Source: Oculina patagonica | Lineage: Eukaryota | Direction of reading: 5' to 3' | DNA: 64,000 nucleotides | NCBI RefSeq assembly: GCF_052425735.1 | Contig: NC_135770.1 | Location: 26,164,001 to 26,228,000 of the forward strand | In this document: positions 1 to 64,000 of the stretch, piece after piece | Layout: the number at the start of each line of letters is the position of its first letter | Numbering within the stretch: position 1 is the first letter of the stretch | Notes under the pieces: generated by a model | What the model was told of the DNA's origin: nothing | What the model saw: only the letters and a program-made list of their open reading frames with translations | Database searches by the model: none | Program-made: the position numbers and the translations under genes

Positions 1-180
1 TTAGATGATAATACTCCTTACGACTGGCTACAGATTGACTTCGGAAAAGTCATTGAAGTTTGTGGTGTTGCTACTCAGGGAGACATAAATAGCAATGAAT
101 GGCCAATAGAATTCAAGCTGCATTTCTCATCTGATGGTAACAACTTTAAAAGGTATAAAGATGGAAACGGTGCAAAAATG
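1..180 (+). CDS. Gene A exon: F5/8C domain 1, first half (partial)
   Basis: LDDNTPYDWLQIDFGKVIEVCGVATQGD...; donor GTAAG at 181. Confidence 0.88.
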
Positions 181-3100
181 GTAAGATTTGATCGTATTTA
201 TACAGAAAACACAAAAACTGAAACGTTTCTGTAAAGGTCGCATAACTGACCAGTCCAGTTGACCGGGATTTAATTCAAGGAAAGAAAATGGCGACAGATA
301 AAGTTGCATCGCTCGCGACTATCGTAGCTTTATTGACAAGTGTAACTTTAGTAATAAATCTTAAGGTTATTACCATACTTCTAAAGTGGAAATACTTAAA
401 AGGCAAAATTATGACATTATGACCGCCTACTTGCGAAAGCGAAGCTATTTCACCCCCTAAAACGCTCCATCCCGGTAACCGGGCTGGAGTGACACGGTTG
501 CAGAGATCTCGGTAAACGGGTTGCCTTCACATATGAACACGTCCACATCGAAATTTTTACAAAGAAAATAGGAGTGAGGCGAGATCTCGGTAACTGGGCC
601 AGCCCATGCAACCGGGTTCATATGAAGAAGCCCTTAGAAGGTCTCTGAGTTGCCCTTTTATTTAATCTTTATATTATTACCTTTAAGATATTTCACAGGG
701 AAGGTGACTCTAACACGGTTGATCAACACCAACTACCAGTGCCAGTGTATGCCAGATACGTTCGCTTCTATGCAATGAAGGTTCACAATGGGAATTGTAT
801 GCGAGTTGAGGTGTATGGCGCAGAAAGTTAGTTGTTGTTCATTTCTTACTGTTATAATTTGAATTGCGAATCAGTCTGACTTGTGACCTTGTGACAACCA
901 CTCAAAATTGGCTTGAACCGCCGAACCGCCAGAGTATAATAAATCTTCTATACAAGGCTTGTGCTTGTCTTTTTGCGAAGTTACGTACGGTAATTTCCAT
1001 GGAAGCTATAAATCTCGATGTTAATCTCATTAAATATTCAGAATGTCTGGAAGCTCAAGGTATGGAAAATGGCGAGATCTCTGACGAGCAAATTACTGCA
1101 TCTTCTGAATGGGATGTCGCTGAGGCCGCTATCCATGGAAGACTTCACTTTCAAGAATCGCTTTTTGTAACAGGTGGTTGGGTGGCTGCCACAAGTGATT
1201 CCAATCAATGGCTTCAAGTTGACCTGCGCAGTTTGTACACTAAAGTGACGCGTGTGGCAACCCAAGGAAGAGATGCCTTTTGGCATAGCAACTGGGTAAC
1301 TTATTACATGCTACAGTACGGTAACGACAGAGTAAACTTCCACTACTACAGGGAGATAGGACAAACAGCAAACAAGGTAACAGAGACTTTCAAATCAAAA
1401 TTATTCCGCCGTCACATTCGTGTTATATTACAGACCAAGCGAGCTTGTAACTGAAATTTAGGCTGGTAGGATAGACTGGGAGATTAAAAAATACCTCTAA
1501 CACGGTTTGAAAAATTCAATCTCTAATATTTTTTTGTTTTATTTTTGCTAATTCAGGAGTTTACTGGGAGTACAGATAAGAACACTGTCGTTTATCATGA
1601 TCTAAACCCACCAATCAGAGCGCGTTTCATTCGTTTTTTTCCACTTGGTTGGCACATCTGGATATCAATGAGGGTGGAGCTGTATGGTTGTCAAGGTATT
1701 TATCATCATAGNNNNNNNNNNNNNNNNNNNNNNNNNNNNNNNNNNNNNNNNNNNNNNNNNNNNNNNNNNNNNNNNNNNNNNNNNNNNNNNNNNNNNNNNN
1801 NNNNNNNNNNNNNNNNNNNNNNNNNNNNNNNNNNNNNNNNNNNNNNNNNNNNNNNNNNNNNNNNNNNNNNNNNNNNNNNNNNNNNNNNNNNNNNNNNNNN
1901 NNNNNNNNNNNNNNNNNNNNNNNNNNNNNNNNNNNNNNNNNNNNNNNNNNNNNNNNNNNNNNNNNNNNNNNNNNNNNNNNNNNNNNNNNNNNNNNNNNNN
2001 NNNNNNNTTGCTTTATTTGCATGACCGTTACCGTTTACAGTGTTGCAAAAGCATATCTAAACTAAAAGTAACAAAACGATCCTATTATATCATACTAAAA
2101 CTTGATTAAGTTACATCGCTTTCACCTGATAATAACAATGCATCACGTAAATTCATACATGAAGAAATAAACTTCATAACTAGCTTATTAACATGATAAT
2201 CATTAGAGTTCATAAGAAGTTTAATGTTTTCTGAGGTTGTTTTCCTTTCAAAGTCAGGTACTATCTCATTGATTCGTTTTAAGAATGTCCGCCTTTGGGA
2301 AGAGTATTTGCTACAATCTAATAAGAAATGTGTTTTGTTTTCTACTTGATTTGACTTGCACAATGGACATAATCTATTTGCTCTGGGTATATGGTCAGTC
2401 TGATATCTACCCAGTTCAATCATAAGTTTGTGATTACTTAATTTAAATTTCACAAGATTTTTTCTTTCATTAAAATATCTTAACTGTTGTAAATAATCAG
2501 ATGCAACGTATTAATTTTTAAAAACTTTAAAAAATTCTAATTTCCTTGAGTGTTCTAGGCTATGTCGCCAGAAAGATATATATTTCTCTTTCATATTGGT
2601 TGTGTATCGTTTAATTCTATAATTATCTAAAGATTCCGGGTCGAAATTGGGGAGATGGTAGTGTTTTATTAAATTCCAAAAATTGGAATAAAATCCGGAG
2701 TTGTTGATAGAGTGTAAGTTCTTTGACATAAGAAAAGATTGTTTGACAATTGAGTCGTTGTCTTTCTTGTTTAGATAGACAAAGTATTTCATAATTCTCT
2801 GGTAAATTAAAGGTACACCCTTGACGTACATAATTCTCTGGTAAATTAAAGGTAATCTTCCAAGTTCCGCTCTACAAGCTATGTTCGAGGCCTTATTGTT
2901 TACTTCTAAGTACCGTTTACAAAATTTGAGATGAATTTTTTCTATTGGGGAACTATCCCAAGTTTTAAAATTCTGTTTCATGTACATCCCCCATATCTCA
3001 CTGTTGTAGCTTAAGATAGGAAATATCATTGTGTCAAAAATTTGGGATGCAGTATTAGGTCTAAGTCTATTAAGGGTTGAGTGTTTTCGTATACTAAAAA

Positions 3101-6100
3101 AGGCATGCATCGCTTTTTCTTTTAAGTGTTCGAGTGCAAGAGTAAAGTTTCCCGTTGGGGTTAAACGTGTTCCTAAATACGTGTATTCTTGAACAATTTT
3201 CAATTGATTCAGTGCCTATATTGAAGCTGATGTCAATGGACTTTCTTTGGCGTTTTTGAAATATCATTATTTTTGTTTTCTTTGGATTGATTTTTAGCAT
3301 CCACGTTTCGCAATAGGACGAAAGGACGTTTAAACAGTTCTGCAATCCAACTTTGGATCTTGATAGTATAATCAAATCATCTGCGTACAACAGGGAGTTT
3401 ATTTTTGTTCCATTTGGAAGTACAAATGGATCAGATAGAGTGTTTTCAAATAAATATGGCAAATTATTTATATAGAGATTAAATAAAAGGGGGCTTAGGA
3501 TACACCCTTGAAGTACACCTCGTGAGTATGCGAAAGATCGTGTTTTGTTTTCTCCGACTCTTATTGAGCATGAAGAGTTGCAGTAAAGGCTTTTAATTAA
3601 ATTGTAAAAATTTCCTCCTATGTTCACTTTGAGTAACTTATAAAATAATCCCTCGTGCCAAACGGAGTCGAAAGCTTTGCGGAAATCTACGAAGCAAGCA
3701 TAGATTTTCTCTTTGTGGTAGTGGACATATTTATCTATTAGGGTTCGTAAGGTAAAAACATGGTCTGCAGTGCGGTTTTCAGGCAGAAAGCCAATTTGTG
3801 AATTATGTAAAATCTTGTTGTCTTCAAAATATAAGTATAATCTTTGATTCAGAATGGAACAAAATAGCTTACCAAGACAACTAGAANNNNNNNNNNNNNN
3901 NNNNNNNNNNNNNNNNNNNNNNNNNNNNNNNNNNNNNNNNNNNNNNNNNNNNNNNNNNNNNNNNNNNNNNNNNNNNNNNNNNNNNNNNNNNNNNNNNNNN
4001 NNNNNNNNNNNNNNNNNNNNNNNNNNNNNNNNNNNNNNNNNNNNNNNNNNNNNNNNNNNNNNNNNNNNNNNNNNNNNNNNNNNNNNNNNNNNNNNNNNNN
4101 NNNNNNNNNNNNNNNNNNNNNNNNNNNNNNNNNNNNNNNNNNNNNNNNNNNNNNNNNNNNNNNNNNNNNNNNNNNNNNNNNNNNNNNNNNNNNNNNNNNN
4201 NNNNNNNNNNNNNNNNNNNNNNNNNNNNNNNNNNNNNNNNNNNNNNNNNNNNNNNNNNNNNNNNNNNNNNNNNNNTAGAAGTAGCAGAAACAGTAGCAAT
4301 AGCGGTAGCGGTAGTGGTAGCGATAGTGGTTGTGGTAGTGGTAGTGGTAGTAGTTGTAGTAGTGGTAGTAGTTGTGGTCGCTGTGGTGCTAGAATTTATT
4401 TTGGCAAAAATAAATTGTTTTTCAGCAATTTTATTCAACTAATTAAACTTTTAAGCTACTCTGTGTAATTTTTCGAACCAATGACACAAAGTTTCTCCTT
4501 ATTTATGTAAATTTATTAATTTAATCTCCTCACAAAAGTACCCTTTTACCCCCACGCAAGAGTAGTACAATGCTAACCGTGGAAGGCCTGATTTTTTAAA
4601 AAGTTAATCATAGTATTTTAAAGAAAGTGCAGTTAAAGTTTACCAAGGCCCCTAAATAAAATAGACTCAAGACGCATTTGAACAGCGTTAGTCTCAATAT
4701 GAAGTAAAATATTTGAAAATACAAGCAAGAATTACTGATTTGTAAAATAATACACTGCGGAGAATATGTGAATAGTTCATGTTCTCGCTGATAATTGTAA
4801 ATATTTCACTATGAATCGAGACCAGCCTTGTGCCTATGCATCATTTTCAGCGGCCTTAGTTAATTCAAAACCTGACTATCACATAAAAATGGCATCTTTA
4901 TTGCTTCAAAATAGGTTTAGCATTGTATTATCTATTTCAATCAATCTCTTTATACTGTTAGAATGTCAAAACGCTTTGGGCATGGAGAACAAATTAATAT
5001 CTGGTGGGCAAATCACTGTCTCTTCTACATGGGGTAGCTCTCATCGCGCGAGTTACGCTAGGTTGCGCCTGACGAAACCAAAAGGCTCTTGGGTAGCTGC
5101 CACAAGTGATGCTAGTCCTTGGCTCCAGATTGATCTGGACAGTCAGACCAGGAGTATAAGTAGTTTGTATAGTGTCTTGTCAGGGTGAGAGTAGTTCTAA
5201 AAGGAACTGATGTTGGCGACTGACAATTAGACAACCTGAATGGAAGTCATCTTTAGAGTTAGGGCCAATTGAATTGAATTGCGGGTTGCTCAATGTCAAG
5301 CACGCCGGGCCAGTGGAACGCTTGATCAAGCGGCACTCTTGAAAAAACTTTTTCCTGATTTATCCGATTGAGCTCAAATTTGACACAATGATAGACCTTT
5401 TTATCCCAAACAATCGTATGATTTTTGTTTTTTGAATTATACGGTTTTTGGCGGAAAAATGACGTCACGGTGCTGAAGGAAAATTTTCATTTTATTGTTA
5501 TGATCCAAAAAGTACATTATTCTGAAAGACCTCGCTGAGATAAAGTGAAATGCGAAAAAATTACTGAAAAATCTCAATCCGTCTTGAAGATATAGAGTTT
5601 GAAAATTTGAATTTCCCGCCATTTTGTTACTATTTTTAGAACAATTACAAAATTCAAATCTTTATATCTTCAAGGCGGATTAAATTTTTGAATAATTCTT
5701 TCGCATTTCACTTTATCGTAACGTCTTCTTTCAGAATCGTGTACTTTTGTGCCATAACAAGGGAATAAAAATTTGCCTTTAGTACTGTGACGTCATTTTC
5801 CCGCCAAAAACCGTTAATTCAGAAAAACAAAAATCATTCGATTGTTCATTCGATAAAAAGTTCTATCATTGTGCCAAATTTGAGCTTAATCGGATAAAAC
5901 AGCAAAACGTTTTTCCGAGAGTGCCGCTTCATGCAAGCGCTCTGCTGGCCCGGCGTGAAGTGGAATATTAAGTGCGAATTTCCCCACACAATCGTCGGCT
6001 TACTAGCTGTCGTCGCGAGCGCTATTTCGCACCGATATTTTATCTAATTTTTTTTGTAAGATTTAGATAGATAGTAACTTTATAAACTTGTCAAAATAAC

Positions 6101-9100
6101 CACTTTATTAACGATTTACGATGTTATTGTATAAACAATTAGATCAATTCTTCAATAGTCAACATTTCAAAAGATCATGAAAACGACACCACATAATTTT
6201 CAAGACTTTGTAGTGAACAATTTTCTTCTCGCAGCTCGAGGCAAAATGGTGGAGTAGTACATCACTATAAAGAACATTTGCACATCTGGGGGACAGGGCC
6301 TCTGTAATTCTAAGCAGTTTATCTATACAATGCCCGCCCAAATTCTAACGCTCGTATAGAGCGACTACATTATAAAAGAATGTTGGCCATGGGAAATTTG
6401 GTCGATTTGTTAGTAACCGAAACCTTTAGTTACTTTTGTTTGTTTCTTAGAATTTATATTTGAGGATAAATTTATTTTTAGTTAACGGATATTTAAATTA
6501 ATCTTGCCAGACCTGACTCGTCCCAATTAATCAATACTGCCACAAAACGATATCTGCTTTCCTTAGGTAGATTTATATTAATAAGAAATGCCAGTAAGAC
6601 AATCCCTAACAATTTCTATACTAATTAATTTAGGTTTTTAGTGCAAACACCGACAGCGACACACCCGTTTATCATGAACTCGACCCACCAATCAGGGCAC
6701 GTTATATCCGTTTTGTGCCAGTGTCTTGGTATACCCACAAATCAATGAGGGTGGAGCTCTATGGTTGTCAAGGTACTGTAAAAGGTTTTATAATTTATTA
6801 CATCTTTGCTGCAGCTTATGATACCTAAGACTGGTATAATTTCTATTAAAAGGTAGCGGTCAATTATCAAACGGTTTACCATAATATATCTGGCCACATG
6901 GTATTATATTTACCAACTGAAAAGCAGTGTAGGTAAATGCGTTATTATTAAGCCAAGGAAGTTAGAAAGTCGGCGTTTTTCTGTTACAGTGCTTTAGAAT
7001 TCTCAAGACTGTGTGGGCATAATACCTTACAAGATTTCTATATAAATCTATATAGCCTATGAATACAGGGATCGTACGGTAGGTGTGGCAATATACTTAT
7101 TTGCGTCAATGATCAATTGATGACAAAATCCTAAAGACACGACAGTAAAAAATACTTGTTAAAATTGCCTCAAAATCAAGAACTGTCGTCGAGTTTTGTT
7201 AGAAAACTGCCCCACACTCAAGAACTGTCGTCAAGTTGCGGCATTTAATTTAAACCCTTACCGGCCATAGTTGACTCTTGAGAGAAGACATGGTTTGCCT
7301 AGCCTAGCTCCAACCATGCTCCTAGAAGCTGACAAGACACTTCTTAAAAGGAAGTTTACGATAAAACAATTGGCCCTCGAATAGTGCTTTTAACGCCAGA
7401 ATGCAAGTTATCATCATTTTGACCTCTTTTCTTCGCTTGCATACTGGTAATACATAAAAGGTGCGCATTTATTAATGAGTTTTAAGTTTTCGCTTGTACT
7501 TGTTTCTGCGTAGAGTAAGGCTGACCTATTCGTGAAAATGTTTTAACAATGGCTGATATATATTTCAAATTTCGATACTTTTTGTAATTAGTCCTTTTTT
7601 GATAGATTTTTAAAAGTAAGTAGTAGACTTTTCATTTCATGTAAGTGTCACTCGATAATTCAGTTTCTTTTAACTGCAAAAGAGGTTAAATAAACTATTA
7701 TTACTATATCCGCAGATGTGGACGAATGTCAAAATCTGACACACAATTGCCATGCTGTGCTTGCCCAGTGTAGCAACAATGTTGGTTCATTTGAATGCAC
7801 TTGCCTTCAAGGATACACGGGAGATGGCGTGGATTGCTATGGTATGCATGGGTATTCATCCAATTTTCTTCCTAGGTGAAAGGGAATGGGAAGCTAATAA
7901 CTCTGTTTGAATCCCAACTAGGGATCAAGTTTATGATGTATTACCGAAGTAAACTTTTTCAATGACAAGGAAGGATCCACGATTGAAACATACAGGCTAC
8001 CCGGCTTCTCTCACTATCCTGAAACACTCACCCTCATTTGTTGTTTTGCAGTGGCTTCTAGACCTGCGTCCTGATAATGTAAGGAATGTATGAAGTTTGG
8101 AGGCATGCCACGTGAAACGTTTTACTGCCTCTCGGATGGGGAGTGTATGACAGTGTCTCTTTTTAAATGCTTCTTCCGTTGTAATTCAATATAAAGTTAT
8201 ATTAATATCCAAAATTTTCTCTTACAGATATTGACGAATGTGCAACAGCAACTCACAACTGTCATGGAGTGGCTAACTGTTACAACAATGAAGGTTCTTT
8301 TACCTGCGAGTGCCGAGACGGCTATATTGGCGATGGAATATTGAGTTGCGAGCCCCTCGGTAAGTGCAAATAATGTTTCCAAGGTCTGTAAGCGCGTTCG
8401 TACATTCACCCTTTTCGCGCATCGTATGCAAACAAGGACACTGACTTGCGATTGGATTAAATTCAACTCGCTACAGACTGACAGTCTAATAGACAGACAC
8501 ACAGACGGACGATCAGACAGACTGCTTCAAAGAATGACAGGCTGACTGACTGACTTGTGCTCTAAGTGGCTTGGCTTTTAATTTTTTTTTACTTCTTTCA
8601 TAAATTTCAATCGGCAGGAGACTTCTCAGTAACCATAAGAGACATATCTAAGGACAAGTACCATGCCACTGTTGTCGACCGGTCCGTCAAAAGTGTACAA
8701 GAAGCAATAACGCAAGGTCTAAACAATGATCTCGCTGTGTTGTCAAGTACCATGGAATGGCGTATCATTAGTGAAGCAGAACTTGCTGCTTCAGAGTCAG
8801 CCGATGGAACTTTAGTAAGTCAAGGGACAAATGAGTGGACAATAAACAGGAGATCCATATCCGCTGGTATCTATCAAGTCAAATTCACGGCTACATACAC
8901 AATCGGTGATCTTTCCCACTCAAAGAATGTTACTGCCTTTGACTATGGCTTTATTGAAGTCATTCCTGGTCTAGTACGAGCCGTCATCGACGGAGGAAGT
9001 AGCGTTCGTTGGGGGTCCACGGAAATTGTAACTGTTGACGGCTCATTGAGTTATGATGGAGATATTGGCCCTGGAGATCATACCGGGCTCATTTTTTCTT

Positions 9101-12100
9101 GGTCATGTTTTGATGCGAATGACACTACTGTTATCAGCAATGATTGCTTCGGTTCTTTTGTTGGGGAATTTAATGACTTTTCAAAATCCATTAACATCGA
9201 TCCTGGCCAACTTCAAATTGGCAAAACCTATGTTCTGAGGCTGAATGTTTCCAAAGATGACAGAAGATCGTTTCGGGAAATGACGTTTGAGATAGCAGAA
9301 GGAGAGGTACCCCATGTGTCACTAAGGTAAATGTTAATAGCACACTTTCATTGGGGGGCAAAGCGAAAGACGTTTAGAAAAACAGAGTTGCGTTTTTGGG
9401 CAGGGTAAAGTTATTAAAAATTCATAGTATATGGCACTTATTCGTGCACCATCATGTTTAGCTAATACAACTTGAATGTTGCAGCAAACAATAACCATTT
9501 TTTACATATCTCATCATTGCTTTTCACGCATTGTTAGTTTTTCTCTTCTTCTAGTGAACTCATGTCTTAATTATTAGTCGATAAGTGCAAGTAGGTCCAC
9601 ACTTTACAATATTGTTTCTTTTTTCAATCTATTGTAGATGCTTTGTAGATTGTGGTGTCGTTGTTTCAGCTACCAACAAGCTCCGAGTTACATCAGAATG
9701 CGCAAACTCTCCATGCAATGGCTCAGTTTACCAATGGCGATTAAAAAGATTCAATGACTATTCAAGCAATTGGGATGATGTACCTATATTACCTAACATG
9801 ACTTCAACTGCAGTAGATGCGACTAACATGGTTATCAAGAAGAACTCACTGCAGTCCAAATCCAAATACAGCTTAACGTTATACGTCACACCTCCAGGAG
9901 GAACAGAAGGTTTTGCCGTGCTGGATTTTGAGACAGCTGTGGCACCACACAGCGGGTATTGTACAGTTTCAGTCAGTGAAGGCGTGTCTCTTGAGACCGA
10001 GTTTACCTTCAATTGCTTTGATTGGCAAGATACAAGCAAACTTACTTATGAATTTCAACTTGGAGAAGAGCCAATATCCTATGGCAGCTCTCCACAGTCT
10101 GTGTCGACCGTGTTACCGGCGGGATCTTCAGAAGACGATTACCAACTACAAATCAACATCGTAGTCAAGAATGCTGTCGGTGTAGCGGTTTTAGTTAATC
10201 TTATTGTTAAGGTACCCATAAAATTGTGGATATATTTTCTGTCTTTGACTAACTAATAGGATAAGAACAATAACAATGCGATATATCGTTTCGTGGTATT
10301 CAGTACATACCCATGTATGCAAAATTGAAAAAAAAAAGCAGTCCGTTATTAGGTAATCGCCACTTCTTCATTTCAATCGATCCTTATTAGGGGAATTGAC
10401 CATCCTGTCCCAGATTAGACTCAATGACACACTCGCCTTTTACATCGTTGAATATTATTGGAAGGTCACTTTCAATTATATCAGTATCTTTAGCTCATAT
10501 GTCGTGAAATATATCAACCGCTTAACTTTCAGGTAATGTAAATGTCCGTTACGATAATAGTAACTGGCTCTCGATTAGTGCACGTGATTTACAGCTAGTG
10601 TCATTGGCAAGAACTAAAACATTATTTTATGGGGCAAGGGGAAGGGGGCATCAACAGGTGTCCTTACTAAAAAAAAAACTGGAAGCAACTTTAGTGAATA
10701 TGCACTAAGAAATATCTATAGGCGTACTGACTTCATAAGAAGCCTGATAACTATTTTTCTTGACCATTTGGCTAAAGATAAAAGGTACCGATTACGTAGC
10801 AGATATCTTTTTGATCCTTGCTTTGTTGGCCACTTTTCGGTCGTAGGTTATAGCTTTATTGTTCTTTTGCAGGTCACACCACCGTCCTCGCTTGATCCTT
10901 GCCTTTCATCGCCAGATGCAGTCGCAACCAAGTTAAAAAGCTATGTAATCGGCGAAGGTAATAAGCTAGACGGATTTCTAAACAAAGGCGAACTCAGTCA
11001 AGCTCTTCAGCTCTCCTTGTCCGTCTTGAAGATTGCCAATGAGGAGTCAGATTGTGGACAAACATTGGACCCGGATGTTAAAAAATTGGTGTGTTGACGT
11101 AAACGGTACCATGTTAGTTAATCACTTATCCATGTTACTTTATATAATAACCTGAATTCTACGCGCATTTTGATTGGTTCCTACTTATGATCTATCAGAG
11201 TACAGACACATAGTTGACGTCACGCGGTGGTGTGACTCGTGCGCGTGATCAGAGTTCATTGTCCAAATCAGAGTTGTCGGCAAAGTTTTTAAAACTTGCG
11301 GGGCCACAACAAAGCAAAAAAGTTCAGCTTAATTACAAATCTTCAGTGAGAAACAATACGCCAAGCATCGTTCACCTTTCGAAGCATTTAACTGGGCGAA
11401 ACAAGCTTGAAGAAGACAGTGAACTATTCGAGAAATTATCCGAAATCTGTATGAAAGTTTGACCGGTGTTGTACAGTTGGACGACGCCACGGGAAACAAA
11501 CGAATTGCGGTTGAACGTTTCGGTTATGTTTACAGATTTGAACAACTTTCCAAATTGGAATAAAGGTTAGTTTTTTCATTGACTTTCAATTGACCATTTT
11601 TCTGTTTATTCAATCGGATTAGCAGTGCTTCGTGTTAACGAAAACTTAATGGTGAAATCAAAACAACTTAGCTCATCTTTACGGCGGCATTGCTCAAACT
11701 GAAGGGTGCCGAAGTCTTGTGTTATTATATAAAACAAATAGATTCCATTTTGCCGTGGGTCTGTTCAGTTATAGATCACAGAAGACGTCAAAATGTGGTA
11801 TGAACATCAGTGACCCACTCGGCTAGCGCCTCGTGGGCCACTTCTCTGTTCATACCACATTTTGACGTTATCTGTGATCTATAACTGAACAGACGCACGG
11901 CAAAATGGAATTTATTTGTTAATTGTTAGCTTATCTCTCAACACTTAATTTATTTAAACACAACACTACATCTTTCTTATAGCTCTCACAGAAACAAGTG
12001 TTTTTAAATATTGTTTCTTTACCTTGTTTTTAGATCTCAGAAACATTAATTGTGAAGTTTACAACTATAACACCTGCGAGTCTTGACATGTCTCGCTTGG

Positions 12101-12233
12101 TTTTGCCCGTGGTTAGTTTGGCGATGGGTGGCGGAGAAGGAAGCGGCAGTAATAGCCTGGTAAATCTTCTTCCTAAACAAAGCTTATCTCACTTCATCAC
12201 TATTTATCTAACATTTTTCTATCCATTATTTTG

Positions 12234-12276
<43 letters not shown>

Positions 12277-15200
12277 TCCTGCCTAGCTGTGCCTGTTGTC
12301 AATTTCGCGCGCAAAATAAGCAAATACATGTAATAGGTTTACCATCACCATCTATCTGCGAATTATTACGAAGTCCATAATGTACGATTTCTTTCATAGG
12401 AATCAACAATGCAGATGACAGAAAAGACAGCAAACATGATTACTGACACCCTTAACGACTTAGAGGAGCCATTTTCTCCTGTTTTGGAGCTGACGGCTAA
12501 GAGTGTTACAGGATGTCTTACAAATGTTCTTCAGTCTGCAGCAGGTGCAGGTAAAGCGGAAGGAGCCTCGCCATCCCCAGAGGTATAACGAATTACCGAA
12601 GTTACTTTCGCAATTGTATATTTACATCTAAACCAAAAAGGCTTTATTGTTTACTCCCTTTTGAATGTAAACATTTTGCGCATTGCTTTTTTCGAAACTA
12701 GAAAAAATGGTTTAAGTATTTTTTATTTTCCGAGCGACATAAACAAAATAATACCTTATTATACCTTATTACATGACATTTTCGCGACACTTTAATTTTG
12801 CGATTTTGAGGAGCGCATATTTAGCGTCATTCAAATTTTGCGATTTTGCGAAAATTAGTATTTTAAATCACTTTAATTTCGCGTTGTTGAGTAAGACCCT
12901 ATTTACATTTCCTTAACAATATCATTCGACGTTTCCTAGGCCTTGAATTAAATAAAACGACTTTATCATAGGAACCACAACGTCAAAATAAGGAACAACG
13001 CAACGGCGGAAAAAAGAGTCAACAGTAACAACAGAACAGTTATCAGTCTTCTTGTTCTCTCCTTGTTCTTGCAGAATCAATTGAATCAATTCTTTCCTTC
13101 AGTACTACTTAACTCGTTCTTTCTTGATTATTGACATAATGCGAGTCGCTAAATTACAGTTAAATTTACGCGTCATGTTATGTTTAGGACACTTACTGTT
13201 CCCGTCACTTATATTTCGCGATTATTTTTGAATCGCAAATTCGCGAAATTAACATGTCGCGAAAATTTCATGAAATAACGCAATCTATTTTATTAGTTTG
13301 AATTTCAAGCATGGAGATTAGTTGCTGAACGACGAAATCTCTCCTTTTTGTTACAGTTCGTAAAAAAGGCTTTAGGTAAATTGAGCAACATGAGCGATGC
13401 ATTCTTTGGCCGCTTGGTTCCAGCTGAAGACCTTGTCATTAAAACAACCAACTTAGCAATATCTCTGAAGAAAGTGTCCGCTGACGATGTAAAGGGACTG
13501 GGTATGGAAGAAGGACCTTCAAAGTTTAAGCTACCAGGCAACCTTGGAGATATGGGTGGTGAAAACATCAATGCAAAGGTAATAGACCGTTTTATTTTTT
13601 TTGCGTTCAAGATCGTGTTGAAGCCTTTGTACAGCACTTTATTTGAGGCGATAAAAAATATTTTGAAATGCTTTTTGAAATATCGTAAACTTCCACAAAA
13701 AGCCTTTCATCATCAAATTCTAATAGACCATAAACCCCCTCTCTATGAATGCGCCATGTTCGTATATTCTTATCTATTAATGAAAGATATACTTTCCCTT
13801 AGCTTGATTTGTGCTTTATGTTGTGCTATTTTTTTATTAGTTTAACAATGAATGCAGGACTTTTGTTCCATATCGTATTTTTTTTTTCAGAACTTTTTTT
13901 TGGCAATGAGCGACTCTTGTATCGCATTTTGCGTGTCCAAGAGAGGCCCGCAACTTCGACCAAACTGCAACGGCCATTATCAAGTGGGCTTAAAATTAAG
14001 AATGCCTGCAATGTAATGCTATAGTGACTTGGTGAAGGTTATTAAACTCGTTATTTAACTCGCGCGCATGGAATTATTTTTAAGTAGTGTTTCTTTGTCA
14101 TTATGAACAGACAACATGGAATATTCATCCCTCGAATAAGTCTGTTTCCTTTTTCAGATGCTGGCTGTTAATTTCAACCCCTTTACATGGGACCAGAGCA
14201 GCAAGAAAGTCAAATCAAGTGTCACCAGTCTCGATCTTCATAGTGGCAATGGGAAAATAATTAATGTTTCAAATCTTGATAATGACATTGAGATAGTTAT
14301 ACCGATTTCCAGTCCACCAAAAAACAACAGTAACGGAACAGAACACAACTTTCTAAAGCCAAACAAAATTTCCATTCGTAGTTATTACGCAGAACTAGCG
14401 GATGTTCCTGTTTCTATTAAAGTCGGTGTGCAGGAAGAAGGCGCAGTTATTGAATTGTTTGTTAAATTTGGATCAAGACCTACGATCGAAGACTCTGACC
14501 ACAACTTTACTGTTACATCAACATGTTCAAACCAAACAGATGACAAGCATAACGAAACATCCTGCCTTCCTGAAGAGAGTTCCGTAACAGTTGTCCCACC
14601 TGAGCCAGGTCGTCTCTATGTTGGTCTGTTGTTTTTGGGAGCTAATACTACAACTGAACATTCCAGGAGGCGAAGATCATGTTTTGGCCATGTTCGTGAA
14701 AGACGGTCATGTGTTGGCTTCAAGGATCCGCCACCTAAAGGAGTCTATAAAACGGATGTTCCACAATATGACCCATTAACAGATGTTAACTACACGTTCA
14801 CTATTAGCCAATCAAGTTGCTTGTATTGGTCTGAAGATAAAGAGAAGTGGACCTCCGATGGCTGCAAGGTAAATTAAATTAACGTCATGTCTTTAGTCAT
14901 CTTTTCATTCTGGTTAAAAAATGACTAAGATCAGGAGCTTCCATCTCACCAGAAAAGGATATGTTTAGATCTAGTTTCAGATAAGTCATCGATCAACGTT
15001 CCTACTGAACTCGTTTCCGGGGTGCTTAAAGGTTTAGACAGGGATCGAAGGAGGCGCTGACAATACTGAAATATAATACCTGTTGTCATTGCAAACAGAT
15101 GTAATGAGAAAACCTCGATCAGACTTCTGGCAGAAATAGAAGATCAAGCGAATAAAACATACAATCAATGTTCCTCTTCTAAACACTGTTACTGACAAAT

Positions 15201-18200
15201 CATGTTTCTTCCGAAAATAGGTCGACGCCAGTTCAAACACCACCCATCTTAAATGTCTGTGCAATCATTTGACGTCCTTTGGTGGAAACTTCATTCAAGC
15301 ACCAAATCCTATTGACTTTGACAAAGTTTTCACTGAGTTTACGCGGCTTGGTGAAACCGGAAATATTTCAGTTCTTGTGACAATTGCGTGTGCTTTCCTC
15401 CTTTACTTTGTTGTATTAATCTTCGCAAGGAGAGCCGACAAGAGGGACGAAAATAAGGTACATCAGTGATGGTATTACAGTTCTATGACATTACATATTT
15501 AAGCTCATAATATAAAATTATAGAGAGCACAGTCGTTAGTAAGCGTAAGCGATCGCGAATTGCGTGAAATAACATCTTATTATATGTTTATTTCAGATTT
15601 CCCCTCCTAAACATGTGAACATCGTTGAAGAAGGAACCTACTTTTACGACATGGTAATCAGCACTGGAGTCTGGAAACACTCAGCAACAACAGCCAGTGT
15701 AACGATCAGCATAAAAGGCGAAAATAACGAACACAAGCTTATTCCACTGCGAAGTAAAGAGGATTCAACTGAAATATTTGCGCGAGGAAGTGTGGATGGC
15801 TTTGTCCTCATCACAAACGAATCATTAGGTCCTTTGAAAGAAATAACTTTAGAACACGACAATTCGGGAGATAATCCATCTTGGTTTGTTGAGACAGTGG
15901 TACTCAGAGACAGGCAGACAGAAGAACGATGGGTGTTCCCGATAAATCGATGGCTTGCGTTGGAAAAAGAAGATGGACAAATAGAAGTCACAGTAGACAA
16001 CAAAAGTTCTTCTTCCTTTTCAGGCCAGGTGCGTTCACGCTTTGGAAGAAAAATTGCAGACGGTCATTTGTGGATGTCAGTTGCTGGAAAAGCATGCAGC
16101 AGTACTTTCACTCGTGTGCAGAGAGCCTCGTGTTGTCTTTCAATTCTGTTTAGCGCCATGATTGCCAATGCCATGTTCTATAACATTGGTGGCGAGTCTG
16201 ATGGAGCTATACAGGTTGGACCATTCAAGTTTTCATGGAGACAGATTGTTGTTGGAGTGCAAAGTGGAATCATAGTTGCACCTGTAAACATCTTGATTGT
16301 CCTCTTGTTTAAGTCTAGCCGACCAAGAAAGAAAAAGGGACACAAATATAAAGACATTGACCAAGCCCAAGAACTTGTTGATGAAATAAGTGAAACAGGT
16401 TGCACGTTGCCTCATTTCTGTGTATACATCGGTTGGTTTCTCTGCTTCGTCACAACTCTTACCGCAGCAACGATTACCTTATTTTACAGCTTAATGTGGG
16501 GTAAAGAAGTTGCCGAGCAATGGCTTGCCTCCATTTTGATTTCAAATGGACAAGATATTTTCGTTGTACAGCCAACAAAGGTAATGCTGGCAGTCATTGT
16601 AGTTTCCTTGCTCTTCAGCAGAAGGAATAAGAACACAAGTGATGATTCTGAGGAGGAGAGTAAAGAAAGCGATGCCTATGACGATGACATCGACTTTCTA
16701 AGTGATGATCCTAAACAACGCTTTAAACAAAATCTCTTGGAGAAGATGCGTATGCGAAGCAAAAAAGAGGCTCAGTTGACAGACATAGTGAAGGAAATTG
16801 TCCTTCATTTAATATTTGTGTTTCTCTTGGCTATCGTTTGCTATGGCAACAAGAATGGAAATCGTTTTCTAATGACAACTGCAATACGAAATCCCTTCAC
16901 AAAGTTTGACTTGGTAAGACTTGACTTCGTGACTTGTCTATAACTACTTCTGAAAGTTCTCCTTGCTGGCGAACCCTATTACATGAAATTTTCGCGACAC
17001 GTTAATTTCGCGAATTTCGCGATTCCAAAAAAATCGCGGAATTAAAGTGACGCGAACAATAAGTGTCGCGAACATAACATGGCGCGAAAATTACGTGACT
17101 CAAGTTATGCCAATATTCAAGAAAGAATAAGTTAAATACCAGGAATTTTCAATGTAAATGGATTCTGTGGTCAATTAACTCAAGAACAATAATTCACGTA
17201 CAAGCGTGAATTGCTTGTGGTCATTGTGAGAACTGCTCTGTTAGTCCTGCCGTTGCGTTTTTGTTAATTTTGACGTTATTTTTTTCCTTTGATAAAGTCG
17301 TTTTTTTCATTTAAGGACATGTTAAATAATGCTGCCTAGGAATTTTAAATTGTGTGTTCCTTAAAACGCGAAAATAAAGTGATTTAAAATACAACATTTT
17401 CGCAAAATTGCGAAATTAACGTGTCGCGAAAATTTCATGTAATAAGGTAACTAATAATAAAAATACTACGTTCAAAGTAAGCTCGTCCTTTTAAAGACAT
17501 GTTGACAAGCATTGAATCAGCATGAAAAACATTTTAGGACTTTAAAAGTTACGAAAATCGATAGAGCTCACAAAACAGGTCAACTTTATTCATCCCAAAA
17601 AGGGCCAATTTGTGAGCCTTATTGCTATTATTTTCAACTGGATGTTAAGCCCCCGAAAAGCTTGTGATGTCATCCCAAATTAAATTTAGAGAAAGCTTTT
17701 TGCTTTGCCAACTAAATAAAGTTGCCATTGGAATAGGTACTATTTGCCAGAAAGAACGGTGACTAGAATTGCCGAAGTATTAAGTTCTTTTAAACTTTCT
17801 GACAATTGCTTTTGTATGGGTTGCCTCATAATAGCAAAAAAATGTTGTTTAAAAGCCGTGTCAAATTCCCAAGTCTGAAAACATTTTTTTTTTAATTAAA
17901 GAACATTTATTTTCTTTATTTCAAAGTTTGCATTTTCATCATTCGATAGTTTACTTAACTCAATGGCAAGCTTTCATTCCTTTCAATAGATAAAACACGA
18001 CTTTTCTTTCTCCTTTGTCTACATCTACATCTACATCTACATTTAATATGTTGGTAAGAAGTCCATACGGATATCACACCAACGTCTAAAAATAAGTAAA
18101 AATACAATATGTACATAAGTAAAATACAATATATAATAACTGAAAAATTCTAAATTAATTCTTAAAATCTAAAAATTCTAAAATTATATGGGTAAACCAC

Positions 18201-20429
18201 TAAATTAGTAAATGTAGCTGTTTAAATTTCAAAACGTTTTATTTATTCAGTTAGTTCATAACACTTTTTTGTAAACTAGACACATAATCCCTTTAAGATA
18301 GGAGCCCACAAAACCATTTTATCGTATCTTAATTAAGGAGAAGGGGACCACTTGGCAACTTGCAACCAATACTTACACAAACTCTTGTTCAAATTTCAGA
18401 TAACCGATTCGCACAGACTGAGGGGATGGTTACGGCAAGAATTCTTTCCACATATTTACAATCAAGCGTGGTACAATGGTATGAAAGAGAAGAATGACGT
18501 GTACATTGCAAACAAGATGTCCATATTAGTCGGCATGCCTTGGATGCGACAGTTGAGAGTCAAAAATAGTAAGGCTATAGTAAATGCTACTTCCGAAAAC
18601 AAAACTATAAAAATCTATCCTATCAAAAACGAGGCTAAACGGGATAAGCATTACTTGCAACTCCTACGTTTTAGAGAGCAAAAACGAAAACATTTGCTGT
18701 ATCTTGGAAGAGAGCGCTAGCTCATCGCTGTCCGCTTTTTTGAATAACACAGCCATCGATCTTCTGTACCTTTGTTTTGTCTGAAATTTCGACAGAGGAA
18801 AGCTGTCCTTTACTAAAATTCGGAGCAGTATTACGGTTTTGATTCTGTTCTCACTTGCAATAGAAAGGTTGAATTAAAGGTCATAAAAAAACTCATTATG
18901 GACTTTTTGTCCATCACTTCTGTAATTTTAATACATTTTTAATGTTTTATTCTTAAGATTCCTGTGGACCACTTTCTAAGATTATCACACACTGCTATTA
19001 CGACTATTCACCTGAAAGCGAGGACACAACATTACTTAGTCTACCTGGATGGAAACCTCTCCCCGGCAATACGTCATGGCCAAAAGCCCTGCAAATGTGC
19101 CCAAAACCTTGGCGTTACCAAACAGCTGAGGAACTAGACAATGATCCAATCAAGGCTTCCTACAATTCATATGAAGGAGGTGGCTATGCTGCCGTGCTAG
19201 GCTACGACGAGGAAACTGCCCTTGGAGTGTTGAGTGAGACATTTGGACATGGATGGGTCGATCGCCAGACTCGAGCGGTTATCCTAGAATTTGCAGTTTT
19301 CAACGTGAATACAAACTTGATAAGCATCGCTACCTATTTTTACGAGATGATTGCTGCTGGCTCTGTGTATACTTCAAAGAGAGTAGATACACTCGAGTTG
19401 TACAGTACAGAGTCAGGGGCTCTAATGTTCTATCTGATTTGTCAGTTTCTGTTTATAGGTATGGTTCTCTTTAACTTCATCGTGATGCTGATCCACCTTT
19501 ACCGACAACGCCTTGGATTTTTCAAGTCTGTTTGGAACATGGTTGACTTCTTAATGATTGTGTCTTCTGTGGCCTCCGTTTTGTTCTATATGTTTAGATC
19601 AAAAAGTATAATGCAGAGCATCAAAGCAATCCAAGCAAATCCCTATGAAATTGTGCACTTTCACGCAGCCCTAGACTGGGCTTACTGGGAAAATGCCTCG
19701 ATCGCTGTTGCAGTATTTATGGTGACACTGAAGCTTTTGAATCTCATCCGCTTCAACCCTTACGTGATTTTCTTGTTCTCATCCTTCCGCCAGTCTGTGG
19801 GTTACCAACTGTCCTACCTGTTTGCCTTTCTGATCGTCTTCAATGCATTTGTCATATCGGGAATGACATTTTTTGGTGGCACAATCCTTAACTACTCCAG
19901 CTACATGCAAGCAGTCATTTCGCAATTTCAATTCCTCTTAGGAACTGCTGTGCCAATTGATGACCTTCGTAATGACAAGCCCTTTATTGGCCCAACATTC
20001 GCTTTGTTGTTCATGTTATGCATGACTATAATCCTGATGAATATGTTGGTTTCTGTCCTGAATGAGTCCTACACTGATGCCAAGACAAACATTGAAGGGA
20101 GTGCCGAGGAGCTTGGAATGGCCCGATTCATTGGTGAACGTTTTTTGGACATGTTCCAGGAAGACAAAAGGAAACCTGAGTTCAAGCTATTTTGCGACGA
20201 CACAACGTTCACGAACATGTGCGTTTCTACTGCTGAGCCATTCTGTTTGAATTCTGAAAGTGTCATTCAGTGTACTGAGCAGAGACTGGATAAAGTTGAG
20301 AAGCGTTTAACCGTTCTTACTCGAAGAACACAAAACATAGAGACTGATCATTTCAAGGAGGAAGCTGAGTTCCTTGATCTACTCTTCCTAATAACTATTT
20401 CTTCTACCCGTCAAGCAAGCCTTCATTAA
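1..20429 (+). CDS. Gene A: polycystin-1-family (PKD1-like/REJ) receptor-channel with F5/8C (discoidin) and Ca-EGF ectodomain; multi-exon, 5' end outside window
   Basis: Hand-spliced exons: 1-180, 688-826, 1042-1376, 1557-1695, (4962-~5147 broken), 6634-6772, 7716-7841, 8228-8359, 8618-9326, 9638-10211, 10873-11088, 12034-12159, 12400-12582, 13357-13578, 14158-14868, 15221-15457, 15597-16913, 18400-18568, 18958-20429. GT-AG boundaries; frame continuous from 6634 to the stop. Motifs: GPS CLYW..W...[34 protein letters not shown], channel TMs. Automated pipelines would usually label this PKD1L2-like; orthology is not established. Confidence 0.93.
688..826 (+). CDS. Gene A exon: F5/8C domain 1, second half
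   Basis: AG|IFHREGDSNTVDQHQLPVPVYARYVRFYAMKVHNGNCMRVEVYG|GT. Confidence 0.88.
1042..1376 (+). CDS. Gene A exon: F5/8C domain 2, first half
   Basis: CLEAQGMENGEISDEQITASS...WLQVDL..VTRVATQGR; AG/GT boundaries. Confidence 0.9.
1557..1695 (+). CDS. Gene A exon: F5/8C domain 2, second half
   Basis: [38 protein letters not shown]. Confidence 0.9.
2008..3886 (-). mobile_element. Decayed non-LTR retrotransposon (LINE) reverse transcriptase and C-terminus, possibly RTEX-like; intronic
   Basis: RT motifs FVDFRKAFDSV, GVLQGCILSPLLFNLY, LLYADD, YTYLG. C-terminal SNHKLMIELGRY..RLCPLC..HFLLDC. Frameshift near 3200, in-frame stop at 2511, AATAAA near the 3' end; both ends run into N gaps. Confidence 0.9.
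4276..4390. repeat. Degenerate (GTA/GTG)n trinucleotide microsatellite
   Basis: Directly visible next to the gap. Confidence 0.85.
4962..5147 (+). pseudogene. Gene A truncated F5/8C domain 3 first-half exon (pseudo-exon)
   Basis: AG|CQNALGMENKLISGGQITVSS..WVAATSDASPWLQIDLDSQ. Homology then stops (no VATQG), repeat sequence follows, and a TGA occurs at 5186-5188. Confidence 0.75.
5301..5957. mobile_element. Foldback/MITE-like element, near-complete inverted repeat
   Basis: cacgccgggccag...ctggcccggcgtg; arms of about 320 bp match in inverted orientation. Confidence 0.8.
6634..6772 (+). CDS. Gene A exon: F5/8C domain 3, second half (intact)
   Basis: [38 protein letters not shown]; 139 nt, same length as 1557-1695. 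Confidence 0.8.
7716..7841 (+). CDS. Gene A exon: Ca-binding EGF
   Basis: [41 protein letters not shown]. Confidence 0.92.
8228..8359 (+). CDS. Gene A exon: Ca-binding EGF
   Basis: [41 protein letters not shown]. Confidence 0.92.
8618..9326 (+). CDS. Gene A exon: REJ domain part 1
   Basis: AVIDGG..VTVDGSLSYDGD..FSWSC; phase 1-2. Confidence 0.9.
9638..10211 (+). CDS. Gene A exon: REJ domain part 2
   Basis: PHSGYCTVSVSEGVSLETEFTFNCFDWQD..LPAG; phase 2-0. Confidence 0.9.
10873..11088 (+). CDS. Gene A exon: end of REJ/GAIN-A helical region
   Basis: AG|VTPPSSLDPC...VKKL|GT. Confidence 0.85.
11140..11920. mobile_element. Non-autonomous element with asymmetric inverted repeat and about 190-bp terminal hairpin (Crypton-like or Helentron-like)
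   Basis: ttatataataac (11140) is the reverse complement of gttattatataa (11721); palindrome at 11733-11920. Confidence 0.7.
12034..12159 (+). CDS. Gene A exon (GAIN-A region)
   Basis: ISETLIVKFTT...SNSL; 126 nt, equal to gene B 38509-38634. Confidence 0.82.
12232..12285. repeat. (GCCT)n microsatellite
   Basis: Directly visible. Confidence 0.9.
12400..12582 (+). CDS. Gene A exon (GAIN-A region)
   Basis: ESTMQMTEKTANMITDTL...SPSPE; open frame, AG/GT. Confidence 0.82.
12762..13282. mobile_element. MITE, TIR taccttattacatga..ttcgcg (copy 1)
   Basis: Terminal inverted repeats; same family as 16973-17449 in opposite orientation. Confidence 0.75.
13357..13578 (+). CDS. Gene A exon (GAIN)
   Basis: FVKKALGKL...ENINAK. 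Confidence 0.87.
14158..14868 (+). CDS. Gene A exon: GAIN-B and start of GPS
   Basis: FNPFTWD...VKFGSRPT...SCLYWSEDKEKWTSDGCK. Confidence 0.92.
15221..15457 (+). CDS. Gene A exon: GPS cleavage site and TM1
   Basis: [25 protein letters not shown]...hydrophobic TM1..ARRADKRD. Confidence 0.93.
15597..16913 (+). CDS. Gene A exon: PLAT/LH2 domain and TM2-6
   Basis: FARGSVDGF..HDNSGDNPSWFV..RWLA; HLWMSV; [10 protein letters not shown]; multiple TMs. Confidence 0.94.
16973..17449. mobile_element. MITE, same family as 12762-13282 (copy 2)
   Basis: accctattacatgaaattttcgcg ... cgcgaaaatttcatgtaataaggta. Confidence 0.78.
18019..18310 (-). mobile_element. Probable LINE 3' tail with (ATGTAG)n
   Basis: Hexamer microsatellite abutting AT-rich UTR-like sequence; family not identified. 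Confidence 0.35.
18400..18568 (+). CDS. Gene A exon: polycystin (TOP) domain start
   Basis: WYNG..NKMSILVGMPWMRQLRVK; 169 nt, equal to gene B 28312-28480. Confidence 0.9.
18958..20429 (+). CDS. Gene A last exon: TOP domain, polycystin cation channel, coiled-coil tail
   Basis: YEGGGYAAVLG..WVDRQTRAVILEF; WNMVDF; LKLLNLIRFNP; NMLVSVLNESY; tail RLDKVEKRLTVLTRR; stop TAA. Confidence 0.94.
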
Positions 20430-20582
20430 TTCCTTTTAGTTCCAGGTTTAGGTTAAATCACATGTTAAGACTTTTTTTTATTTTTGTCTAAGTACTTGTC
20501 TTTATGACAATCGATCTGTCTTTCACTAGCACTAAGGTTGAAGCACATGTTAAGGCTTACAATCAATGATTTTTAACAAGTT

Positions 20583-20829
20583 CTAACTCAGTACACACTG
20601 TGGGATACCCCCTGCGTCACATCGCAGCCGTAAGCGGGCTAGAAGGTTTTCAAGTGCCTTAGCAGGTTTTCGTGCTTTCGAGATAAGCTTTTTAGCTTTT
20701 TCCTCAAAGCTTCCATGCTGCAAAAATTCTTTATTTAGGCCTAAAGAGATTACCATACCAATGATCATAGCTTCGATTTCCGAATCATTTTCCACACTTT
20801 CTATATGAGACGATGGAGACTCGCAGTTC
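20583..20829 (-). CDS. Putative terminal exon of an unidentified minus-strand gene ending in CaaX (CVLS)
   Basis: Acceptor aattcag at 20830-31; open 82 codons ending ..GIPQCVLS*; minus-strand AATAAA at 20477-20482. Confidence 0.5.
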
Positions 20830-23190
20830 CTGAATTTGATATATCAATCCAATTCTTCTTTTTAATTCAAATAAATATTCAAATTCCTGGGCATGGTGGT
20901 TAGCGAGATTCACCCTGGGTTGGTTTTACGTTGTATAGTTCGTTACAGAACGGATACCAAGATTAATGTAACGTCTCCCTGCGCGCGCTTTCACCCTACG
21001 TTAGTCCTCATAATCATGCATGAACTCTCTAACTGGTCTGTCTCTGTGCTCCTGACGAGAATAACAGGCTTCCTGAGTGCAGACATGCGTGTTTTTTTCT
21101 TTAACAATCTATACCGATAACTTTTCTCTTAGTGAGCTCACTTAGCTATTATTACCATTATCTGTACTTTTTATAGGCTTTTGTTAAATAATCTTATTTA
21201 AATCATATTTTTAACATCCACGTAATTAAGATCAGCATGAACATTCTTATTTGTTTCTGCCGCGAAAATGTTATTTTTGACCTGAAAGTGAGACTTAGCA
21301 GAATCTTGACGATCTGAACACAACTCAACGAGAATACTTGCGCCAACGAAAAGCCACTGTTGCGGTGCGTACAAAAACATTGTTTCGAAAGAATCGTAAG
21401 GGAGGATATACCAGGAATCGCTCCGAGAACAAATGGACATATCACAGCCTCCGTTTTAACAAGTATAAAAACCGTTTTAGCAAATATATAAAATCGCTTA
21501 TAATCAAGCCATTTTCGCACAAAAAAAATAAAAAAAGTATCAAGTATAAAAAAAAAAAACAAGCTAGTGCAGGATTATGAAAGCATTGTTAAATGCATTT
21601 TAATGATGTAAAGGATGCAAGGCAATGTAATAAAGATATTGACTTCATATGAGCTTTAGTCATATGATCATATGACCTCGGGGCGGAGCCTTCCCTAAAA
21701 CAAAACACGATGAGTAAACACCATGTCAAAGCATATTTACCGATATATTGTGTCAAAAGTTCGTCAGTTCTGAAATGAATGATTTGCCACTAATCGGATC
21801 CTGTGTTTTGCGTGGAGGATTCTGGGATCGCTAGGGGGCAAACATTGCAAGTCGCTAGAAGAAAATGTATGGCGAAAAGTTGTTTTGACGCTCAAAAATA
21901 CGATTTTGGAGGGAGATCAAGGCTTTTTCACCAGTATTTTATCAGAAATGGATTTGGGCAATGTTGGTACGTTGAAAGTGTTAGGTTTTGTTTGAATAAC
22001 CGTAAGATATGCGATAAAATCTACCGCTTTTATGAAGGTTTACATGTATTGTGAAATAGACATCGCGTATAAACTGGGGTCTCGAAATGTTATAAAATTG
22101 GAAATAGCTCAATAAAGTCCTTTCAGTAGTTGAATAATATTTAACGTTTGCACAAGCTGTAAATTTATTAGTCACGTCTTTTATAAACAAATAATTATTA
22201 TGGCTTCGTAATATTAAAGGTGACAGACATTCACAGTCTCCTACGATCGTGACTTTTATAAATTTCCCATTCGCTTTTGGATTTGGTCGTTTGTTAAATC
22301 TATTTTGTTTATTACTAGTTTATAACGGGAACTATATCCTGTCAGCTGTATTATTAAGAAGTGTTTTAAGTTGAGTAGAGCCCTATCAATGCCGCCAGCA
22401 AATGTGTAGAGGTCGAAGGTCTGCGTAGTTTCCCGGTAGTACATTTTTACACCTCTGCACTGTATTTATTGTTATATGAACTTTATGTATTGGCTATTGG
22501 AACTGTTGTGATTTATCTTGGCTCATTTATATTTGCAAGATGTGCTTTAAATTCGTTCTGGAAGGACAAGATCTTAAATTGTCCATGAAGATGTTGATTA
22601 GTACAGTGTTGCGTGAATGTGTTGCTTCGTATCGCGGATGACATGTTTATTTTTGTTTAGCCAGAGGCTGCTTAGCTTTACTTCGAGAAAGATATAACCT
22701 TGTTTTAGAGCCGGCCATGCTCATGAAAAATCATCTTTCTTATTCTTGGGCGGGTGGAGTCTTAATATTCCATCGCGAGGAAGAATCTTTTGCCTCTCTG
22801 GGTACCTTCGATAGTTATCACATACCGCAAACAGCACACTCATCGCTAGCGACCGGGCATATTACTAAAATTATTTGTATAACTTAGCATAGAAATAATC
22901 CTGTACACACGTAAATACAACCCAAATGGCTTTATTAAGTAATTTACTCCCGATATATACCTAATTTGTAATATTTCGAGACCATTTTGAGATGTTAATT
23001 TCAAAATAAACCTTACGAAAGCAAGGAGGTTTATCGGTAAACTTGATCACATATTTCACGGTTATTCAAACAAAAACTTACACTTTCGAGTATCAACAAT
23101 ACCCAAATCCATTCCTGAATTAGCTCAGCTAATGCACGTTTCTCATTTAACGTGAAATACATCAGAGGAAAAAAAGGACTATAAAACAAT

Positions 23191-23474
23191 GGCCGTTTTC
23201 ATACTAGAGACAGACAAATCTTCTAGCCGGACAAATAGTCTGAGACGGACAAATCGTCTTAATGAGAAAACGGGACAGACACGAATTTGGACTTACAAGT
23301 CGTTTAAATGTGTCTGTCGATTTGACCTCTAGGAAGACGATTTTTCGAGGACGACTTGGTCGTCGAGAAGGACAAATTTTCTAGAATCCGTCTTAAATTT
23401 GCACTAGACGAAAACAATCGTCCGACGACTTGTCCGTTTAGACGATTTGTGCGTCTTTTAGCGTGAAAACGGCC
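23191..23474. mobile_element. MITE (Harbinger-like termini)
   Basis: ggccgttttcatactag ... tagcgtgaaaacggcc TIRs with internal gacaaat/gacga repeats. Confidence 0.7.
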
Positions 23475-23778
23475 AAACTGCAACTGAACATATTTCAAGT
23501 CAATGCACAAAGTAATTTACCAAGGTTTAGTGGTTATAGGACCCGTTTTTCAAAGCTGGATTAAGCGATATAGTTAACAGCAAATTCAGTCTCATCCATT
23601 TTTATCCAGAGCTATTTTGTCTATTCGTTTCTGCTTCAATATATTTATTTTATTAATGACCTTGAAAAGCACTCTTATAGAAGAGAGTTGAAGCTTGGTT
23701 AGCTGTACGCCAGATAAGCTTCAATCTATCGGCTCTTTAACAACCGAGGCCAATTATCTACGTTAAGTATCAATAAAC

Positions 23779-25017
23779 CTCATCGGAATCGTCTTCTTTC
23801 GTCTTTTTTCGCCTACGGGCTCCACTCTGTGATGAGGGCTTCATCTCAGGAGACACAGGCGCGGGTTTTTCATCTCAAACAGACTCTCTTCGTCGTTTAG
23901 ATTTTTCTCTTCAATTGGATAAAAGGCAAATAATGGAGAACTCGTCTATTTCCTATCCGTGAACCACGGGTAGAATTGTTAGTTCAGAAAACTGCCTCAA
24001 TGAAACTTACCAGGCGATGCAATGACCATTGCCTCCAATACTTTTCCATACTATTTGTAAGTGGCATTAGAGAGAGTCCTGGGGGGAGGTACCAATCCCA
24101 TTTCTCAGCCCATTTTTTCCAAATCACACTTCCCAGTATTTAAATACCATTCCCACTAGCAGAATTCGAAAAAAAATCCGAGTGTTATACATACCAGCAA
24201 TGTTCTCTTCCAATCCGAAAAAGTATGCCTTCTAAATACTACCCAATAAAGACCCAAAAATTCACGAGGATTTTCGAAGATGTTCTGAAGACCATAGCCT
24301 GCAAGAAGTCTGTCATCCGACTTGTTAGTGTTCTTATCGTGCTTCCAAGCCTGTTCAGACGGATCATGCTCAGTGTTGTTTCAAGAGTGCTCTCTACCTC
24401 TTCTTCAAAGTCACTGTCACTGGTGCTAAAGCTGTCTAGCTGTTCGTTGTTAGGAGACTTTGGTGGCAAACTGACATCTTCATTAATGAACTAGGCGGCT
24501 TATTTTTCGCTTGGAACTCTTTTTATGCCTAGAAGTACGTTCAAAGTTACTGTTTGCAAGACTATTTCAGTTTCATATCAATTCAGAGGAAAAATGCCCG
24601 CTCTGTGCATTATGTTATCTTGTCTGACGGATGTACCTTGCAATTTAGACAACGTTGACACTCCAGCCTGCTCGTCTCTAGTGAGGCTGGAATCTGAATT
24701 TTAATGCGAGGTGAGGAAACTGTATGTGATGTTTGCAGTTTGTAATATGAATTTGAATGTGTGTACTACACTGCTGCCCGCTAATTAGAAACCTTTTTGA
24801 CTGCTTCGTCGACTGATGTGCCAAACATGACAGCATATTCATATAATACATGTTTCTCTTCCTCTAGAGAAGATAATGCAATAACAGCGAGCGCGTTGAT
24901 TTTCAAAGAACAGAACTTTTCTTTCACCTACAGCTCACTAGAACTTAAACAATAGGACTTCGCTTGCGCTTGAACGTGAAAAAATGCTTTTGGCCTTTTT
25001 GAGTGTACTCACCTTAA
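23779..25017 (-). pseudogene. Chain of exon-like segments with frameshifts (relic gene)
   Basis: AG/GT-bounded segments at 25013-25017, 24793-24863, 24637-24693, 24528-~24260, 24011-24050, ~23908-23779; protein-like translations, but no continuous frame. Confidence 0.35.
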
Positions 25018-26140
25018 CTGGGCCAGAAAAATATTTAATTTTGTTTCTTGTGAATTGATCTTGATTTCAAAACAGTGATTTTATTTAAGCGGCTATGAGC
25101 CTTTGTTCATAGCCATTAAATTCCAACATTGGTTTTTTTATTGTGTTGGGGCTCAGCAAGCGAGCTTCAGGATATAGCAGCACTGATTTATGTGTAGTTG
25201 AGATGTAGGGGGAAGGAAGGAAGTGTCTTTATTAATGGGTCTAGTAATGTTTATTACAGAAATCCGATTCCTCGAAATGAAAACATGATGTCCCCCACCA
25301 TCACAAAAGCCCGTGAATGACTTAATAACTTAAAAAAAAATCATCCATAGAGTCAAGTCTTGATATTGCGTCTCTTTTCACGCATTCCATTCCTGGATAA
25401 AGTTCAGATGATGCGAAATGCATTTCGTGCTAAAAGCATCTTAAGCTCTTGAAACAATAGCTTTCCCAGCTAAACGTTTTAAAAAGTATACAGTATCTTC
25501 ACCAGAGCTCTAAACAAACAGTCAGTTGTATCTAATATATTTTCAAACAGTAATTTTATTTAGTGGTGCCTCATTATTGAGTGGGTTTTTATTCAAACTT
25601 AAATAATGGTAATAGTTTTTTAGTTTACCTACATTTACCTACAATTAACGTGGAACTACTTCGAAATAACAAAACTCCGTTATATGCAATAGTGAAAACT
25701 TGGTGATGGTTTATATATATAAAGTATGAGCTCTACAACATAGTGGTTTAACCAGAAAGTGTGCTAAACAAGTGTAGAGTCAAACTCAGCCTAAAAAATT
25801 AATAAAAAAAATATGCTTCGTCGCTGTGCTCTTAGTAATTTTTAACTGCTCGGCTTTATTCACTAGTTCGGTACTTCAATTTAATGAAATGAAATACCCA
25901 GTCAATGATTAATCAAAACTACAAAAAGATGATTTCTATTAATTAGCTTTGAAGCGGCTAACGACTCGTAGACGGGTTGCTTACTTCTAACATAGAATAT
26001 CAAGATACATCTATAGTGTGTGGATAAAGGAAAAACTGTTCAACTGGAATGGAAAATTTTGCACTGCCCCACAGCCACCTTGCGAAGTAAAGTATTTATT
26101 GGATGCATATTTAAACAAGCAGAGACCCGTAGTTAGCTAA

Positions 26141-26588
26141 GCGCGCGCTTTTTATTCACAATTCTGGAATGAGAGTGGACAGAATGTAAAATGCGCGCGT
26201 TTTTCTATTACGCATTCCTATTCCGGAATGGACAGAACGCCATTCCATTCATTCTGCTTCCAGGGGCAGAATGAACAGAATGTTGGGAATGAAATCCAAG
26301 ATGGCGGACGACATAGCCGTTGATTCGAGGGATGTGTCTCCTATCCTTTGTGAATAGTACTACCAGAACATTCGACAAATACATGACAGACCCCATACTT
26401 TCTTCCTCCTCTTTATTAAGTAGAAAAATTGCAGTGATAATGGCTGCAATAGTAGCTTCCTCGCCAGCCGCCATATTTGTTACGCAATGTTTACTCGTGG
26501 GCGTCTTTTAATGCAGGCAATCCAAACTATTCGTAGCATTCTGTATCAACTATTCTTATTACAGAATTGTGGTTTAAAAAACGCGCCC
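26141..26588. mobile_element. Internally deleted PIF/Harbinger element
   Basis: TAA at 26138-40 and 26589-91 (TSD). TIR gcgcgcgctttttattcacaattct vs gggcgcgtttttaaaccacaattct. Internal ORF MAAGEE..RRHIPRINGYV resembles a Harbinger transposase N-terminus (recalled, unverified). Confidence 0.78.
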
Positions 26589-26607
26589 TAAATTTCCGTT
26601 AAAAGTT

Positions 26608-27845
26608 TTACAAGTGGCTTTTTTCTCCTTTGTTCTTTTGACCAAACAAGAACGTTTTAATAAAATCTCCCATACCAAAAGCTTCCTGGATTTTTTCTTC
26701 GTCCTCTTTTACGTCATGTAAATTTATATCAAGAATCGATACAAAAATATTGACGAGAAGAACTGCAAGTGTGAGCATGAAACTGGCTGTAAAAAGCGAA
26801 CCTAAAAGTCTATTAATATCATTAATCTCTACAACGTGAATTGTGTTGCCTAGCGACAGTTCAAACTCGGACGCGAACGAGCGAGCAAATGATGAAAAGG
26901 AAAACACAGAGCTTCCAAAAGCTATGAAGGCAAAATGGGCATGTGCAACAAACAGTATGCCGAAGAGAGCACAAAATGAAAATATGTCATGTCTCGCCGT
27001 AACCATCGTCCACGCTAAGATTTGCACATGCGGATTAAGGCGAATAAAATGAAGAATTTTAAAGGTGGCAATAAACAGAGCAAGAGAAAGAGCAGCGTTT
27101 TCAACTTCAGTCCAAAAAACTGCAAACTGAAAGCTCACTGTCACGAAAGGGTTTTTTCTAAGTTCTTGAATGCTATCATGCATAAACTTTACCTTAATGA
27201 TATAGAACACAATGGCAAGTGAGGCACTCATAATTTGTCCAATATCTACCCAGTTCCATACACGTTTGAAAAAATCACACCGCTGACGGCATAATCTCAT
27301 CAAAAGGATAACGACATACGCTAATACTATCAACATAAACAGCAATTGGCACGTTAGATAAAAACTGTAAGAAAGATTTCCAAAATTAAATATTTTTATC
27401 GTGTCAATTTTTTCATACGTTAGCCCAAATCCATTTGGGAGAACCTCATAGTGGTATGTTACAATGCTCATTAAATTAGTGTTCAAGTTTAAGACTTGAA
27501 ATTCAAGTAGAATGGCCCTTGTTCTTCTGTCAATCCAGTCCTTGTCTTTGACGCCTTCCATCATGCGGATAGCAGTCGGTTTATCGTACCCAAGATCGAG
27601 GACATATCCGCCACCGTCATATATATGGTGCTGTGCCCATGAAGGGAAGTTATTGAGCTCCTCTGGCGATGAATAACGCCATGGCATGGGACAGAGTTGA
27701 GTAAGGTTAGCCCATCCGTGCTGCGCGTCTGACAGATGAATCCAATGTGGGAGATACAGACGAGTTGTATCTTCTTCTGACATCGAGTAGAAGTCGTAGC
27801 ACTTGTCAATGATCGTCTCAAACTCTTTCACGACTCGGCATGATT
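26608..27845 (-). CDS. Gene B last exon: TOP domain and polycystin channel
   Basis: [24 protein letters not shown]; WNWVD; [11 protein letters not shown]; NIFVSILD. Confidence 0.93.
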
Positions 27846-30800
27846 CTGTATGACAACAAGTGCATGAAAAATGGTTAACATTCTTCAGTCAAAGCATCTA
27901 TAGGAGATGTTTTACAATATTTTAAACAACATTTTAAAAAAATGTTTTTACCGCAACATTACATCCACCCAGGTACACGATAAATAGGAGCCAGTAGTGC
28001 TGAACGAACATCTAAATAATACTTTGAATGAAGATGTTCTGTTTTACCATGTCGTAAAGGACCTTTAAAAGGATATTTGTTTAACCTGACACAAAGTAAC
28101 AAAAAATGCAGAACGTTTTGACCATAAAATCTAATAACCTGAATTTGCGAGCTGTTCCGTTTTGCCTTTCTGAAAAACTTAGATGAACTTTTTCCCATTC
28201 TCAAAGTGATATTTAACCACCCCGAATTAAAACAACAGTCATTGAGAAATTTCATTTCTATTCTGAGAGGATCCTGAGGGTGCCCAAACACAACATGTGC
28301 ACGTTATTTACCTTCCTGTATCCTCAGCTGTCGGAGGCGTGGCATTCCAACAAGCATTGACATTTTATTGCCAATGTATTCTGGCGTTTGTTCCCACTGT
28401 CCATTGTACCACTCACCGGCATACGCGTCATGAATAAACTTACCCAACATGTAAATCCAAAGTTTTTCGCCCGTGTTTACCTGAAAGAGAAATATGTGCT
28501 AACAACCAATTGGAAAAGGACCATTCAGTGGTGTAAAGGTGTTTCTTTTTTCGTGATACTTCACTTTGGTGAAAGGCAATATTCTTGGTGTAATTCCTTT
28601 TCATCAGAGTTATGGTAATGGTAATGCCAGGAGTAGAATTGTCGAAATTGAAGGACTAGTTATCAGAATTTTCTCGTGAATATTCCTGTATAACGATCGG
28701 TATCTCTTTGGATGTAAAATAAAATTGACAAACGATCATAGTAATACGTTTAACTATTCACAAAAGCCAATTAAGAACAAAGCCTGAGAAAAAATAATAT
28801 AAAGATTTAGGCAAGCCTAAAAGCGGAGCTCCCCAGTTAATTATTTTGCACTTTTTTGAACTCTGAATTCTGGCCATTGTAAAACTTTAAGGCTGAGAAT
28901 TTTATATTCGTTTTATTTTTTTAACAAATAATAATTAATATTTTTCCTTATTTCTTTTTACCGTGTCCGGGGTTGAGGGGGGGGGGGGGGTACTCCCTAA
29001 ATACTATGGGGGTGTACCGCTGAGACCTGACCGTCCAGAGACAAAAGGTCAATTGCGACCCGTTCCAGACAAACACTGCAAAGTAGTACCCTGTCCAGCA
29101 AATCACAATGGAAATTAAACACAAGCGTACACACAAGCCCACTTGACTCACTGGGGAAAAAGACGACAAGCAACTTAATAGTGTTTAATCAGGATTGGGA
29201 AAACAATCAACCCGTTCCAGAGTCAAAAGGGTGATTGTATACCCTTCAGAGCGAAGGCAAAAAGGCATACCCAGTTGAGTGGCACATACCCGTATAGCTC
29301 TTATAGGGAGTACCACCCCCCTCAGGGTACCGTACAGCAACACAAATAAGAGAACAAACAAAATCAATCAAAATTATTTCCACCGAAAGCTTCAAGAAGT
29401 CTGAAGGAATTATGTTGCAAAACGGGATTACCCAGTAGAAAAAAGGAGGGAGGAGAGGGGAGTCGGGGTGAAGGCACCCAGGAAAGTACAAAAAAAAAAA
29501 TCACAACATAGATAGAAACCATAATTCATCACCTTCATTCTACATCCTAATAATGAAGGAAAGGAGAGAGCAAGACAGAGCCCAAGCTACCAAGCAAACG
29601 AGAAAAGAAAGCAACCGAAGCAAACAGAGAAAAAGCACGCGAGCAAACAGGGGGAACCTAACTCAGAAAAAAGAGTGACATCTTCACCACCGAAAGGGTC
29701 CCCCACCCCCCCCCAAAGCCCCCCCCTCCCAACAGAAAAAAAGAATAATCAGTTAACCCAGAAAAAATAGATTCTATAGAAATACCAATACCTATTTTCC
29801 CTGATATCACAAGGAGCAGCGACACTGGCACACAAAAACCAAAAACTCTCTCCACACCCCCAAAGAGACTAAGCGCGACACATGTGCACCAGTCAAAAAA
29901 AAAGCTTACTACCACCACTCCCGGACACCATCCCCAAAAACATTTGCAGCCACCAGCCCTCCCTATTCCTTTCTTTTTTGTCTTGGCACCAACCTGCCTC
30001 ATTACCCTAAAAAAGCCACAAAAAGCAACAATAGTAAAACATCTCGAGTGAAGCCACCACAAAGACAAAAAAGGAAGCACAGTCAAACTCAAAGACGCCA
30101 AATCCTAACACCCCCCTAAAAGCCCCCCCCCCCCAGCTGGATGACACAGGGAAAGAAATCCCAGTGTGAGAAAGAAAGGAGAAAGAAAAGAAGAAGCGAA
30201 GACTTTGCGCCGCAGAGGAAGAGGCAGCGGGCAACAAGAAGACCACCACAAGCGGCCAACCAAGCCCGAAGGGGACCCCCAAGGGGGAAAAAGAAAAGAG
30301 AGAGGAAAAAAGCGGCGTCGCGAAGAAAAAAAAAAAGAAAAAGGCAAGAGGGAAGCACCAGGGAGCGGCCGGCCGCGAGAAAACCACACACCGACCAGCG
30401 ACACCCCCCAGTGAGAGCGAGGGGGAGGTCAGCCGCGCGACCCCGCCGCCCCACTGTGCCATTCGGATCCCCGAGCCCTACGTTGCACCAGAGGTAAGCG
30501 AGACGAAGAAACCCCGGCTGGCCCAAGGAGGGTGCGCGGAGTGCAGGGCAAAGCGACGAAGCCCGCGAGAAGGCGGGGACAGCTGAAGAAAAAAGGAGTC
30601 CAAAGAAGTCGAACCACAGAAAAAGCGCTGGCACGGGAGTGCCTCAGGGGGACAAAAGAGGGGACAAAACTAAGTCCCCCGAGAGGGCCGAGAGCAGGAC
30701 CACACAGCACCACGCTGCGCAGGGCAAATTCACCCCCACGAAGGAGAGAAGATGTCTCCCCGCCCCCCCTGCCTGGGTTGCCTTGGGACTCCCCTCCCCC

Positions 30801-33800
30801 TCCCCGAGAGTCTGGCGGGGCGCGACGCAAAACCGGCCTCCGGGTTTACAAAAATTCTCTCGTACCCGCATTACCCATGGTGCCCGCTCCGCGCGCTGGC
30901 GCGCGCTGAGGAGCTCCGCTATAATTTACTGTTTACAAGAAAAGGAATCTCCATAACACTGTAACATAGCTTGTTACCAACCATTCCCATGAAACGTACA
31001 TTCGGTTGTCTCTGTATGACCGGCTATTGAACATGCATTAAATATCCCATTAATGGGAATTATAAACACAAGGGCCGACCGATTTTTATCAGGACAGTTA
31101 GAGCATCTTGCATTTTGTTTATCACAGACGCATAAAATCGCTATGATCTGCACAAACCTTGTAAAAGAAGGCGAAGCTATCACGAGTGCCTTTATTCATC
31201 AGATATCTGTGATGATCTTTGTCCCCATACGTTACTGTCATTAGCATAACATAGAAGACCATAAAGGCACCAAACTGCCGGGCAAACCTAAAAAATGTCG
31301 CTTTCTGTAATTCATAGGCACGCAGTTCCTTCATATCCTCTGCAAACGATGATCCATCATTTCCATTGATCTTCTCCGGAGACTTGGGCCTACTGAAGAT
31401 TATAATCAGCAAAAGAGTAAAGAATAAAACTTTGCACGGTTGCCAGACAAAAACATCCTTGACACAGGAGACAGCTACAGAAGCAAGCCATTGATCTGCA
31501 ATTTCTTTCCCCCATTGAAGGCTATAAAATACTGTAAAGGTGGCAGAAGACCCTATCGCCGCAATACAGAGCAACCAACCGAGATACACAAAGGCATGTG
31601 GTAACAAAAATGGTTTCTTTTCCCCTTTAGCCGAGGAAGCGTTGTCTTCTTCGTTCTCGTCACTCGTTTTAGCTTTTCTGCGACGGAATAATAGAGTTAT
31701 CAAAACACTTGCTGGGGCAACAATCAACGAACTCTGAAGACCAATAATTACTTGACGTAATGACATCTTCAATGGTCCAATCTGAATCACTTCGTCTGAA
31801 ACTCCAGTCACCTGATAAAACATGGCGTTACATATCATCGCCAGATATAAAAAAGATAAGCAACACGAGGCTCGCTGGACACGTGTAAATGGATTGCGTG
31901 GTGGTCTGGTAACGACAGAGGCCCAAAGATGATAATCTGCCAGGTCTGTTGAAGAGACGGAGTAAAACATGTTTTTTAATCCAGGACCGTGTTGATTTGG
32001 ATCATTGGACATCAGAGTAACCTTGGTCGATCCGTCACCTTTGTGAAGAGCGAGCCAATTGTGGTGGAAGAAATCCCACTTCTCGCCTGTACTTTTATCA
32101 ACAATGCGAACTTGATCCAGAAACCATGAAGAATTCTTCCCAGAATTATCGTGCCACATTTCTATCTTAACTATACTTCCGAGCGAATTCTCAAGATGGA
32201 AAATAAACCTGTCGATGCTGCCTCTTCCAAACATTTTTCTTCCTGGTGGAGAGCTTCCAGTTAAATTCACAGCCTCTACAATGCCTTCGGTGCCGAAGAT
32301 TTTAATGAACACGCTAGCCGTCGACCCAGCATTTCGCCAAACGCCCGTACTTATAGTCACGTCATACTTGCACATGCCATTACCGGTGGGTTTGACGTGT
32401 ACAGCTGGACCCAGCTACCAGGAGGGGAAAAAATTCACATTTAATAACTCTACAATGTCGTTCGTTAATGCTATTCCAATGACATGTATTTTGCCAATAG
32501 TTCAGGCGAAATTACATGAAACGTACTGGGCGCAACATATTACATGCAATAGTATCGATGCTCCGTAAGTAGCAAATCAAACCGTTAAAGGAGCTACGTC
32601 ACAGACATTTTGCAGATTTTTGGTCTTAACTGTTCTGAAGTAGGTGGCAGGTTAACTCATGAAAAACATTATCTTTGAAAATATAAATGAAACTTCAGCT
32701 ATAAAAGCGATATTTTGAAGACGCACGGAAACAACTTGAAACGTTTAGCCTTTTTGCAATCCATTCCCATCCTAGCCATAAACGTTAGCAGTTTTAGTAC
32801 TCTAATAAAGCAATTTGTAGCAAAACCGCTCCATTATTTTTAGGTTTCCTACGACAGAAATAAAAATGTTGGTTCAAATATCTGATAACCTTTTAAAATC
32901 CGTGAAGGAACTCCGTTAACTTAACTTGAGATTAGAAACAATGAAAATGCAGATGAAACAAGTGATGGCTTGATAATTGTTTTAGATGAACCACATTATT
33001 ATTACACTTATTATAAAGGTATTATATTTTAGTTCGCTGTCTGATGTAATAAGAATTATTTTCAATAAGATATTTTTGTTGTTTTCTTCTCTATACATGT
33101 TAATAACGTTTTTTTTAATTTTATTACGATGGATCGAGTGGCACATGGTACACGTACCTTTCTTTCGTCTAGCATATCAGCTTTCCTTGCCCAGATTAAC
33201 ACCAAGAGATAGACGCCAAAAATGGAACAGACCGTTGCAAGAACCACGTAATTCCCAGTTTCTCCAAGTCTGGAGAATTCTGTAATCACTTTGTCGAAGT
33301 CGATCGGATTTGGTGCAATAAGAAAGCCGCCACCAAATGATGTGAGATGATTACATCGGCACTGGAGTTGTTCGTCATCCGTGTCATCTCCAACCTAAAT
33401 AAAAACACACAAAAGTTCCAAGAGTTTGAACATTCTATAAATCGTACGGGCCAAAACGTATCAGTCGATGGTTTTTGTGATGATATATGCTACAGGCTCA
33501 GCAGTTTGGTAACGTAAACCGAAGGTTTCTTTCGTTTAATTAAGTCTCTTCATCGTGACCTGTTGGTCAGATCTGTTTGTTTTTTTGTTTGTTTGTTTGT
33601 TTGTTTTCCTTAATTGATTTGGCATAACTCTAGCACACCAAAAACCCCTTCTTTTTTATTTCTCACTTGAGCCTTGCAAAGAAACTCGCACTCAAGTTGT
33701 CGTGATCGGCATGTCATTTACCAGCACTAGCTTTTCTTAATACTAGAGGATGTAAGGTGAACTCAAATTATTTTATTTACGCTCCTTGGTTAATGTTCAA

Positions 33801-36800
33801 GTGGAAACTAAGACTACAGACCCTGTGTCGCATAAAAACTGTGGGTTTAATTTGTTGTAGATGATACAACAATGCATCATCAATTTCATTCCGTGTTATT
33901 TGGTATTTAAATACGACAACAGTCAAACGACATCAGATGAAAGCCAAGCAAAGGCGTAAGAACTCTTGAAATACTTGGTTCGTAATAGTGGTATTCTCAT
34001 CTGTCCATCTTAATATTTTGTGGCATTATTGTTTCCCATGCACAATACTGACCATAAGTATAGGTGAAGTTGTTTTACGTGGTTCAAGAAATAATTGTAT
34101 ATTTTTTACTAAAGTTATGCATTTCCACTCCCCTTTATATGCTTGACCTACACAATCTGCACCTTATCGTCTTAAGGTGACGCATGAAGAACACGGCTAT
34201 TTTTTCATTCCTCAAATATTACCCTATTTCAGAATAAAACAGCTTAGAATGCTTGCGTTTTAAAAGCCGCGTTGTTTAACCATGCAGCTTACATAGGGTA
34301 GTCACATTTTCTGGCGATCGCTGGCGATAGCTCATTCGATTGCCAACTTTTCTACAAACGTTAAAAAAAGTTTATGTCTGCTGCTCTAGTTTTTGTTACA
34401 ATCTTTAACTAAACTGATTAAGTATTTGATTTTTTTTTCGCGGAGAGTAAGCATGTGGTTGGCGTGGGAAGAATTCCAGGATCAAAGAACAGAATACGGA
34501 GCAAGCAATCTAATGACATTTTAGCATGATCCAATCTTCAACTCCATGAAAATGTATTTATTTTGATGCTTCGTGGCCTCAAAAAAACCGAGCGTTCACT
34601 CTTAAGGGCCTTGTATTAAGGGTGCGGCCCGTTCAGCCAATCAGATTGCAAGTTTTCCTATAAATCAGCCACTGTCTTATGCTTGATTTTAATAGAGTGA
34701 CCATGTTTTATAAGCTTCAAAGTTCTGGCAGACAGGTTTAGTCAAAAACAAAAGCATCATTTTTATGATTCATTTGTAACAAACGTTATTTACTCACCTT
34801 ACAACCATCTTTACTCCACTGGTCCTGCGTCAGTGAAAAGTAGTAGCAGCTGTATTTCTTAACCTTGACGCTGTAGTTCTGATCAGTAGTAGGATTAAAA
34901 ATCAATGTTCTGTTGTACACTGTTCCTTTCACTGGAGGTGGCTTTGGTTCAACACAATCCCTTTTCTGTCTTCTTCTTCCAAAGCACGAACGTCTAACTC
35001 GAGTATGATTCAGCTGACTACGTTCCACGTACAGCACTCCGACATAATACAAACCTGTCTGGTTAAAGTCCTCAGTGGTCATAATCTCGTATGGACTCCT
35101 CGAGCACTTTGCTGCCAATTGACCACTTACGTTGATCCAGTTACAAGAGGAGTAGTCTGGTACAATGGCGGTATAATTGTAGCTGTTCACAGTTGGGCGT
35201 TCTCCAAATTTAACATACACTATCATTACAAGACTGCGGTTTACTGGTTTCACCTCAAGTATCATAGAATCAGAAATATCGGTGAGTAACACCGTGTGGT
35301 ATCGCATCATGAGTGGTCTGACAAAGAAGTTATTCAGTGAAGAGTTTCCAGAATTAAGTGGTATTTTGATGTCGATATCTATGTTGCTTCCTCCAACGGG
35401 TAAAATTTCCCCTTTACTGTCTGTGAATTCAAGACTCAGTATTTCTGACTTTACTTTTTGGTGGCTTTCATGCCACCGGTATGGATTAAAATCCGTACGG
35501 ATCATCTGTAAAAAATTCAACATTCATAAAAATTAATTAATTGATTAATTACTTAATCAATTCATTAATAACAAAATAAAAAACTATATTATTCACAGTA
35601 GTAACTAAAACATAAATATCAACTGTGTAAGCCTCGGCTGCGTCAGCAAGTGAAAGCGTAGAAAGCAGCTCTGAATGAAATACATACCTGTTTTGCAGGC
35701 TAATAATGTTTGATCTATTAGCTGTGTTTCGATTTCTGGAACGCTTACACAATTCGGTCAAGTCGAAATAATTGATCTTAGCTTTAATTACTGGAGAGAA
35801 AAGCATGCCGAACGTTAGAGCGGCAGAATACGAGAGCATTGACAGAGCAATCTATTTTTTTTTATCCTCTTCCGTTTTGCTACATAATAAGGTATAATTT
35901 GTTTAAAAGATCATACTTACATGATATTCAGCTTCTTCCAAGCGTGTATTGTTAAACCCTTCTCTCATATTTTGTGGTAGTACAAAACTCTGGCCCTCTG
36001 ACATGTTTAAACTTTTTTCTTCAAGTCCACATTTGGTATCGCGACCCAGCATGACATCCATGCCAGGGACCTGTAGCCTTTTGGGAGACTGAGATACCGC
36101 TGATCTTATTGCTACAGTATGGAGTAGCGTTCTAATAATGCCCATTGATTCCAGGACAATGTCTCTTGCCTGGAAAAATAAAAAACGAATTTAACTCAAA
36201 TGCTCGCAAAGGTCACCCACAAAATTATTGTATATAACTATTATTACTTATGGTGTCCTGACCCACCAATGCCAGGTGCATAAATGGGTACCGTCGAATG
36301 TAATGCTGGGTGTTAACCCTGCGATGGACAAGCATCCCATTCAGGGGGGAGGGAGTAGATATACTTCTAGTCGCTTCATGCTACTGAAACCGGGACAATC
36401 TGTGGCATGTTAGGCCATCATTCTCGAACGCAGACTTAACCTACTTATGATGGCCTACCTTTAGTTGGTCGGCAGTCATAGCTAAACGGTCCCCAGGCAC
36501 TGCCGCCGCTACGTCTGAAGAGACCCTTAGCAGCTCAACTGTTCCATAAAGTAAGTTATAAACTCCTTGGAAAATAAACTTTTCATCTTTGGCGTTCATA
36601 TTCTTGGCGTTAGAAAGCAGTATATCAGTAATGTTTCTTAATATTTTCGGGAGAATTTCCTGCAAACAATTAATATCAATTATTAGTATAAATCTACTAG
36701 CGTTCTATCACGAATGCTGTTCTCTGATTGGCTACGCTACTCACTATCTATTCTGTTGTAGAAGGTGAGTAGCGAAACAGCGTGCGGTTGTCAACAGAAT

Positions 36801-39800
36801 GGTCGCCGCTTTTTCGCTTTTAAATTGACCGTAAAGAAGGACTTGGATTATTTACTATTCCAGGCGATGTTGGAGAAGATAAAGACTGTACCGAAATATG
36901 TAATGAAGATTTTACACGGTAAGAAATTTAATTAATATTCATTTACGCTTTCAAAAGCGGGCGAATCTATAATTTTATAACATTCAGAGATGCGTTTCAC
37001 CGAGACATTTTGTGGAAATAAAGTTTAAAATGTCTTTGCAAACTAACACAGTTTCATCGTCCCATCGAGGAGCAGTAAAAGAAAGGCTAAACAGATTCGA
37101 CCTGCAAGTTTTTTTTATGCATCAATAAGACTTAAATAAAAGAACAAAATTGAAAGCGAATTCAAGGTTGCGGGCGACTATTTAACTTTTCATAAATTTC
37201 TTATCGTTCACGTTTCCTACATTTAAAACAACTTGACTTCCAAAGGGCCTTTGTAAGTCAGTCTATCTTTAAATTGTCATTTTACAATGAAAATCCGGCT
37301 ATTAGTTCAATTTCGAGCAATCGACGGTTTAAATAAATCGTGAATGAAATGCAAAGGCGCACACAGAAGCTAAACAGTGCAATGTGGTTTCTTCCTTGCG
37401 AACAACTCGCTTAACTTTTTTTTAATCTTTTACGTTTTCGAATTTTAAAAACACTTGACTTCCAAGGGCCCTTGTACGTCAGTACATCTTTCAATCGTCA
37501 TTTTACAATAAAAATTTGGCTTTTCCTTCAGTTTCGGGCATATAACGGTTTCAATAAATCGTGAATGAAATGCAAACGCGCACACAGAAGCCAATGCAAT
37601 GTGGTGCAGTTGTCAATTATCCGCGTGTTGTGTGAATAATTTACATCATTATTCAATAAAAACGAGAGCCTGTCTTGTTGTTAAGTTTTGAACGTCTAGT
37701 AGATATATACTAAAACAATTAGATTATTCGCTCTCGATTTCTATGTGTGATAGTTGATTCGGGCTTCGCCCTCATCAACTATCACACGATAGAAATCTCG
37801 AGCTCATAATCTAATTGTTAAATAGTGTGGCTGGTGAGTGAAACTTATTTCTGATTGAGAATTAAAACTTGAAGGCAAGTTAACGGTTTGTTAACAATGA
37901 CATTTTGTCATTTATTACCAGTATAAATATCTTTCCAATCAATAGGAAAATCTTTTCCTCTTGGCTGTTCGCTTAAAAAAAAATCAGCCGTTTTACTACC
38001 AAACTGCACCATTTTAGGAGCCCGTAGGGTACAACCGTTTCGACAGAGACTTGCTAAGGCTTACCTCTCTTAGCTTGAGATCTCATTGCCAAAACACTAT
38101 ATGAAGTTTTTTGGATCTTCCAGTTTTGTTTGTACTGTATAAGTGCATTATATTTTGCTGATAATTGATTAAAGTTAAGTAGGGCGTGAAAGCGTACACG
38201 GCACCACAAAAGGTATTATAAATAAAATCTTAGCAGTAGGATTTTACCGTTCCTTGATCCTAGTTTACAGTGTTTTAATTAGTGCAAGCGAAAGAAAAAA
38301 TGCGAATACGTGTATTCATTACCTATAATACCTTATGCTATCAAGCTTTTACACTTTTACGCTTTTTTAAAACGCGGGCATATGCCACAATGAAATATTC
38401 CAATGCATATGCACGCTATAGGATTAACTATTCATTCATTCTTTCATTCATTCATTCATTCGTTCGTTCGTTATCATTTTTTTTCCAATCATGAATTCAA
38501 AATATTACCATACTGTTGATGGATAGCTCGGTTATATTTTTTCCTGCCGAGGCAAGAAAGGCTGAAATAAACACCACACTTGAAAGGTCATCGAGTTTGG
38601 CCAGCTGAAACTTCTTTAGGGCAATGTCTCTGAGCTGCAAAACAAGTCATAGTAATCACTGATATAGGAAATAATATATTAAAATATATTGTTTTCATTT
38701 CACTCCCTAATATTTTTTATTTCTTGGGCGGTCAGAGGTTTTTAATCAGAGCGCTGTAAACGAACATATTTGTGTTCGTCAAGGTGGAAAGTTATAAATC
38801 CAAAGATAAGCAAATCTCAACGGCGACATTATCATCAAAACAAGCATGTAAACAACATATTTTCCAATTACGCGTGCTTTGATAAATATAATATAGGATA
38901 GTATTCTATAGCTTAAGTTATCGCTCCGGGATTTTTGTGATATTTCTCTTTTTTTTCCTGAGAAAGAGAGAGCTGTTTGCTGCAATAAATTACTTAAAAC
39001 ATAGATAAGGCGTTTAAGAGGTTGATAATTACAATACTCTTCTGTTCAGTCGATAGGGTTGAGTTGAGGAAGTTGCTCTTGACCAATGCTTGTGTCTCTA
39101 TTGTCAATAACATTGCGGTCATCATCTGCCAAGCTTCTTGCGTATCTACTGTGTTAAGATATTCCTCAAACAAGCCTGGAGATTTTCCTAAAAGCCCAAA
39201 AAGGTCTTGTGCCGCTCTGGGTTTGGGTGGAGTAACCTACATGAAACAAAAGTAGTAACTCAAAAAGTAAACTCAAAACGAGTGGACTGCATCCACTTTT
39301 TGTCATTCGAGGATTGATCGGCAGCAGGACGGTCGCAAGCCTTAGCTTTAGTTCACTATGGCAATAGACGTCAAAATATTTATTTAACAAGTATAAGAAA
39401 AACATTTTACATACAGAATAAAAAAGATAGTCTTTTTTGATTCCACCCGCACTTCTAGATATCTTTAGCAATCGCCATTCCTTTCCGGCCTTTCATATAT
39501 ATGATTTCACTCTCTCAAAAAGAAACCTTATGCTAAGCAAAATTTTCTTTTACACAATGACATGCAGGTTACCGTGAAAAAGGACATTTTACGTAATAAA
39601 AAAAAATGCATTGAAAAAAATCTTACCGTTACTGGAAGATCTAGCTCAGAAGTTGCACCGTTGCTCCTCGACACAAATACCTTGACGTGGGATAAATATC
39701 CACGTGAGGCATTTCCTTGCGGTAAAACTAACTGCTGTTTATCCAGGAGGCCATAATACAATGTATAACGAATTCCACCATCCGCAATTATTTGTACTTC

Positions 39801-42800
39801 GTAGGTGAAAGTTTCGTTGAGTGCGAACCAGCCGAAACATACTAGCTCAAATAATGTATAAACAGCCTCGCCAGTGTCCGGTGTTATAGTACAAGAGCCA
39901 TCGCGTGGGAGGACTGCGGTCTTGAAAACCTGCACACTTGTAGAAGGAGTTCCATTGCTGAGTAGCACGGTCAATACCAACCGATATTTCGTATTGTCTT
40001 TGAGAATGTTTGGATCCACTGTAAACACTTTGGAATTTTCTGTGTTGTTCAAACTTTGCATCCATTCCGCCTCTTTGTCTTCTTCGTAAAGGGTCCATTG
40101 GTACTCCGCCTGATCGTCACACGAGTAGCCCAAATAATCGGCTGAGATGGTCAGCGGCGCTGACGGGATGACGTTTAAGCGGTCGTTTAATACGAAACTG
40201 TTGGGAAAAACGTTGAAATAAAGAAATGATTACGTCGACAAAATATACCATGCGTTTCAGAAGACTTACAGTAGCAAGAAAGGTGAGTCTGGAAAAGCAT
40301 GCAAGTGCAAGAGCTGTCGTTTATTTTAAAGTTTGGGCGAAAGCAGCGGGTAACGTCATTATTAGGAAAAAAAATAAAAAACAATTACCAACATTCAACA
40401 ATGTTCTTAAACTCTTCGATATCTCCGAACATGCCGAAGGGCAAGCTGTTTAGTTTTTCTTTTTCTTCTTTCTTTTATTTCAGTGTCGTTTTCTTTTTTT
40501 AAATGTTTTTAAACTGTCTCTATAGGATTTTGTAAAACGCTCTTGAAAATCTAATAAGCAACTAGTTGTAAAAGCCATGTGCTTAAGCAACTAAGTTTGT
40601 CGCTTTGCTTTCATTTAGTTCTTAAGAATAAAACACATTAATTAACATACTAACTTCAGTGAGACTTCCGGAGGGCTTCCTTCAACGACATGAACGGTCT
40701 TCATATCACTCGATGTTCTGGAATCTTTGGCTACAATGAGTTGAAAGACATATGATGCAGTCGAGTTTTCCATAGCTGAGGCATTTAAAACAATGACAGG
40801 CTCATTGGATTCCAGTCTTCCAATACCGGTACCAAAACAGCCCCCACCTGATCTCTCAGAGTCATTCAAAGGAATAAATACCACTTGTATCTCAAGTGGG
40901 TTTTCCGTCGGGAACTCTTCATCTGATTTCTTACATAGCCAATAAAATGTCAATGTTTCCAGGGCTCCTGGCCCCACATGAGGATCGTACGACTCGGTGC
41001 CATTTAGGATGAAATTTTGCTTACTTCCTCTGGTTATTTCGGTTTCACCTGAGATTATTGCCACCAGTGGAGAGGGTCGTATTATGATATAACCTTTATC
41101 ATATACTCTCTCTGTTATATTATTGTGCCCTTGGATTACCGTCAAAGGGAAATACAAAGCATGTAGTTCATGGGCGAATGCTAAATGATGGTCAGCGAGA
41201 GTCCATTCGTTAGTTTTTGCCGAAATAACGGTTCCATTTAAAATAGCTTCAGAATCGTTCAACGATGGATCGGCTAATATCCAAGACATGTTTTGTGCCC
41301 ATATCTGAGCGCACCTCAGTTCAATGTTCGCTTCAAATGTGTAATATGAGCTCAACTGAACAACCATGGGTTGATCAATGGTCCGGCCGACATGAAGTAT
41401 TCTTGCTCGTGGAGCATCACATAATGTAGTTCCTAAAGAAGAGCAAAATAATTGTTCTTTTCCTCTGAGCTTGAAGTATGAAGTAAAGACAGGTGTATTA
41501 AAAGCACTTCTTCTTCCTTAAAGCTTAGCTGATAATTAATCAGTGTGACAACTGGCGCTTCTAATAACCTTAGTTTAAAGTAATTTACGTGTACATTTTA
41601 TATTTTTCCCTTTTCCATTAGTATTTGTCTAATCTATATTAACGCATCAGTGCCTATCACGACGTTTCTTAAATACAACTTCGAAACATATTCGGCGACG
41701 ACAGTCATGAAGACAAAATAAGTAATATATAAACTGCAAGTCCACGCAATAAATGTAACCGTTGTCCGTATTATAGAAAATAAATTATGTGAGTATTTTG
41801 TCGGGATATCATAAATTGTTCGTAATAGAAAGGTGTCCGTATTAGAGAAGTGTTCGTAGGGAGAAGTTCCACTGTACATACCATAGCAGAGATGAGATTC
41901 TGCGCCTGAGCAGTTACAATCATATGTTCCATCCAAATTTATACAAGTGGCATTCTCAGCACAATGGGCGGGTTCCTCACACTCGTCCGCGTCTTTACAT
42001 AAAAAGAATGGAATTAAACCTTAGAGTTAATGTGTTAGGACTTGGTTAGATTTGGTTAGGAGCAACAACAGGAAGTACATAAGACGTGCCAAAGCGAGGA
42101 AGAAAGCATCAAGCCAACGTCTGCTCATTTCCTTCAGACAAAAAAAAAACACTGAGACGGTTGAATTGCGACTAGCTTGAAGTTCGGTCACTTTTTTCAG
42201 ATTTGCTACAAACACAGTTCATTTACTTTCTTGCGTTACGTTGAGTTTAAAAAAGCCTCGCAAATACGATGTTTAAATCGAAAAATTGACCAACAAGAGG
42301 ACATGAGTGCACAGCTACGATGCATTTTTTAACTTGTGTATTTTACCAATACAAATGCTTCCATTCCAAACATAGTTTGGCTTGTAACAGGAACAGATAT
42401 AGGATCCTGGTGTGTTAACACACTTGGCTACGGCTTCATCACAATCATCCAAGTCCTCAAGACACTCATCGATATCTGTGAGGGGTTAAGAAAGAAAGGA
42501 CCTTCGTTATAGAGTAAATGATGATGACCAGAAGCAACATTTCCATCTAACGTTAAAAATACAATTAAGCAGCTTTATTTCGGCAAAGTGAACGGTAAAG
42601 CGTATCGATTCCAATGACATGTGTATCGTCAGCACAGCACAAATAATAGCCTTGCACTGGCAGTGCTGGTACATGACTTCGTATTTAATTAAAAGCATTG
42701 TTCGTTTGGTGCTTATTGGTCCTTACTTCTTAAACCGCTAGTCGGTCATTCGCTTTACTTTTCGTGTGTTTTTTAAAGTTTTATTATAATATTTTTCGCA

Positions 42801-45800
42801 ATTTTTTTCTCTGCCAGAAGCTTTCTTTGATACAGTTACGAGGTATATTTGTTCAAGCATAAACAGTTAAATTTAAAATATATATATAATTTAACATACC
42901 TACACACATGGTGCCGTTATAACGGTATCCCGACTGGATGCACGAGCAGTTGTATGAGCCTACAGTATTGACGCAGTACGCAGATACGTGACAGTCATAT
43001 AACTTTTCGACACATTCATCTACATCTAAGGAAAGAAAGCATTTGAAGTTACAACATTAACAACCCTGCATAAACAAAATATACAATAACGCAGGTGATG
43101 CAACTGCTTTCGAACCTTCCACGATTCTTTCTTTTGTATAATTTTAATAAAGTATTTCAATCTTAATTCTAAAACCTCCCTCGGTACATTTTCTATCACA
43201 ACTGTTTGTTCACGGTACTTCATTATGTCAGGCTTGGCAAAGCTTCAGTATGTTTACAGGTGTTGAGGTCGTTTTAGTATACCTGAATCGTCTTGAAATT
43301 AATTTGAATCAAAGGAATGAAAAAAAGCCTAGACGGCAGACAGCACGCTTTCATACCATGACATAAGATCAATAGGTGACTATCTTATATTATATTATAC
43401 AGAAATCTACATGCCAAGAACAAAAGAGGTAATACGTTTAGAGTTTATTAACTGCACCCACCTTCACACTGAGGTGGAATACCAGCGAATCCACTTCCGC
43501 AGACACACGAAACATTGCTTCTCGTGTTAACGCAATGGGCTGGGAGACGACAGTTTGTCATGTCCGGATCAGTGCTGCAAACAGCGATTCCTTGAGTATG
43601 GACTAGTACAAAAGAAAAACCAAACGCAGTGGACGGTTTCAATTAGCCTCTTCTTCTTTTCATATTGCTTCTCTTTAAGCCCTAACAAATGTAGGTAAAG
43701 ACTTTTGCCCGGAGGAAAAGGGAATGTGCTCATGCCCATTTCCATGCGCGTGCTCTTGCTTACGCTCATGCGCACGCACATACTTATGCGTATGCTTACC
43801 CATACTCATGTTCATACCCATGCTGATATACCCATTCAGATGCTCGTGTGGCGGTTAGAACAGCTTGCGAAGAAAATAGCTTGTGGAGAACGCTAACGTC
43901 GTTAGTGAAAAACAAACTTAAGGTGGCTAAAAAATGCTGTAAAACATTCTCGCCCTTTGGCATTCTATCGCCGCTACGCCAAATATGTTGAGAAATAACT
44001 TTAAGTAAAAATTTAAATAGCCCTAACCAATCAACAAATGGATTTTTATTAACGACCAAATTCGTTGCAATGGCAACGCGAAAAGGCTTTTGAGGGTAAT
44101 AATTTCAAAGCGACCCGAAGAAAGTGAGTCTTAGCTTGTTAGTTACATACTTTTGGCACAACAGCTATATGTGACCCTCCACGGGAAAACAGTGACAAAG
44201 GTGATAACACGCTCACAACACGCTAACACAGCACGCTTAGCGTGTCTTGTGACACAGATATGCACATATTTAATCACTACAACAATGCAGGACACGCAAG
44301 CCTTGTTTCGCACGCTAAACCTTTTGTTTTGATAAGTGTGCTCGAAGTCACGTTTAGCGTGCGACCGAAGACCGCTTAGCGTGCGACTCGAAGACACGCT
44401 AGCATGCGACTCAAAGTCACGCTTAGCGTGCGAATCGAAGTCACGCTTAGCGTGCGATTTAACACGCTTGAACACTCGAGAACACGCTAGGGTTATGACT
44501 GAAACAACAGTCATTCAGTACAGATTATGTTTGGCAAACTTACGCACACGAGGAAAAAACGAAAAAATTAAAGCTATTTTCTACCGTTTCCCGGCCGTTT
44601 CCGAACCAAACTAGCCGTCAGTGTTATGATCAAGTCAACTATGAAAATGAGCGTAAACAATATTCCTTTAACTTACTTAAACTTTGTCTGGAAGAAACAA
44701 AGAAAGACTCATTTACAAATGCCCATTAAGTTTCAACTTCTTAGTGATCTCTCTTAATTTGCTCAGGCGTCAAACCGAACAGTATTCAGGGTTTTCACTC
44801 CCTGTTCTTGGAACACAAGTGTGAATTAAAAATTTTAGACGTCAACACAAATACTGCATTGACATAACTTAGTAGTTAGCGAATGTCAAAGCAACGACTT
44901 TAGGCAGACTTTTTCAATTAAGCTGGATTTCCACTGACGAGAAATTTTTTACATGTGTTTACGTAATGAAAAATTAGAGAAATGTATAACGACTTGGTAA
45001 CATGTATTCAAGTCGTTCTCCTGCTCTTTTGATTCTCTTAAAAGTTTTTTGTTTTTTCTATCGTACAGAGAAAGCCGCGAAATACTGGAATCGAATCTTC
45101 TAGCCGCGATACAAAAATGGCGTCGCTGACTAATCAAAACATAGCGAAAAGCTATAAGACTATTTTCGTTTTCGCGAAGGAATGGTAGGTTAAGAGCAAC
45201 ACGATCTTTCTTTATAAAGTAGACTGGACACGCTTTAAGTGCTCGCTTGCACGCCTAGTGTGTTGTGCTAAACACACTAGGTCAGCACAACATACTAGGC
45301 GTGCGAGCACAACACACTAGGCGTGCGAGCACAACACACTAGGCGTGCGGGCGAGCACACCTAGTGTGCTGACACGCTTTTTTGTTCGGCTACGCACGCT
45401 TTATTGTGTTTAGTGTGTCCTGTAAAACAAAGGCTTACTAATGAGGCAAGTTTCAGAACACGCTTTAAGCGTGCTAAAATCGAAATCTATTGTTTTAGAG
45501 TGGAAGCGTGTTGTGAGCGTGCTATCACCTTTGTCCCTGTTTTCCCGTGGAGGGTCACATATAGGGTTCGGCAGGGCTTCAGAGCTATGATGTTATTTTT
45601 TATAAATTAAATGATTCTTTTGTCGATCAGGTGATAAAGATAGTAAATAGGGTATTTTTGTACCTTTTGACGTTGCCATCGCAAAGAAGTTAAATCTCTT
45701 AAGGATTTGATCTTGTTCGCTGATAAATCGCTTGTTTTAGTTCACACGAAATATGTTTTCGTCACATCGTCGGGCTAGCTATACATACAAAAGATGGAAA

Positions 45801-48274
45801 CGTCTTAACTATCGTCTTAAATATTTGCATGATATGGTGATATTAAACTTACGAGCGTCGACGCATGATGCCTTTGATATGGATTCGGCCTTTGATAACA
45901 AATCGTTGAATTCTGTGGTTTGAAAAATATCTTCGTCTGTCTCAGTCACAGCCCTCATGTCCGCCATGTCAACATTACTACCAATAGTAACAGCAAAGAT
46001 ACGAGCAGCTTTGGAACGAAGGAGCTGTACTGTATCGGTTGTTGGAATGTAAGGCGGAGTCATACCAAGGTATTGAGCTTGTATTTCATAAGTTATCAAT
46101 ATCACTAATTTCTGGTTGTCGTTCAGAACTGGCTGATGAAAAATATTCATCATAAGCTAGACGAAATGCCAGGTCAATACGGGTTTCCAATGCAGCATAC
46201 GGGATATTGTCCACCGCAGTAGCAAATGACAATGCCGTTTTCTTAGAGCCTAACTGAACTTCGTTGGAAGCTTGACTGCTGAATGTTATAACAGCAGCTT
46301 GGCTGGTGGACTCTAACTCAAATCTGCTGGTCACAATCTTTATGAATTCTTTTTCTTTTACGTAATTGTCTGCTCCAACACTCCCTGAGGCGTCCAGTAA
46401 AAAGATTAGGTTCAGTGGTGCTTGGCATTTTTCAGGAGCTGACAATAAGAAAAAAAAATCAACCATCGTAGTTATGTTTCAATTATTCCCATTTACCCTT
46501 TCAACGCGTTTAAACGCATTTTGTGAAGGAAAACAACTTCCCAGTTTCCATCGGGCATTCAAGTTGTGGAAACACGTGTAGAAACCTTTGTAAATCTAGT
46601 CTGCTGTGGTAGGCATTTCGCAAGCGCTTTTTCAAGTTCTTCAAAAAATGGTTTTCTAGAAACCGTATAAAAGGAACATGATAGAAGTGCTTTTCTTAAC
46701 ATAAGTGTGATGAAAGAAAAGAGAAGCTCGACGCTTATTGAGACTATCAAAATGCAAATCAAAACATCAGCAGTTTACGTCAGCTAGATGTCGTCATAGT
46801 TAGAACTACGTCTTTAAGCGTTCACTTTCTTACATGATATCATTTTAAATAATTGAAATAAAACTTAAATATAGCTTTTTTTGAGATCTGGTAATACCCA
46901 AAATGACCTTACGTTCCTCGGTGAAGGTAAAGAATCCGATCCAAACAACGCGTCGGTCAACGCGTGGGCCAACACACGGCCGACAGTCGACCGACACGTC
47001 GGCAACTATTTGTCATTACATGATATACCGAGGATGATTTCAAAACCTACCCAGGCAGACTGAGCCATTGCCAGAGTATCCAGGCACACAAGCGCAGTCA
47101 TAGCTGCCGTCATAGTTGTAGCAATACGCGTCTTTATGGCAAGCGTCTGGTAGAGATTGGCATTCGTTGATGTCTATATAAAAGCAATGTTAAAGGCAAA
47201 GATCGTTACTTTTAAGTTCTCAACCCATTCTTGTTAATCGGAATCCCCATAAAAGAAGAACGGGGTTTCGGAAAGGGGAATACTTTGTGGTCTAACAATG
47301 CAATTAGCCCAATTCTTGAAGGAACATACCTTAACATTAACAATGTGGTTTTCTTATTGTATGACACACTTTGTGTAGGACTTCTCAGATTGTAGTCCAA
47401 CTTAGGCTCTACTTATTTCTTTTTGCTTAGGACTATTGAATTATTGAAATACAGTTGCACCTCGATACAACGAAGGGCCAAGGGATTGGCAAAATATGTT
47501 CGCAATTACGACTTTATGTTATTTCGCTGTTCTTTTCCATATATTTTGCTATTCCTGTATAGACAGGAGGTTAGTTGAATCGAGGTCGGACTATATTATA
47601 GAATGTAACTTCAGAGCATCTTAAGAACGTTTTGTAAAAAAAAAAATTGTAAAAAAAAAGAAAAATCCGCGTCGTCCCGAAAGTAGACGTTCTTATAAAA
47701 AAAAGAGTGTAGAAATTGGAAGTATCGAAGGGAATACATAACCTGGTATTCAACCTAAATCCATGAGGTTACATACCTACACACATATTGTTGATATAAC
47801 TGTATCTGTATCCCGGCTGGTTGCATGAGCAGTTGTATGAGCCTGCAGTGTTTACACACGAGGCAGAGACATGGCAGTCATGTGACCCATCGGCACATTC
47901 ATCTATGTCTAAAAAGAGAGTTTGAGAAGAGACAAAGTTGTTTATCATAATTTGTTTTTGCTTTTTTTCTTTATATTGTCAAAAGCAGTCTCTGTTGTAA
48001 GTCAAATTTCAGAATAACGTTTGGCATAAATGTCGTCAAAATAAACCAGGATATATATGACACAGCGAATACCACACCCGTATTTTCTCCGTAAACAAAC
48101 ACAAACAAAACGTGTAACAGATTATCTCAGATGGCAAGCGCAGAATGAAATCGCTTCAACTACAAACACTTTGGAACTTTAAATGATCTTCTACCTTTCA
48201 ATTAACGTCACTTAACAGAGGTAAAAATAGCCACTAAATGTGCGTTTTTATATATATATATTTTTTATCACTTG

Positions 48275-48334
<60 letters not shown>

Positions 48335-51300
48335 TATCACTTGATCCATTGATTTAAACTAATTATACAGTATGGGGTAAGGGGAAGGGGGTGGTATTAG
48401 TTTTGTTCTTGTTTTTCATTCTATTTTTAATGGGTGGGATAAATTTTTTATATTTTTAATAGCATATAGTATTTTAATTTTAGTCCTACGTTTTATACAT
48501 GAGCCTCTGGCTCGGACATTGAGGGAGACCTCGTCCCACGTATGGACAATAAAAATGTATTGTATTGTATTGTAAATTGTATTGTATTCGAAGCCGCTCT
48601 GCATTGGAAAGGTTTATCATTCAGGTAAAGTAGTCTCAGGTCAGCGAGGATCTACTGTATAACAGCGGAAAGGCGCGCCAGCGGAGCGCCAAATCTATAA
48701 AATTTTGTAAGCCGATCGAGTTGAAAAATTGTGGTTGTAACGTAATTGTCCGTACGTCCATCAAGTAACCGTTGCTGGAACTGCCGTGTGAATATTGGCA
48801 AAAGCTACATTGATGTTTATCGACCACTCAGTGAGAAAAAGTCTTAAAATTTTAAGGCATACGCGAGGAGCCCGACTCTGGAAAAAGGCTTTCAATTACA
48901 ATTTTTTAACCCATGAACATAATAAAATAAGGCACCACAATATCGCACTTATCGGCATCTCTCATGTGTAGCGTACTTAGCTTTTAATATTTTTCGGCAC
49001 TTTCTGTCGAACTATCCTTTATAAATTTCTCTATTTTATTTGCAATCACTTATCTAAAGGCGTATTGCCAACGAAATGTCACTTCAGAACAAAAATATTA
49101 TTGAACTGAGACTCTACGATTTCGCTTAGCCTGCACCGTCCCACAACTTAAGTTTCAACTTAAATTTTTTAAATAAAGAAAATGCGAAATGAGATGTTCT
49201 AACGTATTCTGGACGAATATATACAGGGGAAATATATTATTGAACATACCTACACATATGCTGCCATTATAACTGTATCCCGACTGGATGCATGAGCAGT
49301 TATACGAGCCTGGGGTGTTGACACAATTAGCAGAGACGTGACAGTCGTGTGACCCATCTTCACATTCATTTATATCTTGGAATACAAAGAGGAGTTTTAG
49401 AAAAAAATGTTAATTATTAGTTGTCTTCTTTCTTTTTTATGCTGTATAAATTCTTAAATTTAAAAATAAAAATTGTAAGGCAAAATAATTTATGTGCTAT
49501 CAGATAAGGTAAAAATCGTTTCCAATTTAAGCGATAGAAGTGGTCTGATGACTCAGCAGTCAGCAGTGCTGGAGTCCATTTTTGTGATCTGTTGGCGCAA
49601 AGCAAAGCATTTCTGAATATTGTTACGTGTGCTGGATGAAACACTGGTTTGCTTATATAATGTTAGGTTTTCCTGAAAAGTTTGTTACATCGTGCATGAC
49701 CACATCAACTTCGGCACAGAATTAGCACTAACTACGGCCAATGCTTTTGCAGCGAAAGCAAAGAATCTGCCTTCAGAAATCAAGAGAAGCGAAAAAAAAA
49801 GTGTCACTGGGGACCTAAAGATAAAATGTCAGCACATTTGCCAGAAAACGTAGCGGAAATATCACATTAGCTTGCGTAAAGCAAAGGACTTGGAATGTTA
49901 ATTATGTTATTTACAACAGACTTCAAGCAAGTTGAACATATAATTATTAGTGCATTCGCCATAAATGAGAAGTTCATTCCAAAATAGCACCTTTTCTTCA
50001 CGCCAACGAAATGATAATTCCAAGATATGTTAGCCACCAAAATGTCAGCTTCCAACGAGTACTCAAACCCTATGAAATCCTTGTCTAAATTAGTCCGAAA
50101 ATCGAGAACCGGCCGCCGCCATCTTGGAGAAACTAAGCAGCCTGGCGATGTATTTATGACGTTTAAGAGCTCAACCTGAAGTTTAAACATTGTTTAAATA
50201 CTTAACACTCCTAGTTAATTTTGTAACGGCTTGCTTTTTGAAATACTTGTTCGTGCAGCATCATTTTGCACAAAATGGGCTCCAAGAGAATAAAAGTTGA
50301 GCTCTTTGATATCACGCATTTATCGCCAGGTTGCTAAGTTACTCCAAGATGGCAGCAGCCGGTTCTCGATTTTTGAACGAGTTCAGACAAGGAATTCATA
50401 GGGTTTGAATACTCTTTGGAAGCTGAAAGTTTGGTGAGTAACAAATCTTTGTGTAACCTTTCCGTTGTCGCGAAGAAAAAGTGTCATTTTGGAAGGAACT
50501 TTCCCTTTAAGCGAAAAATCTAGACTAAGTACATGTTAGTCCCACAATACATTGTTTCTTTTGTTAATCACTTACCTTCGCACTGGGGCGGATCACCAAC
50601 ATAGCCATTTCTGCAGACACACAGAAAATCGCTACCTGTGTTAACGCAATGCGCTGGAAAATCGCAATTTGTCATTTCTGGATCAGTACTACAAAACGCT
50701 ATTCCTTGGGTCTGAACTGGTAAAAAGAAAACCATACACAATATTATTACTCCGCAAGAGGCTTCAGCTCATGATAATAAAATTATATTATCATGAGCTG
50801 GCAGCTTTAGCAAATTATTTCTTCTACAACTAATTAAAACTATTTACAATGACTGATCGCAGTTACCTATGAATCTCACCACATGAATTGTATTTTTAAC
50901 ATAGCGTAGGATCCCGATTCTCAAATCCTCGATTTTTTCAGCCTCCCGGTATCGTTAACCAAAGGTTGCTCCCTTGAATTTGCTTCAAGTAGTCGAACAT
51001 TGCGATTTTACCCCCTGTTTTCTAAAACTCCAAGTTTCTCGAACCAATTTTCGTTTTCGCTGAAAGCTTGAGAAATTGTTATTTTATCGTAGTGATTTTT
51101 TTCATTGTTAATTTATTTGTATTGTATTATACTGTTTATAATTATTTGCGTGAGCTTATTACCCCGACACCTAAACAAAGTTATTCAGCCATCCATTTAT
51201 TTACCCATCATCAATCATTGTGAATGCCTCCGGGATACCAATGATACCTTTGAGTTTATGAATTTTCATCTTCTATGAGCTCGAGTGTACCCTGGAACAC

Positions 51301-54300
51301 CAATTTCTCGAACCTCCAATGGGAAAAAATTACGTTCAAGAAATCGGGGGTAAAACTAGACACATAAATTTGTCTGGAAAACGGCGCCGTTGTCAACGCG
51401 AGAGTTTATAGACAGATGAATGGGAAACTTAAGACGCGATTACTAGACTATTTTCCCGTAAAGTCGTAGAGATCGATCGTTGAGTTCGACGGGCCGTCAA
51501 CTTGGTTCCAGAACGGGAGCGAAAACTGGGTAGAGTGCCAAAACCCTGTGGGTAGGGATTCGGGGTGTTTATACCACGGGCATTTTGCACTCTCCCCAGT
51601 TTTCACTCGCGTTCAGAAACCAAGATGGAGGCCTATCGATCTCAACGCTCGATCTCTACGACTTCACGGAAAAATAGGGGACTGTGAACAGTCTACGCGA
51701 TTACAGGCTTCTCACCCAGGCCACATTTCTCATATTTCATCAGTAAAATAATTTGCCTAATATCATAAACTCACGGCAGTTCATAAATTACGCAGAAATA
51801 CCATTCTGACAAAGGTATTTGACCTTGGAATCCCTGAAATTCCGATAGAAAACTCCAAATTTTGCATTACGCATTGTCCCATTTTCAAAACGCGAAGAGG
51901 ACGATAATGTCTCCAGTCTCTGTATTCCTGTACCTTCGCTTCTGCTTAAATTCCTGCTGTCCTCACTATTCTTACGCTCAATCTCGTGCGTAATCCCATG
52001 TGGTAAGACAGAACTTAAATCATAGTTAATAGAGGGAAATGGTTAGGAAGCAATAAAAACATCAAAGGAGCAAACAAAAAGGGGAAAGATTTCGGTTGGA
52101 AGATCCATGACCGTGTACATCTTTTAGTGTTTTTCGCTCATACACTATGCATGAGTTACGTAATCGCAATATTTTTACTGGTTGGTTGCATGAACACACG
52201 TAACCACCTATTGTATTTTGTCAGGTTTTTGTACTGTCAACCCCCAAAATAGCGAACAAAAACCTTCAACGAAGAACTTTATCGGGCTTCATTACCATTT
52301 CCCTCTATAGACTTTGCTTAAATGTAAAGTATTTGCACAGTATTCTTGGTTTGCAACCACGTGACAAGGCGGCCATGTTGGATGACAAAACAATAAAACA
52401 TGTTTTGGCGGAATTTGCATAATAAAAAAGTTTAGTTCCCAACGGAGGAGAACGCTTTGTTCCTGTCATCCAACATGGCTGCTGTGACGTCAGCTGCAAA
52501 CCAGCAATACGTTAAACTCACGAGCGTCGATGCATGATGTCTTCGATATCGAGGCGGCCTTCGCTACCAAGTCGTTGAATTCTATGGTTTGAAAAATATC
52601 GTCGTCTTCTTCAGTCACGTCTCTCATCATATTCATGTCAATATTACTCCCAATAGTAACGGCAAAGATACGAGCAGCCTTGGAACGGAGAAGCTGTACT
52701 GTATCAGCTGGTGGAATGTAAGACGGAGTCATACCACCGTATATAGTTTGTATCCCATCGGTTAACAATATCACTAGTTTCTGGTTTTCGTTCGAACCGG
52801 CCGATGAAAAATATTCATCATAAGCCAGCCGAAGTGCCAGGTCAATACGGGTATAACTTGCAGGATACGGGATATTGTCGACCGCAGTAGCGAAAGACAA
52901 TGCCGTATTCTTAGAGCCTAACTGAACTTCAACGGATGCGTCATAGCTGAATGCAATAACAGCAGCTTGGCTGGTGGTCTCTATCTCAAATCTGCTGGTC
53001 ACAATCTTTATAAATTCCTTTTCTTTTACATAATTGTCTGCTCCAACACTCCCTGAGGCGTCCAGTAAAAAGATCAGGTCCAGTGATGCGGGGCATTGTT
53101 CTGGAGCTAAAAAAAAATAAATACAACACAAAATTCATTAAGCCAAGCATTAATGAAGGTATCGAACCCTTTAATAGCCTGCGAATACGTTTCGCACGTA
53201 GTAGCGGGAGCGAATGAGAGGCGGCTGTATTCGCAGGCTAACCCTTTAAAGATTGCTCAATTTTTCTTCATTATGTAATATCAACAGCTTGACTGAACAC
53301 TTTGTTATAAGCTAACTTCTTGGAATATTTATAATTTCATACATGACTGTAAATCTTAAATAATTCGAAAAATTGTTTATACATTTCGTGTCATCTTGTA
53401 ATAAACCAAAACTTGCTAACGTTACTCGGTCTCGTTTTCTTTATGTTTTACACAAAACTGTCAGGCGGCTGTGGATTTTAGCATTTTTCACGGTCATTTC
53501 TATTTTCCTCTTGCAGTTTATTCGTCGAACGTTGGCGAGTTGCCCTTTTTTGTTCAGTACTGCTAACAATAAGAACCAAGAACTCTTCTAACAACAAGAC
53601 CTTTCCATACTTTCCACCTAGTGGAATACTCACCAATACAAACTGTGCCATTGCCAGAGTACCCGGAAACACAGGTGCAACTGTAATAACCATTATAGTT
53701 GGTGCAATACGCGTCTTTATGACAAACATCTTTTAAAACTTCACATTCGTCGATATCTGTTTGAAAGCAATTATGGAAGGAAAAAATGTCTAAAAATAGG
53801 ATATAACGTTAGGGGGCTTTCACTTATTTGTGCATGTGGGGAGTTGACAAGATTGTGGGGGTTATTATATTTTGGGAAGCTAAAGAGGGGGAAGTGGTTA
53901 CAGCAAATTATTGGCAGAAAATAAATAATTAATTGATTAAAAAAACAGGGTGAATTACTGGGGGGATGTGACATTTCTGCCTACCAAGGAAGGGGGGCTG
54001 GGCAATATTTGGAAGCCACTCCAAGTGTTTTGCCAACCTCCTCTCTTCCCCCATACACTAATAAATAAAAGCCCCCTTACCGTGATAAATATTAAAATAT
54101 AACAACCCTTGTTACAGATTTCTCCATTTTTCTAAGAAAGCATCTGGTAAAATTTTTGTTCTTGACAAAGTTGATTGGTTTGAAAGATAGCTCGACTGCA
54201 GTTCATTGTGCGCTATTGGCGCGGAATATAGGAAGGTTTGTTCATTTGCCTTTTTCGCGCATAATTTAGATTATTTTGCAAATGTATTCATTGTCGATTT

Positions 54301-55694
54301 TGGCAGTGCTGCAGCAATTTAAGATTAAACACGATCCACGCGTGACTCATCCAACCGTACTGACGTTAATCGAACTTATTCGAGGTCAATCGAAGCCAAT
54401 TGCAACAATCAAGTACATTTAAAAGTTACCAGACATTGGAACAGTGTGTTTTATCATTTGAGAACATCTACTTATCAAGTTCAAAGGGCAAATAGAAATG
54501 TATCACACTTAACTGTAGTACAATTTTCTGATTTATTTTTCATCCTTCTATATTATTGACAAACTTTCCAGTTCCATATACCCATTGCCGCTTTGCGGAC
54601 TTAAGGCCTGGCTAAACGAGGAAACATTGTTGCGGAAACATTGTTCCTTGTTATGTTTCTTAGGTGGTCAAATTAAAAATGGAAAATGTTTTGCTGCTCG
54701 AGTGGCTGAACTAGGAAACAGTGTTCTGGAAACAGTGACACGCATGCGCATAAACTAGTCAACATTGCCTCCATATATGTTTCGGAAGCAAAAATGTTTT
54801 TGACTTGAGGCAGAAACACTTTTTGGTTTTCGTGAAGCAAAATTTGTTTCCTAAACATTTGTTTTCCGCTTGGCTAAACTGGGACACGTTTGTGTCCGCA
54901 ACAGTGTTTCCTAGTTTAGCCAGGCGTTTAAAATCCCAGCCACAAGGAAGATTCCGGGAAAGAATCCGTATGCTTCGGTGACACTTGTATCTTCCCCTCC
55001 CCCCCCCCCCCCCACCCCCCTCCCCACCCGTCATGTGCAATTTCAATCGAATGTTATCTAAAGTAGAACCTCGTTTGCAGCCGCAAAACTAATTATCTGT
55101 TCGACTGCGTTTCTCTTTTTCTCCAATTCTTTGCATGCGAGGGTTTGTTCAATTGTGCATTAACGATTCAATCACGTGACTGGATTCGATTGAGTTCGAC
55201 AAATCCAACGGTCGATTTGGCTCGTTTAATTACTCAAAAAGGCTTTAGATTTCACAGTAGTGTGAATTATCACCATAGTTAGTTAGCCAACAAGCTGTGC
55301 TCCAAGAATTAGATGAACCGAAAGAAGTTTAAACAATTATCAAAATTCTGCCCTTGGCGCGGACGGATTAAACATTTCCTCTTGTTACTGCACATTGCAA
55401 CCGACTTTGTTTGTTTATTTTTTTTTTTTGTTTGTTTGTTTGTTTATTTGCTTATTTGTTTTTTGTTTGTTTTCTTCAAGGTCATTCTTTAAGCTGTTAC
55501 TGGGCAATGCAAACCATAGAACTTGTTTTATTGTTGTAGGTATACATCAATGGTATGGATAAAGTTAATACCTGTACAGGTTACTCCATCGCCGTCAAAG
55601 CCGTCCTTGCACTGACAAGAAAACCCTTGTGGTAAATCAGTGCAGTCTGCGTTCTGATCACAATTGTGAGTTAACTTTGCACATTCGTTGAAAC
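26608..55694 (-). CDS. Gene B: polycystin-1-family (PKD1-like/REJ) receptor-channel with EGF and VWA ectodomain; multi-exon
   Basis: Exons 5'->3': (58754-58511?), 55694-55572, 53756-53634, 53106-52522 VWA, 50716-50576, 49375-49250, 47908-47777, 47173-47051, 46438-45853 VWA (frameshift), 43602-43462, 43025-42900, 42475-42347, 41992-41882, 41432-40655, 40197-39627, 39236-39033, 38634-38509, 36659-36459, 36169-35921, 35505-34798, 33394-33158, 32414-31158, 28480-28312, 27845-26608. [16 protein letters not shown] and channel motifs present. Confidence 0.92.
28312..28480 (-). CDS. Gene B exon: polycystin domain start
   Basis: [31 protein letters not shown]. Confidence 0.9.
28967..29327. mobile_element. 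MITE with G-run/gtactccc termini
   Basis: ccgggg..ggggtactccct ... agggagtaccacccccctcaggg inverted termini. Confidence 0.6.
31158..32414 (-). CDS. Gene B exon: PLAT and TM2-6
   Basis: [21 protein letters not shown]; YHLWASV; [10 protein letters not shown]. Confidence 0.94.
33158..33394 (-). CDS. Gene B exon: GPS cleavage site and TM1
   Basis: [36 protein letters not shown]; 237 nt as in gene A. Confidence 0.93.
34798..35505 (-). CDS. Gene B exon: GAIN-B and start of GPS
   Basis: [33 protein letters not shown]. Confidence 0.92.
35921..36169 (-). CDS. Gene B exon (GAIN)
   Basis: [16 protein letters not shown]...EAEYH; AG/GT, phase 0-0. Confidence 0.82.
36255..36440 (+). mobile_element. SINE fragment (conserved-core type)
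   Basis: aaatgggtacc...ccctgcgatggac..catccca..caggggg..agtcgcttcatgctac matches a recalled cnidarian SINE body; unverified. Confidence 0.6.
36459..36659 (-). CDS. Gene B exon (GAIN-A region)
   Basis: [15 protein letters not shown]...ADQLK. Confidence 0.82.
36683..37819 (+). mobile_element. Non-autonomous Crypton-like element with terminal hairpin
   Basis: 5' ttagtataaatctactagcgtt pairs with 37691-37713; palindrome at 37714-37819; relic coding frame at 36819-36918; internal tandem duplication of about 220 bp. Confidence 0.65.
38509..38634 (-). CDS. Gene B exon (GAIN-A region)
   Basis: [17 protein letters not shown]...SINSM; 126 nt. Confidence 0.82.
39033..39236 (-). CDS. Gene B exon (end of REJ)
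   Basis: [13 protein letters not shown]...EQKSI; begins VTPP like gene A exon 10873. Confidence 0.83.
39627..40197 (-). CDS. Gene B exon: REJ part 2
   Basis: [31 protein letters not shown]; phase 2-0. Confidence 0.9.
40655..41432 (-). CDS. Gene B exon: REJ part 1
   Basis: [24 protein letters not shown]; phase 1-2. Confidence 0.9.
41882..41992 (-). CDS. Gene B exon: Ca-EGF
   Basis: [36 protein letters not shown]. Confidence 0.87.
42347..42475 (-). CDS. Gene B exon: Ca-EGF
   Basis: [42 protein letters not shown]. Confidence 0.9.
42900..43025 (-). CDS. Gene B exon: Ca-EGF
   Basis: [41 protein letters not shown]. Confidence 0.9.
43462..43602 (-). CDS. Gene B exon: EGF-like
   Basis: [38 protein letters not shown]. 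Confidence 0.88.
44166..45563. mobile_element. Non-autonomous DNA transposon, about 60-bp TIRs, internal tandem arrays
   Basis: tatatgtgaccctccacgggaaaacag ... ctgttttcccgtggagggtcacatata; arrays at about 44343-44460 and 45270-45360. Confidence 0.82.
45853..46438 (-). pseudogene. Gene B VWA exon copy 2 with +1 frameshift and degenerate MIDAS
   Basis: 586 nt vs 585 nt for copy 1; extra base near 46125; LLTDG changed to LITYE. Confidence 0.8.
47051..47173 (-). CDS. Gene B exon: Ca-EGF
   Basis: [40 protein letters not shown]. Confidence 0.9.
47777..47908 (-). CDS. Gene B exon: Ca-EGF
   Basis: [43 protein letters not shown]. Confidence 0.88.
48250..48330. repeat. (TA)n microsatellite
   Basis: Directly visible. 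Confidence 0.9.
48400..48590 (+). mobile_element. Probable LINE 3' end with AATAAA and (TATTG)n tail
   Basis: ..ggacaataaaaatgtattgtattgtattg. Confidence 0.45.
49250..49375 (-). CDS. Gene B exon: Ca-EGF
   Basis: [41 protein letters not shown]. Confidence 0.9.
49961..50510. mobile_element. MITE with about 190-bp inverted arms, Kolobok-like (..cct TTAA) end
   Basis: 49961-50150 is the reverse complement of about 50322-50510. Confidence 0.7.
50576..50716 (-). CDS. Gene B exon: EGF-like
   Basis: [38 protein letters not shown]. Confidence 0.88.
51444..51695. mobile_element. MITE with TAG..CTA termini and 9-bp TSD (Academ-like)
   Basis: cgcgattac|tagact ... agtcta|cgcgattac. Confidence 0.8.
52341..52509. 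mobile_element. Short MITE 12 bp from the VWA1 splice donor
   Basis: tattcttggtttgcaaccacgtgac..ggccatgttggatgaca / tgtcatccaacatggc..gcaaaccagcaata inverted termini. Confidence 0.7.
52522..53106 (-). CDS. Gene B exon: VWA domain with intact MIDAS
   Basis: [31 protein letters not shown]; phase 1-1. Confidence 0.92.
53175..53240. mobile_element. 66-bp MITE with TAG..CTA termini and 9-bp TSD (Academ-like)
   Basis: accctttaa|tagcctgcgaatac ... gtattcgcaggcta|accctttaa. Confidence 0.82.
53634..53756 (-). CDS. Gene B exon: Ca-EGF
   Basis: [40 protein letters not shown]. Confidence 0.9.
54605..54926. mobile_element. Harbinger-like MITE
   Basis: taa|ggcctggctaaacgaggaaacattgttgcgga ... tccgcaacagtgtttcctagtttagccaggcg. 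Confidence 0.72.
55572..55694 (-). CDS. Gene B exon: EGF
   Basis: [39 protein letters not shown]. Confidence 0.88.
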
Positions 55695-56079
55695 CTGTAG
55701 AGAAATCGTACCATGTAGTTCAAGTTTAACCCAGGTAGCTTGCAATAGTTAAGAGAATGCACTCTACTGAGGAGCTTACACTTGGCCAATTCTAACACCA
55801 CTGAACCAATTTTTTTAGTCAGTGAAACAAACTAATTGCAAAAAGTTGTAAATTTCTCCCAACAGGAGTCGAACCCACTTACTTACGCACACCTGCCGGT
55901 CTTTCTACTAATGATATATGCAGAAGCTAGGAATTACCCATGCTATAGAAGAATGTTTAAAAGTGAAAAGCAACCCGTACACTGCTGCAATTTATACTAG
56001 TTTGTCGATTAGTAAGAAACGTCGGATTTAAATTATGGTATAATCATGCTGTAAATATTTTTATTTTTTTTTAATAGAA

Positions 56080-56153
56080 TGGTTGTTGTTGTTGTTGCTG
56101 TTATTACTATTGTTTTTGTTGTTGCTGCTGTTGTTGTTATTGTTGTTGTTGTT
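56080..56153. repeat. (TTG)n microsatellite
   Basis: Directly visible. Confidence 0.85.
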
Positions 56154-56456
56154 AAGCCTTCCCTGCTTTGTCCCGATGCACGTGAAAAGCAAAACCATCT
56201 GCTCTACCAGCAAGCTTCTTGAGAAAGAAACTTGACTTTATCTTTCGTTTTTTGCGATATTTTTTTATTAATATTTTTCTTTTCTTGCAATTTTAAGTTG
56301 TATGTAAATTAATTCAAAACGGAAATTTCAGAATAGAACTCAAATGTCGCGAAATGATGACCGCTAAAAACAAATCGACTTGAAGCAACTGAAACTCTCC
56401 CAACTTATATTATAAGAAATGCGTGAATATTCGAAGAGAGTATTTTCATGTTGAGA

Positions 56457-56780
56457 AACAACAACAACAACAACTTTACTATTGTGTCGTATCGCTAGCA
56501 TATCAAGCGCTAAAAAAATAAAATAAGTAAATAAATAAATAGATTTGTTAATAAGCCTTGACATAAGAAACAGTCTTTACAAGTTTGCACATATGATTAA
56601 GGGGATCGACTGATTTAATGTGCCTGTTAAAAATGTCAACGGATTCAGACGATCGAATAAATTGGCTAAGTTTCGACCAAATAACAGGAACAGAATTGCT
56701 TATGTCATGTTTGCCGAATGCAACAGTTCGAAATCTTGGCAAGACAAATTCTGAATTTCTTAGATGATACTGCAATATAG
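56457..56780 (-). mobile_element. 5'-truncated LINE (CR1/L2-group) 3' end
   Basis: YHLRNSEFVLPRFRTVAFGKH..VIWSKL resembles a CR1-group ORF2 C-terminus; (TTG)n tail. Confidence 0.6.
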
Positions 56781-58510
56781 GGTGGCGAGGCGCGAGACTT
56801 TGTACTTGTACTAGCTTTTAACTTTCTCTTTAACTTTGTACGATATAATTGCGATGGCTTGCAATCGCCACGTATATTGAGGTTCAAGTGGTTTCAAACA
56901 TGTTTTAAAAAACTAGGCATAAGACTAGAAATATCTCAGTGCAGGCTCCATTAGCATGCTTGAATGCTACATACCACAATTTAAGTTTACGGTCAGGCGA
57001 CAATTATGTTTCAACGAACTAAGCATCATTTCGAAACGAAATTAAAATAATATTCATCATCCGATCAATCATGTTCCTGTTTTTCTTGACTGGAAGAAAA
57101 AAAAACTCAACAAACAAGTAAAACATAGTTTTAAAGAAAGCACAGATAAAACAACTCGACAGGTTTCACATCAAAAGTTATTTAAAACCAACGGCAAGAC
57201 AATTAAGCTAGACAGGAAAACAACTCTGGACAAAGATTTAAAACAATTTTGATAACATAAAACAAAAGAAAAATGAACTCAGCGACAAACATACTAGTTT
57301 CTAAAGTCAGCACGAACAAGGAAACTCCGTGATAGATCCAGTAGTAAAATCTAACTTTAAAGCCAGCGCAGGAAACTGACAACGCTGAATGTTCCAGCAA
57401 CAAAAAGATAGGTCTCTTAGCTTTGCACTATTCTTGATGAATGAGATCATAATTTGTGTTTTGGTGCACACACGAAGGGGCATGTCGCAACGACAAAATC
57501 ACAACATGTACAAAGACAAGAAAATTAATCAGGATCATGTTGCAGTGATACGTTTTACGGGATGTGTTGCTGCAATATGTACACGCTTCATTTTCTTGAA
57601 TGTATACATATTGTGAATTCTTTTCTGCTACATATCACTGTTACATGTCCCTAGGAAAAAAAAACTTCTTGTGTCAGCACTTTTAAGCTTTCCTCGGCTG
57701 GCAGTGAACACACGTTTTGTTTTTGCAACGGATTCAAATGATTCAATTTTGATATCTGTTGGAATCAGAAAGATCTCTTAAACTAGCCGCCTATCTTAAG
57801 TCATAGTATTTAAGAGAAAATGTTTTTGTACACCGCGCGTGAAAACAGGAAAATGCGGTACAAGCTTTGAAAATCGACTCCTTCATTTTTTGCTCAGAGA
57901 TACCTTATGGAGACTTAATAAACGTGGTGTATTTTTTTAGTTAAATCTTTTTTTCATTTTCGAGAAAATACTCAAAAATTATAACGAGCGCCCGCCGCCA
58001 TGAAATGCCCGAAACGAGGGCGACGAACATGGTCACAAGACTTTTTGCTCCTTAAAAGCGCAAAATGAAGAAGACCTTTCTCAAGTTTGTTTATTAGTAC
58101 AGGAGGCATTAACGAATGATTTGAGTCTAAAATCAGGATAATTAACTGAACTCTGAAATCCAGGCGAGCGTTTAAAAATCACCAATTTTCCATTGTTTAC
58201 AGATTTCATTTTGGAGCATTTTTTTCACGAAACACTTTTCTTATGCGGTATAACACAGATTTACCTAAGATTACGGCTAAGATAAGTAGAAATTATGTAC
58301 TTTTTAAGGATATAAAAATTTGCTTGGGGCTTTTAATATTATCCGAGAAATAGCCCGTCCTATTTCAAGGAAATCACTCGACAGCGACTTATGTCAACAA
58401 AGGAAATAATCGAATTACGTAGTACGCTTTCTCTTTAATAAAGCCAAAATTCGAACAAAATCCTATCGTTTAGCTCCAAACGAGTTAACTACTTTGTGTT
58501 TAACCCTTAC

Positions 58511-58754
58511 CTTGCAAAACAGAGGTAAAACATTGTTTTCTCCCTTTCTTTCGTAGGCTAATTGTAATTTCCCACGGGCAAGCGGCTATGGTACTCATGA
58601 CACAATTAGTCACTATTAGCGAAGCCCTCGTTAACATCGTATTTCTTGACAATTTTAACCACATTTCAGGTTCCAAGCGGCCGTTCATACAAGTTACTTG
58701 ATAACACGATGAACAGATCCACTTAACGAGGTTAAGAGCCCCAAAATGCGACAT
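58511..58754 (-). CDS. Candidate first coding exon of gene B
   Basis: ATG-initiated open frame ending caaG|GTAAGG in phase 1, which matches the next exon (G+GT=Gly); no convincing signal peptide. Confidence 0.4.
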
Positions 58755-59284
58755 TGAAATTCAAACAACGGTTGCGTGTCATTACTCGTGGATCCCCGTG
58801 TTTGTCACGCAATGAGAGTCTGTTACAGCACGAACCTCCCGGGGGCTGGGGTGGTGCGTTCTGTGCAGGGGTACTCCCCGAAAAGGCTGCATTTTTTTCA
58901 AACAAGAGGGTTACAGATCGATCTCACGAGGTGGAGTATGGAAAAGGGTATACAAACTGCCGCTTAGGTATTTGAAATGCTTTTCGAACAGACCCACCAA
59001 ACGGTTGGTTCATGAAAGTATTTGAAGGGGGATTTTAGTGAAGAATTCTCGTCAGGAGAAGCAGTTTCCTTATTGTTTTTTCCTAACAAAGGAATATGTA
59101 AGGGCTATCCTTTCTGGTTGGCCTCGAACTATATATGTTATGAACGCTTAGAAGAAGTAATAAAATTAAACTACATTGGCATGATTTTTTTTATATACAA
59201 ATAAAAAAACTGCCGAATTTCAAAATCCCGTTTCAGGATCCTTGGCGTAAATGGAGCCTAATTCATTCCAAAGTTAACGATTTC

Positions 59285-59440
59285 ATAGAGGATAATACAT
59301 GGTTGCTTAGAGATATGAAATTTATTTTCGAGTGTTTAAATCGATAGCTCACGAGTGAGCGCAGCGAACGAGTGAGATATCGGATTTGAACACGAGAAGA
59401 TAAATTTCATATCTCCAATCAACCATGTATAATCCTCTAT
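59285..59440. repeat. About 155-bp hairpin, terminus of a hairpin-ended element
   Basis: atagaggataatacatggttg ... caaccatgtataatcctctat palindrome. Confidence 0.75.
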
Positions 59441-61180
59441 GTAATCGTCAGAATTAAAACAAAAAATAACTTTCAGTTTAACAACATTGATTTTTCGCAA
59501 GAAAAAACTTATTAAAAATGTTGGAAAACGCGTTTCAGGGCTTCTAGACTTCAAAACTTTCTGGGGGTATGACCCCAGACCACCCTAGCAAGATATTACC
59601 TCGTCTATGCCAGAAGTCTGGCTCCGGTCCTGACCACTACATCATGCACAAAGAAGTCATGTCTTAAATACAACAACTGCAGTAATTCGCACGGCTTTTT
59701 ATTCCTATTAAAGTCACTGCAAACGATTCAAACGAGGGCAATGCTTGTCGGACCCCCCCCCCCCCCCCCCCAACAAAAAAAAACACTATGGGTGGGGCTC
59801 AAGCTTTCCTTTTCGATCCCCGGAAGATACCATTTGGCATTTTCCATGCCAGTCCACGCTGACCCGGGTAAATTTGAAAACGATAGCCACTTTGGAGAGC
59901 GTATTTAAAAAAAAAAACGTTTTCGGATATCGTAAAAGCCGTTTCATTGTGGACGGTTGGCCTAGCCGGAAAAAAAAAAGATGGGTTTTCAAATTTATCC
60001 CGGTCAGTGTGGACGGGGCCCTATATCTAGACTGCAAAAAAATCACTAAGTGTTTTTTTTTTTTCTTGAAGGGCAGCCCAAAACGAGGGTCTGAATGGGG
60101 GTACCTCGATAACACTAAACACTTAATTTTTTGGTACTGTAACATGAAACAGTTATATTTCAGGTATTTTGCCACTAACAGTAAAAAAAATCACTGCAAC
60201 AAGTAAATTTATAGCAGAAGGAAACAAAAACATATATATCTACATTGTGGGGGGTCTTGCAAAGGGAGGCATGCTCCCATCACTGCAAGACATTAAATAA
60301 AAAATAAAAAAGCGGGGGGGGGGGGGGGGGGGTTGACAGGCCTTAAAAATATATCCAAAATGGATCCATATTCTTTTGCTAAGTATATGAAGAAGTTTTC
60401 GGCCATTTTCCGACGATTTCCAATCATTTCGGAAGATTTCCAAAGACTAACGAATATTCCCGATGACAGCCAAAGATTGCCGAAAATTTCCGGGGACAAG
60501 ATATCCGAAGACTACCGAAGATTGCCGAGGAGAATCCGAAAATTGTCTTTAAGTTCATGAGTGATTTTATCCGATTTTTAAAGAGCAGATAAGAATTTAC
60601 AAAGCTAAAAGTGTTCACGGAAAACCCTCCAAACACTTAACAGTATTTTCTTCGGAAACTGTAGACATTAAAAACTTGACCAATGAAACATCAAACAGTA
60701 AAAATTATGGGCAAACAACACTAAACACTAAACCCCATTCAGACCCTCTAAAACGAGACCTGGTGGCTAAAATTACCCGCATCCTTTGCTGAACACCCTA
60801 GGTGTGACCAAAATCCGTGTCTTACACACCTAAGGGAGTTCCCCTCCCCATCTTCATTACGCAGAGGAGTCTTTCATAAACGTTTTTACGTTTTTCAGCT
60901 TGCTTTAGGTGGCCATTTACACTTGTCAGTGCGTGAGCGCTAGGTACAGCCTGGGCACCATAAACGCGGTCGCAATAATTTTCGTCTCCATTTACTCGAA
61001 AACGGGGTTAGAGTTTTAGTAGAATATAATCACGTCATGTGTTACAAAATCAACCGCTGGTATCAGACGGGTCGTTAAAACTCGATTTTCACAGACCAAA
61101 ACGGAGAAAAAAAAATATCCACACTGTGTTAGGTACCTCATTTTTAGGCCTAAACTGCCGTGGCTTGTTTTAACCACATA

Positions 61181-61581
61181 CACTCCTTTTATTTTATAAG
61201 AATCTAGTTTATAAGAATATCGAGGCTGAAATTTGCGAATTTTTAAGAATATTTTAAGAATAAAACCGAGGCTGAGATTTTGAAAAGAATATAGTTTTTA
61301 GTTGAAACAAAATCAGGTAGTTTCATTTCCGTCACTTTATCTCTGTGAGGAATGCTTTGTTTAAAGCCAAAACGGCCAGGCTGCAATGAAAAGCAATGGT
61401 ACATACATGTGCACAATGTAACACGATACAGATGTGGACACCAAACACTTGTTAAACCGGAAATGTCAAACGGTATTTTCTAAGAATGTTCATAAGAATA
61501 TTTTCAGCCTAAAATCGGCAGAAAAATAAGAATATTCAGCCTGGATCGGAAAAACTGTATTCTTATAAAAAAAAAAGAGTG
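61181..61581. mobile_element. MITE with CACT..AGTG ends and TA flanks (EnSpm-like); partial copy ends at about 47711
   Basis: ta|cactccttttattttataagaat ... ttcttataaaaaaaaaagagtg|ta. Confidence 0.68.
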
Positions 61582-62559
61582 TAGTATTTTGTTTAACCAC
61601 AAACAGACCATTATTGTCACTGGTTGTTTTCGCTACACCAAGATAACATTCAAGTTAAATTACACGGAGAATTAAGAAATGAAAAACCCCTTCTAGCTTG
61701 TCTGTGACTGTGATGTTAATAGGGTCAGATAATAGGGGCTCAAGGCTTCACATCCGGTGATAACCCCCCACCCCCACGCCGGAAATACGCCCCCTCCCCT
61801 GGATGATCACAGGAATCCACAGCCAACAGGGCTTTGCTTGATTATTATTTCCATCAACACTGCCACGGCTTGTTTCGAAACGGTTTTATTATTTCATCAA
61901 TTCAAGGTAGCAAGCTCCTACGTTTATACAACCCACCAAAACCACTAAATAAGTTGTCCGGGCACTTTACGTTCGGTATTCCTCAGGGTATTTGTAACCA
62001 TGCCTTCTCTCGAGTGACATGTCATTGCGTGACAGATCAAGAAGCGAAAGTCGAACCGCCATTTTCGCTTTAGTTGATCTTCTGCAATATTAACGGCCAA
62101 AACACGGTTTTTAAAACGTGAAAACAAGTTTCTTCCATAAAGTGGCCGGTTGGACCTGTCAAGACAGAAATGAGATGTTTTTTTGCAAGAACCATCCGGA
62201 ATAGTTATTGCTGATTTACTAAATTCCGAGTGTGCGATTTGTGAAACACCGTCCGAGTGACGAAATATTTGAAACGAAAGCAGGATACAAAGCAATCTTC
62301 AACAAATTTTTACACAAGGTAAGCGAAATATGTCGAGTTTCAGATCAAGTAGAGTGCTAACTAATAAGATTTTGTTGTAATTTTTGCTTTGAGAAGGGAA
62401 AGCGTATTTTGATTATCTGCGGTTGTTGACATTTTGGTGTTGTGATTTCGTCCAAATAGGTCAAATAGAAAGGGGTAGTTCTTGGTGCTAATTTAAAGCC
62501 CCAGACTAATTTTTAAACCATTATAAAGAACATCATTTCCACTTATCAAAACCCAAGTT

Positions 62560-62970
62560 TTAAGTGAGACCGAGTTATACCGCATAGGAAAAGTGTTCCT
62601 TGAAAAACTGCTTCAAAGTTTGATTTTTTATCAATCAAATTTTAGTGATTTTTAAACAGGCTCCAGAAAATTCAAATTAACCTTAATAATCACATTCTTA
62701 GACTCAAATCATTCGTTAATGCCTCCTTTACAAATATAACAATTCTAGAAAAGCCTGCTTTATTTTGCGCTTGTGAGCAGCAAAGTTCTTGTGCTCTTAC
62801 TCGCGGTATGAAATTCGGACATTTTATGGCTGTCGGCACTCGTGACAGTTTTTATTTTTTTTTTTACAAACAAAGATAGCTTTAAAAGGAAAAAAACACA
62901 CCACGTTGATTGACTCACCATAAGGTATCTCTGAAAAAAAAAAAAAAATTGAGAGTAGTCCTGTCTTAAT
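62560..62970. mobile_element. Repeat copy inverted relative to about 57780-58270 (same MITE family)
   Basis: tagactcaaatcattcgttaatgcctcct and ataccgcataggaaaagtgtt match 58100-58255 in reverse complement. Confidence 0.55.
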
Positions 62971-64000
62971 TTTGTACCACATCTCACTCGGTCACGGAAA
63001 AAAATCGCTCTTATTATATCGATGTCATCTTAATTACCGTAACGTGCACAAGAAAGCTTATATAGCTAATATTACAAGTGTTATAGGGTTTCTCTTTCTT
63101 CCGCTACCTCCTATACTGTACGTAGTTTTCTCCATGTTTTATGTGGCAAACTAATGCTTAGAATGCTCCAGAATCATATACAATTTTGAAGCTAATCACT
63201 TAAACAAATGTGAGCCCAGCAAGAACGAAACAACTACGAACAATCAAGTAGTTAATGAAATAAAAAATTTTCAATGCCTCGCATCAGAAACGGAAAATAG
63301 GTCCTCGAAAAGAAAAAAAAAATTGTAACCTGGCGGCAAAACAAAAGCCTTAGATTTCTTTAGACTGAAATCGAAACGAAAGACAGGACAACTCTAAAAT
63401 TTCAGGAAGAAGAACACACACAAAAAATACGCACCACTGATGCGTTCTAAAACTGAGCTAAAGGACTGAGCTGAGACATATTGCCAGGTTTTAAAATGAC
63501 AAGTCTCTTCGATACTGCTTAGAAAGAATAGTCGACTGCTTAACTTTGTGATCTTTCTCTTGCTTTGGTTGGCCGACAAATGTTGGGTGGCCCAGTTAAC
63601 AGTCGGTTAATGTTACTGTAAAACCAACTTTCAAAAAACCTTATATTTCAGAACTGTATTGAAGCATATGCAAACGAAAAAGCCATTCAAACATCACTTA
63701 ACAATCAAGGGCACTCGTGGTTCAACGCACGCGGGATATAGGAAAGCTTTATTATATACAAAGCCGTCGTTTAAAGGTGGTAGAAAGTATATGCGTTTCA
63801 GTAATCTGCTGACACAATTTGATTTTTTTCTGATTCTTAAGCTGAACCCAAGAACTGCATGGTGCCAAACGTTTAATTCCTAAGTTTAAAGCTTTAAGAA
63901 TTAGCCTGAATACTAAAATCAGTAACCTTGGAGAAAAGACTAGTTTTCCATAAAAGTGAAACGTAACAGTGGACTTACTATATTTAAGAGGAACGTGAAT

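Follow-up and report, generated by a model that had tools for sequence, protein, structure and literature searches.

Proteins of the polycystin-1 family, of which human has five loci, are believed to link binding or force outside the cell to TRPP channels, and few of their ligands are known. Members with an F5/8C (discoidin) head are already annotated, under the name 'polycystin-1-like protein 2', in seven anthozoans (Nematostella, Actinia, Oculina, Montipora, Stylophora, Pocillopora and Exaiptasia) and in amphioxus. In the anthozoan proteins (e.g. Nematostella LOC5520842, P0202) the order of domains is F5/8C (with or without EGF), REJ, GPS, PLAT, Polycystin_dom and PKD_channel. This is also the architecture of gene A, one of the two genes described here, and over ~1900 residues these proteins are 31-33% identical to the cores of both genes; gene B differs from them in having VWA instead of F5/8C. 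PKD1-like proteins are also on record from skeletal proteomes of corals and from ovary transcriptomes (PMC4890752; bioRxiv 10.64898/2026.03.24.713908; PMC7579821).

The locus considered here lies in a stretch of 64,000 nucleotides from the coral Oculina patagonica (the window), which holds two convergent genes of the polycystin-1 family. Gene A, on the forward strand, runs from beyond the left window edge to a stop codon at 20429, and gene B, on the reverse strand, from a head reaching to ~55.7 kb down to a stop codon at 26608. With a probability of roughly 0.7 we consider that they belong, as a convergent pair, to a group of PKD1L2-like 11-TM receptor/channel subunits that has undergone a very large, lineage-specific expansion in a scleractinian coral. 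A first reading made from the letters alone (the sequence-only reading) had called them tail-to-tail polycystin-1 paralogues with a shared receptor-channel core, and the matching Pfam domains of the two genes bear this out: both keep the REJ, the GAIN/GPS region with HLT, PLAT, the TOP domain and a PKD_channel of TRP-like type, with a predicted TM1 before PLAT and predicted TM2-5 and TM6 after it. The domains were called by Pfam on stop-free frames, the coordinates of which are wider than those of the exon models: in gene A, F5/8C at 1-231, REJ at 8566-10253, GPS at 15221-15466, PLAT at 15573-16940 and Polycystin_dom with PKD_channel at 18957-20426; in gene B, on the reverse strand, PKD_channel at 26611-27888, PLAT at 31125-32414, GPS at 33065-33394 and REJ at 39531-41517, and in its head EGF_CA at 41637-42020 and VWA at 46089-46478 and 52493-53134. 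REJ (PF02010) was recovered with E-values of 8e-29 and 8e-33 in A and of 4e-29 and 4e-23 in B, PLAT (PF01477), right after the TM1 exon, with 5e-17 in A and 1.9e-16 in B, and the TOP and channel domains (PF20519 and PF08016) with 1e-22 to 1e-29 in both. The GPS (PF01825) of either gene has an HL-T/S site, at which cleavage is predicted, directly before a hydrophobic segment.

From REJ to the stop codon each gene consists of 11 exons. Our own spliced protein-to-genome aligner was used as a guide only, since distant homologues (25-40% identity) produce many spurious micro-exons with it, and the boundaries were fixed by GT-AG sites, phase, open frame and conservation (A/C and A/B). In gene A the REJ is encoded by exons 1-2 (8618-9326, 9638-10211; Pfam, splice sites), and the GAIN region, the furin-like sites and the start of the GPS by exons 3-7 (10873-11088, 12034-12159, 12400-12582, 13357-13578, 14158-14868). 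Exons 4 and 5 are conserved in the upstream copy, down to a 24-nt indel that keeps the frame, and are thereby confirmed. Exon 8 (15221-15457, 237 nt) carries the GPS motif CLCNHLTSF and TM1 (Pfam, motif and hydropathy), exon 9 (15597-16913) PLAT and TM2-TM6 (Pfam and hydropathy), and exons 10 (18400-18568, 169 nt) and 11 (18958-20429 with the stop) the TOP domain (Polycystin_dom), PKD_channel, TM7-11 and a tail of ~120 residues. Words of exon 9 are present at 0.35-0.46 in RNA-like runs, these runs being guessed to be RNA. A further 126-nt exon between 16913 and 18400 was considered and rejected, there being no conserved exon in that interval; the real 126-nt exons are those at 12034-12159 (A) and 38634-38509 (B). 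The exons of gene B, on the reverse strand, are 1-2 with the REJ (41432-40655, 40197-39627; Pfam), the first being covered at 40675-40879 by a contig of run X1; 3-7 (39236-39033, 38634-38509 of 126 nt, 36659-36459, 36169-35921, 35505-34798); 8 with the GPS motif CRCNHLTSF and TM1 (33394-33158, 237 nt; Pfam GPS); 9 with PLAT and TM2-TM6 (32414-31158; Pfam PLAT); and 10 (28480-28312, 169 nt) and 11 (27845-26608 with the stop), which encode the TOP domain and the PKD_channel region (Pfam) and a short tail.

These models give open frames of 1978 (A) and 1912 (B) codons and agree with the sequence-only reading in the 11 exons, in the intron phases, which are identical in the two genes (1>2, 2>0, seven 0>0, 0>1 and 1>stop), and in the three exon lengths shared between them (126, 237 and 169 nt). 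The same 11-exon structure recurs in the paralogues A' and B' described below. The cores are 33% identical, and exon 9 with PLAT, taken by itself, 38%. Of the proposed origin of the pair by duplication, the shared core stands; that the two are each other's direct duplicates is a possibility only, at 33% identity and with a tree that groups A and B with a third Oculina paralogue. Downstream of the GPS, 11 segments are picked out in A by a simple scan of hydropathy, and 10 together with a weaker, only weakly hydrophobic TM6 in B. The C-terminal tail of A contains a heptad-like stretch. For gene B it appears doubtful from the translation that a coiled coil at the C-terminus mediates pairing with PKD2, because its tail has only ~40 residues and lacks a coiled-coil-like stretch.

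The translations of both genes contain two basic furin-like motifs ahead of the GPS, which would fit the view that the A and B proteins are mainly shed components of the matrix or of adhesive structures and not so much regulators of channels, with the N-terminal fragment released into the extracellular or skeletal matrix after cleavage at the GPS or at a furin-like site. In Acropora digitifera a REJ/GPS/PLAT protein is a constituent of the skeletal organic matrix and N-terminal shedding has been proposed (PMC4890752), and PKD1L2-like proteins are present in the skeleton proteome of Desmophyllum. However, the Acropora protein has a head of WSC and PKD repeats, unlike A or B (PMC4890752), and the complete and conserved TOP and PKD_channel domains of both genes argue for a functional membrane part; a mainly shed role thus appears unlikely, at perhaps one chance in five.

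The heads differ as the sequence-only reading had stated, with Pfam matches to F5/8C and EGF in A and to EGF and VWA in B. By these matches the head of A, discoidin with EGF_CA, is of the usual anthozoan type; it comprises three F5/8C (PF00754) cassettes, of which the last is incomplete, followed by two EGF_CA exons. The first exon of cassette 1 starts left of the window, 142 nt ahead of base 1 (-142 to 180, in the window 1-180; profile positions 31-87, E 1.8e-11), with an acceptor of phase 1 at -142 and a donor of phase 0 at 180. Its second exon (688-826, 139 nt, phase 1 out; positions 89-127) has a donor at 826 found by the splice scan; the start at 688 is absent from the list of the acceptor scan and is taken solely from the spliced alignment with P0257 (688-830). 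Cassette 2 consists of 1042-1376 (phase 1 in; positions 1-89, E 1.8e-15) and 1557-1695 (139 nt, phase 1 out; positions 86-127). Cassettes 1 and 2 are two-exon units bounded by phase 1, covering positions 31-127 of the profile within the window and 1-127, respectively. In cassette 3 the first exon (4962-5184; E 8.4e-5) matches only positions 1-45 and has a phase-2 donor at 5184 with a stop at 5186, the last exon (6634-6772, 139 nt; E 1e-8) matches positions 86-127, and a middle exon for positions 46-85 was not found in 5185-6633. The two EGF_CA exons follow at 7716-7841 (126 nt) and 8228-8359 (132 nt), both of phase 1-1 and both with an E-value of 1.9e-11. A donor GT follows the exon end at 1695, 15 nt before the first assembly gap, and coding resumes at 4962, both flanks being in phase 1, so that both gaps (1712-2007 and 3887-4275) lie in one intron (1696-4961). 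An extra phase-1 cassette of gene A may be hidden in a gap. The same intron contains antisense ORFs (2109-3215) that look retroelement-like by eye but are without a Pfam match and are therefore not assigned as a reverse transcriptase.

The head of B, as judged from its translated exons, is made of EGF/EGF_CA modules and two collagen-VI-like VWA domains, in ten EGF exons and two VWA exons that are all of phase 1-1. On the reverse strand these are an EGF exon at 55694-55572 and an EGF_CA exon at 53756-53634; VWA1 from 53106 (or an acceptor at 53100) to 52522 (Pfam E 5.6e-25); EGF exons at 50716-50576, 49375-49250, 47908-47777 and 47173-47051; VWA2 at 46438-45853 (Pfam E 1e-16); and EGF exons at 43602-43462, 43025-42900, 42475-42347 and 41992-41882. 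A candidate first exon with an ATG at 58754 (58754-58511) ends in a strong phase-1 donor; it has no Pfam match and no counterpart in the sequence fetched upstream of B'. Within this head a four-exon cassette, EGF_CA-VWA-EGF-EGF_CA, has been duplicated, and VWA2 is 73-79% identical to VWA1. By inspection of the translations VWA1 has a complete MIDAS (DxSxS...T...D; DASGS, YTRID, LTDG), and VWA2 reads DASGS, ETRID and ITYE, with the last MIDAS Asp changed to Tyr. The nearest solved structures to VWA1 are those of collagen VI alpha-3, mussel PTMP1 and ANTXR2. Some head decay is possible in either gene, VWA2 being frameshifted in the assembly (by 1 nt, near 46107-46123) and F5/8C cassette 3 incomplete.

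The genome of Oculina patagonica yields ~110 matches to REJ exons, clustered into ~71 loci, 33 of them on the chromosome of A and B. Among these is a second convergent pair, A' and B', 0.3 Mb away and in the same order; over the aligned columns of the tree the identity amounts to 82% between A' and A and to 86% between B' and B. The heads differ in number of modules, with three F5/8C and two EGF in A vs two F5/8C and five EGF in A', and two VWA and ten EGF in B vs at least three VWA and ~19 EGF in B'. The phase-1 limits that had been read for every complete head module hold for the 12 exons of B, the two EGF exons of A and its F5/8C cassettes 1 and 2. Together with the varying cassette numbers and the duplication in the head of B, they fit exon shuffling, as had also been proposed: head cassettes are duplicated, lost and exchanged with the reading frame undisturbed. 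VWA-rich exon arrays also occur elsewhere in the genome, e.g. on contig C7 at 10.6-10.85 Mb. In the tree the branching order among A, B and the third Oculina paralogue is not settled; their clade is sister to the F5/8C-headed anthozoan proteins, and Pfam recognises no head domain in the rest of the members sampled from it.

It is improbable, at somewhat better than one chance in eight, that A and/or B are decaying copies in a tandem array of fast turnover, either unprocessed pseudogenes or genes with partly disabled heads. The frameshift and the Asp-to-Tyr change in VWA2, the cassette 3 without its middle, the long stem branches (1.0 changes per column for A and 1.2 for B) and the room for redundancy that ~71 loci leave would all be compatible with this. 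Against it, the two frames remain open over 11 exons with canonical splice sites, A and A' as well as B and B' are 82-86% identical over the exon-derived core models, and the indel between A and its upstream copy is in frame (conservation of exons against introns being compared for A only). Moreover, two RNA-like contigs are one base shorter at the VWA2 frameshift and so are without the extra base, and a defective cassette bounded by phase 1 could be skipped with the frame intact.

Contigs of reads from runs guessed to be RNA, of thin coverage, were aligned to the head-core stretch of B. Spliced contigs join VWA2 to EGF and EGF_CA exactly at the predicted GT-AG sites, with one joint between EGF exons at 43025|43462 (GT..AG on the reverse strand) and another from 45853 in VWA2 to ~43600 in an EGF exon. 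The sequence-only reading had suggested linking heads to cores by transcripts; these joints lie within the head of B, and under this thin coverage no contig bridges its last EGF exon (41882) to REJ exon 1 (41432), nor is a bridge from 8359 to 8618 seen for A, the reads used being those of the B stretch. It is very improbable that the head exons form a separate upstream gene (e.g. for a secreted matrix protein with VWA and EGF, or for a protein with discoidin and EGF) with the PKD1-like genes starting near REJ. The unbridged step, the frame that would stay open to 41637 and then meet a stop if the intron after the last EGF exon of B were retained, and the VWA-rich arrays elsewhere in the genome would agree with it. 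Against it, REJ exon 1 follows a phase-1 EGF exon at a distance of 259 nt in A and 449 nt in B, begins in phase 1 itself and lacks a start codon or signal peptide in either gene, the EGF-REJ adjacency is retained in A' and B', and annotated anthozoan relatives carry F5/8C, EGF and REJ in one protein.

The two head types fared differently in the search for architectures. The discoidin head is already common and gives no support to a claim of novelty; gene A is ordinary in this respect, because annotated PKD1-like proteins with F5/8C heads exist in Anthozoa and amphioxus. VWA (PF00092) was found in none of the 177 annotated relatives retrieved by three word-indexed searches, which include none of the window's own proteins. 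As far as tested, B thus appears to be a new head variant within a known modular family. A representative search for B-type proteins was dominated by multi-PLAT LOXHD1-like proteins, and a mixed alignment of a full-length protein with exon pieces of B, tried as a query, was scattered by MAFFT and dropped. The closest B-like fragment, P0042, lies on a contig of only 1.7 kb.

If A and B are members of such an expansion of 11-TM subunits, their action can be sketched by analogy with PKD1, PKD1L and suREJ proteins. Each would probably undergo cleavage at the GPS, with its adhesive N-terminal part remaining tethered. Binding of a ligand to the head, or a pull on it, might be relayed to the 11-TM part, and this may gate or regulate a TRPP (PKD2-like) cation channel. 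The discoidin domains of A could bind glycan, lipid or collagen, and the MIDAS of VWA1 in B an acidic residue of a matrix ligand. The roles proposed in the sequence-only reading, recognition of gametes, symbionts or prey or sensing of the skeleton, are hypothetical. It is a tentative and rather unlikely further step that the EGF/VWA-headed receptor (B and B') is an innovation of the coral lineage, placing a MIDAS module for collagen or matrix on a GPS-cleaved, TRP-like receptor-channel, by which calicoblastic or other epithelial cells would sense the organic or skeletal matrix directly and mechanochemically, with the ~71-locus family as a shuffled repertoire of sensors. A constant core with interchangeable discoidin, EGF and VWA cassettes offers natural domain swaps in which the contribution of the head can be studied. 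To this the discoidin type adds little, as many cnidarians already have annotated examples. With the VWA type comes a matrix-binding site that depends on metal and is well understood, and for which candidate ligands are obvious.

Related architectures occur in other members of the family. Vertebrate PKD1L2, PKD1L3 and PKDREJ and the amphioxus PKDREJ-like proteins share with A and B the core with GPS, PLAT, TOP and channel, predicted as 11-TM in the coral genes, combined with lectin-type or adhesive heads, which are C-lectin or SUEL in vertebrates (identity ~25%) and F5/8C, CUB, EGF or C-lectin in amphioxus; VWA is absent from all the vertebrate and amphioxus PKD1L/PKDREJ-type proteins compared. 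The sea-urchin SpREJ1-10 likewise represent a lineage-specific expansion of the PKD1 family with variable ectodomain modules, namely C-lectin, EGF, SUEL, WSC and PKD repeats, although there are ten genes in the sea urchin against ~71 loci in the coral and the modules differ (PMC1934368). C-type lectin domains as in suREJ1-3 were not found in the heads of A and B, the modules of which are F5/8C, EGF and VWA only, and a role in sperm has been shown for suREJ of the sea urchin. The best matches of VWA1 of gene B are the VWA domains of the collagen VI, matrilin and ANTXR2 type (E 3.5e-19 to 2e-8), from which those of B differ in being fused, via EGF repeats, to a polycystin-1-like core.

The window spans 64 kb, has a G+C content of 38% and is interrupted by N runs at 1712-2007 and at 3887-4275. 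Pfam scans on its stop-free frames revealed two converging genes of the polycystin-1 family. Gene A, on the + strand, yields matches to F5/8C (1-231), REJ (8566-10253), GPS (15221-15466), PLAT (15573-16940) and Polycystin_dom plus PKD_channel (18957-20426); gene B, on the - strand, matches PKD_channel (26611-27888), PLAT (31125-32414), GPS (33065-33394), REJ (39531-41517), EGF_CA (41637-42020) and VWA (46089-46478 and 52493-53134). Their stop codons end at 20429 (A) and 26608 (B), leaving 6.2 kb between the two 3' ends, and their large exons share 37-38% identity.

As a close full-length homologue was lacking, we wrote a spliced protein-to-genome aligner that was used as a guide only; exon boundaries were set where GT-AG sites agreed with phase and an open frame, and in gene A additionally by conservation with a neighboring upstream copy (72-92% DNA identity). 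This copy conserves the gene A exons at 12034-12159 and 12400-12582, one of them differing by an in-frame 24-nt indel. The core of gene A, from REJ to the stop codon, thus comprises exons at 8618-9326, 9638-10211, 10873-11088, 12034-12159, 12400-12582, 13357-13578, 14158-14868, 15221-15457, 15597-16913, 18400-18568 and 18958-20429 (+), and that of gene B, in the same order, exons at 41432-40655, 40197-39627, 39236-39033, 38634-38509, 36659-36459, 36169-35921, 35505-34798, 33394-33158, 32414-31158, 28480-28312 and 27845-26608 (-). Both chains are stop-free (1978 codons in A, 1912 in B), their intron phases are identical (1>2, 2>0, seven 0>0, 0>1 and 1>stop), and the exons of 126, 237 and 169 nt have equal lengths in both genes; hence, the sequence-only reading was correct in describing 11 core exons shared in phase, three of them of the same length. 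The two cores are 33% identical over 1918 aligned positions and both preserve a GPS motif of the form CxCxHLTSF. A hydropathy scan of the region after the GPS recovered 11 hydrophobic segments in A, and 10 plus a weaker TM6 in B. The C-terminal tail spans about 120 residues in A, including a heptad-like stretch, and about 40 residues in B. The translations further display two furin-like basic motifs per gene, each followed by Ser/Asp and Cys, in core exon 7 about 70 residues before the GPS (RRRRSC...RERRSC at 14665-14715 in A; RVRRSC...RQKRDC at 34990-34940 in B). In a gene B intron, within 29000-31000, we also observed that about 1.7 kb differ strongly in composition between the strands (AT skew up to 0.78), with G+C up to 0.65 and several open frames on both strands; this segment has no Pfam match, and the only repeat found in it is a short 25-26-nt tandem repeat.

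The head of gene A, i.e. the adhesion modules N-terminal to REJ, begins to the left of the window and consists of three F5/8C cassettes (-142..180 with 688-826; 1042-1376 with 1557-1695; 4962-5184 with 6634-6772) followed by two EGF_CA exons (7716-7841 and 8228-8359), all on the + strand. The first two cassettes are units bounded by phase 1; the third matches the profile at positions 1-45 and 86-127 alone, and a search for its middle exon found none. The first gap is preceded by an exon whose GT donor follows position 1695, and coding sequence resumes at 4962, with phase 1 at both junctions; therefore, both gaps lie inside a single 3.3-kb intron and the reading frame of gene A does not depend on them, though they may hide an additional phase-1 cassette. 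Between the gaps, at 2109-3215, the - strand carries two ORFs (134 and 234 codons), antisense to gene A, that appear retroelement-like by eye; a Pfam search with them gave no match.

The head of gene B is built of 12 exons on the - strand, every one of them of phase 1-1: EGF (55694-55572), EGF_CA (53756-53634), the first VWA exon (VWA1, 53106/53100-52522), EGF (50716-50576), three EGF_CA (49375-49250, 47908-47777 and 47173-47051), the second VWA exon (VWA2, 46438-45853), EGF (43602-43462) and three further EGF_CA (43025-42900, 42475-42347 and 41992-41882). It contains a tandem duplication of a four-exon EGF_CA-VWA-EGF-EGF_CA cassette, whose copies are 68-79% identical in amino acids. Inspection of the translation showed a complete MIDAS motif in VWA1 (DxSxS...T...D), and its closest solved structures are collagen VI alpha-3, mussel PTMP1 and ANTXR2. 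In VWA2 the last MIDAS Asp is replaced by Tyr, and the assembly carries a 1-nt frameshift near 46107-46123; two putative RNA contigs spanning 46111-46202 lack one base relative to the assembly, which suggests that the frameshift is an assembly error or an allele. The intron separating VWA2 from the EGF exon that follows it harbors a repeat (44146-45721) on which many mismatched contigs from all four small runs pile up to a depth of about 140. This repeat is probably a mobile element that is expressed or present in multiple copies.

Indirect evidence favors heads and cores forming one gene. The first REJ exon of both genes starts in phase 1, lacks a start codon and signal peptide of its own, and lies downstream of a phase-1 EGF exon, at a distance of 259 nt in A and 449 nt in B. 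This adjacency of EGF and REJ is also kept in a second gene pair described below, and annotated anthozoan relatives have F5/8C and EGF joined to REJ in one protein. Contigs from the four small runs, which we guess to be RNA, were placed on 40600-46500. Two runs contain a splice joint at 43025|43462 (GT..AG on the - strand), and a further contig joins 45853 to about 43600; both joints coincide exactly with modelled exon boundaries, so that, if these runs are RNA, VWA2 and the EGF and EGF_CA exons following it are spliced together. The first REJ exon of gene B is covered by a contig at 40675-40879, no contig bridging EGF to REJ was present in the four runs over 40600-46500, and words of gene A exon 9 occur in runs of this kind with shares of 0.35-0.46. 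The direct evidence for head and core as a single gene is thus partial.

The window (C13:26164001-26228000, C13 denoting NC_135770.1, of a 529-Mb genome) lies within a large expansion. A REJ profile search of the genome gave 110 exon matches, which manual clustering reduced to about 71 PKD1-like loci; 33 of these are on C13, and 23 form an array that surrounds the window over 1.9 Mb (25.47-27.34 Mb). Humans have five PKD1-family genes and a sea urchin 10 (PMC1934368). A genome search for VWA recovered a second convergent pair on C13 at 26.478-26.540 Mb (26478840-26539552), in which A' (+) has two F5/8C, five EGF and the core and is 82% identical to A, and B' (-) has at least three VWA, about 19 EGF and the core and is 86% identical to B. 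Order and orientation are the same as in A and B, whereas the numbers of cassettes differ; the two genes were therefore duplicated together, and gains or losses of cassettes came later. The same genome has, at C7:10.60-10.85 Mb, dozens of single-exon VWA domains, 30-40% identical to VWA1, packed densely on one strand. This array probably represents a giant VWA-repeat matrix gene, or several of them, and is a possible donor of shuffled VWA exons.

A tree built from 32 cores groups A/A' and B/B' with a third Oculina paralogue, without a resolved branching order among the three. This group is nested in a clade with good support, whose other members, from Nematostella, Acropora and Montipora, lack a Pfam head; the clade containing A and B is sister to the anthozoan clade with F5/8C heads. 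The stems leading to A and B are long, and the two are old paralogues rather than a recent inverted duplicate.

By analogy with PKD1, PKD1L and suREJ, A and B are likely to be GPS-cleaved adhesion-type receptors whose heads would bind an extracellular ligand, with the 11-TM part likely regulating or forming part of a TRPP channel. PKD1-like proteins have been reported from the organic matrix of coral skeletons (PMC4890752; bioRxiv 10.64898/2026.03.24.713908), from transcriptomes of coral ovaries (PMC7579821) and from Nematostella hair cells (PMC8846589), and on these grounds gamete, symbiont, prey or skeletal matrix sensing, as proposed earlier, would be reasonable candidate roles.

Among known proteins, the closest relatives are anthozoan proteins annotated as 'polycystin-1-like protein 2' (31-34% identity). 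The interpretation given in the sequence-only reading, which treated both the discoidin and the VWA heads as distinctive, is partly supported. F5/8C combined with REJ, GPS, PLAT and PKD_channel is already annotated in eight genera (Nematostella, Actinia, Oculina, Montipora, Stylophora, Exaiptasia, Pocillopora and Branchiostoma), and gene A is a new member of this architecture. VWA is listed in none of the 177 relatives retrieved, and the VWA of gene B had a match in none of 311 fetched proteins; the underlying word-indexed searches likewise did not return the window's own proteins, so the absence of VWA heads elsewhere is not proven by them. Other heads in the polycystin-1 family contain CUB, LDLa, Fz, C-lectin, SUEL and WSC domains, and further ones PKD repeats, fn3, SRCR, pentraxin and Ig. 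Head modularity thus characterizes the family, in which the gene A type is ordinary, and gene B and B' are, compared with the 177 relatives, a new head variant.

What the first reader, a model, noticed from the sequence alone, without database searches (positions are those of the whole stretch)
14665..14715. Conserved double furin-like site with flanking cysteines just before the GPS in both paralogues
Gene A has HSRRRR-SCFGHV-RERR-SCV and gene B (34951-35001) has [19 protein letters not shown], within otherwise divergent sequence about 40 aa before the GPS. Both carry two R-X-K/R-R consensus sites, each followed by X-Cys. Inference: proprotein convertase processing could excise a 10-residue SCFG peptide that stays disulfide-tethered or is released. 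This would add a second cleavage step to GAIN autoproteolysis and might prime ectodomain shedding or tethered-agonist exposure. I do not recognise this motif from vertebrate polycystin GAIN domains.
Basis: partly seen in the sequence, partly recalled or inferred. Interest (0 to 1): 0.7.

Follow-up and report, generated by a model that had tools for sequence, protein, structure and literature searches.

The report
Double furin-type site inside GAIN domain
Two polycystin-1-like receptor genes of the coral Oculina patagonica, and most of their relatives in corals, sea anemones and soft corals, carry two textbook furin-type cutting signals with cysteines in a flexible loop just before the self-cleaving GPS site, which suggests but does not prove a second, enzyme-made cut in this domain.

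Summary
Window 14665-14715 (+) encodes RRRR-SCFGHV-RERR-SCV. Window 34951-35007 (-) encodes [19 protein letters not shown]. Both lie in the last exon before the GPS exon of two convergent PKD1-like genes (REJ, GAIN/GPS, PLAT, PKD channel).

The genome, Oculina patagonica, holds about 60 copies of this exon. The pattern R-x-[KR]-R-S-C-x(8-10)-R-x-[KR]-R-S-C-[VI]-x-x-K-D-P-P is the most conserved 21-residue stretch of the exon. It occurs in stony corals, sea anemones and an octocoral. The hydrozoan Clytia keeps only the first site and the second Cys. Mollusc, crinoid, amphioxus, sturgeon and rotifer homologues have none of it.

P4, P2 and P1 are fixed as basic residues and P3 varies freely. In 24 full-length proteins, 50 of 57 R-x-[KR]-R motifs in the ectodomain fall in this one loop, against 4.9 expected in total.

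AlphaFold2 puts the motif in a roughly 48-residue coil of low confidence inside a confident GAIN fold. The genome encodes convertase P-domains, and the exon is transcribed and spliced.

Cleavage itself is untested. Release of a free peptide is unlikely, because cysteine co-loss points to disulfide tethering. I rate this a new variant of a known kind, of moderate to good interest.

The parts
14158..14868 (+). Gene A exon encoding most of GAIN subdomain B (237 aa); phase 0 at both ends
   Evidence: Acceptor AG at 14156-57 and donor GT at 14869-70. Contigs of the RNA-like runs X1 and X2 cover the exons only and join 14868 to 15221 across a GT..AG intron. The AF2 model of this exon has pLDDT 82.9.
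14524..14565 (+). Upstream cysteine pair Ca...Cb (C123...C136 of the exon) in a second low-confidence coil
   Evidence: Both are nearly invariant in cnidarians and absent in non-cnidarian homologues. pLDDT is 67 for exon residues 121-140.
14665..14676 (+). Site 1 of gene A, R-R-R-R (P4-P1); predicted scissile bond between 14676 and 14677
   Evidence: Column counts: P4 is R in 84%, P3 is variable, P2 is K/R in 83%, P1 is R in 83%.
14677..14706 (+). The 10 residues S-C-F-G-H-V-R-E-R-R between the two predicted cuts; holds Cys1 (14680-14682)
   Evidence: The spacing from Cys1 to Cys2 is 10-12 residues in 128 of 132 sequences.
14695..14706 (+). Site 2 of gene A, R-E-R-R (P4-P1); predicted scissile bond between 14706 and 14707
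   Evidence: Column counts: P4 is R in 79%, P3 is variable, P2 is K/R in 84%, P1 is R in 79% with almost no K, P1' is Ser in 110 of 159.
14710..14742 (+). Cys2 (14710-14712) and the conserved C-V-x-x-K-D-P-P-P stretch
   Evidence: C185, K189 and P192 are invariant in alignment A1. These columns have the highest information content of the exon.
14818..14865 (+). Start of the GPS motif, C-L-Y-W...W...G-C
   Evidence: Pfam GPS hit on the close paralogue P0174, residues 1506-1544.
15221..15457 (+). Gene A exon with the rest of the GPS (C-L-C-N-H-L^T, HLT at 15266-15274), the Stachel strand and TM1
   Evidence: Pfam GPS, E = 4.2e-05. Sequence. Splice joints 14868>15221 and 15457>15597.
34798..35505 (-). 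Gene B exon homologous to the gene A exon (33% identity)
34990..35001 (-). Site 1 of gene B, R-V-R-R
34960..34989 (-). The 10 residues [10 protein letters not shown] of gene B; site 2 (R-Q-K-R) is 34960-34971
34951..34959 (-). D-C-V of gene B (Cys2 at 34954-34956)
33158..33394 (-). Gene B exon with C-R-C-N-H-L^T (HLT at 33341-33349), the Stachel strand and TM1
   Evidence: Pfam GPS, 21.8 bits, just under the 22.5 cut-off. Sequence.

Best explanation
The motif is a cnidarian-specific, cysteine-stapled insertion. It sits in the loop that joins the last pre-GPS beta-strand of GAIN subdomain B to the first strand of the GPS motif. It carries two canonical proprotein-convertase (furin-type) sites, R-X-K/R-R followed by Ser-Cys. 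Shown: the sites are under strong, position-specific constraint across Anthozoa. They lie in a predicted flexible coil of an extracellular GAIN domain. The host encodes convertases. The exon is expressed. Inferred: during passage through the late secretory pathway a furin-like convertase cuts after one or both sites. Together with GPS autoproteolysis this would turn the GAIN domain into a three- or four-chain assembly: the large N-terminal part, a 10-residue piece, a GPS cap of about 70 residues, and the membrane-bound C-terminal fragment. Further inferred from cysteine co-loss: Cys2 is bonded to the upstream Cb, and Cys1 probably to Ca. In that case the pieces stay covalently tied to the N-terminal part. 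The cut would then nick and loosen the loop rather than release a peptide. Any effect on shedding or on exposure of the tethered agonist is conjecture.
For: (1) Both genes hold the double site at the stated places. (2) About 60 paralogous exons in the genome keep it down to 27% identity. It occurs in Oculina, Stylophora, Montipora, Acropora, Desmophyllum, Nematostella, Actinia, Actinostola and Dendronephthya. On a tree of 135 rows, 91 have both strict sites, and the losses are confined to a few subfamilies. (3) Unbiased column counts show R at P4 and P1, with K nearly excluded at P1, K/R at P2, free P3 and Ser at P1'. Information content dips exactly at the two P3 columns. (4) 50 of 57 ectodomain R-X-[KR]-R motifs in 24 proteins lie in this loop, against 4.9 expected in total. 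(5) The AF2 model of the whole GAIN domain of a paralogue about 87% identical in this exon (P0174:1030-1562) has pLDDT 87.8. Its top Foldseek hits are GAIN domains 4DLO, 4DLQ and 8OEK at probability 1.00. The motif is in coil 419-466 with pLDDT 54-73. The model of gene A's own exon agrees: coil 161-209, pLDDT 57-64. (6) 25 loci in the genome score above the Pfam cut-off for the convertase P-domain PF01483. (7) Exon-only contigs with GT..AG joints show that the exon is transcribed. (8) In the subfamily whose site 1 is no longer strict, most members keep the minimal R-X-X-R. (9) From my own knowledge: furin tolerates disulfide-bonded Cys right after the cut (pro-endothelin-1, RSKR then CSC), and it cuts inside disulfide-closed loops (integrin alpha chains).
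Against: There is no biochemical evidence of cleavage, and no tool here gives it. A Cys at P2' held in a disulfide, and an N-glycosylation sequon within 14 residues upstream of site 1 in 49 of 83 sequences, could hinder a convertase. The cysteine connectivity is not settled: three Clytia paralogues keep Ca, Cb and Cys2 but lack Cys1, which leaves an odd cysteine under either pairing. The many paralogues are not independent samples. The conservation argument therefore rests mainly on the depth of the tree and on the taxa covered.
Confidence: 0.6

Rival explanations
1. The loop is never cut. It is a disulfide-stapled basic patch that binds an anionic partner, such as sulfated glycans (the ligands of sea urchin REJ proteins) or acidic matrix proteins, or that makes an intramolecular contact.
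For: The loop has four to eight Arg/Lys in 20 residues next to two conserved cysteines and a Pro-rich stalk. PKD1-like ectodomains occur in the acidic organic matrix of coral skeleton. No cleavage has been shown.
Against: A charge patch would let K and R interchange and would tolerate shifts of register. Here P1 is R with almost no K, P3 is free, P1' is Ser, and the register relative to each Cys is fixed. Hydrozoan paralogues replace site 2 with an acidic stretch but keep site 1 as R-K-R-R or R-R-R-R. That fits a cleavage site better than a binding surface.
Confidence: 0.2
2. The sites are cut, but by an extracellular trypsin-like or matrix protease at the cell surface and in a regulated way, not constitutively by a Golgi convertase. 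Alternatively only one of the two sites is used.
For: Coral skeleton proteomes hold secreted proteases together with ectodomain-only peptides of membrane proteins, including a PKD1-related protein. Site 1 is relaxed to R-X-X-R in one subfamily and site 2 is absent in two others, so one cut may be enough.
Against: The full four-residue consensus with Arg at P4 is specific to kexin/furin-type convertases. Simple trypsin-like enzymes need only P1. Conservation of P4 and P2 would be unexplained.
Confidence: 0.12
3. The resemblance between genes A and B is chance or shared ancestry without function.
For: The paralogues descend from one ancestor, so a shared motif is not in itself surprising.
Against: The motif is the most conserved window of an exon that has otherwise drifted to 27-35% identity. 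It is kept across Hexacorallia and Octocorallia. R-X-[KR]-R is about ten times over-represented, and only in this loop.
Confidence: 0.02

Closest known systems
GPS autoproteolysis of the GAIN domain in polycystin-1 and sea urchin suREJ3
   Same: Same protein family and same domain. Both window genes keep C-x-C-N-H-L^T-S-F-G-G. As with the GPS cut, the fragments would stay associated after cleavage.
   Different: GPS cleavage is self-catalysed at HL^T. The sites here are enzyme-recognition motifs about 70 residues upstream, in a loop that non-cnidarian family members lack.
Furin or convertase sites in ectodomains of GAIN-bearing adhesion GPCRs (ADGRG6/GPR126, ADGRB2/BAI2, ADGRB1/BAI1)
   Same: A convertase cut in the extracellular region of a receptor that also has a GAIN domain.
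   Different: [quoted passage not shown] The GPR126 site is also single and, from my own knowledge, lies in the SEA domain. Here two sites sit inside GAIN subdomain B, next to the GPS motif.
Fibrocystin/polyductin convertase cleavage (KRKR, residue about 3613-3616)
   Same: A cystoprotein whose ectodomain is cut at a putative convertase site and stays attached to the membrane stalk by disulfide bonds.
   Different: It is an unrelated protein, with a single site and no GAIN domain.
Dual furin excision of an inhibitory tract in ENaC alpha/gamma, and of p27 in RSV F (own knowledge)
   Same: Two basic sites in one exposed loop, and maturation by removal or freeing of the intervening peptide. ENaC is also an ion-channel complex.
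   Different: The intervening peptides there are 26-43 residues long, lack cysteine and are released. Here the piece is 10-12 residues and holds a conserved Cys that probably tethers it.
Convertase cuts inside disulfide-closed loops or next to bonded cysteines (integrin alpha heavy/light chains, pro-endothelin-1; own knowledge)
   Same: Cleavage nicks a chain whose halves remain disulfide-linked. Cys close to the scissile bond is tolerated.
   Different: These are different folds and functions. They serve only as precedent for feasibility.

Membership tests
Polycystin-1 (PKD1-like / REJ) family | REJ domain in the ectodomain | tested here: met
   Pfam REJ, E = 8.2e-29, on window 8566-9327. REJ at 644-1077 in the close paralogue P0174.
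Polycystin-1 (PKD1-like / REJ) family | GAIN fold ending in a GPS motif with HL^T before TM1 | tested here: met
   Pfam GPS on both genes (gene B scores 21.8 bits against a cut-off of 22.5). CLCNHLT and CRCNHLT are read directly from the sequence. The AF2 model of P0174:1030-1562 matches GAIN domains 4DLO, 4DLQ, 8VTI and 8OEK at probability 1.00.
Polycystin-1 (PKD1-like / REJ) family | PLAT domain after TM1 and a C-terminal polycystin/PKD channel module | tested here: met
   PLAT, Polycystin_dom and PKD_channel on exon translations of both genes.
Proprotein-convertase (furin-type) substrate | R-X-K/R-R consensus with a small or polar P1' | tested here: met
   Gene A has RRRR|S and RERR|S; gene B has RVRR|S and RQKR|D.
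Proprotein-convertase (furin-type) substrate | The site faces the lumen of the secretory pathway or the extracellular space | tested here: met
   The site is N-terminal to TM1, inside the GAIN domain of a type-I-oriented ectodomain. This is inferred from the domain order.
Proprotein-convertase (furin-type) substrate | The site lies in an accessible, flexible segment | tested here: inconclusive
   Two AF2 models show coil with pLDDT 54-73. No coordinates were available, so solvent accessibility was not computed.
Proprotein-convertase (furin-type) substrate | A convertase is present in the organism | tested here: met
   25 loci of the genome score above the Pfam cut-off for the P_proprotein domain PF01483.
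Proprotein-convertase (furin-type) substrate | Cleavage demonstrated | not testable with these tools
   This needs expression with inhibitor or mutants, or N-terminomics. The public coral proteomes are tryptic and cannot tell a convertase cut from a trypsin cut.
Dual-site excision switch (ENaC / RSV F type) | Two convertase sites in one loop | tested here: met
   The two P1 residues are 10-12 residues apart in nearly all anthozoan members.
Dual-site excision switch (ENaC / RSV F type) | The intervening peptide is released | tested here: inconclusive
   The peptide holds Cys1. In one subfamily Cys1 and the upstream Ca are lost together, which argues for a Ca-Cys1 bond and so for tethering. Clytia does not fit cleanly.
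Heparin / sulfated-glycan binding motif (Cardin-Weintraub type) | A basic cluster whose charge matters but not the residue identity or register | tested here: not met
   K is nearly excluded at P1, P3 is free, and the register relative to the cysteines is fixed.

The most novel reading that the evidence does not exclude
In cnidarians the GAIN domain of PKD1-like receptors matures by two obligatory steps: convertase cuts in the pre-GPS loop plus GPS autoproteolysis. The roughly 70-residue GPS cap that covers the tethered-agonist strand then becomes a separate mini-chain, held only by one disulfide (Cb-Cys2) and by beta-sheet contacts. That would create a redox- or force-sensitive latch that sets the threshold for loss of the ectodomain (found in coral skeleton matrix) and for exposure of the agonist strand. 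The latch would have arisen at the base of Cnidaria (site 1 plus Cys2) and been doubled in Anthozoa before the large expansion of the family.
Probability: 0.2. Interest if true: 0.75.

Novelty: new variant of a known kind. Interest (0 to 1): 0.55.

Why it matters
GAIN domains control activation of adhesion GPCRs and polycystin-1, and the only cut known inside them is the self-made GPS cut. A conserved enzyme-recognition site inside the domain, right beside the GPS motif, would add a second, regulatable processing step. It would also give a natural system for asking how the integrity of the GPS cap governs ectodomain loss and exposure of the tethered agonist.

It concerns a very large receptor family: about 60 copies in this coral and many in every anthozoan checked. 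Some ectodomains of that family are found occluded in coral skeleton. How those ectodomains leave the cell is an open point in coral biomineralisation, and so far only the GPS site and chymotrypsin-like sites have been proposed.

The prediction is cheap to test.

Tried and rejected
- **Pfam:** no family matched either motif exon at E <= 0.01, so no named domain explains the loop.
- **Literature:** searches for furin or convertase together with polycystin, PKDREJ, REJ, GPS or GAIN found no paper describing such a site in PKD1-family GAIN domains. The library is limited to open-access papers, so this is not proof of novelty.
- **Disulfide connectivity from the models:** the structure tool returns no coordinates, so I could not read it from the AF2 models.
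- **Disulfide connectivity from covariation:** presence/absence covariation gives a consistent Cb-Cys2 pair and a probable Ca-Cys1 pair. Three Clytia paralogues break the simple scheme.
- **Intra-loop Cys1-Cys2 bond:** Cys2 stays invariant in whole subfamilies that have lost Cys1.
- **Amidated-peptide precursor:** rejected. The Gly is at P5, not directly before the basic pair.
- **Chance:** rejected.
- **Gene A's own annotated protein:** the length window of the search for homologous proteins did not return it. I therefore folded a paralogue about 87% identical in this exon for the whole domain, and gene A's own exon separately.
- **RNA runs:** runs X1 and X2 are labelled RNA only as a guess. 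Their exon-only coverage and GT..AG joints, absent from the DNA-like runs X13 and X16, are the basis for calling them transcripts.
- **Complex prediction:** none was run, because no binding claim is made.
Full report
**What is at the coordinates**

Window 14659-14715 on the + strand reads H-S-R-R-R-R-S-C-F-G-H-V-R-E-R-R-S-C-V. Window 34951-35007 on the - strand reads [19 protein letters not shown].

Each stretch holds two R-X-[KR]-R motifs, each followed by X-Cys. The second Cys lies 36 residues before the first cysteine of the GPS motif (C-x-x-W...W...G-C) and about 70 residues before the HL^T bond.

**The genes**

The stretches lie in homologous exons: 14158-14868 (+) and 34798-35505 (-). 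They belong to two convergent genes.

Pfam finds REJ, GPS, PLAT, Polycystin_dom and PKD_channel on exon translations of gene A. On gene B it finds GPS, PLAT, Polycystin_dom and PKD_channel. Both are therefore polycystin-1-like receptors with a GAIN/GPS module before the first membrane span.

The next exon of each gene carries the GPS: [11 protein letters not shown] in gene A and [11 protein letters not shown] in gene B.

The contigs of two RNA-like public runs cover the exons of gene A only. They join 14868 to 15221 and 15457 to 15597 across GT..AG introns. Two DNA-like runs cover the introns and show no such joints. The exon is therefore transcribed and spliced as modelled, and one contig spans the motif itself.

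**The organism and the size of the family**

Database proteins that sit on a contig of exactly the length of this window's contig are named Oculina patagonica, a stony coral.

A six-frame search of the 529-Mb genome with the gene A exon gave 73 matches. That is about 60 copies of this exon. Many lie in tandem arrays on contigs C13, C8, C7 and C4, and their identity to gene A runs from 100% down to 27%.

**Conservation within the genome**

In an alignment of these copies, almost all keep the pattern R-x-[KR]-R-S-C-x(4-5)-R-x-[KR]-R-S-C-[VI]-x-x-K-[DP]-P-P. Genes A and B are only 33% identical over the exon.

In a 21-sequence alignment, four of the nine invariant columns of the exon (R173, C185, K189, P192) lie in this loop. 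So do five of the sixteen nearly invariant columns.

**Conservation beyond the genome**

A profile of the exon found 809 proteins at E <= 0.001 among 1.84 billion representatives. Many carry the double site.

Named full-length proteins with both sites come from:
- Scleractinia: Stylophora, Montipora, Acropora, Desmophyllum and Oculina;
- Actiniaria: Nematostella, Actinia and Actinostola;
- Octocorallia: Dendronephthya.

Four paralogues from the hydrozoan Clytia or a close relative keep the first site (R-K-R-R or R-R-R-R), the second Cys and the Pro run. In place of site 2 they have an acidic stretch.

Homologues from a mussel, an abalone, a crinoid, amphioxus, a sturgeon record and a rotifer have a shorter loop there, with no basic sites. 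Most of them also lack all four cysteines.

On a maximum-likelihood tree of 135 rows, 91 have both strict sites. Losses are confined to a few subfamilies. In the subfamily whose site 1 is no longer strict, most members retain R-X-X-R.

**Is the pattern that of a convertase site?**

I counted residues at fixed offsets from each Cys, without using any motif to select the sequences.
- Site 2: P4 is R in 79%, P3 is variable (Q, E, R, K, S, V, M), P2 is K or R in 84%, P1 is R in 79% with almost no K, and P1' is Ser in 110 of 159.
- Site 1: P4 is R in 84%, P3 is variable, P2 is K or R in 83%, and P1 is R in 83%.

Information content per column dips at exactly the two P3 positions. The window R172-P192 is the most conserved 21-residue window of the whole exon.

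In 24 full-length anthozoan proteins, composition predicts 4.9 R-X-[KR]-R motifs in 33,644 ectodomain residues. There are 57. Fifty lie in this loop and seven elsewhere.

This is the signature expected of recognition by a kexin/furin-type convertase. A plain charge patch would not produce it.

**Structure**

AlphaFold2 on the GAIN region of P0174, an Oculina paralogue about 87% identical to gene A in this exon, with 110 aligned sequences, gave mean pLDDT 87.8 and pTM 0.83. The model has eight helices followed by a beta-sandwich. Its best Foldseek matches in the PDB are the GAIN domains of BAI3, latrophilin-1, latrophilin-3 and BAI2, at probability 1.00.

The motif is residues 424-442 of that model. 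It lies within a coil from 419 to 466, between the strand I-R-I-Y-V-G-L-L-F-L-G-A and the first GPS strand. Block pLDDT there is 54-73.

A second model, of gene A's own exon, agrees: coil 161-209 with pLDDT 57-64. The only other low-confidence coil of that model is the segment that holds the upstream cysteines Ca and Cb.

**Cysteine connectivity**

The exon has six conserved cysteines. By analogy with solved GAIN domains, the two in the GPS start pair with the two in the next exon. That leaves Ca (C123), Cb (C136), Cys1 (C175) and Cys2 (C185).

One subfamily (six Oculina copies and related database sequences) has lost Ca and Cys1 together and keeps Cb and Cys2. Some of its members have only Cb and Cys2 left. 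Cys2 and Cb are the two most constant of the four.

This favours Cb-Cys2 and Ca-Cys1 bonds over an intra-loop Cys1-Cys2 bond. However, three Clytia paralogues keep Ca, Cb and Cys2 without Cys1, so the scheme is probable rather than settled.

If it holds, both cuts would leave every piece tied to the N-terminal part. The 10-residue piece would not be set free.

**Enzyme and context**

Twenty-five loci of the genome score above the Pfam cut-off for the convertase P-domain.

In the papers I could search, convertase sites in GAIN-bearing receptors lie outside the GAIN domain. [quoted passage not shown] GPR126 also has a furin site; that it lies in the SEA domain is my own recollection.

Fibrocystin, another cystoprotein, is cut at a putative convertase site and its halves stay disulfide-linked.

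Coral skeleton proteomes contain ectodomain peptides of PKD1-related proteins. The authors invoke the GPS site or chymotrypsin-like sites for their release, not a convertase site in these proteins. The subfamily with PKD repeats (PF00801/PF18911), the domain type reported for those skeleton proteins, also carries the double site (Montipora, Stylophora, Nematostella and Dendronephthya rows).

I found no description of this motif.

**Verdict**

The convertase reading is the best explanation, at about 0.6, but it rests on sequence logic and predicted flexibility only.

Release of a free peptide is unlikely. A role in shedding or in agonist exposure is open.

This is a new variant of known kinds of processing, in a domain where no enzyme-made cut has been reported in the literature I could search.

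Noticed in passing
G000 contigs C13 (0.7-1.0, 4.2, 19.8, 23.8 and 25.5-27.3 Mb), C8 (24.19-24.45 Mb), C7 (0.4-0.8 and 15.3-15.4 Mb), C4 (26.6-26.85 Mb), C1, C12: There are about 60 copies of the GAIN-B exon of PKD1-like genes in one coral genome, mostly in tandem arrays. This is a very large lineage-specific expansion of this receptor family.
   Followed up: partly
window 14722-14760 and homologous positions in relatives: Right after Cys2 comes a conserved K-D-P-P run. In many subfamilies it continues as T/P-rich P-P-T-T-P-P-P-T-P (45 of 83 sequences have at least 5 Pro and at least 2 Ser/Thr in 20 residues). This looks like a mucin-type O-glycosylation stalk. O-glycans near convertase sites are known to modulate cleavage (own knowledge).
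   Followed up: partly
window 14644-14664 (A-N-T-T-T-E-H) and 35002-35013 (L-N-H-T): 49 of 83 double-site sequences have an N-x-S/T sequon within 14 residues upstream of site 1, most often 5-9 residues before P4. In gene B it is only 3 residues before (N-H-T-R-V-R-R). A glycan there could gate access to site 1.
   Followed up: partly
L040-L044, L052 (G000:C13:26.67-26.91 Mb and C1417): One subfamily has lost Cys1, Ca and site 2 together but keeps site 1 (R-G-R-R-S). Most of its members gained two new cysteines between Cb and the next strand. This is a natural variant for testing the disulfide scheme.
   Followed up: partly
window 1-231 (+) and 1527-2021 (+): These ORFs resemble F5/8 type C (discoidin) domains and are probably N-terminal modules of gene A. 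The close paralogue P0174 has three F5/8C domains and an EGF domain before the REJ domain. Masked N runs lie at about 1712-2000 and 3885-4275 and were left alone.
   Followed up: partly
window 2109-3215 (-): Two adjoining ORFs (134 and 234 aa) look like the tail of a retroelement polymerase, inside or beside gene A's 5' region. They were not searched.
   Followed up: no
window 29400-30950: A purine-rich block of raised G+C (up to 0.63 against 0.38 for the window; AT skew up to 0.72) has long open frames on both strands. It lies in an intron of gene B, downstream of the PLAT exon. Only a short 25-26-base tandem repeat was found at 29584-29650.
   Followed up: partly
window 41637-42020, 46089-46478, 49158-49409, 52493-53134, 53566-53808 (all -): There are repeated exon pairs on the - strand upstream of gene B. 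One kind has a calcium-binding EGF-like pattern. The other begins like a von Willebrand A domain ([11 protein letters not shown]). They are either N-terminal cassettes of gene B or a separate gene with duplicated VWA-EGF units. They were not scanned against Pfam.
   Followed up: no
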